Assembly: GCA_030637655.1 (NCBI GenBank)
Contig: DAOWGI010000097.1
Span: 1-39,709, forward strand
Origin: a candidate division FCPU426 bacterium
GTDB taxonomy: Bacteria; Oederibacteriota; JAAXVQ01; JAUVAV01
Direction of reading: 5' to 3'
DNA length: 39,709 bases
Position numbers and translations under genes: made by a program. Below the pieces are notes generated by a model. It had not been told where the DNA came from and did no database searches. It was given only the letters and a program-made list of their open reading frames with translations. Below, in pieces: positions 1-39,709 of this stretch. Positions within the stretch are counted from its first letter, which is position 1. Each line of letters opens with the position of its first letter.

Positions 1-3000
1 CCCCTCAGGCAGGTCTTTCATTTTAGCAATGGCTAACATCACTTTTTTAATATCATGTTCCCATCCCTTTAGCTCTGGCATGGCATTCAGCATATCCTGC
101 AGATTCAATTTGGCTGCCAGCTCTTCAGCCTGACTTTCCATACTTTCTCTTTGCTTTAAGGCCTCTGCTGCTTCCTGAAGATAGCCATTTACCAGACTCA
201 TGAACTCGGTCGAAAAAACCGCCTCTTGCTTCCGCTTAACTTCCTGCCACAGCGCAGGAGTCATTTCTCCGCGGGCCAGTGCTTTTTGCTCAGGTGCTTT
301 TTTCTCCAATTCCGCGCCGGCATAACCGCTCATGCCAAAGGCCGCAGCCACTGGGTCCCAGCGGCTCTCCATTAGGTTTTTTCTGTTTTGATACTCCGCA
401 ATGCTGCTTAATAAAAAAGCCTTCGTGTAATAGACCAGCCGCTCGCTTAATCCTGCCTCAGGATCAATATCTTTTTCCAGCACCACGCACAGGCTGTCAG
501 GAACAAAATACTGTACCCGGGTACTATGATCCGCTTGCTCAGTTCTTTCAATACACGCGCCCAACGGTTCACCATTCCAGAGACGCGTAAAGAAGTTTCC
601 TCTGGCTGATAACCCGACAAACTCCGTCTTCTTTGTGTTAAACCGTCCGGCCATTACATCGTCTGCGATCAGTGTGCTTCGCTTGAAGGCTTCTACACGC
701 GGCGTATTAGAAATAGTGCCTACTGGTTCTGTTCCAGGCAGGCAGGCAAAAACAGCTACCGCGCTTTGCAGCAGGAATATCCCGGCCAACACGATTCCAG
801 CCGCAGCCTGAAGCGGTAAGCGCAGGTTCGGATTTCCGCTGGTGCTGCGATCATTGGCAAATAGAATCGAGCGCACCAGATATTGCATGATTCTCACGGG
901 CAATTCCCGCAGTTGCCGGATCGGAACATTTAACGGCTGCGGCAGAATCCTCCGCAGGCGACGTATTTCCGCTTCAATCGCGCTTTTAGGCTGTTCTGCT
1001 TGACCTTCAGCTGCTTTACCGAGTCCAAAGAATTTCTCTTCGCGTATAGCTTGCGTTTTACCTGCTTGCGCCCTTTTTTGCCGCCACTTTTCATGCACAG
1101 TTTGAATAAAGGGCAGCATAGCTAACATACCGGTAAAATCATTTCCGAATTTTTCATGATACATAATTCGCGCGTGCACTTTCGGATCAATTTCTCCGAT
1201 CAATTCCAGGCCTCGGTCCATAATTTTTATCTCGGCCGGACTCATTTGCCGTCGCACTTCATTGTCAGACCAGGCTGGAGCCACATAAATTGCTTTTAAA
1301 AATAATCGTAATTTAACCGGGCGCGGAATTGTATCAGCCTGGTGTTCTTCCAGATAATTTTCCTGCATACTCTTATACACAGCTTTATTCACTACCCAAC
1401 CTATGTTCGCGAACCGGACAGCAGCATAGATTAAATAACCGCCCAGGAGTATAAGCGCAATTACAGCAAAGCCTGCCGCCGGATTATCAATGCCCGTGGA
1501 AATGATTAATTGAACCTCTTCATATAAAGCCTGGAATGCGAACCCGGATAGAACAGAACATATATATGCCCATAAGGCGCGGAAAGGATGCGCTTTTGAT
1601 TTTTCCCTGGCTTCAGCATCATGCCTTTTTTTGGCTGCCTCGATGCCTGCTTGTCTTTTCAAATAGTTCCTATAATTTTCTTTAATCTGAGCATCCTCAC
1701 CTCTGATTTCGGTCGGCGACAGGTCCAGGTACTGCCTAACCTTTTCCGCCATTTCCTCATCGCGCTCACGGTCTTTGGCAGTCAGCTTCTTGGTCTCAAC
1801 CTTCTCTTTTGGCAGTCCCAGAATATACCATTGGTTACCAGACTGCAGAATAATCCGCTCGATCTGAAGCGTGGTCCCAGGTGTAAAGCCAATGCAAAAG
1901 TTGAACATGCGGCGCTGCCATTCAGGGTCACTCGCCTGCTCAACGCCGACCTGCTCATAGACCGGACCCATAATCTTCAAAAAGGCTTCATCTTCCTCTT
2001 GTTCTTCAGCCAAATTGCCATAAATATCTTCTAAAACAGGCCTAAGCACCGGATCTTTGCTCCGGATGGTAGAAAGCTCAAAGAAAAATTTAAGCAAATC
2101 TATGGACGGATAGCCGCCTTGCGTGGCAAAAAACTGTATTCTTCTATAAATCGTCCCAAAATCCGAATCATCCTTTTCGCGTTGAACTTTGAGTTGATTT
2201 TCCCGGAAGCGTTCATTTTCCATCATGAGTTGGTTGACTTTGAAGATGCTCTCTCTATATTTCGGATTCTCCAGCATGAACTGGTTTATTTCCCGCATGA
2301 CCTCACGGTAATCTTTATTCTCCATTTTCTTCTGTTCAACCCGAAAGATCATCTTTCGGTAACCGCTATGCGTCATGAGCAAATCAGCAACCGCCTGCAT
2401 AATCTCCTGGTATTTAGGGCTGCCCATTTTTATATTCTCAACATCCTGCATGATCTTCCGATACGCCATGTTTTTCATCTTTTCCCGGAAGACTTGATTC
2501 TGAATACTGCGATACCATTCTTCCTGGTTTAAGAACTCCTCAACCTCGTAATTATTAAATCTGATGCGTGTACCCACTAGAGTATCATCGCGTAAAGTTT
2601 CCTGCTGCGCGACATCCCGCTGTTGAAAAAAATCTCCGAATTTTATATCTGTAACCTGCAATTGGTTAATCTCCCAATCGATCTGACGATAGAGCTTTCC
2701 CCACTTACCGTCCTTCTGCCTAAGTTTGGTTACAATCCACTCATTTTTCTGCGCGATCTCGTCATAGGGCGTGTACGCCTCCTGCAATTTCTGGATTTCC
2801 AGATTGATTTTTTCCATAATAGGTTCAAAGTCTTTATCAGCCAGCATTTCGCGCTGGATCGGTGTGGTTATTGGCACGGAAATCTTTTCCTGATAGACTG
2901 GAATCATTTCCACAAGTTGCAGAAATTGTCGCATTTTTGTCCGCTGAGATACCGGAACGCCTCCTTTAGTGGATGGCCATTTTATATTAAGCAAGTAATC

Positions 3001-6000
3001 GGCAAACTTATTAAAACTAAGTTTTTGGACTCCAGCTATACCAGGAGCGCCATCCCAAGCCTGCCATTCCTGTTTGACCAATTTTTCATCCAGATCGAAT
3101 TGTCTGCAGAATTGATGGATCAATTCATCACGAATCTGTGGATTCGCCTCCAGTGCCCGGCCTATGCCTAATTCTATCCGGTTATCCCATTGACGTTTTT
3201 TGCCTTCCAGACGATTGCTGTGCGGATGATCGGCAATCTCCCGACGCATTCTTTCTTTGGAAAACTGATTCCAGTCCCATATTCCAGCCATAATCTCGTC
3301 GCGCTTCGGATGCTTATCAATATCCGCCAGGTTCAGTCCCCGCTGTTTAATGATATACGCGTCGTCAGCATCAGCGAAGCTCTCTTTACCTGTTGAAAGC
3401 TCAATGGTGTATGAATCAGCAGTAGCAGCAAATTCCTTGTCACCTTTTTCATTGGCATGCCTGGCAACCAGTTTGCGCCGTTTTCGGCCCATTTTGAGTA
3501 AGAAATCAAACAAGGCTTGATCCTGATTCCTCGCACAACGCAGACTCTGGTCGAATTCAAGATCCCGTTTCAGTATTTGGTTGACAAATGCCTGACTTTC
3601 CATTTCTTTCTGCATCAGCGTGTTACGCTTTTCCCCGGCAGCAAGAAGATGGTCTCTGGCACCGGTTTTGCCTACTTTTTTTTGCGAATCCAGTTTTTGT
3701 TGTACCAGGCTAAAAGCCAGACCACCGGCCTCTCTCTCCATTTTTTGATAGGCCGGGTCTTTACGCGCCTCAGTCTCTTGCTCATATTGATAACCCGCAG
3801 CAGCACGCAAGATCTTATCCAGCAAATCTAAATTTTTCTGGATCCGTTGATACGTCAATTCATCAGCTTGTTTAAGCAGTTCAGAGAAGCCTGTCAATTT
3901 ATGTCTTTCCTGGTATTGATATTCAGCAGCCACATCCAGCATGGATCCGTAGCCTGGTAACAGCCGTCTGATCTGTTCCAATTCATGCTTTTTATTAACA
4001 GCTTCCTGCCGGCGGGCTTTGTAGGCTGGATCATTTTTACTCTTTTGATCCTCTTCATATTGGAGCTCCGCTGCCTTCTCTTTCATCACGCGATACACCG
4101 AAGACTTCATTGCATCCTGCTCCAGCTCATAAAGACGTTCAGCTTTTTGGTCGTCAAAAGCCTTAAAATTATCGTTGGTTTTGAACTCATCCTGACGCAA
4201 AGTATATTCTTTTTCCGCCCGGCGTTTAAGTTCAGCCAAAAGCTCCGGATTCTTTTTACTCTCTGCTAACAGGCGGATAGCTTCTCTTCGGGAAGCTTTA
4301 AGCAAATCATCACTTACTCCGGCTGCCTCAAGCGCCTGAAAGACTTTTTCCGCATAGTAAGCACGTCGTTCCAGAAAAGCTTCCACATCTTTCTGATCAG
4401 TTTTGCGCAGCAGTTCTTCCAGAATAACCGTGGCCCGGAAGTCGTAATTATCCTTTAAAAATCCAACCTCCGCCTCTCCGAGCGGTCCGGCATAACCTTT
4501 CAGCATTTTCCTGAAAAATCGATTATCAATCACATAGCTATTTTCACCCGGCCCCAGAGCTATTGGCACTGTAAACGCCGTGCCATCCGGCCGGTTAATA
4601 AAACAGTAGGCAGAACCCGGCACTCCGGCCTCACCCTTTATGCTCTTGATTTCGATGATTACCCTGATAATATCATCAATGATCGCAAAAGGCGCAGCCA
4701 CTGTGCCGTGACGTCTATCCTGCCTCGGTTTTCCTGCCTCAACATCATCGAGCACATAGCGAATCACCACTGAACCGTCAGGTTGAACCTCTCCCACAGC
4801 ACGTACAGCACCCCACTCTTTGACGGTTTCTACGTATGTCCTTTCAATAGCCAGCGGCGTTTGATCATGTTCACGTTGGGTTGTGGTTTGTCTGTCTTTA
4901 ATATCCAGAAATAATTTGGGCTGATCAGTAGTCCGGCTGACAGCAACCTCCCCGGCTTCATCCAGAGTTCTTTCAATCCGGGTTTTATCGGAAAAGGCGC
5001 CTGACCAGAAATTGGTCACACGCTGCCAATTGTTACTAATAGCAATCACCGCCATAAGCAGAATAAACGTATAGCCCAGCATCCGGTAGGGCGCACGGGT
5101 AAAACGGCGCTGTTTGGCCATAGTCTGCTGCCGCCTGGCCTGGCGATCAGCTTGCGAAGGCTGCAACAACTTTTTATTGCTGAAAAACTCAACCCGTGCA
5201 CCACGGAATTCTTTACGAAACCAGGTTCCCAAGTTGAACAAATGACGCAAGCCAAAAGGCAAACGTCGGCTCAAATTCATACCCAGGTTTCTATCCAGAT
5301 AGTGCTGCCATTCATGCCGCAGTAATTTTTTCTGCTTAGCAGCAGACATAAGATAGAAGAAAGCATCAACTTCCAGAGTATTGGTGGATTTGTTATAATT
5401 AAGGCCGTGCCTAATGAAGAGATACTTGAGCCGGCCAAGCCCTTTCTCATCCGGCATAATCCTGATATTAAGAGGCGCGCTCGGATCATCCAGCAGACCT
5501 AAATCTGCAAGCTTGTTCTTGATATACACCGTTTCAGCCTCAGTTAAGGGAACCCTTTTGGTAAAAGCCATCTTAGCCAAAGAAATTTGATACGGCGCGG
5601 ACAAGAGCCAAAGCGCAGCGGCAAGCACAGTCGGCAAGCTTAAAGCCAGCAGCAGCCAGGCATTGCCGCCATCCAGGCAAGCATAAACCAGGAATCCGCC
5701 AATTAGAGGTAAGACCGCAAATATTGGACCAAAGAAAAGTTTGGGTTGGAACGAGCCCTTCTTCTTAACCTGTGGTTGTTGGCGTTGTTGGCGCAGCTTG
5801 GTTCTGGTATATTGCTCATGTCTTTTTTTACTGGCTTTAATACCCTTTTCGATACTCTGTGTTTGTTTCCACGCCTCTTTATCATGCTTATCTTTCAGTC
5901 CTTGAACAATCTCAACTTCCTTCTGGACTTGCGGCGCAAATTGAATCGCAGCTAAGCCTCCCGCTCTTACACTCTCGATGGGCAACACAACTTTCCAGTG

Positions 6001-9000
6001 TCTTAGATATTCCAGAACTTCCTCTCCTGGCGGAAGATCTGTAAGCAAGTCAGTCGTATTTTTAAATCCAAAATGTTTCGCGTAATAATTAAGTTCCTGC
6101 TGTATTTCACGAGTTAGATCATTGTGAAAATTAGTATGATTAATCGGCGCCAACCCGAGCTTGGGCAAATGGTAATCCGGATAAGCAAATTCGCCGGCAA
6201 AAGCATCAATAACTTTGTACAGTTCTTGATAGGTCTGGAATTCCGGCAGATTGCCCATATCTTCAATCCGGTACCCGGCTTTTGCCAGAATCTTTTGAAA
6301 CCGGACTTTATCGATTTTTAAGGGTAGAATATCGCCGCCGCGGTAGGTAGTTAGATCCTTTTCAATTTGCCTGACCCAGTCCTGCCAGCTCCTGGTATGC
6401 AAGAGAACGCGTCCTTTGGACCTTGGCAATTCGCGGGAATTGAGTTTCTTTTCCAGAAGAATATCGCCGCAATTCTGTATAAAAACAGCTAACTGGCTGC
6501 CTGCAAGGCGTCTGGCTTTGATATATGTCTGGAAGTCCGGGAAACCCATGTTCCGGGCCATTTGGTTGTATTGATCAAGAGTGTACTTCTTTGGCACTAC
6601 TGCATCCAACCAGGCTTTGACACGAACATCGCTGTCTAAAACTACCTCTTTGGTACCCTTTTGCTGTTCATAAATAATTACTCCGCCATCGCCCTGAAGT
6701 CCTGCCTTGTACAGCAGATTATCCACTAAAGCTATAATCTTAAATGGCCAGGGATGGTAGTACCCAATTTTCCCGTAAAAATATGGATTGCTACCCAAAA
6801 AACGAGTCACCCGCTGCGGTTCGACCTGTTGGTTGAAATATGTCCACCAATCCCAGATATGATTCCAGGAACGGCTCACTCCATGCAATGTGAACCAGAT
6901 AATAAATGCTGCCAGCATGGCACGCTTGGGTGTCTCGGAAAGCCGATAGAGCAAACGATTAAAGGTTTTGGTCCGAAGCACCAGATTCAGTATGAGCAGC
7001 ACAACCAGCAGAATCAATTGAATCGCCAGACTATTATGAATGGTTTTGCACACACGCCAAATGGTTTGCAGTGATTTGGGAACCTCGTGGCTGCCTGTTA
7101 GATCTTTCTCAAACTCCTTAATAATCCGGTTGCGATATTCATCCGAATGCTCTTTGACCTCGAAATCTCCGCCATGAAGCGCGCGCACATCGGGATTGAT
7201 ATCATCCATTAATGTGCGACGGGTTTCTTTTTCCCACATAGTCATACCGCCGCGCTGAAATTTGTACCATGGCACAGTACCGATTTTTTCAAAACCTGTA
7301 TGGATCTGAAGCCTATCATAACCGGAATTCCCCACCAGAACACGGTTCAAAGAGTATTGCGGACTATTGACTAGATACTCAACAAAAGGCGTCATGGAGT
7401 TCATTCCGCGCTGAAAACCCATGGTTGCAGCATCTGAACGCAGATCAGTCGGCACGCCCCCATACCTTTGGTTGTACTGAATCTGGTCAGCACTCATTCC
7501 TATTGAATTGCGGGGTATGGAGGTAACCACTGGGAACTCAGTACCTACGACCAGGTACCGGCTATTCATAGTGCCTGCCATACCGCGGATGCTGCACAAC
7601 TCTACGATTGTCTTCAGATCAATATATGGCGACTGCAACATTGGCAGGAAATCTTTGTTATCTACACCTGGTTCGCTAAGAGATTTTTCAGGCGTTTTAA
7701 TTGGTTGGCGTTCCGCGCCCTTCTGAATCCTGATAATTTTCCGTCTCGGATCCTGATGCTCGGCTGAGCCAATGATAATATTAGGCGCCTGGCCTTTTCC
7801 TTGCAGCAGAATTTTAAATCGGGCATCCTGAGCTGCATCCAGCATTTGAATACTAAGAAGAGCTTGCTGACCATCACAAGATACCATCTCCATCTCTGTA
7901 GATAAGGAAGGTTTGAGAACAAACTCATAATATTCACCGGTTTCCTTATTTTTTAGAAGAAGTTCACGTGCTTCCGGACCAATTTCATAATACATGAGTC
8001 CTTTGGACAAATAGGGTGATAAGCGAATCCAATTTTTCTCCTTGCCTGCGCGCCGGGCCATTTCCGGCGAAACTTCAATAGCCAACTGCAGATTAGCCAG
8101 AGGTGTCTGACTGTGCGCATAGGCCATAATCGCGACCGGCAGTTCTGTCAGGCGTACGCGAATATTGCTGATACCATATTCTTTCCCGCCTTTTTCTTCA
8201 GTTTGCTCGATCTTCCCGGTTCCTTCCGGATCAATAATAGGACGAATCCATTCACCGGCATTTTTTGGCACCAATATGGTGTTTTGTTGTAGTGTACCTG
8301 GTTTATCTTTAATTGCTTCTACAGCGTCTGATTTAACTATCTTGAACTGGAACACAGCCTGAGCATCCAAATTACCATTTTGACTGCGCATATCCCTGAT
8401 ACCAAAAGACAATTCAAAGCTTTGCTCACCTCTAAGTCCGTGCTGGCGTAGAAAATCAGCGATGTTGATCTCTTCGCCGAAACTTTCGCTCTCTTGTACA
8501 AGGTTCATGGTTCCTAAAGTGGAATTATGAATTTGGACAAAATACTGGCCACGGCGCTGGTCAAGCGCTAGTTTGAGACACACATTTTCTCTGTCTAAAT
8601 GGACCTTAACCCTGCCCGGCATACGAACCGCGCCCTGGTTAGGTGCCGGTGTTCCGGATTGCGCGGGCCGGGCATTGCCCTTAACCATGATACCCGGGGT
8701 GTCAATTTTATCCGGTGTGGCATCCCGCGCATTTCGGTGGTTGCCATTGAAAACCTCGACTGAACCCGAGGACAGCAAAGGCCGGTCTTCTTCTTTCTCC
8801 GGTTGGACCCTGGTCACCTCAACATCCATGGACCGGCTTTGCCACATCTGTTCTGTAAAGCTGTTATCTGCAAACTTGATTAAGCGAGTGGTGTCGCTTT
8901 TATCTACATACACTTTAAGTTGGCGCGGCTTGGCTTGAACCTCACTCAAGTCTGTAGCACGCGTTTTTGCCAAATCCTGAAAGCCTGGCGGCAGAGTATT

Positions 9001-12000
9001 GACCTGTCCAGCCTGGTAGGCAAAGAAAATCCCGCTAATGTCATGGGCTGCAAAGAGTGTAGTATTGAGCTGTTCTACTGAGCTTTCGCTAACCTGGCCC
9101 GGAAAATCGGCAATCACAATAGCGCAATTAAGCGTGTTATTGCGCAAAAATGCTTTGATTTTTTCAATTTGCGGTCCAAGCGGAGAATTCGGATCATCTG
9201 CCTGAATACTAATGATATCCACTTTTTCCAGTACATGCGGATCAAGCAGACGGTACACTGCATCAGCACTCGTGGTTTCAATCATCACTGCGTGCTGTCT
9301 ATTATCTATCGTCTTTATAAAAGAGACCATTTTCTTGTGCCAACGGATCGAGTTCTCGTGGGCATATATCCGCTGTATAAACTCAGGTTTATTCCGGACA
9401 GCTTGATCCGGCCGATCAGTCAGGCCCCAGATGATATTCGGATACTTACCCAGACACTGGATAATCGTCTGTGCATGCGCCTGGTTCTCTGTTTCATGCG
9501 TATCGAGATCATAATCTGTATAACCATTGAACAAGCTGATGGCGACCATCATGTTCCGAGCTTTTGCTTGCCTGACGATCTGCTCCAGTTTACTCAAATA
9601 CGCTTTATTAACATTTTCCCGGCCAAAGGCTTGATAGGGCACAAACACGCGTGCACTGTTACCATCCTGATTTTGGATATCCTGGAGTGTGCTTTGAATA
9701 CTCTGAGTAGTAGCCGCATCCCACCAGGCTGGTTGCTTGCTTTCATCCAAATTGGCGCCCACGAGTTTGATCACATTCCCTTGCTGTTTATCTGTGATCT
9801 GACCGTAGCCTTCCACCGGCTTGCCTCTTACCTGATACTCCCCTGTTACACCTGTAACTTTTTCAACCATCTCAGGTAACTTGTAGGCAAAGCGCCATTG
9901 TTGATCACCATTGCCGCGCATTCGTATCCAATAATTGCCATCCGCATCCCGGACCGTATGAATATCCAATCCTGAAAACACGCCTTGGGTATTACGTTCA
10001 GTAGGAATCGAGAATTGAGTGCGTTGCTTTGTCACGTCCACACCAATATTAGGCCGGGAACCGGCATCAGGATTAACATATCCATACTGAGTTATCAGGG
10101 TAATTCCCGGATTTTCAATCATATATTGAATCTCAGGCGGACATCGATCAGGCCTGAGCAGACTTATGCCCTTGATCCTGGCGCCTGTGCCGGCAACCAC
10201 CTCATTGCGGCCTTTGGCTGTCGTAAGTGTTCCGGACTCAGGATCTTCGTGTCCACGAACTGTCTCCTCCATCCATTGACCAACCAGGCCGATATCCAGA
10301 CGAATGGCGCCGCCAACCTCTGCCAGCTTATCTTTGGGCAGCACAACAAAATAAGTCTGGCCGCCCTGCGGGATATCCAAAGCAACCAGAGGTTTTTCAA
10401 TTTTTTCAGTCGGTCGTGCGGATACTGCTTGCACATGCTTTTGACGGCGCTGCTTAGCTTCCTGTTCAGCGATCTTATAGGCCAACTCAACCGCCTGATG
10501 TCTATCCGCTTCATTCGTCGCTTTGGCTTGTAATTCTTTAATTAATTGCTGCACACGTTTCCGATGAATTTGAGCCTCAACTTCACCTTCATGCTGGAAT
10601 TTATCTCCAACAATTTTTATAAACAGCGGTGTCCCGGGAGTAATCTCATCCACCTGGATAGCAACAACATTCATATCCGTGGGTATGATCATCTTGCCGG
10701 TAGCATAACCAGTGCGCTGCCTGGTGCTGGTTCCTTTAATGTCAATGCTGTTATCCGGGTTTTGCGTGATTCTGACTCCGCGTTCATCCATGCCCCAAAC
10801 ACGAAGATTTTTACTGAGAACATAACGGTCTCGACTTGCCACCACTGGGATCGGGATTTCACCGTCTTCAAAAGCTTGCTCAATCCGCTCATCCGTCATC
10901 TGAAAAAAATCAAAAGACTGCACTGTAAACGGTTTTACAGGTGTCATATCAGGCCGATTAGCCATCTCATTCATCACAAAATTGCGGAACAAGGTATTGT
11001 TCAGGGTAATATCTTCTCCCATACGGCTGCGATAAAAGAGCTGCCCTATATACCTGGCTGCGCGCAATTCATTCCAGCCGTCCAGAGCCAACCACTGATC
11101 AGCAATATCCTTGTGCAATAACTTGTAGGGACTAAAGTGTTGGAGCAGTTGCTCATCTGTAAGTGAAGGATTAACCTTCCAAAAATTGATACCCAACTCT
11201 TGCTCAAACTTCAACTCCATCCCTTTTATATACTCAACCAGGTCTGTGGGCAAAACACGTCCTAACTGGACTTTGTCAGCTACTTTGCGCCAGAATAAGG
11301 CTTCACGCTGCTGCTGGGCGTTAGAATTGAGCATTTCAAAGAAATTTTCCAAAGTAAGCTGACTTTTATCATAGGCCACAAAGAGCTCGCCTGTTTCTAT
11401 AGGTTTCACTGAGGGTATATCGCGGCCTTTCTTAAAAGCATCAATACACCACTGCATAAATCTTAATTTCCAATTCGTACCCTCAGTTGAAATACGCTTA
11501 TACTCTCCAATCAAAACCTTGGTAATACCCACGAGTTCATCATCAATCGGGCTTTGTCCGCCGGCCACAGGTTCCGGACGAATAAAACGCGCTTCAGGTT
11601 TGTACCATTGCTGGCGGGCAAACATCATGGATTGAAAAATCTTGTCCATATCCCCACGCGTATAGATGCCGTATTTTACCAGTAAACGATCTGACAGAAG
11701 CAGGTCTACCATCTGATCATAATTATCCTCTTCCATGACCCCGGTTTTCCAAAGCCGTTCCGGATCATGCATTAGATCCAGCATATCGGCGGCATCTTTA
11801 AGACCGTAATCCGGGAGTTTATCTAATTGGTCTATATAAACAGCTAAAAGAATATCTTTTGCCCGGCCGCGCTCCAGTTCAGTCTGAGCTTTCTTCTGCG
11901 CCTGATCAAAGAGCGGCGCTTCCTGGTTTTGCCAGGCACGCCGTACCCACTGCTCTTTAACCCCGGGAATCGCCTGGGTACGCGCGGTATCAAACAAGAG

Positions 12001-15000
12001 CCGTTTGCCTTGTACACGCGCTTCATTGATAAGTATCTGCGCTTCCTGATCAATTTCAGCCAGCAAGGTTTTATCCCCGGCTTTGAGCCTGGCGTCAAAG
12101 TCAACTTCAGCCTGTTTACGTAAATCCCTGCGAATAGGTTTGAGCAGACCTAATTTCACTTGAGATTCGTTAGCCAGCTCATTGAATTCCCAGGCGCTCA
12201 GATCAAGCAGACCTCTCAGAATATCCGGAGAGACACCGTATTTATCGCATAATGCCTGAACCCCGGTTGTCTCAAACTGAGTCCCTACAGTAGTTTTCAT
12301 TTGATCCCAGGTCTCACCTACATTGCTATTTTCAATAGCCAGTTCATGCAAAGGCAGCACACGCGCGTCTGTATTGCCGTAAAAATAAGCCGGATGACGG
12401 GTACGAATAAAATCATAGAGAACCTGAGGAGTCCAGTATTTAGAGAAAAAATAGCGCGGCCAGGGAATGAAATGGCGAATCCCACTTTCATCCACCACCA
12501 TCTTCATACCGCTGTCCTCGCGCTGTATGCGCTTCAAATCATTCATAGTAATGGGATTATGGCCATTTTGTGCGATAACGTAATTAAGTTCTGTTAAAAT
12601 CGCATAGTCATCACGGTCACGCATATCCAGTTTGGGATTGGAATGGCCGATCTTGCCGCCTCCACCGGAGAATTTGGTAGCGAGTTCATGCTGCAGGCGG
12701 TCGCCGGGATAGAATTTCAATATCTCCCAATTGTAATACAAAATACGTGTTTCCAGCTCCAGGGCGGAATATTTGCGCAGCGCATGTTGTCTGACCAGAG
12801 TATGGAGATTCATGTTGTTGCTCCAGGCTGTCAGAAGCTCCTCTTGTGAACCAAACTGTTTAAGCAATTCCACCTGGTTATTCATGGACAGCAGCTTTCT
12901 TTGGTTGGCAAAAGTTGTCCGCAATTCTTTCCGGCGGAATAAATTATATTTCAAACTTTTCACTGTGCTGTAGGGTTTAAGCATTTGCGCCAGGCGGTAG
13001 GCTTGTAATAATGATTCCTCAGAAGTATAAACCTCCTGCAAACCAAGACCCTGGAACATAGCCTTCTTTTGTTCAGGTGTAATCCGGCCTTGCTCAAATG
13101 CGCTAAGCGTCACTTGATCAGCTAAGCTCAACTTGCCGTTGCGTTTGGCGCTGTTCAGCATATAATCGAGACACAGGGTCTCAATTTTGAACATGCTCTC
13201 CATAGTAAGCATATTCTCAAAGCCGGCAGGCGAGAGATTTAGTTGTGGAGTGACTAAAAAATTCACAAGTGAAATCTGGTTATTAGCCAGAGTCTCCGGC
13301 TGTTCAGGTAAATTCGAATCCACTACAAAAGCAGTGTCCTTATATTGCACGATAGCCGGACTAAATAGTTCTTCACCGGAATATCCTGCTCTGGGTTTGC
13401 CGTGCCCGGGAGCAGTCACCATAAACTTACGGTATTCGCGTTCAAAATTAACCGGCCTATAAACATGTTCTTCCGGCACGATAAACGTCCAGAAATATTT
13501 ATTTTCCCAGCCGTCAGCTGCAATGCCTGCCCATCGCAAACGCAGCTTACGTTCCAACTCAACCACGCTCCAGCGCTCTGTACCAAAAGCTTTGTGCATA
13601 TCAATAAGTTCTTTTTTCAGTTGCTTGTTCCCGGCTAATCGCAGTTTTTTTAGTTTCGCGAAAACACGGCGTTTTTTTTCTTCATCCGTCCAATTCTGCT
13701 GTTGAGCATCATCAGCCAGGGACTCTAAGGCCAGGCTTACTTGCTGAGCATCCGTCTGGATATCATTGATAAAACGTGGAATTTCACTTGTCCGGCGAGC
13801 GTAAAAATTATACTTGCCAATCTCATAAACCCGGCTATTGTCCTCGCTATAACCATAGATCAGGTCCTGCATGGTCATAATAAAGAAGGTAAAACTGATG
13901 TTCATATCCTGGCAAAAGGCCTTGACCTGCTGATAATCGTAGATATCAATGGTCTGCACACGCTTCCAGAACTCAGTATGCTCAGAAGCCAGACGCAGGT
14001 TCTGCAGATTACCAAAAACCTCTCCCTGGCTGTGATTGATCCGGATGCTTACCTCAGCCACGGTTATATCGGTAATATCCAAACCCTCGCGCAGGATAGC
14101 GCCTTTAAGGTCAAGAGAAACATAGCCATAAGTGAACCAGGGGCGGACATAAATTTCCTGCTCCTGTCTATTATTGGTCAGCACCGTAATCTTCACATCC
14201 AGCCAGCTCTTCTGGCCTTTATATATTCCATTATAATCATACCGGAGATAGCGGGTTCTATTCAGTTCATCAGGTGACATAAGAAAATTAACCTGCGCCC
14301 GTGGTTGTCCGGATTTTGCTTCCAAATAGAAGTTATTCAGATCGCGAGTGACATAAACAGGTGAATATAGCAATTGTTTTGCGTCTTTATCATAAAACAA
14401 CGGCTGGACTAAACCCTTGGTCGTAATACGTTTGAAGGTAACGGGTGTTTCCAGGTTTTTATATTCCCGGTTTTGGATTGCATTAGGAGGCCGTATAATT
14501 TCATCATTCTGCGTATGGGAACAAAGACCGTTCAGCAGATAATCAATTTGATTCACCGGTCCGATCCGGGCAGTATCCGCCCTGGTCCGGCGTCCGCCTT
14601 GTGCCTGCTTGACCCCGGTTTCAGTAGTGCGATCCTCGCGAGGCGTGAACCAGGATGATACGCGCTGCCGGTCAATCGGAGCGGTCCGGTTTATTAAATT
14701 ATCAAAAGCGGTTTGCAAACTCGGCCATTTTAAGCTGCGCGGCGAGCCCATATGCGAGTCCGCTTTTTTCGCGAGAGGCAATACTGAGAGCACAATCAAG
14801 CCGAACATAGCCATATTCAGAATAGCACGCCGCCAGAATCCGGGCTTAGCTTCCCGTTTCTCCTGGTCCGAGGGTTTGCGGTTTATCCGATTACGAACAA
14901 TTTGAATGAGCGCAAAAACTCCTAAGGACAATAAGGCTGTCAGAAAAATAACCAGCCAGGGCCCCTGAATAGAAACCGTAGGTGTGAGCAAAGAGAGCGG

Positions 15001-18000
15001 CAAGGAATAAGCTATTCCCGGAATACGGATCTGGCCCATAGCTGAAAAGAAAACCATAGCTGCCAGAGCCGCGTAGATAAAAAGACGGCGAAAAGCTTTT
15101 TCCCGCCAGACAAGATCATCCATGGGTATCACTTCATTCATCTTTTTCAAACGTTTCTCAATCAAGGGATCCGTATGTTCCGAGCGAATCCGCTGTCTGG
15201 TCCGGGGGGAATAGAAAATACGGAACATGCCAAAGACCATCAGAATCAAAAGCCCTGAGGTGATGGCAAAAAAACCGGGCAAGAAAGTATTGGCTGTTAA
15301 AATAGACCCGACAAAGAACATACCGGTAACCACACTAACGATCACAGCTATCATGCGCCAGGGTGATTTTCCCAGCAGGCCGGTTTTGCCTGCGCTCCAC
15401 AGACTAAAAATAGTCGTCACCACAGCCACAATACCTGCTACTATATAATAATTAGCATAAGCAAATCCGCCATAAAGCCAGAATGTAAAAACTATTCCTA
15501 TGGCAATAAAGTAAAAAACCTTGCCAAAGAATTTCAACGTTCCCCAAAGCATTGCACCCGCAGCAGGTCCGGGCCGCATTTTCCGCAATTCCCTGATTGT
15601 TTTGCCTGTACGCCTGACACCTTCAACAATGCCTTTGACAAACTTTTCCGCCAGTATCAGGCCAACAAAGACCTGAATCACCGGTATGGACATGTGCCAA
15701 TTAAAAAGTATGGATAAAGCAATAACGGCAATAGTGCCGGTGGTTAAATAACGCCAGTTACCGCGCGCAAATTTTTCCAACCCAATATAATTAAAAAACT
15801 TAACCAGCTTCCAGGCCAGATATATAATAGCCACAGAATATAGCCAGTGCATGGGACTTATGTCTAAGAACTGGATAAGATTTTGAACAGTCTCTATAAA
15901 GACATGATAAATATCAATACTAATATTTTGCAGCCATATAAAAAACGGATCCAGATGAAAAAATTTAATTACCGGCCAAATATAAACATCCCAGACATTT
16001 TCTTTAAAGAGAACGCTCGCAGGTTTCGGAAGCATAAGTATTACCGCGCGTAGGAGGAACACAATATTATCTTTAGCCAGCAGCACCGGTATTTTTAAAC
16101 GGCCGGTCATCTTCTGAACTATATTCTGGTTGCCCCAGTAGGAAATAAATACACCTACTAAAGTTGTTTCCAGCATGCGTAATAGCGCATAGTACCCAGG
16201 CTCGACCAAAATGGGACCTAAGAATACTGCTACCATGAAAAGAACAGCAACCTGGTAGAGCAAGGTAGGCACCAGACCATAACTCATCTGGGCCAGAGTC
16301 TTCATAGTATTGTAGCGGAAGCTTTTCTCGGTGAAGAACTCAATAAAATAGGTAGTAGCGTAGTTAATCATAAGCATCAGACTCACTACCAGCAAAGTCT
16401 GTGAAAGATCGTAACTCACGGCGACTTTCATAGTATTAGTGATAAGCTGCGCAGAGATATCCGATGTGCCGGTAGCAAACGCTATTATAGCCATATTAAA
16501 AAAAACAGCTCCCATAATAGGGGCTTTGAAACGAATAATAAGGTCAGCTATAAATTTCAAACGAACAACCAACCAATCCTGGGCTGTAATAACAACCGGA
16601 CGGATATGCTTGTTCCATACCTTGTCCAGGACCCGGAAGAATGGGACTAATTTCTCTTCCCAGAATTTTTTTAAAATTCGCTTCATATTGCGCCAGACAA
16701 ACTTCGCAAACCGGATAATAATTTCGTCTTTAATAAAATTGGCAATATCCTTGATAATCTGGGTCACATTGCCCACGATTTCCAATCTAAAAAATCTTAT
16801 GATCCCATCCATAGCCAAGCTGACACCGGTTATAAAGATGGAGACCATAGGTACGGCTACTTTATCTTTGAGCCAGATCACTGCATCTTTAATCTTAGGC
16901 AGCACAATCTGCAAAAACGATTTTATGAATGTATCATAAATTTTTACAGAAATAGTCACAGGCAACAGAAGCAGAATTTGCTTAAAATAATGCCCTATAA
17001 AACGCGAGGTCTGGCGCACAAAACCATGGGGATGGAGTCCTATGTCTATCAGTACACGGCCAATGGGATTGACATACCACATATATTGTCCCCAACGTTG
17101 GTACCAAGGTAATTTATTATGCAAAACCTCCATAATCTGCAGCACATAATTACGCATAACCCTGGCAGGCTCATACTGGGTCTGAATCTGACGGTTTAAA
17201 AGAGCTGCCTCGGTCATGGCTTTCTTACCTTGTGGTGTCTCAAAGAATCTAAAGAAATCCACCAGATCGCGGTTTAAGCGAAAAATAGTTTCCGGAATAA
17301 TTACATCCCCGGTTTGAAAACCGGCTTTTTCAAAAGCACGAGCTTTACGCTGCTCTTTGGTGGCATTCAGACTTAATTGACGTCCTGCCCACCCCGACAG
17401 CATAAGCAAACCAAAAACCCCCATAATAACCGGCACCACTGCCCAACTGCTGATTATAATTAAAGTAATCCCTGTTGCCAGGGAACCTAAACCTAAGCAG
17501 AGCAAGCTAATACCCGGATTTCTTTCACTCAAAAACGCCAAAATGATGATTCCCAATACCATGCCCAGCAGAGGAAACACTACTGCACTGGAAGTTATAA
17601 GAAAAACAACACCAACAATCATTAATCCTGAACCCAGGATGCCTCTAAAAAAAGCACCCTTGAAATTTAAAGGTTCCTGCTTCTCTATTTCAGTTGATTC
17701 TGCTTCTGTATCTGCTTCAGCCTCAATTGTGTCAATTGCCGCCTGGGTGCCGGCATCTGAGAAGCTTGCCTTTTTTTGTTGGCCCGCCATTCTGTCCTCT
17801 GTTTCATCCAAACTGGTTATCAAATCAGACATCATGGCCTTACGGCTGGCATCTGAAGTAATAGCTTCAATCAGCAGTATCATGTCGTTCGTCAATTTCC
17901 GGGCTTTTTCATCTTCATTGTCTGTATCTTTGACATCATTGCCCAGCAGGGTAATCCCTGGTTCCCCTAATTCCTGGTTAATCCGGATGGTTATACCTTT

Positions 18001-21000
18001 AATTTTAAGCCGGCCGGCCGGAGTTTTAGCTAAGGAGCGGATGTGGTTGGCCATCAAATCCAGATCAATCCGCGTATCCTCATCATCCTTGGGCAAGTCC
18101 GCAAAAAATGCTTTGTCCACAAAAAACTGGTTCTTGAAAAGCCTGAATACCTGTTCCGGTGTAATTTTAACAGTGCCTTTTTCAAAGAATGTCCGGTTAA
18201 GCTGACGCGCAAAAAGTTTCATGGCATTGTTACGCATCTGCACAACTTCTTCACGCTTGACAGTTGCATAACCGCCCAAGAAGAAAAACCGCATGCCTTC
18301 AGCCAAATGTACACGATAAATATCCGGCACTGAGAGCAGGGCAATGGCTAATACTTCAGGAAAATTGGCCAATGGGCCGGGACGGCCGGTACCAAAAGTA
18401 TGGGACATCAGGTGAATACCGGCCTTGTAATACCGCGCGACATCCTCATCCTCCACAAAACCGGTATACAAAATATTGCTCCCCACCAAGCCCATAACAT
18501 AGCGGGCCACTGCCTCACCGGCAAATTTGTCACCAGCAAGTGCCGGGTTGGGATGAGGACCGCCGGTGAAATGAATATTTATAAGATGTTTTTCAATCTC
18601 TGCATCCAACAATTCCTGTATGTCTTCACTAAGGGCTTGCTGTATGACTGCCTTCTCTTCTGAAACATTTTGCGGTAATCGTTTTTGCTCCTCCAAAAAA
18701 ATTGTGACTTGTTTTTGAATTTCCTCTTTAACCTGATCCTCAGCCAGGGCTTCATCCGCGGACAAAGACTTGCTGTTCTTCAACCGCAAACGTATTGCTG
18801 CCTGATATTGATAATAACTCAGCTTACGCTTTTGTCGTTGCGGATCCCCCGGAAATTCAGCAACTACTTTGAGACGCGCATTCTTTTTAATGGTCAGCTG
18901 CGTTTTTTTGCGCTGGTTCTCCTGAATTTCCATTACCGCCTGATAATAAATATCCGTGAATTTATAGGAACCCAGTTTGCCGAATGTAAAAGCGTACATT
19001 TCATTAAGCGACAAGCGCGTATAATCAATCGCCGGTCCAACCTCGGCTTTATTCAACAATTGATGCGGAACAACACCAGTACGATTTATTAAATTCGGAT
19101 ACCAGGGATTGTACTGGCTGATAGCCCTGGCATATTCAGGCTGCAGAAACATGATCTTATTGAGATAGCCGCCATAAATCATCTGGGACAGCCCCCAAGT
19201 GCCGACCTCTTCCAAGGGTCCTACCTGTTCCTGAGTGGCTTTTAAGTCAACCCGTTCAGCAACGTGGTGATAAACTGCTACTTGAGGTTTAAGGAATGAA
19301 TTTATAGACCGGGAAATATGCGCGACCACAGCGCCTAGTTTATTCTTATCACCCTGTGAGGTAAGAAGCATGTTGATAAACTCAATCACCGAATTGCTCC
19401 GATAGCTCTCACTCAGATTGCGGGGCAGGTTGTACAGAAAATCAATATTCGTGCCTTCGTCATGATAGGTCTGTATTAGCTTTAAGTTGTTATGTTTCAA
19501 GGCCGGCGAGAATACAACGCCGTTATCATCAACGCGTTCAGGCAATAAGCTATGCAGAGGAATCTCTTTTTTATAGCGCAATGGTCCCGGAGGGCTATTG
19601 ACCATCATCACAAACTCCACCTCCGGACCGGCGGCATTGGCCAACTCGATGATGGTTTGCTGCATAAATTCGGATACACCGCCGCTTTTGCCCAAACGTC
19701 CCATTTCACCTTTTAAATTGATAAGTTTATTGGGAATAGGCTTTTGGGTATTCTTATCCTTAGCCTGAAGTTCCGGGATGATGTCCATTTCATCATTGGC
19801 GACCTGGGACAAGGTGGTTAAAACACCTGTCCCAATAGCAGGCAAATCAGTTTTGATCTTCAAATTGCCCGCAATAATTTCTCCGATCCTCTGCCCCATG
19901 GTAGCAAGCTCCAGGGCATGAGGATGTATGCGCCCACGCTGGCCGACAGATTGACAGACATCTCTTAAATAGGTCATAGCCTGGAGTTTTTTGGATGGGT
20001 CAGCCAGAGTTTTTAAATTATCCAGTAAGCCTTGATCCGCCAAAACATTGTACAATTGCCTAAGTTTGGGGTCTGCAATAACTAAAGGACGTTTGACCTC
20101 ACTGCCAAAAGATGCAATAATCAACTGGCGCAGGTTCTCTATATCTTTTGCTATTTGAGCCAACTGGGTTGACAGATGGAGTTCTACATATTTATTGAGT
20201 TGCTTAAGTCCGGTTATTGCTGTGGCAGCATCCGCATTAAGCGTTTTTTGAGCATCCGCAATGCGCACGAGATCTTCAATACTCTCCGGATCCTGTAAAT
20301 TCCTATCACTCAATTGCTGCCAGAGATTTGCCAGCCGTTGGGTTTCATCCGCAGCTACTGCTTTGCCCTTACGGAGCAGTTTGAGCATTTCATGGAGTTT
20401 TTCCATTTCAAAAGGCTGTAAATCCTTGGGCACAAGCTCGCCGTCACGTCCAGCTGAAGTAATGTTGCTTACTACCGCGCGCAAGTCCATGTCTTCAGCA
20501 CGGAAACCACTGCCTAAAGCTTCAATCGGCATTTTTGCTGTGCGTTCTCTGGCACTGCTTTGCAATCGGCGCAGCTCAGCGGCGGTTTCATCAGCGCGAA
20601 TGTCGCCCAGCCATCGCTGAATCTCATAAAGCAGTTTGATATCCTCAATAGGATCTGAAACCGTTTTTTGATCTTTAGCTTCAGCCGCTGCTTTAGCCAG
20701 GCCATCCAGGAAATCCGCTTTACGCTTTGCCTGCTTGGGCAAAATTCGTCTGTCTACAACCAGATTATTGAGCAAAGGATGTAATTCCGGCGGCATGCCA
20801 TAAGCGCCTATGCGCTTGAATATGGTATCAAGAGTTCCCACTGCACCGGCTATTTCATTGCGGCGGTAGATACCCATCCAGTCACTTAAAGTTGTTGAGA
20901 CCGATATAATTAATTTTTCTCCCGGTTTTATTCCCTGCTGTTGGCGGGCAATGTCAATCGCCTTTTTTACCTCCTCTTCCGAGACCTGCTGCGATAAAGC

Positions 21001-24000
21001 ACTGCGATCTTGTATCATATATCCCATCTTACTCCAGATCGTATTCAGGTCTTTATCTATTTGGCGGACCGAACCATAGAAACCGCGGCGCTGCGTAGCA
21101 GCGACGCGTGTATCTTCAGCTCTGAATTCATGTTCATCGCCAATGACTGATCTATCAGTTGTGTATTTAAGTTCACCGCGTTTATCTGCCAGCCCGGCTT
21201 CGCGATTAAAATCAACCAACCATATAACCCCAATAGCAATAACAAAAATAACAACTGCCTGGGTAAAAAAGATAAAGGCCGGCACAATAGCAAACATTAT
21301 ACCCAACACAGAAAAACGCGCGCCGCGCACAGCGCCTGGTATAAAACTATCAATCAGGATCGTCGAGAAGCCTAAAGCAAATAATACTCCCATAGCCAAA
21401 AGAAAAGGCGAACCTGAAGCAATCATTAAAACAACTATCCAGATGCCGGCCGCAGCCATGACAACCGCCCCAAGAAAGTAAAGCCCTTGGCTTAAAAGCG
21501 GCAAGTTGGAGAATGTTTTTTGACCCATATACCGGTCGGCATTACCCCGGCTCTTCCGGGCTTTTTCAATGATATTGACATAATTATTTAAATTAGTATT
21601 ATACTCCGAATCAAAGTGCTTGTCCTGGTAGCGGGCTTTAAGACGCTCTGTTTTCTTCTGTGCCTCGGTCAGCTGAGTTTGTATTTCTTCCAAGGCTTTT
21701 TGGCAAGTCGTATTCTCCGGTTCTTGGTTCAGTTTTGATTGCGCAGCAGAGAGCTCTTGTTGCAGATCCCTAACCTCAGCTTCAGCTGTTTCCACTTGCT
21801 TATCCAGAAACTCACGGAATTCCTGCACATCCATTTCCAGGACCGTTTTTCCCTTAACATCCTGATTGAGATATTTCATAAAGTCGGCAATCTTAATAAC
21901 ATTACGCTTATCATAAACATCATGCTGAAAATCAAAAAGTATATTTTTAAAACGTTGATAAAAAGAGGTTTGCGGTGCCGCCTGCGCGTCAGTTTTATAA
22001 TAATCAGTAATCATTATATCGCCGTCAGCATTAATTAATACCTGATTCAAATCGCCGGTATAAACTACTCCGTTGGTTTCGAAAATATTGACAGCTTTCT
22101 GGAATTTTTGCGCCAGTTCAGTAATGCGTGCCAAATGCGCCAGCTTCATTTTCTCCCGTTCATGGTAAAACTTCCCCAATTCATCATACAAGGGTGTCAA
22201 TTCCGCATCCAGCGCAACAACTAATTCCCGGGCTGTTTTATACTCGCTTAATTTACCCGCAGTCTCGTTGACCTTGTTTGTAATTTTTCGCACCTGTGTT
22301 TGAAATTTCACGAGTTGTTGTCGGACCTCAGCCCGGCGTGAACGCAAACTCTGTAAACGAATCTTTTCCTTTTTTAAAAGCACTGCTTTCCCGGCAAGTT
22401 TAGCAATTTCCGCTTCAATACGCGTAAGCCGGTCCTGAGATCCTTTCAGCATCCACTCATAATGCTGAAGTAGTTTCATATCCGGTTCCAGCTGGTCAAG
22501 CGTGCTAATAAGTTCAGCTTGCTTCGCTTCAGCTTGGCTGATTTCCTGCTCGTTAGCTTGCAAAGCTTCCACTTTTTCCTTCAGATACTCTTGGGCTGTC
22601 TGCCCCAAGGGCTCTGCCGTTACTATAAAGCTTTGATTTTTAATCTTCGGCATCCGCGCCTGTTCACCAACCTGATCAATCACGCGCACATCATTTGTCT
22701 GGAATTTGAATGCTGCCAATCCCGGCAACCCTTGGCGGTCAAAGCGGCGCTGCAATTTCTCAGCTTGTTTGGCCTGGGCTTCATCAGCAATAACAATACG
22801 GTGAATAGCGCCGGTAGCGAGTTCCACACCCAGAGCATATTTTTGTTCTTCGTTCACTTCTGTAATCACATAAGAATGATCACGGCCATCGTGCCCTTGC
22901 ATAACCAGAACCCGGGATTCCGCCTGGCAGATGGTAAGCAGGCTTGTTCTATCTTCCAGTTTGATCATCTCATAATCAGCCATGGATTCCGCTGCACTGA
23001 CATTCTTTACATAGTTATACTCTTCAAGCTCCAATCCAATGATCATTTCTTCAAACATGAAAGTTGCTTCAGCTTTGGCTGCGGTAAAGATATTCTGATA
23101 GAGTTGCCAGGCCGTATCATCCAGGGAAGCAGCATCAACAGCGCCCAGTCCTTCAATTGCAGTTTTTACTGCTTGGTAGCGTTGTTTAATTTTTTTCTGA
23201 ATTTCACCCTTAAAACTATGGATGTTCGAGAATGCCTGGTTGGGAAGCTCGTCAAAGCTTAGGTAACTGCGATCAAATTCAATAAGCAGACCAGTGGCAG
23301 CTCTAAGAATTTGGTCAATTTCTTCCCGATATCCCTGGATCGATCCTGTATTACTGATTAATTTAAGCAGATTTACCTGGTCTTCATTTAACCCCTCGGT
23401 TTGAAATTGGTAAAGCCATTCAGCGCTCTGGCGTATTGCTTGAAATGCTTTTTGGACTTGTTGATATTCGTCCCCATCCAGTCCATTAATATCTACTTTG
23501 GCAATAATCTCTAACTGCGCAATGATATTTTGGAAAGCTGAAACATTTTCTTCGATATTTTGTGCCTGGACTGATTTTATTGTTTGAGTTAATTCCCCCA
23601 GGCTGATTTGCTGTTTTCGCAGGCGTTCCCGCCATCCGGCTTCAAATCGTTCTTTGAATTCCCGGGGAGTTTGGGCGGCAGCCAGGTTTTGAGGTTGGAG
23701 ATACTTTTGATAAACCGGATTATTAAATATGGCTTGTTTGATCCGCTCAAGTACAGCAGCTTCATAACCGCTGGATTTTACCCAGGAGACTTCAGCAAAT
23801 TGCAGATCCAGAAGAATGCGGCTGATAACCGAGAGTTTGGTTTCTTTTTCGAGCAGACTCACCAAATTATCAATTTTTAAATCCCGGCTTATCTGATCTG
23901 CGCTGGGTGTGAGCAAAAGGGTCATCAAAATATTTTCGCGGTTGGTTTTATTGCTTTCCAAAACCGTATCCAGATAATCAATCACACTCGCATAAGTCGA

Positions 24001-27000
24001 CTGCGTATCAGCCTGGTACTCAGCACGTTTAGTTTCCGCTTCACGATTCGCAACGCGAATTCCCTCAGCTTCATCATTAAAAAATATGTACTTGAATATA
24101 CGAACAATGCCAATGCGTATGTTAGTGCTCAAAGCGCCGATACCATAAGCCTTCCCGGCTGCGGCAGGACTCAAAACAGCGGCTTTAATTAAAACCCCCA
24201 GTATCAAGGCCGGCACTGCCAGGGCCAGAAAAACTTTTACCAGCAATGGCTGCTTGACCAGGCCATAGCAGGGATTCACTTCCAGCGTGGCATTTTGCCA
24301 TATGCCGGGTATTTTCTCATTCGCATAACTCAGGAAACCATTTATATCGATGATGCTGTTGCGGTCAAAAACAGAGAGTCCGTGTGTCAAAAATTCACCG
24401 GCTCCCAGCATATTATATGGAGTGTTGCTGATATGCAGCCGGCCCACCATATCCCCAGCCTGGTCGAAAAACCGCTGCAGCTTGCCTGCCAGTTTTTTTC
24501 GAACATCCTTCACATCCTTACCGCTTTGTTTTGCCTGCTCCAGTTCTGCGAAATAAATTTCACTAATATGCCAGGGATCAAAAACTATTTTAACCGGAAT
24601 TTGTTTGCCTTTATTTTCTGTTTGCCAGCGGGCACGCAATAATTTCACCATTTCGATTTTTTCTTGCATAAGTTTTTCTGCGACGGCCACCTGGTTTGCG
24701 GCAATGACATAATCTTTATCACTCAAGCCGAGGCTCTGTGCTTCTTCCCGGGCAAAAACAGTCTCAAGGTTGATACAAATATTATTGCGGCTCGCCTGAC
24801 TGAGCAGAGCCATCTCAGCGGCACTACGGTCTGTGATTCCTTTCTCAGACATATAGAAAGAAATATATTTTTCCCATTCATAGGTATGAAACACCACATC
24901 TACGCGATCAGCATACTGCCTCTCCATAACCGGATGTATATCTGCCGTACGTTCTCTAAAGGGCACATGATATGCAGCTACATCCAGACTAAGCCATTTA
25001 GCAACTTGCAATTGATCCCCGGTAGCCATAAGCTCAACTTTTTTAGTGTTCATAAAGAACGCCATATAGAGTGCGTAAGGCGCCATAATCATAAAGGTTA
25101 CTGCTTTGGCCAAAATCCCTGAACCCAGGCGTTTTCCAATGAAGGGCAGGAAACGCGGAAAGCTCGCAACAGCTGTAGAGACCGCTGCTTGATTCAGAAA
25201 AGCTCTGGGTGTATAAATCTCCGGGGTTTCCGTAGCTTCTGTTTGCGCAGGAGTTTCCTTTGCTCTGTCACCGTATTTTAAACCCTGCATAAAAACCCGC
25301 GCTTTTTCAAAAAAAATGTCCGCTGTTTGTCTCTTAAAGAGTCTGGCATGCATGCCTTCCTGTTCCAGAGCCAGATAGCCGATTTTTTCACGGGTAAAAT
25401 TATTCACCCGAATTTCTGTTTGAGCGTCAAGTCGGGAAGCATCACCCCATCGGATATCCACAACTTCAAGACCTTTGGCTGCAAGTTGATCTCTAACCAT
25501 TTGCATAAAAACCATCTTGCCTGCACTATCCATGCCATTATCAAAGGTAATGCCAACCGCATTGATTAAGAATTCGGCTTCAGCCTGACTGAACATATGC
25601 TCAATCCGGCTAACCACAAAAGCAGCCTGCCGGTCTAATTGGGATTCCCGGCTTTCAGCGTAAGTTTGTACTTGCTGTGTGAAATCCACAGTACCATCCG
25701 CACCGTCCATAGCCACAGCGCCGGATTTGACACCGGTCCTGGTTATGCGGATAGCAGCAAGCCGGTTCTGTCCTGCTGCTGCTTGCTGCTGAATCTCCTC
25801 GAGAGAAAACAAGGCTGCAACTGAACCAATAAGCCCTGGTCCCAAGCTCTCTACACCTTTTAGCTCTATATTTTCATATCCCCGGTCATACATATACTCA
25901 TTGGCAGTTTTAAGAATTGCCATTCCCTGAGATGAAAGTTGTCCGTTTTCATTACGCAGAGCAGCATGATCCACCAGAAAAATTTCAGAATCCAACCAGC
26001 TATCCATATCCTGGCGCAAAGGCTGTTTTTGTCCCTGCAAACGGTAATACATTTGTATGAGCCAGTTGAAAAAGCCGCCTATTGGAACCACAATAAGAAT
26101 AACAGCTTGTTTGGCAATGGAAAGAACTCTTTGCCGTAAAGGTTGTTGTCTGCCTTTTGATCTTTCCAGTGTCATCAGCTTGACTAATCCCAGAAGCAGT
26201 CCGATAACCGGACCAAAAAGGATATTAATCCATCCCAGCTGGAAGAATGGACCCCAATTCACATCAAACATAGTTATCACAGGTCCGAATTTAAAAATCG
26301 GACCAATCTGCGCGAGCCCCTGAAACCACAATCCACCATTGAGCAACTGAAATACCCAGTCACCAAAATACAGACCGACAATGACCATGCCAATGGTACT
26401 GACTTTGCCGAGCATACCTTTATTCCACAGTAAATTTTTGGTAATCTTTCCGACAGTCACACTGGTGATATTAAGAAAAATTATCCATGCTAAGCCGGTC
26501 AACACCTGGGCCAAATTAAGCTCAATAATGGCTAAAATAATATGGAAAAAAGCTCCGTAAGTTATGGCAAAGGCAAAAACAGCAGCCAACAGAGCCATAA
26601 TCCATCCCCTGGTTTTGCTCCTGGTCACTCCATACGCTAAAAACCAGCCTACTGTGAGCGAAAATATGGCAATAATACTAAAAGTGATAATATGCACTCC
26701 AAAAACCAAGAAGCCTGCTCCAACCAGAATAGAGCCAATAAAGGCGATCGCTTGATTTTCTGCCAGACGCTGCATTTGCGACGGTTTGTAGACTCGGGAA
26801 TCTTTGCCTTTTATCATGGCAATCGCTGTTTTGGCCAAATTAACACCGGCTTTTTGGGTCTCAATATCATTCAGTTTTGTTTGGCGCCCCGTGTTTAATT
26901 TATTCAATAAAGCAGCAACCGTCTGTCTTGGTTTATCTGCATCCACTCCCTGCACATCTGCCAATGTAATTGCCGTGCCTTCGAAAAAACCCTCTGCCTG

Positions 27001-30000
27001 GTATTCTGCCGGACGAATCATGAGACCGCCGGCCTCAGGTGTATTAGCGACAACAAATTGCTGATCAACCAATTCACTGATCTGACCATATTGAGAATGA
27101 GCCATCACTGCGGCAACTACAGCCTTACGCACTTGATTAACTACATTTACTTGCTTCTGAGGCGTTTCCAGATAGGCAACAGCACTGATGGCAAAAATCA
27201 GCAGGCCTGGATTGGCAATTTCGGTAATGCGTTCTTCCAAAGCATGCAACTCTTGGGCCTCAATGCTATCCAAGCCGGCTAAACGTGCTATCTCATTCTC
27301 CAGGCTCATGAGCTGACCACGGTCATCACCCTGGATTTCATTGAGAAATTTTGCAGCCAAAGTCTTAACCTGATCGGAATTTCGAGCCTTTTCACTGTAA
27401 TCCAACTGTACCTGGAGGTTTGTTTGTTCAGCATAGTAGGCATCAATAACCGATTGGACAACCTCTTCAGAAAAACCTTGTTTGCCGCGGCGCTTGGCAT
27501 CTATATTTTGCAGGCGCATCAGAATAGCCTCAAGTCCTGTGTTGTCCGATAGGTTGAAGGTGTTGAGTTTACTAATTGCCCCAAAATCCTGTCCCAGGGT
27601 TATGAGAGCTTTTTTTAATTTGCGAACATCCGAATAGTCAAATTCAACCGCCATATCAATAACATTTTCAGCTTCATTAATACTCAAGCCGGTCTCTGCA
27701 ACTAAGAAATACAACACCTTAGTGCGATACACCATCTCCTGCACAATTCGCATGAATTCCGCAGGTACGTCCGCAGGCTGCCCGTCCAGCTTATTAATAA
27801 TAGCATCAGACATGGCATTAGTAATATTCCCGTCTCTACGCAAGGCTTGTAAAAAATCATCCCGAATATCGGAAAAATCAATTTTTTCTCTTCTTATATC
27901 AGCATTGACACTGCTCAAATCCACTGCAAAGGGATTCAGGGCTGCAGGAAAATATGCTTCCTGGAGCTTAAGTTTACGCTGAACATAGCGAACAGCTGCT
28001 GCTTGCTTAAAAATCGGACTCTTCCTATAGCCTAAAGCCAATCCGATCTTACCGACCAGGCCTTCAGGTACGCGGCCATCTTCACTTAAAAGAGCCCAGT
28101 ATTTTTTGGTCAAATCAGGAAATTTAAAGCTTAGGATCATGCCATCAACAATCATCATGAGTGTGGCAAATCTAAATTTAGCCGCACTATCCAGAAAAGA
28201 GTGCTCGTACTGGGAAATATCATGCCCTGTCATATGTAAAAGACGCTGCTCCACAGCTGCTAATAAGAACTCCGCTGAGTCGCGGCCTGCTGCTACTGTG
28301 CTTTCTTTAGCAGAATCAACCCAGGGAATTTCAATGCCCCGGACTTTATGACCGCTCAGGATAGTCAAGGTCTGCACTTCAGTCTCAAATTCCATGCGAA
28401 TACTTGAGGAAAGCTCTATGACCTTTTGCACCACTTCAGGTTTAAAACATTTGAAGCCGCATTGCGTATCCGGAATACTGCCAATAGACAGAATCATGCG
28501 AACCATAGTATTAAAAGCCGCACTCATCACTTTACGTGTGAAAGGTTTACCGTAAACCACGGATTCCCTACCCACGCGCGAGCCATAGGTTAAACCCAGC
28601 ATCTCTGTGCCGGAATCAAAATGAGGTTTGATTAAAGAACCTGTAAAAGACAGATTAACTGAGGTATCAAGATCCGTACTACAAACCAAGTCCACTCCTT
28701 GTTCAACCTGCCATTGCATGCTCTCTTTAACACCGCCGCCTTTCTTGCTCTCTTGTGCCTGCTTAGCAGTATATCCCCGCGAGCGCAGGCGGTCAGTGAA
28801 GTATTCCACATTGATTTGCTTTTTATATCGTTCTGCTTGGGTAGGATGTTCCAGCAAAATTTGTTTTTTTATATTATCCATCACACGTCCGGAACTGCAG
28901 GCATCATTGGTAAAGAGAATAGGCGGGCCTTCCTGGGCTGCACATTCTGCAGGATCCGTTAAAAATGGGGTGTCACCAGCTATGATAGTCAGGGTGATGC
29001 CATCTTTCGGAATACGTCTGATTTCATCAATATTTTTAGCCTTGGCATTCTCAGCATTTTGCAGATCAAACTCAGCCTCATCACGCAGTTCTTTCAGATT
29101 CATACTTGGTTGTAAAACTGCGCCAAAGTGCTTTTGCAGCAGAGAGCGGTTAAGGAGCAACAAATCTTTTGGCGTGAGTTTTCCGCCGAATTCAGTATTT
29201 TCCTTAGCACGGATTTGAATACTGCATATTGCCTGGCGCAGTTTTTCATCCTCAATATCTGCTGCTATATACAAATCCTCATTTACCAATACATAGTTCA
29301 GAGCTTCCAAAGCCTGTTCTTCGGTTAAGCCGGCTAGTTCGTCTGCTTTCATTCCCAATTTTTTCAATACTAAAGTATTGACCTTGTGTTTTTTTGCCAG
29401 AGCCTTAGATAATTTGTTCAGGTCTATATCGCCTTTTTTAAAGGTTTCAGTTTCAAAAGATTTACGTTTGGCGCCAAATATATAAGGGAACAGATAAATC
29501 AATAAACCTGAAACTCCAATGATAGTGAGCGTCATCGCATCCAAGTGCAGCAAAAAACCAAATATTTTCCCCATAATTCCAGCAATTCCGGTTGCGCTGA
29601 CAATCGCGGATAAACCCTTGATGCCGGACAAGACATCGGCAATACCGGAAAAAAGCAAGGTTATTCCTGTTATTTTAGCCAGAAAAAGTATAATGCCCGT
29701 GATAAACGTGATAATGGTCGAGATTACCGGCAGATCAGCAATTAAGATTAGTATGGACTTTATTATATCTAACCCGGTTATAATCCCGGTGGCAATAAAG
29801 CCGCTGATCTTGCTTGTAATCCATACTACGGGCTTTAAATTGGCTATTACCATGGCTATGCTGCCGGGAATTCCGGTAATACTCAAGATAAAGTCCACTC
29901 GTTTATTGACTTCTTTAAACTTTTTGTCTAAGCGATCAAATTCTATTTTAGCTTCCTGTACCCGCACATCAAATTGTTCATCTAATTTTTCACCAATATT

Positions 30001-33000
30001 CAGCAAGGTTGCCTTGGCTTTCTCCCTGATTTCCAGTATCTTTTTCTCATCCTTCATCACATCTTCCGGCACACGTAAAATAAGGTAATCAGTTTCAATT
30101 TTTCTATCTTCTTCTGAAGCCAGTCTGGACTGCTCGGCAAATTCCATGATAATCTCGTCAATCTTAGCAATATCTGTGATAGAATCCGGATTTTCGTGTT
30201 TTGGTTTGTAGGGATCACCAGAGTCGTCTACTGCATAAAGTTCCCATTGCAAATTTTCATTCCAGGCAAAATTGTCATCCAATTGTTCGACTTTTTGGCG
30301 CAGCGCATCTTCACCACTGGGATGGCCGAGCGGTGACTCGGATATATTAGGCTGCAAACGATTGATCTCGCCATACATAGAAAAACCCATGCCCACGCGC
30401 AGTTTGCGCGGATTCCCAGCTTTATCCGTAGACAGTTGATCCTGAGTGATTTGCGCGGCATCCACTTTAGACCAGGCTAATTTCATGATATAGCGGAACA
30501 TGGTCCAGTCTTCATCCAATTTATCTCTTAGATTGAGCACCTGCACTGTCTGGCCCAATTTTATATTCCTTTGATACTCTTCCCAACGTGCGAGACCGGC
30601 TTTTGCTTCAGCAGCCTCCACGTCTGTTACTATCTTTCCGGCATCACGCCGTGCAACCATTTCAGCATACAATTCCTTCCCGGCAAAGAGTTTCCGGTTC
30701 TCTTTATGACTCAGCACTATAAAAGGCAATGGCGCTGCTCCGTTACCAGCTTGCGCAAGTTTCATAATATCAGCAACTCGCTCACCAACAGCAATACCGT
30801 CATTACCGGCAATAACACGAATCTCTTTGCGCAGGTTTTCCAAAACCTTGGCAGCAGCTCTCACCTTAGTGCGTTGAACTCTTTTGGCTAACAGACCTAA
30901 CCCGGGAAAACCCCGATCTGCATCTTTAATTTTAACCAAACCCTCAATGCGTTCATCAATAATAACTTCCAAGCGGTCAGCCAGATCGCTTGGTTTCATT
31001 TTTTCAAACTCAGTTTGGTTTTTATGTGCTTCCCATTTTAAAGCACTATTTGCTTTTTTGACCAAATCATTGGCTTTTTTCTCAATAGAAGTTAATTTAA
31101 TATCCTTACCAATATCAACCAAACGGTACTCTGCCAAACCGCACAATAAATCCTGGTCTGTTTTCTTTTCATCAAACTGTTTGCGCACAAAAGTTTTTAC
31201 CTCTTTATTTCCGGATAGCAGCACAGCTGCAATAAAACTGGAAACTGCCATAGACAAAGCTGTGTCAGCCTGCAAATACGTCATTTTATCTTTTTTATTC
31301 GAATGTTTATCCAATTCAGCTTGTGCACGCATCTGGAAAGCCCTGGATTTAAACCAGCTCAGCGTAGCCTTAAATTGCTCCAGGGTCAGGTCCTGTTTTT
31401 CCACCAGTTCGCGCAGTTTTTTAACTGCAGCAACTTTGTCGTCACTACGCCATAGTGCATCAAAAAGTTCATCTCCCGCAGCGCCCTTAAATATGCTATC
31501 TCCGGAACCTACCTGCACATCGATCTCAGCAGCTCTATCCGGCTGGTCAGGCGACTTGAAAAAACGTATCAGCCGGCCGATCACCGGATTCATAGCCCAA
31601 TTGCCCCAGGTGTGGCTGGAATAGGATTCGTGAGTTAAAATAGCTTGATACAGATCGCGCTCCACTTTGTTCCGGCTAAATTTGAGATCACGTAAAGCTG
31701 CAATCTGTTCTTTTGTCAGCTCTCCGCGGTCTCGGGCTATGGCATCGCCGCCCGGCATAACACGCTTGATAATCCGGCTCCAGTGGTTTGTCTGCCAGGC
31801 GGTTAGGAAAGGAATCATGGCGCCGATCACAGCCACTAAGCTGGTCGTGAGAATCGTGTTATAGGCGCCGGCACCGAGCAAGAATGTTAAACCAAAATAC
31901 GTCAGCGCGGCCAGTACCATACCAACCACACCTGTACCAAACGCACGCTTCGCAGTCTGCGAAGCAGCGGCAGCGCTATAATCATGTCCAATAATCCCAC
32001 GGCAGAATCTGTCGACACGTTTGGTAATGGTTTCTATGGGTATGGAAAGTTGTAAATTAACCGAATGATTCTGTGAATCCTTTTCAAACTTCCAATCATC
32101 AGCAGTTAAAGCATAAAATAGCTGCAACTGTGTTCCACCGGGCGTAGTCCAGGTTGGGCCCGTACGCAGATACGGTGAAAATTGTCCGCGAGCCCGTAGT
32201 TCGCCGTTTTCTTTAAAGTCAAACAAACCGGCATCCGTAGCTTGGATCCCTGTGCCCCAGCTTAAGACATTACCGTCACTCCAGCTCCTGCCAATCGTAA
32301 AGGCAGGACCTATTGCCAACCCTTGCTGAGCCGGCGTTCGTCCCTGAGCTGCCAATTCAGGCATATACCGTAATATACTGTAACGGGCGGACAAACCCAT
32401 ATCATAGAACCACTGATTGCGTGAGCCCCATTTCCACTGGCTGTTAATGCTTCCAACAGCTGTAATATCACCATAAGGCCGTAGCTTGCTATAATCTGTA
32501 TACAAACCAAGCGTAGATTCAAGCCCCAAACCATACGACCAGCTAAATCTGTCTGTTATTGTTGGTTTTGAAATGCGGTACAAGGTCCCCCAATCCGGCG
32601 CGTAGGTTAATTCAACAATAAATCCCCAGGTGGCGCCTTCGCGTTCATCCTCCCACATTTTTTCCTCAATATCACGCAGCCATTGGTCACCGCCAATACT
32701 GCCCAGGCGAAAACGTAACTGGGGTGATATTCTCGAATTCCATAACAGGCTCTGATTTTCAGTGCTAAAATCAATAGTAGAAGCCAGTATCCGCTCGGCA
32801 AAGGGATTCAAACGCAGACGCTCGACAGCTTTACCATAACTGGTGTAATCCCAGGGCAGATCCAGACGTTTGATATCTGTAGCAGCCTTGGTATCTGACG
32901 GCGTTTTCTTGAGCATCATCTGAAAGTGCTTGCCAAAATCCCTAAACTTGGTCGTTTTCTTCTTCTCCGCGTGCTTTAAGGCGGCGTTCGCGTCTTCCTC

Positions 33001-36000
33001 AACAATGGATTTCTTGGCTTTTTTAATTTCAGTCTCCGGCACCTGGACAACCAGCGTTTTATCTTCAATGTGTTCAGGGCTTTCTTTTTTCGCGATCCTG
33101 ACAATATTATCTTTAGTGATTTTTTCAATCCCAATTTCCTGCCGAGCCTCACTTGTTCTCTCTGTCTTTTTCTCCACCGGTTTTACCGCTGCAGAAACTA
33201 TTTCCATTTCCACCTTGGTCTCTTTTTCCGCCACCAGGCTTATGCCGGGGCGATCACCAACTTTTTTTGTCTCTGCTGCTTGAAATTGCCCTGCCGGCAT
33301 ATTTAAAAAGGATAAAATAAGTATTATGGCAAAAACTTTCTTCCATCCGCCGGAAAACCAATTTTCGAATTTTAACCGGTGTATTACGCGACGCAGCTGT
33401 ATTATGAAAAAAGCCATGCTGCCAACAATCAGCCCCTGCGTTATTACAGTTGCAACTCCGAGGCCTTCCATAAACCCGGGTATTTGCAGCCCGCCTACTA
33501 TTAAGACGCCTACTACCGCTCCGATTCCGGCCAGTGCCAGGAATTGGCGGGAAGTAAGACCTCGCACGGTTCGCACTACCCCCTGGATGGAAGCAATCAT
33601 TCCATTCTGGATTTTTTTAAATAATTCAACACCAGGCGATCTAAAGCGGCGCACTGAATAGGAAATTAAGAAAATTGCTGCTATTATAGCAACACTTACA
33701 CCGATTACTTCCAGATACGGGGATGACAAAATGTCAGCGAGCAGACTACTAAAATTTACAGCCATTGGTTGGGCCGCTTGTTGCGCAGCTGCAACAACTT
33801 CCTTTGCCGCTTGAGGAGCAACTTGCACAATATCAGCCAGTGGCTGTACGGCTGCTTTCGCAATTTCAACCATTGGCTCTGCGGCTGCCGGTATATTCTC
33901 AGCAGTTTGTTTCACTGCTTCTATTGCTGCCGGTTCTAAATCAACCACCTGCTTGGCTACTTCTGATACAACCGATTGAGAAGTCTCTATAATCGCGCCT
34001 TTGGCGTGTTGTGCCGCGTCACCCAACTTTTCCGCAACTATTTGTATTTTTTGACCTGGAAAGATTTTATCAATATTTATAATCGACGGATTTAAAGCTT
34101 GAATCGCCTCTGCGGTAGTGCCCAAGCGGGCGGCAATCATGCCAAGCCAGTCACCCTTGGTAACAGTATACAAAACCGAAGTAGAAGCCTGAGCAAAACT
34201 GGTTAAAGGTCCGAGTAGTAACGCTGCTACCGCGCCCACTCCAACTTTCACCCATTTCGATGATAACCAGCCTGATTGTATTTGATCTCCAACTGATTCC
34301 GGCTTACTGTCTGCAAGAATGGCAAGCGGCCCTTTTGAAGACCAATCGCGAACAGCGCGCATTATTTCCGGCAAATTTAAGGCAACCATGACGACCGCGG
34401 CAATGACAGCGCTGACCGGTCCAGGCACACCCGCGAAAAGAGTCAACCCGATGCCCAGGAAAATAATCCCTACACTGGCAATAAAGCGAACGCTGTGGTT
34501 TAATTTTCCCTTCTCATCAAAAAATTGCCGGCTAAAATCGTTACGAAGATTACTCAAGCTGCTGCCAACATTATTTCTAAAATTGCCTGCCATGTTCGGA
34601 AGTCCGGTAGTAATGCCGCTAAACGCCTGGGTGAAATTTTTAAAAGCGCCATTCTGTTGGCCGGTGACCAGCACCGCGCCGCCGGTGGTCATAATGGCCA
34701 TAGGAGCCATGAGCTGGATCAAACCGGCACGCAGTCTTGTGCCACCATGCCTAACACCGGCCCGGCCGCCTGCCAGAATTCGCTCTTGCACTTGGGCTAT
34801 TGTCTCATTATCCATGACCACAATCTCATACTGAAAACCGGCCATGTCCAGGCGCGCCAATTCCAGAGCACCAAGCTGTTGATTCGCGCCGCGCGGCTGA
34901 ATAATGGCTGAAACACTAATGCCTTGGAAAGGCACAATATAGGTGTTGCCGGAAGATACCACATTTTCCCAATCCACAACCAAACCATTGGCATAAGGAT
35001 AATTGGCCATATCCGCTTCACAGGCAGTCCGGATTTCGCTTACTTTGGATTTGCCGCTTTCCACCTCGTTGGCAAAATCGATTTTCTGCAGAACCATACG
35101 CATGAGGTTTACAAACACGCGTACGTTTTCCGGCTGCGCTGCTTCCTCTTCCGGAGTAAGCAGGCGGCTCACCCATTCTCCGTCCGCATTACACAGGAGA
35201 GCCTCCCTAACTTGCGGAGATTCAGGAGCCAAGGATAAGATATTTTGGTTTTCAGCCAAAAGTTTTTCCAGAGGAGTTTTGCGATTACGCATCAAGGCGA
35301 AATAGGGATTGACCAAATTTTTGTGAGTAATACGCGGACGCACGGACAAATACGAAATACCGCGAGCCTGCATTTCCTGCAAAACACGTTCCGTGTGAAA
35401 CCCCCCGGTTACCATAACAGCCGTCTGAGTGCTGTATCGATTCATTTTACGCAGAGTGTTGGACACAAACACTTCCGAGCGTTCATCTGCCATGCGATAA
35501 AACGCCGACACTTTTTCCAAGTATTTATCCAAGCCATACACTTCCGCGTCCAACAGCATATCGCTTAAGGTGTCGTGTTTTTTAATCAAGTTCACAAAGT
35601 GCTTTACTGTGTACGCATCAGGATTTTGCTGAAAGGCTGTTAATTCTTCCGGCGTAGCAGAGATGTTCAGCAATTTTTCCATCAAATCGAGTTTGGCCAA
35701 GGCGTCATCCAATTGCTGCTGCGCGTCAGTGGTATACAGACAACTGCGGATATCCGCATCCAAAGTATCGATTTCCTGATAAACAGCATCCGAATCCACG
35801 TCTTGCGGCATCACATTACGACGGACGGAAACGTACTTGGCGAGATTCACCTGCGCGCTGAGATCCAACTTAATCCGGCAGCCATATCTGACCAAATAGA
35901 CCGCGTACTTTATAAGCGAAATTTCACCTTCGCGATACGCCAGTTTCCGATCATCCAATTCCTGCAATTCCGGGTTATATATCCCGGTTTTCAATTCATG

Positions 36001-36630
36001 CAAAAGCTCGCGCAAATCATACACAAAACCCTGGCTTTCGTAATTGAGGAAGCTCATGACCATGGCCCGGCTCTCATCGTACAGCTTGGCTTCTTCAATA
36101 CCATCCAGGAAAACCGGATACTGACCGGTAGCAGCATAATATTCAGCACCGCTCATTTTGCCTTGTTTCATGAAATACTTGCCGGTCTCTTTTTTAACTT
36201 TGGCATTCGGAAATTTGGAGAGGTGAGTGACATTCACCGGCAGGGAAGCGCCTTCAATGGCCACCAGTTTCAAGGCATGCTTGCCGGCCATATGGTCAAT
36301 AATATTGGCAATATTGGTCTGGACCTCGTAATTGCAGTGCAGATCCTGAACATGCACTACGAGCCGGCCTTGACCTTGATAGGCATTTAAGACTGTTCCA
36401 AAATCTTTTGGTATCGCAACGGTCTGCTCGTTAAAAATTACAGTGTCTTTTGATCCGGGATAGGCCTTGGCATCAAACGCCCAAGTCAGATACGGAAACA
36501 CAAAGGTCACAGTGACTAATAAAGCAATAATCTTGGTGAATATCTTTCTTTCCGGCTTGTGCCAATTCTTCATGAACAAAACCTGTTCAGGATCCAGACT
36601 GTTCATGATAAATGCCATGAAATTACTCAT
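1..36630 (-). CDS. Giant multidomain membrane/envelope protein, >=12,210 aa, 3' end beyond the window
   Basis: ATG at 36628-36630 follows a purine-rich RBS (AGGAAAAGGGTGA) and translates MSNFMAFIMNSLDPEQVLFMKNWHKPERKIFTKIIALLVTVTFVFPYLTWAFD. The same frame still reads as protein at the left edge (...EHDIKKVMLAIAKMKDLPEG). I found no in-frame stop while translating. The track lists no minus-strand ORF in this frame, as expected if no stop lies in the window. The true start may be a later Met (M5, M9 or M20). Confidence 0.93.
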   Translation of the reverse strand, partial: MSNFMAFIMNSLDPEQVLFMKNWHKPERKIFTKIIALLVTVTFVFPYLTWAFDAKAYPGSKDTVIFNEQTVAIPKDFGTVLNAYQGQGRLVVHVQDLHCNYEVQTNIANIIDHMAGKHALKLVAIEGASLPVNVTHLSKFPNAKVKKETGKYFMKQGKMSGAEYYAATGQYPVFLDGIEEAKLYDESRAMVMSFLNYESQGFVYDLRELLHELKTGIYNPELQELDDRKLAYREGEISLIKYAVYLVRYGCRIKLDLSAQVNLAKYVSVRRNVMPQDVDSDAVYQEIDTLDADIRSCLYTTDAQQQLDDALAKLDLMEKLLNISATPEELTAFQQNPDAYTVKHFVNLIKKHDTLSDMLLDAEVYGLDKYLEKVSAFYRMADERSEVFVSNTLRKMNRYSTQTAVMVTGGFHTERVLQEMQARGISYLSVRPRITHKNLVNPYFALMRNRKTPLEKLLAENQNILSLAPESPQVREALLCNADGEWVSRLLTPEEEAAQPENVRVFVNLMRMVLQKIDFANEVESGKSKVSEIRTACEADMANYPYANGLVVDWENVVSSGNTYIVPFQGISVSAIIQPRGANQQLGALELARLDMAGFQYEIVVMDNETIAQVQERILAGGRAGVRHGGTRLRAGLIQLMAPMAIMTTGGAVLVTGQQNGAFKNFTQAFSGITTGLPNMAGNFRNNVGSSLSNLRNDFSRQFFDEKGKLNHSVRFIASVGIIFLGIGLTLFAGVPGPVSAVIAAVVMVALNLPEIMRAVRDWSSKGPLAILADSKPESVGDQIQSGWLSSKWVKVGVGAVAALLLGPLTSFAQASTSVLYTVTKGDWLGMIAARLGTTAEAIQALNPSIINIDKIFPGQKIQIVAEKLGDAAQHAKGAIIETSQSVVSEVAKQVVDLEPAAIEAVKQTAENIPAAAEPMVEIAKAAVQPLADIVQVAPQAAKEVVAAAQQAAQPMAVNFSSLLADILSSPYLEVIGVSVAIIAAIFLISYSVRRFRSPGVELFKKIQNGMIASIQGVVRTVRGLTSRQFLALAGIGAVVGVLIVGGLQIPGFMEGLGVATVITQGLIVGSMAFFIIQLRRVIHRLKFENWFSGGWKKVFAIILILSFLNMPAGQFQAAETKKVGDRPGISLVAEKETKVEMEIVSAAVKPVEKKTERTSEARQEIGIEKITKDNIVRIAKKESPEHIEDKTLVVQVPETEIKKAKKSIVEEDANAALKHAEKKKTTKFRDFGKHFQMMLKKTPSDTKAATDIKRLDLPWDYTSYGKAVERLRLNPFAERILASTIDFSTENQSLLWNSRISPQLRFRLGSIGGDQWLRDIEEKMWEDEREGATWGFIVELTYAPDWGTLYRISKPTITDRFSWSYGLGLESTLGLYTDYSKLRPYGDITAVGSINSQWKWGSRNQWFYDMGLSARYSILRYMPELAAQGRTPAQQGLAIGPAFTIGRSWSDGNVLSWGTGIQATDAGLFDFKENGELRARGQFSPYLRTGPTWTTPGGTQLQLFYALTADDWKFEKDSQNHSVNLQLSIPIETITKRVDRFCRGIIGHDYSAAAASQTAKRAFGTGVVGMVLAALTYFGLTFLLGAGAYNTILTTSLVAVIGAMIPFLTAWQTNHWSRIIKRVMPGGDAIARDRGELTKEQIAALRDLKFSRNKVERDLYQAILTHESYSSHTWGNWAMNPVIGRLIRFFKSPDQPDRAAEIDVQVGSGDSIFKGAAGDELFDALWRSDDKVAAVKKLRELVEKQDLTLEQFKATLSWFKSRAFQMRAQAELDKHSNKKDKMTYLQADTALSMAVSSFIAAVLLSGNKEVKTFVRKQFDEKKTDQDLLCGLAEYRLVDIGKDIKLTSIEKKANDLVKKANSALKWEAHKNQTEFEKMKPSDLADRLEVIIDERIEGLVKIKDADRGFPGLGLLAKRVQRTKVRAAAKVLENLRKEIRVIAGNDGIAVGERVADIMKLAQAGNGAAPLPFIVLSHKENRKLFAGKELYAEMVARRDAGKIVTDVEAAEAKAGLARWEEYQRNIKLGQTVQVLNLRDKLDEDWTMFRYIMKLAWSKVDAAQITQDQLSTDKAGNPRKLRVGMGFSMYGEINRLQPNISESPLGHPSGEDALRQKVEQLDDNFAWNENLQWELYAVDDSGDPYKPKHENPDSITDIAKIDEIIMEFAEQSRLASEEDRKIETDYLILRVPEDVMKDEKKILEIREKAKATLLNIGEKLDEQFDVRVQEAKIEFDRLDKKFKEVNKRVDFILSITGIPGSIAMVIANLKPVVWITSKISGFIATGIITGLDIIKSILILIADLPVISTIITFITGIILFLAKITGITLLFSGIADVLSGIKGLSAIVSATGIAGIMGKIFGFLLHLDAMTLTIIGVSGLLIYLFPYIFGAKRKSFETETFKKGDIDLNKLSKALAKKHKVNTLVLKKLGMKADELAGLTEEQALEALNYVLVNEDLYIAADIEDEKLRQAICSIQIRAKENTEFGGKLTPKDLLLLNRSLLQKHFGAVLQPSMNLKELRDEAEFDLQNAENAKAKNIDEIRRIPKDGITLTIIAGDTPFLTDPAECAAQEGPPILFTNDACSSGRVMDNIKKQILLEHPTQAERYKKQINVEYFTDRLRSRGYTAKQAQESKKGGGVKESMQWQVEQGVDLVCSTDLDTSVNLSFTGSLIKPHFDSGTEMLGLTYGSRVGRESVVYGKPFTRKVMSAAFNTMVRMILSIGSIPDTQCGFKCFKPEVVQKVIELSSSIRMEFETEVQTLTILSGHKVRGIEIPWVDSAKESTVAAGRDSAEFLLAAVEQRLLHMTGHDISQYEHSFLDSAAKFRFATLMMIVDGMILSFKFPDLTKKYWALLSEDGRVPEGLVGKIGLALGYRKSPIFKQAAAVRYVQRKLKLQEAYFPAALNPFAVDLSSVNADIRREKIDFSDIRDDFLQALRRDGNITNAMSDAIINKLDGQPADVPAEFMRIVQEMVYRTKVLYFLVAETGLSINEAENVIDMAVEFDYSDVRKLKKALITLGQDFGAISKLNTFNLSDNTGLEAILMRLQNIDAKRRGKQGFSEEVVQSVIDAYYAEQTNLQVQLDYSEKARNSDQVKTLAAKFLNEIQGDDRGQLMSLENEIARLAGLDSIEAQELHALEERITEIANPGLLIFAISAVAYLETPQKQVNVVNQVRKAVVAAVMAHSQYGQISELVDQQFVVANTPEAGGLMIRPAEYQAEGFFEGTAITLADVQGVDADKPRQTVAALLNKLNTGRQTKLNDIETQKAGVNLAKTAIAMIKGKDSRVYKPSQMQRLAENQAIAFIGSILVGAGFLVFGVHIITFSIIAIFSLTVGWFLAYGVTRSKTRGWIMALLAAVFAFAITYGAFFHIILAIIELNLAQVLTGLAWIIFLNITSVTVGKITKNLLWNKGMLGKVSTIGMVIVGLYFGDWVFQLLNGGLWFQGLAQIGPIFKFGPVITMFDVNWGPFFQLGWINILFGPVIGLLLGLVKLMTLERSKGRQQPLRQRVLSIAKQAVILIVVPIGGFFNWLIQMYYRLQGQKQPLRQDMDSWLDSEIFLVDHAALRNENGQLSSQGMAILKTANEYMYDRGYENIELKGVESLGPGLIGSVAALFSLEEIQQQAAAGQNRLAAIRITRTGVKSGAVAMDGADGTVDFTQQVQTYAESRESQLDRQAAFVVSRIEHMFSQAEAEFLINAVGITFDNGMDSAGKMVFMQMVRDQLAAKGLEVVDIRWGDASRLDAQTEIRVNNFTREKIGYLALEQEGMHARLFKRQTADIFFEKARVFMQGLKYGDRAKETPAQTEATETPEIYTPRAFLNQAAVSTAVASFPRFLPFIGKRLGSGILAKAVTFMIMAPYALYMAFFMNTKKVELMATGDQLQVAKWLSLDVAAYHVPFRERTADIHPVMERQYADRVDVVFHTYEWEKYISFYMSEKGITDRSAAEMALLSQASRNNICINLETVFAREEAQSLGLSDKDYVIAANQVAVAEKLMQEKIEMVKLLRARWQTENKGKQIPVKIVFDPWHISEIYFAELEQAKQSGKDVKDVRKKLAGKLQRFFDQAGDMVGRLHISNTPYNMLGAGEFLTHGLSVFDRNSIIDINGFLSYANEKIPGIWQNATLEVNPCYGLVKQPLLVKVFLALAVPALILGVLIKAAVLSPAAAGKAYGIGALSTNIRIGIVRIFKYIFFNDEAEGIRVANREAETKRAEYQADTQSTYASVIDYLDTVLESNKTNRENILMTLLLTPSADQISRDLKIDNLVSLLEKETKLSVISRILLDLQFAEVSWVKSSGYEAAVLERIKQAIFNNPVYQKYLQPQNLAAAQTPREFKERFEAGWRERLRKQQISLGELTQTIKSVQAQNIEENVSAFQNIIAQLEIIAKVDINGLDGDEYQQVQKAFQAIRQSAEWLYQFQTEGLNEDQVNLLKLISNTGSIQGYREEIDQILRAATGLLIEFDRSYLSFDELPNQAFSNIHSFKGEIQKKIKQRYQAVKTAIEGLGAVDAASLDDTAWQLYQNIFTAAKAEATFMFEEMIIGLELEEYNYVKNVSAAESMADYEMIKLEDRTSLLTICQAESRVLVMQGHDGRDHSYVITEVNEEQKYALGVELATGAIHRIVIADEAQAKQAEKLQRRFDRQGLPGLAAFKFQTNDVRVIDQVGEQARMPKIKNQSFIVTAEPLGQTAQEYLKEKVEALQANEQEISQAEAKQAELISTLDQLEPDMKLLQHYEWMLKGSQDRLTRIEAEIAKLAGKAVLLKKEKIRLQSLRSRRAEVRQQLVKFQTQVRKITNKVNETAGKLSEYKTARELVVALDAELTPLYDELGKFYHEREKMKLAHLARITELAQKFQKAVNIFETNGVVYTGDLNQVLINADGDIMITDYYKTDAQAAPQTSFYQRFKNILFDFQHDVYDKRNVIKIADFMKYLNQDVKGKTVLEMDVQEFREFLDKQVETAEAEVRDLQQELSAAQSKLNQEPENTTCQKALEEIQTQLTEAQKKTERLKARYQDKHFDSEYNTNLNNYVNIIEKARKSRGNADRYMGQKTFSNLPLLSQGLYFLGAVVMAAAGIWIVVLMIASGSPFLLAMGVLFALGFSTILIDSFIPGAVRGARFSVLGIMFAIVPAFIFFTQAVVIFVIAIGVIWLVDFNREAGLADKRGELKYTTDRSVIGDEHEFRAEDTRVAATQRRGFYGSVRQIDKDLNTIWSKMGYMIQDRSALSQQVSEEEVKKAIDIARQQQGIKPGEKLIISVSTTLSDWMGIYRRNEIAGAVGTLDTIFKRIGAYGMPPELHPLLNNLVVDRRILPKQAKRKADFLDGLAKAAAEAKDQKTVSDPIEDIKLLYEIQRWLGDIRADETAAELRRLQSSARERTAKMPIEALGSGFRAEDMDLRAVVSNITSAGRDGELVPKDLQPFEMEKLHEMLKLLRKGKAVAADETQRLANLWQQLSDRNLQDPESIEDLVRIADAQKTLNADAATAITGLKQLNKYVELHLSTQLAQIAKDIENLRQLIIASFGSEVKRPLVIADPKLRQLYNVLADQGLLDNLKTLADPSKKLQAMTYLRDVCQSVGQRGRIHPHALELATMGQRIGEIIAGNLKIKTDLPAIGTGVLTTLSQVANDEMDIIPELQAKDKNTQKPIPNKLINLKGEMGRLGKSGGVSEFMQQTIIELANAAGPEVEFVMMVNSPPGPLRYKKEIPLHSLLPERVDDNGVVFSPALKHNNLKLIQTYHDEGTNIDFLYNLPRNLSESYRSNSVIEFINMLLTSQGDKNKLGAVVAHISRSINSFLKPQVAVYHHVAERVDLKATQEQVGPLEEVGTWGLSQMIYGGYLNKIMFLQPEYARAISQYNPWYPNLINRTGVVPHQLLNKAEVGPAIDYTRLSLNEMYAFTFGKLGSYKFTDIYYQAVMEIQENQRKKTQLTIKKNARLKVVAEFPGDPQRQKRKLSYYQYQAAIRLRLKNSKSLSADEALAEDQVKEEIQKQVTIFLEEQKRLPQNVSEEKAVIQQALSEDIQELLDAEIEKHLINIHFTGGPHPNPALAGDKFAGEAVARYVMGLVGSNILYTGFVEDEDVARYYKAGIHLMSHTFGTGRPGPLANFPEVLAIALLSVPDIYRVHLAEGMRFFFLGGYATVKREEVVQMRNNAMKLFARQLNRTFFEKGTVKITPEQVFRLFKNQFFVDKAFFADLPKDDEDTRIDLDLMANHIRSLAKTPAGRLKIKGITIRINQELGEPGITLLGNDVKDTDNEDEKARKLTNDMILLIEAITSDASRKAMMSDLITSLDETEDRMAGQQKKASFSDAGTQAAIDTIEAEADTEAESTEIEKQEPLNFKGAFFRGILGSGLMIVGVVFLITSSAVVFPLLGMVLGIIILAFLSERNPGISLLCLGLGSLATGITLIIISSWAVVPVIMGVFGLLMLSGWAGRQLSLNATKEQRKARAFEKAGFQTGDVIIPETIFRLNRDLVDFFRFFETPQGKKAMTEAALLNRQIQTQYEPARVMRNYVLQIMEVLHNKLPWYQRWGQYMWYVNPIGRVLIDIGLHPHGFVRQTSRFIGHYFKQILLLLPVTISVKIYDTFIKSFLQIVLPKIKDAVIWLKDKVAVPMVSIFITGVSLAMDGIIRFFRLEIVGNVTQIIKDIANFIKDEIIIRFAKFVWRNMKRILKKFWEEKLVPFFRVLDKVWNKHIRPVVITAQDWLVVRLKFIADLIIRFKAPIMGAVFFNMAIIAFATGTSDISAQLITNTMKVAVSYDLSQTLLVVSLMLMINYATTYFIEFFTEKSFRYNTMKTLAQMSYGLVPTLLYQVAVLFMVAVFLGPILVEPGYYALLRMLETTLVGVFISYWGNQNIVQKMTGRLKIPVLLAKDNIVFLLRAVILMLPKPASVLFKENVWDVYIWPVIKFFHLDPFFIWLQNISIDIYHVFIETVQNLIQFLDISPMHWLYSVAIIYLAWKLVKFFNYIGLEKFARGNWRYLTTGTIAVIALSILFNWHMSIPVIQVFVGLILAEKFVKGIVEGVRRTGKTIRELRKMRPGPAAGAMLWGTLKFFGKVFYFIAIGIVFTFWLYGGFAYANYYIVAGIVAVVTTIFSLWSAGKTGLLGKSPWRMIAVIVSVVTGMFFVGSILTANTFLPGFFAITSGLLILMVFGMFRIFYSPRTRQRIRSEHTDPLIEKRLKKMNEVIPMDDLVWREKAFRRLFIYAALAAMVFFSAMGQIRIPGIAYSLPLSLLTPTVSIQGPWLVIFLTALLSLGVFALIQIVRNRINRKPSDQEKREAKPGFWRRAILNMAMFGLIVLSVLPLAKKADSHMGSPRSLKWPSLQTAFDNLINRTAPIDRQRVSSWFTPREDRTTETGVKQAQGGRRTRADTARIGPVNQIDYLLNGLCSHTQNDEIIRPPNAIQNREYKNLETPVTFKRITTKGLVQPLFYDKDAKQLLYSPVYVTRDLNNFYLEAKSGQPRAQVNFLMSPDELNRTRYLRYDYNGIYKGQKSWLDVKITVLTNNRQEQEIYVRPWFTYGYVSLDLKGAILREGLDITDITVAEVSIRINHSQGEVFGNLQNLRLASEHTEFWKRVQTIDIYDYQQVKAFCQDMNISFTFFIMTMQDLIYGYSEDNSRVYEIGKYNFYARRTSEIPRFINDIQTDAQQVSLALESLADDAQQQNWTDEEKKRRVFAKLKKLRLAGNKQLKKELIDMHKAFGTERWSVVELERKLRLRWAGIAADGWENKYFWTFIVPEEHVYRPVNFEREYRKFMVTAPGHGKPRAGYSGEELFSPAIVQYKDTAFVVDSNLPEQPETLANNQISLVNFLVTPQLNLSPAGFENMLTMESMFKIETLCLDYMLNSAKRNGKLSLADQVTLSAFEQGRITPEQKKAMFQGLGLQEVYTSEESLLQAYRLAQMLKPYSTVKSLKYNLFRRKELRTTFANQRKLLSMNNQVELLKQFGSQEELLTAWSNNMNLHTLVRQHALRKYSALELETRILYYNWEILKFYPGDRLQHELATKFSGGGGKIGHSNPKLDMRDRDDYAILTELNYVIAQNGHNPITMNDLKRIQREDSGMKMVVDESGIRHFIPWPRYFFSKYWTPQVLYDFIRTRHPAYFYGNTDARVLPLHELAIENSNVGETWDQMKTTVGTQFETTGVQALCDKYGVSPDILRGLLDLSAWEFNELANESQVKLGLLKPIRRDLRKQAEVDFDARLKAGDKTLLAEIDQEAQILINEARVQGKRLLFDTARTQAIPGVKEQWVRRAWQNQEAPLFDQAQKKAQTELERGRAKDILLAVYIDQLDKLPDYGLKDAADMLDLMHDPERLWKTGVMEEDNYDQMVDLLLSDRLLVKYGIYTRGDMDKIFQSMMFARQQWYKPEARFIRPEPVAGGQSPIDDELVGITKVLIGEYKRISTEGTNWKLRFMQWCIDAFKKGRDIPSVKPIETGELFVAYDKSQLTLENFFEMLNSNAQQQREALFWRKVADKVQLGRVLPTDLVEYIKGMELKFEQELGINFWKVNPSLTDEQLLQHFSPYKLLHKDIADQWLALDGWNELRAARYIGQLFYRSRMGEDITLNNTLFRNFVMNEMANRPDMTPVKPFTVQSFDFFQMTDERIEQAFEDGEIPIPVVASRDRYVLSKNLRVWGMDERGVRITQNPDNSIDIKGTSTRQRTGYATGKMIIPTDMNVVAIQVDEITPGTPLFIKIVGDKFQHEGEVEAQIHRKRVQQLIKELQAKATNEADRHQAVELAYKIAEQEAKQRRQKHVQAVSARPTEKIEKPLVALDIPQGGQTYFVVLPKDKLAEVGGAIRLDIGLVGQWMEETVRGHEDPESGTLTTAKGRNEVVAGTGARIKGISLLRPDRCPPEIQYMIENPGITLITQYGYVNPDAGSRPNIGVDVTKQRTQFSIPTERNTQGVFSGLDIHTVRDADGNYWIRMRGNGDQQWRFAYKLPEMVEKVTGVTGEYQVRGKPVEGYGQITDKQQGNVIKLVGANLDESKQPAWWDAATTQSIQSTLQDIQNQDGNSARVFVPYQAFGRENVNKAYLSKLEQIVRQAKARNMMVAISLFNGYTDYDLDTHETENQAHAQTIIQCLGKYPNIIWGLTDRPDQAVRNKPEFIQRIYAHENSIRWHKKMVSFIKTIDNRQHAVMIETTSADAVYRLLDPHVLEKVDIISIQADDPNSPLGPQIEKIKAFLRNNTLNCAIVIADFPGQVSESSVEQLNTTLFAAHDISGIFFAYQAGQVNTLPPGFQDLAKTRATDLSEVQAKPRQLKVYVDKSDTTRLIKFADNSFTEQMWQSRSMDVEVTRVQPEKEEDRPLLSSGSVEVFNGNHRNARDATPDKIDTPGIMVKGNARPAQSGTPAPNQGAVRMPGRVKVHLDRENVCLKLALDQRRGQYFVQIHNSTLGTMNLVQESESFGEEINIADFLRQHGLRGEQSFELSFGIRDMRSQNGNLDAQAVFQFKIVKSDAVEAIKDKPGTLQQNTILVPKNAGEWIRPIIDPEGTGKIEQTEEKGGKEYGISNIRVRLTELPVAIMAYAHSQTPLANLQLAIEVSPEMARRAGKEKNWIRLSPYLSKGLMYYEIGPEARELLLKNKETGEYYEFVLKPSLSTEMEMVSCDGQQALLSIQMLDAAQDARFKILLQGKGQAPNIIIGSAEHQDPRRKIIRIQKGAERQPIKTPEKSLSEPGVDNKDFLPMLQSPYIDLKTIVELCSIRGMAGTMNSRYLVVGTEFPVVTSIPRNSIGMSADQIQYNQRYGGVPTDLRSDAATMGFQRGMNSMTPFVEYLVNSPQYSLNRVLVGNSGYDRLQIHTGFEKIGTVPWYKFQRGGMTMWEKETRRTLMDDINPDVRALHGGDFEVKEHSDEYRNRIIKEFEKDLTGSHEVPKSLQTIWRVCKTIHNSLAIQLILLVVLLILNLVLRTKTFNRLLYRLSETPKRAMLAAFIIWFTLHGVSRSWNHIWDWWTYFNQQVEPQRVTRFLGSNPYFYGKIGYYHPWPFKIIALVDNLLYKAGLQGDGGVIIYEQQKGTKEVVLDSDVRVKAWLDAVVPKKYTLDQYNQMARNMGFPDFQTYIKARRLAGSQLAVFIQNCGDILLEKKLNSRELPRSKGRVLLHTRSWQDWVRQIEKDLTTYRGGDILPLKIDKVRFQKILAKAGYRIEDMGNLPEFQTYQELYKVIDAFAGEFAYPDYHLPKLGLAPINHTNFHNDLTREIQQELNYYAKHFGFKNTTDLLTDLPPGEEVLEYLRHWKVVLPIESVRAGGLAAIQFAPQVQKEVEIVQGLKDKHDKEAWKQTQSIEKGIKASKKRHEQYTRTKLRQQRQQPQVKKKGSFQPKLFFGPIFAVLPLIGGFLVYACLDGGNAWLLLALSLPTVLAAALWLLSAPYQISLAKMAFTKRVPLTEAETVYIKNKLADLGLLDDPSAPLNIRIMPDEKGLGRLKYLFIRHGLNYNKSTNTLEVDAFFYLMSAAKQKKLLRHEWQHYLDRNLGMNLSRRLPFGLRHLFNLGTWFRKEFRGARVEFFSNKKLLQPSQADRQARRQQTMAKQRRFTRAPYRMLGYTFILLMAVIAISNNWQRVTNFWSGAFSDKTRIERTLDEAGEVAVSRTTDQPKLFLDIKDRQTTTQREHDQTPLAIERTYVETVKEWGAVRAVGEVQPDGSVVIRYVLDDVEAGKPRQDRRHGTVAAPFAIIDDIIRVIIEIKSIKGEAGVPGSAYCFINRPDGTAFTVPIALGPGENSYVIDNRFFRKMLKGYAGPLGEAEVGFLKDNYDFRATVILEELLRKTDQKDVEAFLERRAYYAEKVFQALEAAGVSDDLLKASRREAIRLLAESKKNPELLAELKRRAEKEYTLRQDEFKTNDNFKAFDDQKAERLYELEQDAMKSSVYRVMKEKAAELQYEEDQKSKNDPAYKARRQEAVNKKHELEQIRRLLPGYGSMLDVAAEYQYQERHKLTGFSELLKQADELTYQRIQKNLDLLDKILRAAAGYQYEQETEARKDPAYQKMEREAGGLAFSLVQQKLDSQKKVGKTGARDHLLAAGEKRNTLMQKEMESQAFVNQILKRDLEFDQSLRCARNQDQALFDFLLKMGRKRRKLVARHANEKGDKEFAATADSYTIELSTGKESFADADDAYIIKQRGLNLADIDKHPKRDEIMAGIWDWNQFSKERMRREIADHPHSNRLEGKKRQWDNRIELGIGRALEANPQIRDELIHQFCRQFDLDEKLVKQEWQAWDGAPGIAGVQKLSFNKFADYLLNIKWPSTKGGVPVSQRTKMRQFLQLVEMIPVYQEKISVPITTPIQREMLADKDFEPIMEKINLEIQKLQEAYTPYDEIAQKNEWIVTKLRQKDGKWGKLYRQIDWEINQLQVTDIKFGDFFQQRDVAQQETLRDDTLVGTRIRFNNYEVEEFLNQEEWYRSIQNQVFREKMKNMAYRKIMQDVENIKMGSPKYQEIMQAVADLLMTHSGYRKMIFRVEQKKMENKDYREVMREINQFMLENPKYRESIFKVNQLMMENERFRENQLKVQREKDDSDFGTIYRRIQFFATQGGYPSIDLLKFFFELSTIRSKDPVLRPVLEDIYGNLAEEQEEDEAFLKIMGPVYEQVGVEQASDPEWQRRMFNFCIGFTPGTTLQIERIILQSGNQWYILGLPKEKVETKKLTAKDRERDEEMAEKVRQYLDLSPTEIRGEDAQIKENYRNYLKRQAGIEAAKKRHDAEAREKSKAHPFRALWAYICSVLSGFAFQALYEEVQLIISTGIDNPAAGFAVIALILLGGYLIYAAVRFANIGWVVNKAVYKSMQENYLEEHQADTIPRPVKLRLFLKAIYVAPAWSDNEVRRQMSPAEIKIMDRGLELIGEIDPKVHARIMYHEKFGNDFTGMLAMLPFIQTVHEKWRQKRAQAGKTQAIREEKFFGLGKAAEGQAEQPKSAIEAEIRRLRRILPQPLNVPIRQLRELPVRIMQYLVRSILFANDRSTSGNPNLRLPLQAAAGIVLAGIFLLQSAVAVFACLPGTEPVGTISNTPRVEAFKRSTLIADDVMAGRFNTKKTEFVGLSARGNFFTRLWNGEPLGACIERTEQADHSTRVQYFVPDSLCVVLEKDIDPEAGLSERLVYYTKAFLLSSIAEYQNRKNLMESRWDPVAAAFGMSGYAGAELEKKAPEQKALARGEMTPALWQEVKRKQEAVFSTEFMSLVNGYLQEAAEALKQRESMESQAEELAAKLNLQDMLNAMPELKGWEHDIKKVMLAIAKMKDLPEG
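5190..5520 (-). other. Zincin-like HExxH module following a transmembrane hairpin
   Basis: LNYNKSTNTLEVD..KKLLRHEWQHYLD (HEWQH at 5302-5316), with a downstream Glu in KEFRGA as a possible third ligand. Confidence 0.55.
9016..9810 (-). other. GH5-like (clan GH-A) TIM barrel with both catalytic glutamates replaced
   Basis: KLVGAN..WW..IQSTLQDIQNQDGNSARVFVPY..KLEQIVRQAKARNMMVAISLF..GKYPNIIWGLTDRPD (NEPD position)..IKTIDNRQHAV..VDIISIQ..IVIADFP (EFG position). Confidence 0.72.
14760..17640 (-). other. Large polytopic membrane region (about 15 or more hydrophobic helices)
   Basis: A long series of hydrophobic segments, from GILGSGLMIVGVVFLI to AILNMAMFGLIVLSVLPLA. Confidence 0.75.
18330..19730 (-). 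other. GT-B (GT4-like) glycosyltransferase domain
   Basis: N-terminal KSGGVSEF loop, KIMFL...TGVVPH, AFTFGKLGSYK (18961-18993, compare FGRLxxxKG), IHFTGG and NILYTGFVEDEDVARYYKA (18421-18477). Confidence 0.7.
21200..21490 (-). other. Four-helix transmembrane bundle
   Basis: LYFLGAVVMAAAGIWIVVLMIA; FLLAMGVLFALGFSTILI; FSVLGIMFAIVPAFIFF; AVVIFVIAIGVIWLV. Confidence 0.75.
22000..22900 (-). other. Protein-kinase-like fold, probably a pseudokinase, with a coiled-coil insertion
   Basis: Hinge-like FIVTAEPLGQTAQEYL (22582-22629). C-lobe-like FETNGVVYTGDLNQVLINADGDIMITDY (22000-22083) resembles LHxxGIVHRDLKPxNILxxxxGxxKIxDF. Confidence 0.45.
24271..25185 (-). other. Xylose isomerase / AP endonuclease 2-like TIM barrel (sugar phosphate isomerase/epimerase family)
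   Basis: Family motifs in order: KVEL, AYHVP, VVFH, INLET, IVFDPWH (24568-24579), RLHISN, LTHG, TLEVNP. Confidence 0.75.
26060..26750 (-). other. Multi-pass transmembrane bundle (about 7 hydrophobic helices)
   Basis: Examples: AIAFIGSILVGAGFLVFGVHIITFSIIAIFSLTVGWFLAY, GWIMALLAAVFAFAITYGAFFHIILAII, WINILFGPVIGLLLGLV. Confidence 0.75.
28300..30402 (-). other. GT2 (GT-A) glycosyltransferase of the dolichyl-phosphate glucosyltransferase-like type, split by an insertion of about 437 aa
   Basis: N-half: VGMGFSMYGE...WELYAVDD (30211-30402). C-half: KKGGGV, DxD motif STDLD (28666-28674), GSR, DTQCGFK (28450-28470), EFETE, IEIPWVD. Confidence 0.85.
32035..32790 (-). other. Putative outer-membrane beta-barrel domain (about 250 aa)
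   Basis: Successive amphipathic Gly/aromatic-rich strands: WGFIVELTY, FSWSYGLGLESTLGLY, WFYDMGLSARYSIL, IGPAFTIGRSW, LSWGTGIQA, FSPYLRTGPTW, QLQLFYAL and a terminal HSVNLQLSIP. Confidence 0.55.
34039..34170 (-). other. LysM peptidoglycan/GlcNAc-binding domain
   Basis: YTVTKGDWLGMIAARLGTTAEAIQALNPSIINIDKIFPGQKIQI matches the LysM consensus YxVxxGDTLxxIA...N......I.PGQ.L.I. Confidence 0.92.
35250..36420 (-). other. N-terminal TraB/Tiki/ChaN(EreA)-like metal-binding domain of the giant protein
   Basis: Motifs occur in superfamily order: LVVHVQDLHC (H 36337-36339), LVAIEG (E 36253-36255), DERS (R 35479-35481), AVMVTGGFH (H 35395-35397). Confidence 0.6.
36478..36573 (-). other. N-terminal Sec signal peptide or signal anchor of the giant protein
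   Basis: MKNWHKPERKIFTK-IIALLVTVTFVFPYLTWA-FD: basic n-region, hydrophobic h-region and a small residue before a plausible cleavage site. Confidence 0.7.
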
Positions 36631-36717
36631 AATTTTATCACCCTTTTCCTACTGTATGTATGGTATAGAATACGTTTATATATACAATCCATGGGTATAT
36701 TTTTTTGGATTATTTTA

Positions 36718-36746
36718 AGTATAACATAGAAAAAAGCAAAAATCAA
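36718..36746 (-). promoter_or_regulatory. Candidate sigma70 promoter of the giant gene
   Basis: Minus strand reads TTGATT-N17-TATACT with an extended -10 TG, in an AT-rich intergenic region about 90 bp upstream of the ATG. Confidence 0.6.
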
Positions 36747-36784
36747 ATACTGCTGGTCAGATAATCATTTGTTTTAAATAACCA

Positions 36785-36819
36785 ACTAATTGTTGTGTCA
36801 TATTGACACAACAATTAGT
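36785..36819. promoter_or_regulatory. Perfect 16-bp inverted repeat, candidate regulator binding site
   Basis: ACTAATTGTTGTGTCA-tat-TGACACAACAATTAGT, located upstream of the predicted -35. Confidence 0.6.
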
Positions 36820-37003
36820 GCAAATACGATTCCAAATAATCCTTTATTTTTCAATGTTTTTTTATAGAATAATTTTCTCATCTGTTGGTAAGTGTCAGAA
36901 TAGGGAAAAAATAGGCATTTTGAGGGAAAAAACTCATTTCTTTACAAAGAGCTTAAAACAAATTCCAAAAATACTTACATTTTCCGGGCGAACACAGAAT
37001 ATA

Positions 37004-37180
37004 AGGGCGATTACAGGGAATCGCCCCTACGGTTAATTTCGGGCACGCGGTTTTTGCGGGCGCACTCAGTGCGCCCCTACGGTTAATTTCGGGCACGTAG
37101 TTTTTGCGGGCGCACTCAGTGCGCCCCTACGGTTGATTTCAAGCGTGCGATTTTTGCGGGCGCACTCAGTACGCCCTTAC
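37004..37180 (-). repeat. Cluster of four GTAG-type REP hairpins in a 50-bp tandem array
   Basis: GGGCGATT..AATCGCCCCTAC, then three GGGCGCACTCAGTGCGCCCCTAC-type units with a 50-bp period (37022, 37072, 37122, partial 37172). CTAC reads as the GTAG foot on the minus strand. Confidence 0.85.
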
Positions 37181-38823
37181 GATATGTCATGTTCCATTTG
37201 TCTTAATATCCCCGTATCTGCCAATCCCTGTTCTACGATCTCATCGGCACGAGCTTGTGAATTGGCATTGGAATAAATCCTCAACTGAGGCGCATTACCA
37301 GACGGACGAATGTGTGCCACATCACCATTGGAAAATGAAATTCGGATGCCATCTACCACATTAATTTTGCAAATATCCGAAAATCCGAGTTGGGTGGTAA
37401 AATAATTGTTTTCCAGCACTTGTTTTATTTGATATTCACGATGCGCCGGCAAAGGGTTTTGCCAAAACGCTTTTGGATCAATTGTGTCCGGTTGGCGCGG
37501 TGCAGCTTCTAAAGCTTCAATTCTTCCATCTTGGTAAATAACTGAAGGACGCTTGTGCTTAAAATCAATTTCAATCACACCCTCAGCTTCCGGTTTTAAA
37601 GTCTGCACCAGTTTTTGACTGATTTCAACCGGAAAATCATCAATCAATCCGGCTTGCGTAAAGCGATGCGAAAGTTCCTGAAATAATTTACTGACTGACC
37701 CAGCCTGCGCAGCAGCAAGCAAAGCGCATAGAATAGGAAAAACCGCATCCCGGGTGGGCAGGGCTTTTAATACCCGTCCCTGGATCTGCATATCCGAGCC
37801 CAGCATAAACCCTCCGTTCACTTCCCAACCCACGACCGGCAGCTTGTTATCTTTGTTGCCTTCCTGCATGGCTGCAATAACATACGGAGACCCAATGCGA
37901 GTTTGCACTCTTTCTATTTCCGCTTCCTGTAAATAAGCATCAATAGCGTCATTGGCACTGATTGGCACAGCCGCAAAGCGAGCATGAATAAATCGCGCAA
38001 CTACGGCCCCCAGAATATCTCCGCGATAAAATTCTCCTTTCTCACCCACCACAAAAGGACGATCACTATCACCATCCGTGGATACAATGGCAAAAGGCTG
38101 ATGCTTTCGTGCCAGCGCGATAAAATTTGCTTTGGTTTCTTCAGTAATGTTTTCAGTATCCTTGGGTATGAATTTCTCACTGCGTCCAATTGGCACCACG
38201 TCCGCTCCCAAGGCTCCCAAAATCTTCACCAGCAGGTCGCGTCCCACAGCCGAGTGTTGATCCACCACTATTTTTTTCCCTGACAAGGCCTTGGTTGGCC
38301 ATATTTCCAGATAGCGGTCTACATAGCCTTGTTCGGCTTGCGCGTTCATTGGCAACAGTGTACGATCCACCTCAGATCGAAACATATCGTTGTCGGCAAA
38401 AAGCGAGTCAAAATCCTCTTCCCGCGCTTTTGCGACTTGAGCCAAGATACCGGGCTCATCGCTTTTCAGAACTTCGCCATCGGCTTTATTAAATTTGATC
38501 CCATTGCGATCATCCGGAATATGGCTCCCGGTTACCATAATACTGGCCTGTTTGTTTTGGATGGCATGATACATCACAGCAGGCGAGGGGATTTTGCCGC
38601 AGTTTTCCACCTGACAACCGGCATCCAGCACAGCTTTTCCTACTGCTTCCATAATCCGGTCTGTTGAGAAGCGCAAATCCCCGGCAAGGGAAACAGTTGC
38701 GCTTGCCTGAATCCGGCTGCTCTGAAGCAAATAATTGATAAAACCCCTGGTATTGATATAACATTCTTTGTCCGTCATATCCGTGAGCAAACCGCGAAGT
38801 CCGCTTGTTCCGAATTTCAACAT
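37177..38823 (-). CDS. manB: Phosphomannomutase/phosphoglucomutase (alpha-D-phosphohexomutase, ManB-like), 548 aa
   Basis: FGTSGLRG, catalytic TGSHIP..RNGIK, metal loop DGDSDR, sugar-binding GWEVNGG, phosphate-binding RPSGNAP. GGAGG RBS at 38834-38838. Confidence 0.93.
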   Translation of the reverse strand: MLKFGTSGLRGLLTDMTDKECYINTRGFINYLLQSSRIQASATVSLAGDLRFSTDRIMEAVGKAVLDAGCQVENCGKIPSPAVMYHAIQNKQASIMVTGSHIPDDRNGIKFNKADGEVLKSDEPGILAQVAKAREEDFDSLFADNDMFRSEVDRTLLPMNAQAEQGYVDRYLEIWPTKALSGKKIVVDQHSAVGRDLLVKILGALGADVVPIGRSEKFIPKDTENITEETKANFIALARKHQPFAIVSTDGDSDRPFVVGEKGEFYRGDILGAVVARFIHARFAAVPISANDAIDAYLQEAEIERVQTRIGSPYVIAAMQEGNKDNKLPVVGWEVNGGFMLGSDMQIQGRVLKALPTRDAVFPILCALLAAAQAGSVSKLFQELSHRFTQAGLIDDFPVEISQKLVQTLKPEAEGVIEIDFKHKRPSVIYQDGRIEALEAAPRQPDTIDPKAFWQNPLPAHREYQIKQVLENNYFTTQLGFSDICKINVVDGIRISFSNGDVAHIRPSGNAPQLRIYSNANSQARADEIVEQGLADTGILRQMEHDIS

Positions 38824-38841
38824 TGAATATAAACCTCCATA

Positions 38842-38874
38842 TATGATTCCCTGAAAATTTATGGAATCATACCA
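38842..38874 (-). promoter_or_regulatory. Candidate extended -10 promoter of the mutase gene, overlapped by a 9-bp inverted repeat
   Basis: Minus strand TGGTATGAT (38866-38874). Inverted repeat TATGATTCC-N12-GGAATCATA (38842-38871). Confidence 0.35.
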
Positions 38875-38939
38875 TGAAAAACAAAAATCCTGTATGAGGA
38901 AATGGAGCCAACAACTTTTTCTGTCATCCCGGCGATCTG

Positions 38940-39077
38940 GCAGGGGCGATTACATGTAATCGCCCCTTAATCAGGCGGCAATATAAACCGGGACGAAAAC
39001 ATGGTTTCGCCCCTACACAAACCAAGAAATAAAATCCGGCGATTTACCCGTAGGGGCGACCTGCCGGTCGCCCCTAC
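38940..39077. repeat. Cluster of three GTAG-type REP hairpins
   Basis: Perfect 26-bp palindrome AGGGGCGATTACATGTAATCGCCCCT (38942-38967); GGGACGAAA..TTTCGCCCCTAC (38990-39016); double-footed GTAGGGGCGACC-TGCC-GGTCGCCCCTAC (39050-39077). Confidence 0.82.
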
Positions 39078-39125
39078 AAGATCACCTAAAAAATTCGTTC
39101 CAGGGTGACAGATACGGTAAATCGT

Positions 39126-39709
39126 TTATGCAGCCACAGAGGTGCTGTAGAAGAGCCGGCGCCGCTGCATTTCAAACTTGTTCTCATCCACCTTGGCCGG
39201 ACTCTGCTTATGATTCAGAATTCTATACCAGGCGCCCATTCCGCTATTTCCGCCAATTTCCCTTAACACTCCCGGCATATGTATCGGCTTGCCCAAAACC
39301 ACTTCAGGCGCTCCGGATAACCAGCGGCCTATCTTCTTACTGGGCGTTAGCGCCTTCATCTCAGAGAACAGGCTGTCCACAAACACTTCCGACTCTTTAA
39401 ATCGGGTATAGTTATTAATAATATCCGCTGCCAGCATATCATCTTTTACTGTCTGTAATAAGGTCCTGATAAAACGCTGCTCATTTCTGCGGCTGGGTTT
39501 TTCCACAAACGCCCAGTAGGCCTGCATCACTGAGCTCTCCTCATCTGCCATCATCTCTCTGAAGGTTTTACTCTCTATGGGCAACTGCTCTACAATTTTT
39601 TCCAGATAACTTCGCGCGTTCTCCTGCATAGCCATTTGATGCATACGCCGCGTGGGTATTATAGATATAATGTTCAGCAGAAAGCTTCCGGATCCTTTAG
39701 GCGCTGCTC
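39126..39709 (-). CDS. 3' end of a hypothetical protein (start lies beyond the right edge), ending ...MQRRRLFYSTSVAA
   Basis: The frame of the 172-aa track ORF stays open to the window edge (AAPKGSGSFLLNIISIIPTRR-MHQ...), so the Met at 39644 is probably internal. Confidence 0.75.
   Translation of the reverse strand, partial: AAPKGSGSFLLNIISIIPTRRMHQMAMQENARSYLEKIVEQLPIESKTFREMMADEESSVMQAYWAFVEKPSRRNEQRFIRTLLQTVKDDMLAADIINNYTRFKESEVFVDSLFSEMKALTPSKKIGRWLSGAPEVVLGKPIHMPGVLREIGGNSGMGAWYRILNHKQSPAKVDENKFEMQRRRLFYSTSVAA

Follow-up and report, generated by a model that had tools for sequence, protein, structure and literature searches.

What a single uninterrupted reading frame of 36.6 kb encodes, and whether it represents one real gene, is the question raised by this contig from a bacterium of candidate division FCPU426. 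The window, a stretch of 39,709 nucleotides, is the whole of contig C73 of genome G000, and all features described here lie on its minus strand. The giant ORF (1..36630) is the sole frame of its kind in the ORF listing. It opens with an ATG at 36630, 5' of which lies a purine-rich run resembling an RBS, and it proceeds through 12,210 codons to the end of the source without a stop (stop-to-stop span 12,216 codons), as an earlier sequence-only reading had claimed. The in-frame stops that the same reading had named as grounds for rejection do not occur, and with the base composition of the window the probability of meeting none in 12,210 codons is approximately 10^-318. Codon-position GC (GC1 0.50–0.58, GC2 0.32–0.41, GC3 0.42–0.49) follows a like pattern in 12 of 12 windows of 1,000 codons each along the frame. 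As the window is the whole contig, the 3' end of the gene is truncated by the assembly, and comparison with relatives gives an estimate of ~425 residues for the missing C-terminal part. The gene is genuine and conserved, and its product is a multi-pass membrane protein of ~12,600 aa. Collinear orthologs occur in two other genera: a 13,678-aa frame of relative G001 aligns through collinear HSPs over 8,825 of the 12,210 residues at 30–43% identity, and fragments from G004 reach 40–60%. When body residues 5146–9860 were compared with database proteins (8,000 candidates scored), there were 0 matches among those of 5,500–17,500 aa and 3 among shorter ones, 2 of which are 100%-identical fragments of the same gene. 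Giant frames are usually split by contig ends, and the few matches are weak evidence that the giant gene may be rare. Of 7 RNA run rows, 0 contained the giant stretch.

The assembly is corroborated by public runs. A single 35,435-nt contig built by another assembler from run X1 spans window positions 1645–20000 with 0 differences. Three further samples agree, with coverage of 30 of 30 bins in X2 and in X3 and of 29 of 30 in X4, and no run shows an indel. The assembly chimera that the sequence-only reading had put forward as its other possible refutation is contradicted by these data. One low-depth contig in X4 joins 552 to 13590 through 14 foreign letters and was rejected as a contig artefact, X1–X3 being contiguous at both places. 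The C-terminal region of the ORF (1..990) has 94% DNA identity to a giant gene on contigs C115 and C7, which overlap exactly over 141 nt, and it is because of this shared region that the assembly breaks here. The last ~1.6 kb of the gene exists as two assembled variants in the public runs, and Logan contigs around the repeat are broken into short variant pieces. Both ends of C73 match the first 1.4 kb of C7 at 96–98%, and a 5'-open frame of 193 codons at 39126..39707 corresponds to a giant-gene C-terminal tail (96% DNA identity to the C7 tail, with the same stop context). Two arrangements were considered: C73 may be a circular or tandem unit that closes on itself, or there may be a third paralog upstream.

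A conserved N-terminal head of the TIKI/Ere type, overlooked by the sequence-only reading, defines the family to which this gene belongs. The protein begins with a K/R-rich stretch and a hydrophobic signal-anchor helix (residues ~29–53, 36472..36546; 26–51 in the structure model) that is kept in 21 of 21 aligned heads, followed by the family-defining domain (residues ~60–470, 35221..36453), recognised by conservation, fold model, fold matches and a motif from the literature. The model (pLDDT 89.3, pTM 0.83) predicts an alpha/beta core of TIKI/erythromycin-esterase/ChaN type interrupted by a helical insertion of ~220 aa. The five best Foldseek matches are EreC and Bcr135 entries (best E 7.8e-3), and the VIA-wide search ranks 2qgm, HopBA1, EreC, Bcr135 and ChaN highest (157–181 residues aligned, rmsd 3.4–5.4 Å), with Z of 8.4–9.0 against 7.8 for unrelated Rossmann-like rows, a margin of about 1. 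All five are listed as TIKI-superfamily members in PMC6254334. Across 67 sequences E126, R384 and H412 never vary, and conservation of D96 and H98 is at least 90%. The H98–E126 spacing of 28 equals that of Bcr135 H85–E113 and RRSP H3902–E3930.

Set against the TIKI/Ere/ChaN superfamily (Bcr135, EreC, ChaN, HopBA1, RRSP, PMT), whose members are the best structural matches to the head core by two aligners, the head carries what appear to be the same His-x27-Glu pair, distal His in G-G-x-H and conserved Arg. D96-x-H98, E126, H412 and the basic R384 are conserved and are candidates for the 2His/2Glu motif and its basic residue, with Asp in place of the first Glu. The head also differs from superfamily members in the ~220-aa insertion that splits its core, in its fusion to an N-terminal membrane anchor and thousands of further residues, and in lacking sequence-profile membership: no superfamily model matches it in Pfam/NCBIfam tiles (E ≤ 1 or 0.01), and a search of PDB sequences with a head profile gave 0 matches at E ≤ 10. 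We describe it as a putative membrane-anchored hydrolase domain of TIKI/erythromycin-esterase type.

In genome G000 this head is carried by 29 frames, together 8.7% of the DNA, from which it follows that the family must be central to the organism's biology. At E ≤ 1e-3 it matches 9,238 database cluster representatives, and in every one of the 150 matches listed it is N-terminal. Since each member starts with the same TIKI/Ere-type head, the family is sharply defined and easily recognised. Within the phylum the head is restricted to one order, being found in 15 of 99 genomes (all 10 of family f1, all 4 of family f2 and none of 84 elsewhere). The family is thus large and lineage-specific, with a signal-anchor helix and head first and highly variable bodies thereafter; the head is the only part common to all members, and modules are shuffled between relatives of the giant gene. 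Relatives are titled Ca. Firestonebacteria, Ca. Goldiibacteriota (Goldbacteria), candidate division FCPU426 or 'uncultured bacterium', and none is labelled Omnitrophota. Head-bearing proteins of 911–2,600 aa carry Pfam domains of sugar and central-carbon enzymes, among them FBP aldolase, FBPase, PGM/PMM, alpha-amylase, glycogen phosphorylase, GT1, GH130 and PPDK, and also radical SAM and methyltransferase domains.

Four recognisable soluble modules of the giant protein are related to carbohydrates, and all four had been named, at least by type, from the sequence alone. The LysM domain (residues 821–864, 34039..34170) matches positions 1–42 of the 43 in PF01476 (E 4.6e-11, 42.9 bits against a cut-off of 20.9). 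The GT2-type glycosyltransferase module (residues 2500–2830, 28141..29133) was confirmed by an indirect route, through homology and motifs. Pfam returned 0 families at E ≤ 1 for residues 2401–2900, so that the embedded copy falls below the PF00535 model, and PDB sequences gave nothing usable. The module matches a stand-alone protein (BLASTP E 2e-12) that itself belongs to PF00535 (E 2.6e-35), and its Asp, DxD (D2653-x-D2655), GSR and DTQCGFK motifs are conserved; D77, D154-x-D156, S185-R186, D222-T-Q-x-G-x-K228 and E252 in module numbering do not vary among the 7 sequences aligned. The stand-alone GT2 proteins of the same genomes, ~250 aa in length, are presumably of the DPM1/GtrB/ArnC-like polyprenyl-phosphate glycosyltransferase type. 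Identity is 30% over the C-terminal half and all core motifs align, whereas the embedded copy differs in its first strand and in an insertion of ~45 residues that follows the first Asp. GT2 of either kind, embedded or free, occurs in 83 of the phylum's 99 genomes.

The two remaining modules are TIM barrels. The sugar-isomerase barrel proposed earlier holds at the level of fold: the model of residues 3761–4125 (24256..25350; barrel ~3806–4125; pLDDT 85.3) is xylose-isomerase-like and of sugar epimerase/isomerase type, with a Foldseek E of 6.9e-4, a Z of 14.4 (rmsd 3.7 Å over 214 residues), one superfamily accounting for 50 of 50 listed matches, and a protein-atlas lead scoring 0.84. Ketose 3-epimerases and sugar phosphate isomerases (PF01261) share this fold, and the copy in the giant ORF has candidate Glu/Asp-His/Glu positions, but identity is 8–18% and this copy has no PF01261 match at E ≤ 0.1. 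The barrel is confined to the giant frames of a single order (6 of 99 genomes), and 4 of 14 copies match PF01261 weakly (best E 0.01).

The GH5-type barrel (residues 8900–9320, 8671..9933) belongs by sequence to the GH5 cellulases, reaching 25.2 bits against the PF00150 cut-off of 23.5 when scanned as an isolated domain; 12 of 17 related copies match PF00150 (best E 1.8e-11), and NCBI names an ortholog fragment 'cellulase family glycosylhydrolase'. It departs from them in the replacement of both catalytic Glu: TDRPD stands in place of TNExD and IADFPG in place of FEEFG, motifs that we take to carry the acid/base (N-E-P) and nucleophile Glu of clan GH-A. The replacement is found in this copy and its three closest orthologs and recurs in the PDB alignment, a weak one to an endoglucanase (E 0.073), while 13 more distant copies keep TNExD and (F/L)EE(F/C/H)G-type motifs. 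With both catalytic Glu replaced, hydrolysis by the canonical mechanism is not available to this module, which is better regarded as a probable lectin-like or structural derivative.

Between these modules the body of the protein alternates soluble modules with blocks of TM helices. A hydrophobicity scan, on which alone the dozens of TM helices claimed earlier are borne out, identifies ~50 helix-length hydrophobic segments in ~16 clusters, and the description of a giant modular membrane protein is supported. The largest block (residues ~6591–7288, 14767..16860) holds ~15 hydrophobic helices by the same scan and has 3 homologs in the 15 genomes of the order; a 740-aa query for this block gave no usable match and no family in the protein atlas. 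In our crude count the parity of the helices from LysM to GT2 hinges on whether two weak segments are included, and since it is ambiguous a two-sided layout of these modules is an assumption. The zincin motifs of the sequence-only reading reduce to one HExxH (HEWQH, residues 10439–10443, 5302..5316), against 0.15 expected by chance in the whole protein; this putative zincin site lies in a block conserved with the single ortholog.

About 20% of the residues are assigned; the remaining ~80%, without a match in Pfam or NCBIfam tiles, carry no assignable domain. LysM and GH5 are the earlier domain calls recovered by profile searches; the embedded GT2 and TIM barrel lack profile matches, as do the proposed GT4-like, kinase-like, beta-barrel and beta-sandwich domains (40 tiles, E ≤ 1), and the NCBIfam library added nothing beyond sub-threshold matches of LysM and coiled-coil type. 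No flippase, polymerase or exporter was found in 40 tiles against two libraries. Neither SecY nor SecA was found inside the giant ORF (no SecA_DEAD match in 40 tiles at E ≤ 1); in its own genome SecA_DEAD was found only in an 883-aa SecA and one sub-threshold fragment on contig C63, and it is present in a sister gene in G001. Directly upstream of the giant ORF and on the same strand lies a phosphoglucomutase/phosphomannomutase gene with four domains (37177..38823), an adjacency not seen upstream of the G001 gene.

The explanation we favour, to which we give roughly an even chance, is that this genuine member of a TIKI-headed family is a multi-enzyme scaffold embedded in the envelope and acting on sugars or surface glycans; the scaffold function is inferred. 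On the cytoplasmic side, GT2, which resembles the stand-alone protein, would together with the TIM-barrel enzyme modify and load sugar units, and their precursors could come from the PGM/PMM gene next door. Binding of peptidoglycan or glycan on the outer side would fall to LysM and the dead GH5 barrel. The positive-inside rule predicts that the head also faces outward, where it could be an active esterase or protease that processes either the giant protein itself or an envelope substrate.

The closest competitor, which we consider possible yet clearly less probable than an intact scaffold, overlaps with it and differs in the mature form of the product. In this model the ORF encodes a polyprotein precursor that is cut by the TIKI-type head, or by another protease, into separate membrane-anchored enzymes and binding proteins, so that a single gene would supply the parts in fixed stoichiometry. 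The head's conserved His, Glu, His and Arg appear to correspond to those of active TIKI proteases, the head is the sole constant part of the family, TM blocks separate modules that are shuffled between relatives, and West-Roberts et al. have made the same proposal for the N-terminal C39/S8 peptidases of Omnitrophota giants. Against cleavage by the head, esterases also belong to its superfamily, as do ChaN, PMT and other proteins that are not enzymes (PMC6254334), and an outward-facing head could not reach cytoplasmic linkers.

We regard as unlikely that the protein is an apparatus for attack or attachment, a weapon or adhesin at the surface by which the cell wall of prey or host would be bound and degraded, in line with proposals for the giants of Omnitrophota. 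The protein does contain LysM and a GH5-type barrel, distant GH5 copies in other giant frames keep their catalytic NE...E motifs, and published readings of giant genes point the same way. However, the GH5 module of the present gene has lost both catalytic Glu, adhesin repeats, dockerins, beta-helix and toxin domains were not found in any tile, and ~50 TM helices together with a GT2 of cytoplasmic type speak for an integral protein of the inner membrane rather than a secreted one. Still more doubtful is the sequence-only reading's proposal of a complete glycan synthesis-and-export pathway, with several glycosyltransferases, isomerase, kinase, exporter and hydrolases in one polypeptide. The four sugar modules, the adjoining PGM/PMM gene and the sugar enzymes across the head-bearing family uphold its carbohydrate theme, but neither the 40 tiles and two libraries nor the atlas search with the membrane block yielded a second glycosyltransferase, kinase, flippase, polymerase or exporter, GH5 is without its catalytic Glu, and with ~80% of the protein unassigned completeness cannot be claimed. 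That the frame is an assembly chimera, decayed pseudogene or chance opening is highly improbable, since a contig end inside a shared repeat with a variable terminal ~1.6 kb and the one X4 join are outweighed by a stop-free frame of uniform codon-position bias, collinear orthologs, independent assembly, and the absence of internal DNA repeats at E ≤ 1e-10.

A broader proposal, which we put forward only speculatively and hold to be improbable as a whole, is that TIKI-headed giants constitute an undescribed system in which much of the sugar and envelope metabolism of one Goldbacteria/FCPU426-like order is built into mega-polypeptides threaded through the membrane. An outward hydrolase head would mature or anchor them, one sister gene per genome with SecY-SecA in cis could thread them, and the present gene would be a client or modular variant. 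The natural shuffling of modules provides comparisons between dead and intact GH5, and between genes with and without the embedded SecY-SecA. The head, at ~420 aa, is compact and suited to expression and assay, and it is a marker for giant genes in fragmented metagenomes, with 9,238 clusters already available.

Giant genes have so far been described mainly in Omnitrophota, and the present family extends to another candidate phylum the same design principle, in which sugar enzymes are embedded among dozens of TM helices in a chain of thousands of residues. In the literature covered there is no account of the head or of giant genes in the FCPU426/Goldbacteria/Firestonebacteria lineage, and the head-bearing giant family appears to be new relative to that literature, whereas the giant-protein design is known from Omnitrophota. 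Omnitrophota giants include the 'Archaeovorin' type, in which GT, GH and peptidase modules accompany TM regions and N-terminal C39/S8 peptidases are proposed to cleave the giants (West-Roberts et al. 2023, bioRxiv 10.1101/2023.11.21.568195), and a 'multi-enzyme metabolic cluster' class with a sugar module that includes PGM/PMM (Nielsen & Lui 2026, bioRxiv 10.64898/2026.06.07.730766); most full-length Omnitrophota giants carry a divergent SecA DEAD domain. The present ORF resembles them in exceeding 10,000 aa, in its numerous TM regions, in a mosaic of GT, GH and peptidase-type modules set in mostly unannotated sequence that is readable by structure prediction, in a putative hydrolase near the N-terminus, in a sugar-metabolism theme that includes PGM/PMM and in the many such genes per genome; a sister gene in G001 additionally shares SecA-DEAD. 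It differs in lineage, by the labels of its relatives, in possessing a GT of family 2 rather than 5 or 1, in lacking SecA-DEAD and dockerin (40 Pfam tiles, E ≤ 1) and, compared with the multi-enzyme class, in having PGM/PMM as a separate neighbouring gene. Where Omnitrophota giants have a C39 or S8 head this protein has one of TIKI/Ere type; 'Tiki' and 'erythromycin' are absent from the text of West-Roberts et al., as is 'erythromycin' from that of Nielsen & Lui. The giant is probably a counterpart in kind of the multi-enzyme/Archaeovorin-type Omnitrophota giants that belongs to a separate candidate phylum and begins with a head of its own.

The giant gene of the window is best read as encoding an envelope-embedded multi-enzyme scaffold. 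The sequence-only reading had proposed a hidden giant frame, and the ORF listing bears this out with one minus-strand frame that runs from an ATG at 36630 to base 1, 12,210 codons without an in-frame stop, and is open at the contig end (12,216 codons measured stop to stop). At the window's base composition stops are expected at 5.8% of codons, which gives such an open frame a probability of about 10^-318. Codon-position GC is even across all 12 windows of 1,000 codons, a purine-rich run lies 5' of the ATG, and no internal DNA repeats were found in the gene at E<=1e-10. The genome itself (G000; 3.28 Mb, 120 contigs) has an estimated completeness of 91.6%, and the window is one of its contigs in full (C73, 39,709 nt). 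An assembly chimera is contradicted by a relative from another genus of the same family, G001, whose complete 13,678-aa frame has the same N-terminal head and is collinear with the giant protein, HSPs of 30–43% identity accounting for 8,825 of the 12,210 residues. Contig-limited fragments from a further relative (G004), at 40–60% identity, correspond to aa 1,124–4,438, about 6,560–9,320 and 10,250–10,550. In the metagenome run X1, a 35,435-nt Logan contig from another assembler spans 1645–20000 and beyond with 0 differences; X1 is probably the source sample and so represents another assembler's result rather than independent data. The window's bins are also present in runs X2 (30/30), X3 (30/30) and X4 (29/30), mostly at >=99% identity, with a single SNP and no indels. 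The four runs, none of them RNA, are all metagenomes of cold seeps and come from one study. A low-depth (4.4) Logan contig in X4 links window positions 552 and 13590 through 14 unrelated letters, probably a contig artefact because X1–X3 are contiguous at both places. Orthologs, another assembler and other samples agree that the frame is a real, correctly assembled gene.

The body of the protein is a membrane-rich string of modules. A Kyte-Doolittle scan gave 76 overlapping hydrophobic windows, which would represent about 50 segments of helix length grouped into about 16 clusters, in line with the dozens of transmembrane helices proposed, and soluble stretches of 100–2,600 aa lie between the clusters. 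Pfam searches of 3 large and 40 small tiles returned nothing beyond LysM and a borderline GH5. The predicted LysM domain is secure (aa 821–864, minus strand; 42.9 bits against a cut-off of 20.9). The GT2 claim is upheld by PF00535-type homology, as aa 2,695–2,799 match the C-terminal half of a stand-alone 257-aa protein of the same genome (30% identity, E 2e-12) that is a clear PF00535 member (E 2.6e-35). Stand-alone GT2-type proteins or embedded copies are matched in 83 of the 99 genomes of the phylum, and embedded copies recur in other giant frames. The module, two orthologs and four stand-alone GT2s (7/7) keep the first Asp, K-G, D-x-D, G-S-R, D-T-Q-x-G-x-K and a Glu, motifs from which the module looks catalytically competent; by its DTQCGFK-type motif it would be of the polyprenyl-phosphate glycosyltransferase type. 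The sugar-isomerase barrel holds at the level of fold. This TIM barrel (aa 3,761–4,125) is found again at 19 other sites, each within a giant frame, in 6/99 genomes; a protein atlas gives a weak lead to PF01261 (score 0.84), which 4 of 14 copies weakly match. Its model (pLDDT 85.3) retrieves xylose-isomerase-like barrels in Foldseek (E 6.9e-4) and L-ketose-3-epimerase in a separate structure search, VIA (Z 14.4, rmsd 3.7 Å over 214 residues), where 50/50 among the matches listed belong to the xylose-isomerase-like superfamily.

The GH5 module (aa 8,900–9,320) has 17 further copies in 7/99 genomes, almost all in giant frames; of 17 aligned copies 12 match PF00150 (best E 1.8e-11), and the copy in the window reaches 25.2 bits, above the cut-off of 23.5. 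Thirteen distant copies keep 'WGxTNExD' and 'ILFEEFG', while in the window's copy and the three orthologs closest to it, sequences of the 'TDRPD' and 'IADFPG' type stand in their place. Read against the catalytic glutamate roles in clan GH-A, both catalytic residues are gone, and the module is thus a hydrolase-derived domain, as first suggested, that presumably serves binding or structure. For the zincin motifs proposed, the one candidate is the protein's sole HExxH, at aa 10,439, which lies within a block conserved in the single available ortholog. Much of the domain reading behind the proposed glycan pathway therefore survives, but a complete fused pathway exceeds the evidence, the assigned part being about 2,400 residues or about 20% of the protein. 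Cysteine is very rare (0.3%) and histidine low (1.4%), and long E/K/Q-rich coiled-coil-like stretches (for example aa ~4,560–5,040 and ~10,700–11,650) return coiled-coil noise alone from the libraries.

The head, the first ~470 aa, has no match in Pfam, NCBIfam or a profile search of PDB sequences. Its AlphaFold2 model from a 67-sequence alignment (pLDDT 89.3, pTM 0.83) has an alpha/beta core (strands 78–95, 122–125, 174–177, 403–408 and 426–432) split by a ~220-aa helical insertion. All of Foldseek's top five in the PDB are entries for the erythromycin esterase EreC or for Bcr135, an Ere-like protein (best E 7.8e-3). VIA, which is independent of Foldseek and covered 48,161 chains, places 2qgm, HopBA1 (5t09), EreC (6xcq), Bcr135 (2rad) and ChaN (2g5g) first at Z 8.4–9.0, with unrelated rows next at Z 7.8 and PMT at rank 49. 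The available portion of Jang et al. 2018 (PMC6254334) lists HopBA1, Bcr135, ChaN and PMT in the TIKI superfamily, names the Ere family, and gives a 2His/2Glu motif with a conserved Arg (RRSP E3900, H3902, E3930, H4030; Bcr135 H85, E113). The head has D96-x-H98, E126, R384 and H412, the last in a G-G-x-H context, and the H98 to E126 spacing of 28 is that of Bcr135 and RRSP as given there. Across the 67 sequences E126, R384 and H412 never vary, and the conservation of D96 and H98 is at least 90%. The moderate Z margin and the motif comparison suggest that the head is a hydrolase domain of the TIKI/Ere type, probably active, which by the positive-inside rule would face the periplasm.

When every frame of the genome is searched by BLASTP, the first ~470–620 residues prove common to 28 other frames (30–52% identity) and the body almost unique. 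The 29 head-carrying frames, the window's included, amount to 95,366 codons, 8.7% of the genome, and the head is found in 26 of the 47 frames of at least 1,500 codons. Together these 47 frames make up 14% of the genome; the 21 without a head include frames of 9,469 (C20) and 8,540 codons (C8). Some of these 21 are 5'-truncated at contig ends, and others may belong to further giant-gene families. In an alignment of 21 heads, a start rich in K/R leads into a hydrophobic anchor, behind which comes a domain of ~420 aa where many positions are invariant. Searched against 1.84 billion proteins, a profile built from this alignment matched 9,238 cluster representatives at E<=1e-3, of which 5,063 reached E<=1e-30; among the best 150 of the 9,238 the matching stretch is always N-terminal, in proteins of up to 7,768 aa. 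Named head-bearing records are MAGs titled Ca. Firestonebacteria, Ca. Goldiibacteriota, candidate division FCPU426 (a 16S name for the Goldbacteria clade in the portion of PMC7031533 available) or 'uncultured bacterium', and the Omnitrophota label is absent among them. Within the phylum the head occurs in 15/99 genomes (10/10 of family f1, 4/4 of f2 from the same order, 0/84 others), at 7 to at least 15 copies each; where genomes are near-complete, frames reach 12,551 aa. Head-bearing proteins of 911–2,600 aa in a 5.8-billion-protein collection (39 matches, most annotated 'hypothetical protein') carry precomputed Pfam domains. These domains, some of them named in the sources, correspond to class II FBP aldolase, FBPase, PGM/PMM, alpha-amylase, glycogen phosphorylase, glycosyltransferase group 1, GH130, PPDK, HAD, radical SAM and methyltransferases. 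By this content, therefore, the head family fuses sugar and central-carbon enzymes to a membrane-anchored head. TIKI-headed giant proteins are a newly recognised family.

Directly upstream of the giant gene lies a separate four-domain phosphoglucomutase/phosphomannomutase (PGM/PMM) gene (37177–38823, minus strand), an adjacency not seen upstream of the G001 giant gene. PGM/PMM domains are also embedded in one head-bearing protein (P0163). Around the PGM gene, the intergenic DNA contains several hairpins of the GGGGCGA...TCGCCCC type, a direct repeat of 60 nt (87%) and, upstream of the giant gene's start, a 35-nt perfect-stem hairpin; these hairpins and repeats lie at 36785–36819, 37001–37030, 37022–37081 / 37122–37181, 38990–39013 and about 38940–39110. 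One element also matches contig C97, and together the elements resemble a dispersed family of repeats or terminators.

The giant frame's final 965 nt are 94% identical in DNA to the end of another contig (G000:C115:26308–27272), where a second giant frame, of 3,806 codons, is likewise open. C115 overlaps another contig, C7, exactly (its final 141 nt against the first 141 nt of C7), and in C7 the frame goes on for ~420 codons to a stop, and the G001 gene stops 428 codons past the point aligned to the giant protein's last residues; the complete giant protein is therefore ~12,600 aa. Giant aa 11,879–12,201 and C115 frame aa 3,484–3,806 are 91% identical as protein (of 321 codons, 18 differ synonymously and 28 non-synonymously) in genes that are otherwise unrelated, which points to a conserved module at the C-terminus and to recent exchange among the paralogs. 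Pfam matched no family in this tail, and weaker copies are seen in other head-family members and G001. The opposite end of the window (39707->39126, minus strand) holds the tail of a giant gene, its last 193 codons, with 96% DNA identity to C7 (of 194 codons, 14 differ synonymously and 8 non-synonymously) up to a shared stop beyond which the sequences are unrelated. Because both contig ends, 1–162 (97.5%) and 39126–39709 (95.9%), match the first 1.4 kb of C7 (G000:C7:1–1402), the contig could close on itself over a ~650-nt gap as a circular or tandem unit of ~40.4 kb with one giant gene and PGM. Alternatively, the tail at 39126–39707 could belong to an upstream tandem paralog, a third with the same tail. 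Tandem arrays are present in G001, and public contigs split into two variants within the end repeat.

Some relatives carry Sec-type domains inside such giant frames. The G001 frame (G001:C1:35076–76109; loci L111–L113, L117) contains a complete but divergent SecY domain (PF00344, E 4.9e-40) with SecA DEAD and P-loop domains after it, a part with no counterpart in the window's giant protein; SecY/SecA was not found inside the window's ORF, and its genome shows housekeeping SecY and SecA alone. Such a second, divergent SecY lies above the Pfam cut-off inside giant frames in 7 of the 15 genomes of the order (also at G002:C19, G014:C6, G011:C8, G003:C297, G004:C62 and G010:C13), each of which has a normal SecY too. 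In the available text of West-Roberts et al. (10.1101/2023.11.21.568195) SecYEG is mentioned only as encoded apart from giant genes, and the word SecY is absent from that of Nielsen & Lui (10.64898/2026.06.07.730766). Within the same bounds, Tiki and erythromycin are absent from the former and erythromycin from the latter, and the main-text literature covered yielded no description of giant genes in Firestonebacteria, Goldbacteria or FCPU426.

The main rival to a scaffold is that the giant protein is matured by cleavage into many parts. For Omnitrophota giants, the portions of West-Roberts et al. (10.1101/2023.11.21.568195) available state that N-terminal C39 or S8 peptidases 'might cleave the giant proteins', and describe many TM regions with divergent SecA-DEAD, GT, GH and peptidase domains. 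Compared with those descriptions, the window's gene differs in lineage, head and GT family and is without SecA-DEAD. The corresponding portions of Nielsen & Lui (10.64898/2026.06.07.730766) define a 'multi-enzyme metabolic cluster' class whose sugar module includes GT1 and PGM/PMM, the latter sitting inside Omnitrophota giants. By analogy, the scaffold encoded in the window may work like the Omnitrophota giants and this multi-enzyme class.

Follow-up and report, generated by a model that had tools for sequence, protein, structure and literature searches.

Residues 1281-1532 of a giant open reading frame (ORF) in the window, which denotes the whole 39,709-nucleotide stretch of DNA analyzed here, form an orphan porin-like domain that is probably a membrane β-barrel (at a rough probability of 0.5-0.6, judged from sequence). 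Taken together with its lead-in, the segment reads as an outer-membrane-barrel-like orphan domain within a loop that a giant multi-pass inner-membrane protein would turn toward the periplasm, and we put about even odds on this reading as a whole. The barrel reading assumes that the host has an outer membrane and the BAM machinery. The stretch from nucleotide 32035 to 32790, in which a sequence-only reading had seen an outer-membrane β-barrel between inner-membrane helices, maps exactly to aa 1281-1532 of this ORF.

The giant ORF starts with an ATG at position 36630 of the minus strand, runs to position 1 and is still open at its 3' end, past the low end of the window, so that it encodes at least 12,210 amino acids (aa). 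It contains dozens of hydrophobic helices (Kyte-Doolittle peaks above 1.6), and a very long ORF with numerous transmembrane helices is a trait of the giant proteins of Omnitrophota of the Archaeovorin type. Like these and other Omnitrophota giant multi-pass proteins, it exceeds 10,000 aa, has few recognisable domains and shows hints of cell-wall-related ones. As to the divergent SecA-DEAD domain and the type II secretion-like locus upstream that mark the Archaeovorin type, no SecA-DEAD, C39 or S8 domain is found in the 12,210 aa covered by the window, past which the ORF continues, and the 3 kb upstream of the ORF hold a PGM/PMM gene instead of type II secretion genes. This gene and one small ORF are the only other content of the window. 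A Pfam search of the full giant ORF returns LysM, one weak GH5 match and one Glycophorin_A match far below cutoff, and recognisable domains are absent from most of its length. The features of the ORF around the β domain are listed below, where P0002 is its homologue.

1..36630, minus strand: giant ORF (ORF list, hydropathy, Pfam).
34186..34257, minus strand: internal signal-peptide-like segment, aa 792-815, ending in ...FAQA/S directly before LysM (reading of the sequence).
34039..34170, minus strand: LysM peptidoglycan-binding domain, aa 821-864, a periplasmic marker (Pfam E-value 4.1e-10, 39.9 bits against a cutoff of 20.9).
33400..33708, minus strand: three transmembrane helices (aa 975-993, 1030-1048 and 1059-1077) whose K/R-rich loops are predicted to be cytoplasmic (hydropathy, charge counts).
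33271..33348, minus strand: signal-peptide-like helix, aa 1095-1120 (WKK, VFAIILILSFL, NMPAGQFQAAE), predicted N-in/C-out (reading of the sequence).
32863..33270, minus strand: K/E-rich linker, aa 1121-1256 (composition, blastp against P0002).
32791..32862, minus strand: conserved lead-in, aa 1257-1280, DLP.(D/N)Y.SY...RL.L.PFA.R (alignment with P0002).
32035..32790, minus strand: porin-like amphipathic β domain, aa 1281-1532, about 12-14 long strands (composition, periodicity, Atlas, classifier, AF2).
31945..32034, minus strand: short linker, aa 1533-1562, with the invariant motif GHDYSAAAA-x-QT, of which GHDYSAAAA is aa 1548-1556 (alignment with P0002).
31798..31944, minus strand: α-helical transmembrane hairpin, aa 1563-1585 and 1593-1611, with a very short loop around AYNT (hydropathy).
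31519..31632, minus strand: strongly conserved block HESYSSHxWGNWAMNP...KSPDQPDRAAEID, aa 1667-1704 (alignment with P0002).

A phmmer search of 1.84 billion representatives finds only one relative, P0002, a collinear fragment of a giant protein with 43% identity. The β domain shares 42-43% identity with P0002 over about 280 aa, and numerous G, P, W and Y residues are invariant between the two. The K/E-rich linker is mostly without a blastp match in P0002, which carries in its place an acidic segment estimated at about 280 aa. Pfam finds no domain above cutoff in P0002, and no LysM. Relatives of the β domain are found neither by a word-indexed search of proteins of 502-2000 aa nor by a two-sequence profile against proteins of 157-525 aa (E <= 5), and a search with the region against proteins of 30-5498 aa likewise returns none, missing even P0002, whose length lies in that range; the word-indexed blanks are therefore weak evidence. 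GTDB genome scans with the β domain, alone or together with the conserved downstream block, return no relatives. This block has no match in Pfam or PDB, and a PDB sequence search finds none for the flanking regions (aa 53-636; aa 1612-2244).

The β domain is richer in W and G than the whole protein: W, G, S and T account for 5.1%, 10.2%, 9.0% and 8.2% of aa 1280-1535, as against 1.4% W and 6.3% G in the whole protein. Among the 479 segments of 250 aa taken along the giant protein, the two that cover the domain rank first and second in Trp content, and the one from aa 1251 ranks first in the fraction of β-type amphipathic segments. Hydrophobic periodicity at 170-180 degrees (period 2) reaches z = 4.2-4.9 against 200 shuffles, and at 100 degrees there is no excess over shuffles. 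Thus, the composition ranks and the periodicity bear out the earlier description of aromatic-rich amphipathic strands over about 250 aa. Like outer-membrane barrels, the domain is rich in G, Y and W, lacks Cys and contains numerous amphipathic strands of the dyad-repeat type whose hydrophobic face is rich in aromatics. The aromatic share of this face is 0.19 in the window domain and 0.28 in P0002, compared with a median of 0.21 in barrels and 0.10 in soluble β proteins.

Our own classifier was trained on 22 outer-membrane barrels, 33 β-rich soluble controls and 164 other ORFs of E. coli K-12. In cross-validation it separates barrels from the soluble β controls with an AUC of 0.981 and from the other ORFs with one of 0.997; its training set contains no glycoside-hydrolase or carbohydrate-binding β-sandwiches, which are a realistic alternative for a protein of this sort. 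For the window domain the score is 6.03, above all 33 soluble controls and 9 of the 22 true barrels; among the 164 other ORFs one lies higher, a pseudogene fragment of the porin nmpC, and none of 200 shuffles reaches this score. About half of the score reflects composition alone, as the shuffled domain averages 3.38. The P0002 domain scores only 2.68, a value reached by 3/33 soluble controls (nanM, rhsA and tamB). When only composition is counted, nanM and rhsA lie above the β domain, and when only the periodicity and face features are counted, tamB, rhsA and elfA do so. Along the giant protein, the score is above zero in only 7/479 segments, which start at aa 1201-1351 and all overlap the β domain.

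The ESM Atlas gives a similar picture. For aa 1280-1532, searched against named clusters only, the listed clusters among the 30 hits score 0.93-0.94 and carry the outer-membrane barrel families SlipAM, Tsx/OmpK, DUF2860, OmpG, DUF6850, CymA and BBP2_2, with the single exception of one cluster in which no Pfam family is common. Of the hits to which a family is assigned, the ten best agree in family or clan. A separate query places NfrA_C, DUF6850, Omp_AT and Tsx nearest among the named clusters, at 0.87-0.88. The recognition values of 1450 and 1502 lie under 2300, the level reached by 91/100 known families, and the shared features (about 150) lie under 170. Support for the likeness to an outer-membrane barrel is thus at the sequence level: it comes from two independent classifiers and a consistent periplasmic placement.

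The domain belongs to no described barrel family that Pfam, NCBIfam or PDB sequence searches detect. Pfam returns no family for the domain at E <= 0.1, nor at E <= 10 for the domain in either homologue, NCBIfam yields no match, and neither phmmer nor a profile finds a significant match in PDB. Small and medium monomeric barrels such as Tsx/OmpK, OmpG, CymA, the Slam (SlipAM) barrel, DUF6850 and DUF2860 resemble it in size (about 250 aa) and in their 12-14 or so long amphipathic strands. They also share its Cys-free composition rich in G, W, Y, S and T and its aromatic-rich hydrophobic face, have similar classifier scores and are its nearest named Atlas clusters. Unlike these barrels, to which it has no detectable sequence homology, the domain lacks a terminal aromatic residue in its last strand and is not a separate secreted protein: it lies inside a chain of at least 12,210 aa, behind an internal signal-like helix and ahead of an α-helical hairpin.

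The last strand had been described as ending in a β-signal-like HSVNLQLSIP, which is aa 1522-1531 (nucleotides 32038-32067). Measured against the 8-residue consensus as quoted in the available part of PMC10945584, this likeness is partial: by our reading SVNLQLSI agrees at three of the four specified positions, carries N where G is expected and has no terminal aromatic. The last strand of P0002, TIGFELSV, is a strict match to the consensus. Neither last strand ends in an aromatic residue or lies at the end of its chain, as a β-signal usually does. Over the whole domain there are six strict matches in the window protein (1.8 in shuffles) and one in P0002 (2.4 in shuffles).

The AF2 models reach a pLDDT of 31.3 and a pTM of 0.26 for aa 1260-1545 and a pLDDT of 41.7 and a pTM of 0.30 for aa 1280-1532, and both are unusable as fold evidence; each was built from a 2-sequence alignment. 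Foldseek against PDB gives no hit at E <= 1e-3 for either model. The best non-significant rows are OspA, lysenin, complement and gasdermin pores, OmpG and GFP, with TM-scores mostly of 0.10-0.15, which fits an open sheet better than a barrel that closes. The low-confidence secondary structure of the model for aa 1280-1532 is a meander of strands of 7-19 residues with short turns between them. The lead-in, aa 1257-1280, is helical in the low-confidence AF2 model. A propeller or other repeat arrangement was rejected, as the best self-match of 31 compares with 25 +/- 4.7 in shuffles (maximum 48).

Because the pLDDT is low and Foldseek is empty, there is room for a soluble β fold. In this alternative, which we regard as doubtful, a soluble or peripherally membrane-associated periplasmic β-rich domain acts on cell-wall or envelope material beside LysM; it could be a large β-sandwich or jelly-roll like those of lectins, carbohydrate-binding proteins or glycoside hydrolases, or a lipid-carrying β-taco or jelly-roll as in TamB or LptA. 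Sandwiches too have alternating hydrophobic strands, and the W/Y/G/S/T-rich composition of the β domain fits carbohydrate-binding folds, of which such a composition is typical. The LysM domain, the weak GH5 match, the open sheets of the AF2 models and the soluble controls that outscore the window domain on partial features (nanM and rhsA; tamB, rhsA and elfA) or the P0002 domain on all features (3/33) point the same way, as does the tether of about 30 aa behind the domain, whose shortness is most readily understood for a domain that remains close to the inner membrane. Repeating antiparallel β barrels of about 200 aa, which are CBM35-like, are also described for a Dockerin-type giant protein in the available text of West-Roberts et al. 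(10.1101/2023.11.21.568195). However, with all features combined the window domain lies above 33/33 soluble β controls, the aromatics on its hydrophobic face are at the barrel level, about twice the soluble-β median, and the predicted strands of 13-19 residues (in a low-confidence AF2 model) are unusual for sandwiches. Lectin, carbohydrate-binding, hydrolase and lipid-transfer families are absent among the listed nearest named Atlas clusters, Pfam at E <= 10 gives no CBM, GH or AsmA-type match, and the propeller form would call for internal repeats that the domain lacks. Were the domain a soluble sandwich, the finding would be an ordinary unannotated domain.

Both helical elements of the earlier description are found in the flanking segments. 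The signal-like helix lies about 160 aa ahead of the β domain; its n-region is WKK, its h-region VFAIILILSFL is only 11 residues long, and it is internal, not N-terminal. At the matching place, P0002 has KARFR, a hydrophobic stretch and then GRAYA/DD, an A-Y-A/D site. The downstream transmembrane hairpin (Kyte-Doolittle 2.04 and 2.03) starts 31 aa past aa 1532. The K/R-rich flanks of the four hydrophobic segments from LysM to the β domain alternate sides, so that the β domain would share the periplasmic side with LysM. This predicted periplasm-facing placement, drawn from charge counts and LysM, is self-consistent. The downstream hairpin has K/R on both flanks (2 and 3 within 15 residues), a pattern that fits a cytoplasmic position slightly better.

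LysM also lies N-terminal to the barrel in inverse autotransporters (type Ve; intimin, invasin), and their chain continues past the barrel. In the giant ORF, too, LysM comes ahead of a mid-chain domain of about 250 aa, barrel-like here and a barrel in those proteins, and the chain goes on after it. There are differences: LysM (aa 821-864) lies about 415 aa and four hydrophobic helices ahead of the domain and is missing from P0002, the domain has no Pfam match and hence none to their barrel family, and the region downstream, a transmembrane hairpin and then unannotated sequence, is rich in transmembrane helices rather than Ig-like or lectin passenger repeats.

The same sequence evidence for membrane β structure would also serve a pore-forming module that inserts as a barrel in the membrane of a prey or host cell, for which the giant protein would need to be surface-exposed. 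To our knowledge, each subunit of a β pore-former supplies a single hairpin or two, unlike the 12-14 strands of a single chain here. The hydrophobic helices that flank the domain within 31 aa most simply lie in the inner membrane of the producer, and Pfam detects no toxin-family similarity down to E <= 10. A pore-former is thus improbable, even with lysenin, complement and gasdermin pores among the best non-significant Foldseek rows and with the roles in attachment, predation and pores in target envelopes that the available parts of PMC10066038 and 10.1101/2023.11.21.568195 propose for giant ORFs of such kind. Chance composition in a non-functional spacer, which the lack of recognisable domains in most of the ORF might suggest, is hardly credible given 42-43% identity to P0002 over about 280 aa beside a mostly unmatched linker and a classifier score that 0/200 shuffles reach.

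For a membrane barrel, the segments around the domain suggest a route. The signal-peptide-like helix may direct Sec-dependent export of the loop, and the long, poorly conserved K/E-rich linker would allow the β domain to reach the outer membrane, where it would fold as a barrel and anchor or couple the giant protein. The tether between the β domain and the hairpin is about 30 aa in both the window protein and P0002, a length of about 10 nm when fully extended and shorter than the typical E. coli periplasm of about 20-25 nm, which speaks against the barrel reading. Such a short tether in both homologues would mean that the chain is cut or that the membranes come close: either cleavage would occur near the invariant GHDYSAAAA, or the barrel and the helix hairpin would keep both membranes in close contact. 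Candidate processing features are the signal-like helix, the A-Y-A/D site of P0002 at the matching place and the invariant GHDYSAAAA. As candidate cleavage residues, QAA/E lies near aa 1119-1120, and GHDYSAAAA spans aa 1548-1556.

The uncut version of this region would be inserted in both membranes, as is VirB10/TraF of type IV secretion, for which PMC3070162, in its available part, describes one polypeptide in the inner membrane and in the outer one as well. VirB10 crosses the outer membrane with α-helices from 14 subunits, whereas a single-chain β-barrel is postulated here, and no sequence relation between VirB10/TraF and the β domain is seen. We tentatively suggest, as a less likely extension of the barrel reading, that the giant protein is stitched through both diderm membranes, with helices in the inner membrane, its own 12-14-strand barrel in the outer one and the 30-aa or so tether forcing a contact site, or else that it is a polyprotein and releases an outer-membrane protein through cuts at the internal signal-peptidase-like site and at GHDYSAAAA.

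The earlier premise, by which the chain normally ends with the barrel, goes too far: further domains follow the barrel in OmpA, fimbrial ushers and inverse autotransporters. These are fusions to soluble domains, not to inner-membrane helices. We know of no barrel with α-helical membrane segments on both sides, and outer-membrane barrels are, as far as we know, made as separate secreted proteins. A survey of 76 families, as far as its available text goes, finds fusion of outer-membrane pore proteins to other domains only rarely (PMC4827864). A 2026 preprint reports, in its available part, no β-barrel calls in 916 giant proteins and treats as artefacts the two BETA calls that a larger set, of 947, contains (10.64898/2026.06.07.730766); the β domain would therefore be a first candidate. 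Whether giant proteins are processed as polyproteins is posed as an open question in the giant-gene literature, as represented by the available text of 10.1101/2023.11.21.568195. If a barrel does lie between inner-membrane helices of one chain, then either a single polypeptide would combine both kinds of membrane structure across both membranes or giant proteins would be processed polyproteins. In either case barrel biogenesis would take a route without precedent, and the question of how a giant membrane protein comes to engage the outer membrane would have its first concrete answer.

The beta domain (aa 1281–1532) lies within a giant open reading frame that fills nearly the whole window. Features used here are as follows.

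Features of the giant gene and its upstream neighbourhood
nt 39126–39644, minus strand: small ORF of 172 aa upstream of the giant gene, with a sub-threshold DUF6196 match only
nt 37177–38823, minus strand: four-domain phosphoglucomutase/phosphomannomutase gene upstream of the giant gene
nt 1–36630 (start at 36630), minus strand: giant ORF, 12,210 aa without a stop, continuing past the window
nt 34186–34257 (aa 792–815), minus strand: second internal signal-peptide-like segment, KWVKVGVGAVAALLLGPLTSFAQA/S
aa 821–864, minus strand: LysM, Pfam E 4.1e-10
aa 1095–1120, minus strand: signal-like helix upstream of the domain, with WKK, an 11-residue hydrophobic core and NMPAGQFQAAE
nt 32035–32790 (aa 1281–1532), minus strand: beta domain, with HSVNLQLSIP at aa 1522–1531 of the translation
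nt 31963–31989 (aa 1548–1556), minus strand: GHDYSAAAA, followed by x-QT, in the 30-aa linker between the domain and the hairpin
aa 1563–1585 and 1593–1611, minus strand: hairpin downstream of the domain, beginning 31 aa past it
nt 31519–31632 (aa 1667–1704), minus strand: conserved block HESYSSHxWGNWAMNP...KSPDQPDRAAEID
nt 9268–9747 (aa 8962–9121), minus strand: weak GH5 cellulase-like match (PF00150), E 3.7e-4, 20.5 bits against a cutoff of 23.5

The domain is distinct from the remaining giant protein in composition and structure. It contains 5.1% Trp, 10.2% Gly, 9.0% Ser and 8.2% Thr, compared with 1.4% Trp and 6.3% Gly in the whole protein. In a scan of the protein by 250-aa windows (479 in total), Trp content is highest and second highest in the two that cover the domain, and the window from aa 1251 has the highest share of beta-type amphipathic segments. 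Domain hydrophobicity carries a period-2 signal (z = 4.2–4.9) and no signal at the helical angle, both relative to 200 shuffles. These results confirm the aromatic-rich amphipathic beta stretch that the sequence-only reading had interpreted as an outer-membrane beta-barrel between inner-membrane helices; the signal-like helix ahead of the domain and the TM hairpin about 30 aa after it are also present. The description of HSVNLQLSIP as beta-signal-like holds in part, although the segment is not a terminal beta-signal.

A phmmer search of all 1.84 billion representative proteins recovered only one relative, P0002, a 3,884-aa fragment that is collinear with aa 709–4438 of the window protein and 43% identical across the domain (E 1.3e-70). 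The two proteins share a conserved lead-in, the domain, GHDYSAAAA-x-QT, the hairpin and the HESYSSHxWGNWAMNP block. The linker upstream of the domain is mostly without a match in P0002, whose version appears longer and acidic. Where the window protein has its signal-like helix, P0002 carries a run of hydrophobic residues ending in GRAYA/DD, which reads as a classic signal-peptidase-type A-x-A site. Scans of 185,579 GTDB species genomes with the domain, alone or with the downstream block, revealed no relatives; word-indexed searches also returned none, which is weak evidence because they missed P0002 itself.

No library (Pfam, NCBIfam or PDB, by sequence and profile) recognises the domain. With an alignment of only two sequences, AlphaFold2 gave pLDDT 31.3 for aa 1260–1545 and 41.7 for aa 1280–1532. 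Neither model had a Foldseek hit in the PDB at E <= 1e-3; below significance, the top matches were single-layer sheets and pore hairpins with TM-scores mostly of 0.10–0.15. The low-confidence aa 1280–1532 model hints at a meander of about 13–14 strands of 7–19 residues with short turns.

Two indirect tests, ESM Atlas neighbours and a classifier, favour a porin-like domain. The closest listed named Atlas clusters scored 0.93–0.94 for aa 1280–1532 and 0.87–0.88 for aa 1260–1545 (NfrA_C, DUF6850, Omp_AT and Tsx), with low recognition values (1450–1502) and comparable agreement for a third of shuffled proteins. The listed rows for aa 1280–1532 are outer-membrane barrel families (SlipAM, Tsx/OmpK, DUF2860, OmpG, DUF6850, CymA and BBP2_2), with one exception, a row without a common Pfam family. 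The classifier, a regularised logistic model of composition, periodicity and strand-face features, used E. coli K-12 controls comprising 22 outer-membrane barrels, 33 beta-rich soluble or non-barrel proteins (including fimbrial subunits and chaperones, propellers, LptA/C, TamB, RhsA and the Ag43 passenger) and 164 other ORFs. Its cross-validated AUC was 0.981 for barrels against the soluble beta set and 0.997 against the other ORFs. The window domain scored 6.03, exceeding all 33 soluble controls and 9 of the 22 true barrels. Shuffling still left a mean of 3.38, but not one shuffle in 200 reached the domain's score. Only seven of the 479 windows of the giant protein scored above 0, all overlapping the domain. 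One of the other ORFs scored higher, an IS5-disrupted nmpC porin pseudogene fragment (nt 10758–11885 of the control locus, minus strand); the apparent 'false positive' is in fact a barrel, which gave the classifier an unplanned check.

The main rival is the less likely reading: a periplasmic beta domain that is soluble or peripherally attached to the membrane. The P0002 domain scored only 2.68, below nanM, rhsA and tamB, and the controls exclude carbohydrate-binding and glycoside-hydrolase sandwiches, the most realistic soluble alternative. The aromatic share of the hydrophobic strand face is 0.19 in the window domain and 0.28 in P0002, compared with medians of 0.21 in barrels and 0.10 in soluble beta proteins. 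A propeller is disfavoured because the domain has no internal repeats above chance.

LysM binds peptidoglycan and is hence taken as the periplasmic reference point for topology. Four hydrophobic segments (aa 975–993, 1030–1048, 1059–1077 and 1099–1117) separate it from the domain. Their predicted cytoplasmic flanks carry 5, 3, 4 and 4 K/R, compared with 0–3 on the other side, and the K/R-rich flanks switch sides in turn, as per the positive-inside rule. Together with a periplasmic LysM, this alternation predicts that the upstream linker and beta domain face the periplasm. The downstream hairpin is discordant: with 2–3 K/R on both outer flanks, it fits a cytoplasmic position slightly better.

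A Kyte-Doolittle scan found dozens of hydrophobic helices spread along the entire giant ORF. Pfam gave three rows over the 12,210 aa: LysM, the GH5 match, which is the sole enzyme-like hint, and Glycophorin_A, far under the cutoff and taken as spurious. The protein is similar to giant multi-pass membrane proteins of Omnitrophota (10.1101/2023.11.21.568195; 10.64898/2026.06.07.730766; PMC10066038), but Pfam found none of their SecA-DEAD, C39 or S8 domains in the visible 12,210 aa. The 3 kb preceding the giant gene contain no secretion-system locus.

The KWVKVGVGAVAALLLGPLTSFAQA/S segment has a classic A-x-A end five residues ahead of LysM. Each exported module may have its own leading signal-peptide-like segment, which would fit a polyprotein. 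GHDYSAAAA-x-QT is invariant between the two proteins; GHDYSAAAA matches no family and is a candidate for a role in processing or docking. The HESYSSHxWGNWAMNP...KSPDQPDRAAEID block is near-identical in both, conserved far above its surroundings and without a match in Pfam or PDB; its His/Glu pattern raises the speculation of metal binding.

The domain is like the small monomeric barrel families, but it shows no demonstrable homology to them and lacks their terminal beta-signal. In its order of LysM, putative barrel and further chain, the protein is reminiscent of inverse autotransporters, but here LysM and the domain are separated by four helices, no LysM was found in P0002, and no passenger repeats follow the domain. 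The sequence-only claim that barrels normally end the chain overstates the case: in OmpA, ushers and inverse autotransporters, the chain continues past the barrel. To our knowledge, no barrel has been described with alpha-helical membrane segments on either side, and a literature search found no published example. If uncut, the protein would span both membranes like VirB10, whose outer-membrane part consists of alpha-helices (PMC3070162). A 2026 survey gives no beta-barrel calls among 916 giant proteins and 2, dismissed as artefacts, in a larger set of 947 (10.64898/2026.06.07.730766).

The domain is thus real, conserved, orphan, porin-like by sequence and unusually placed, with a putative barrel fold. 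The best reading, with a probability of about 0.5, is a speculative mechanism in which the signal-like helix would export the loop, the long variable linker would let the domain reach the outer membrane, and the domain would fold there as a 12–14-stranded barrel. The downstream tether of about 30 aa in both homologues spans about 10 nm fully extended, and a typical periplasm, as in E. coli, is deeper. Two arrangements would fit this length: cleavage of the chain, for which the invariant GHDYSAAAA is the obvious candidate site, or a narrow gap between the membranes, kept by the barrel and hairpin. In the outer membrane, the barrel would act as an anchor or coupling for the giant protein of the inner membrane.
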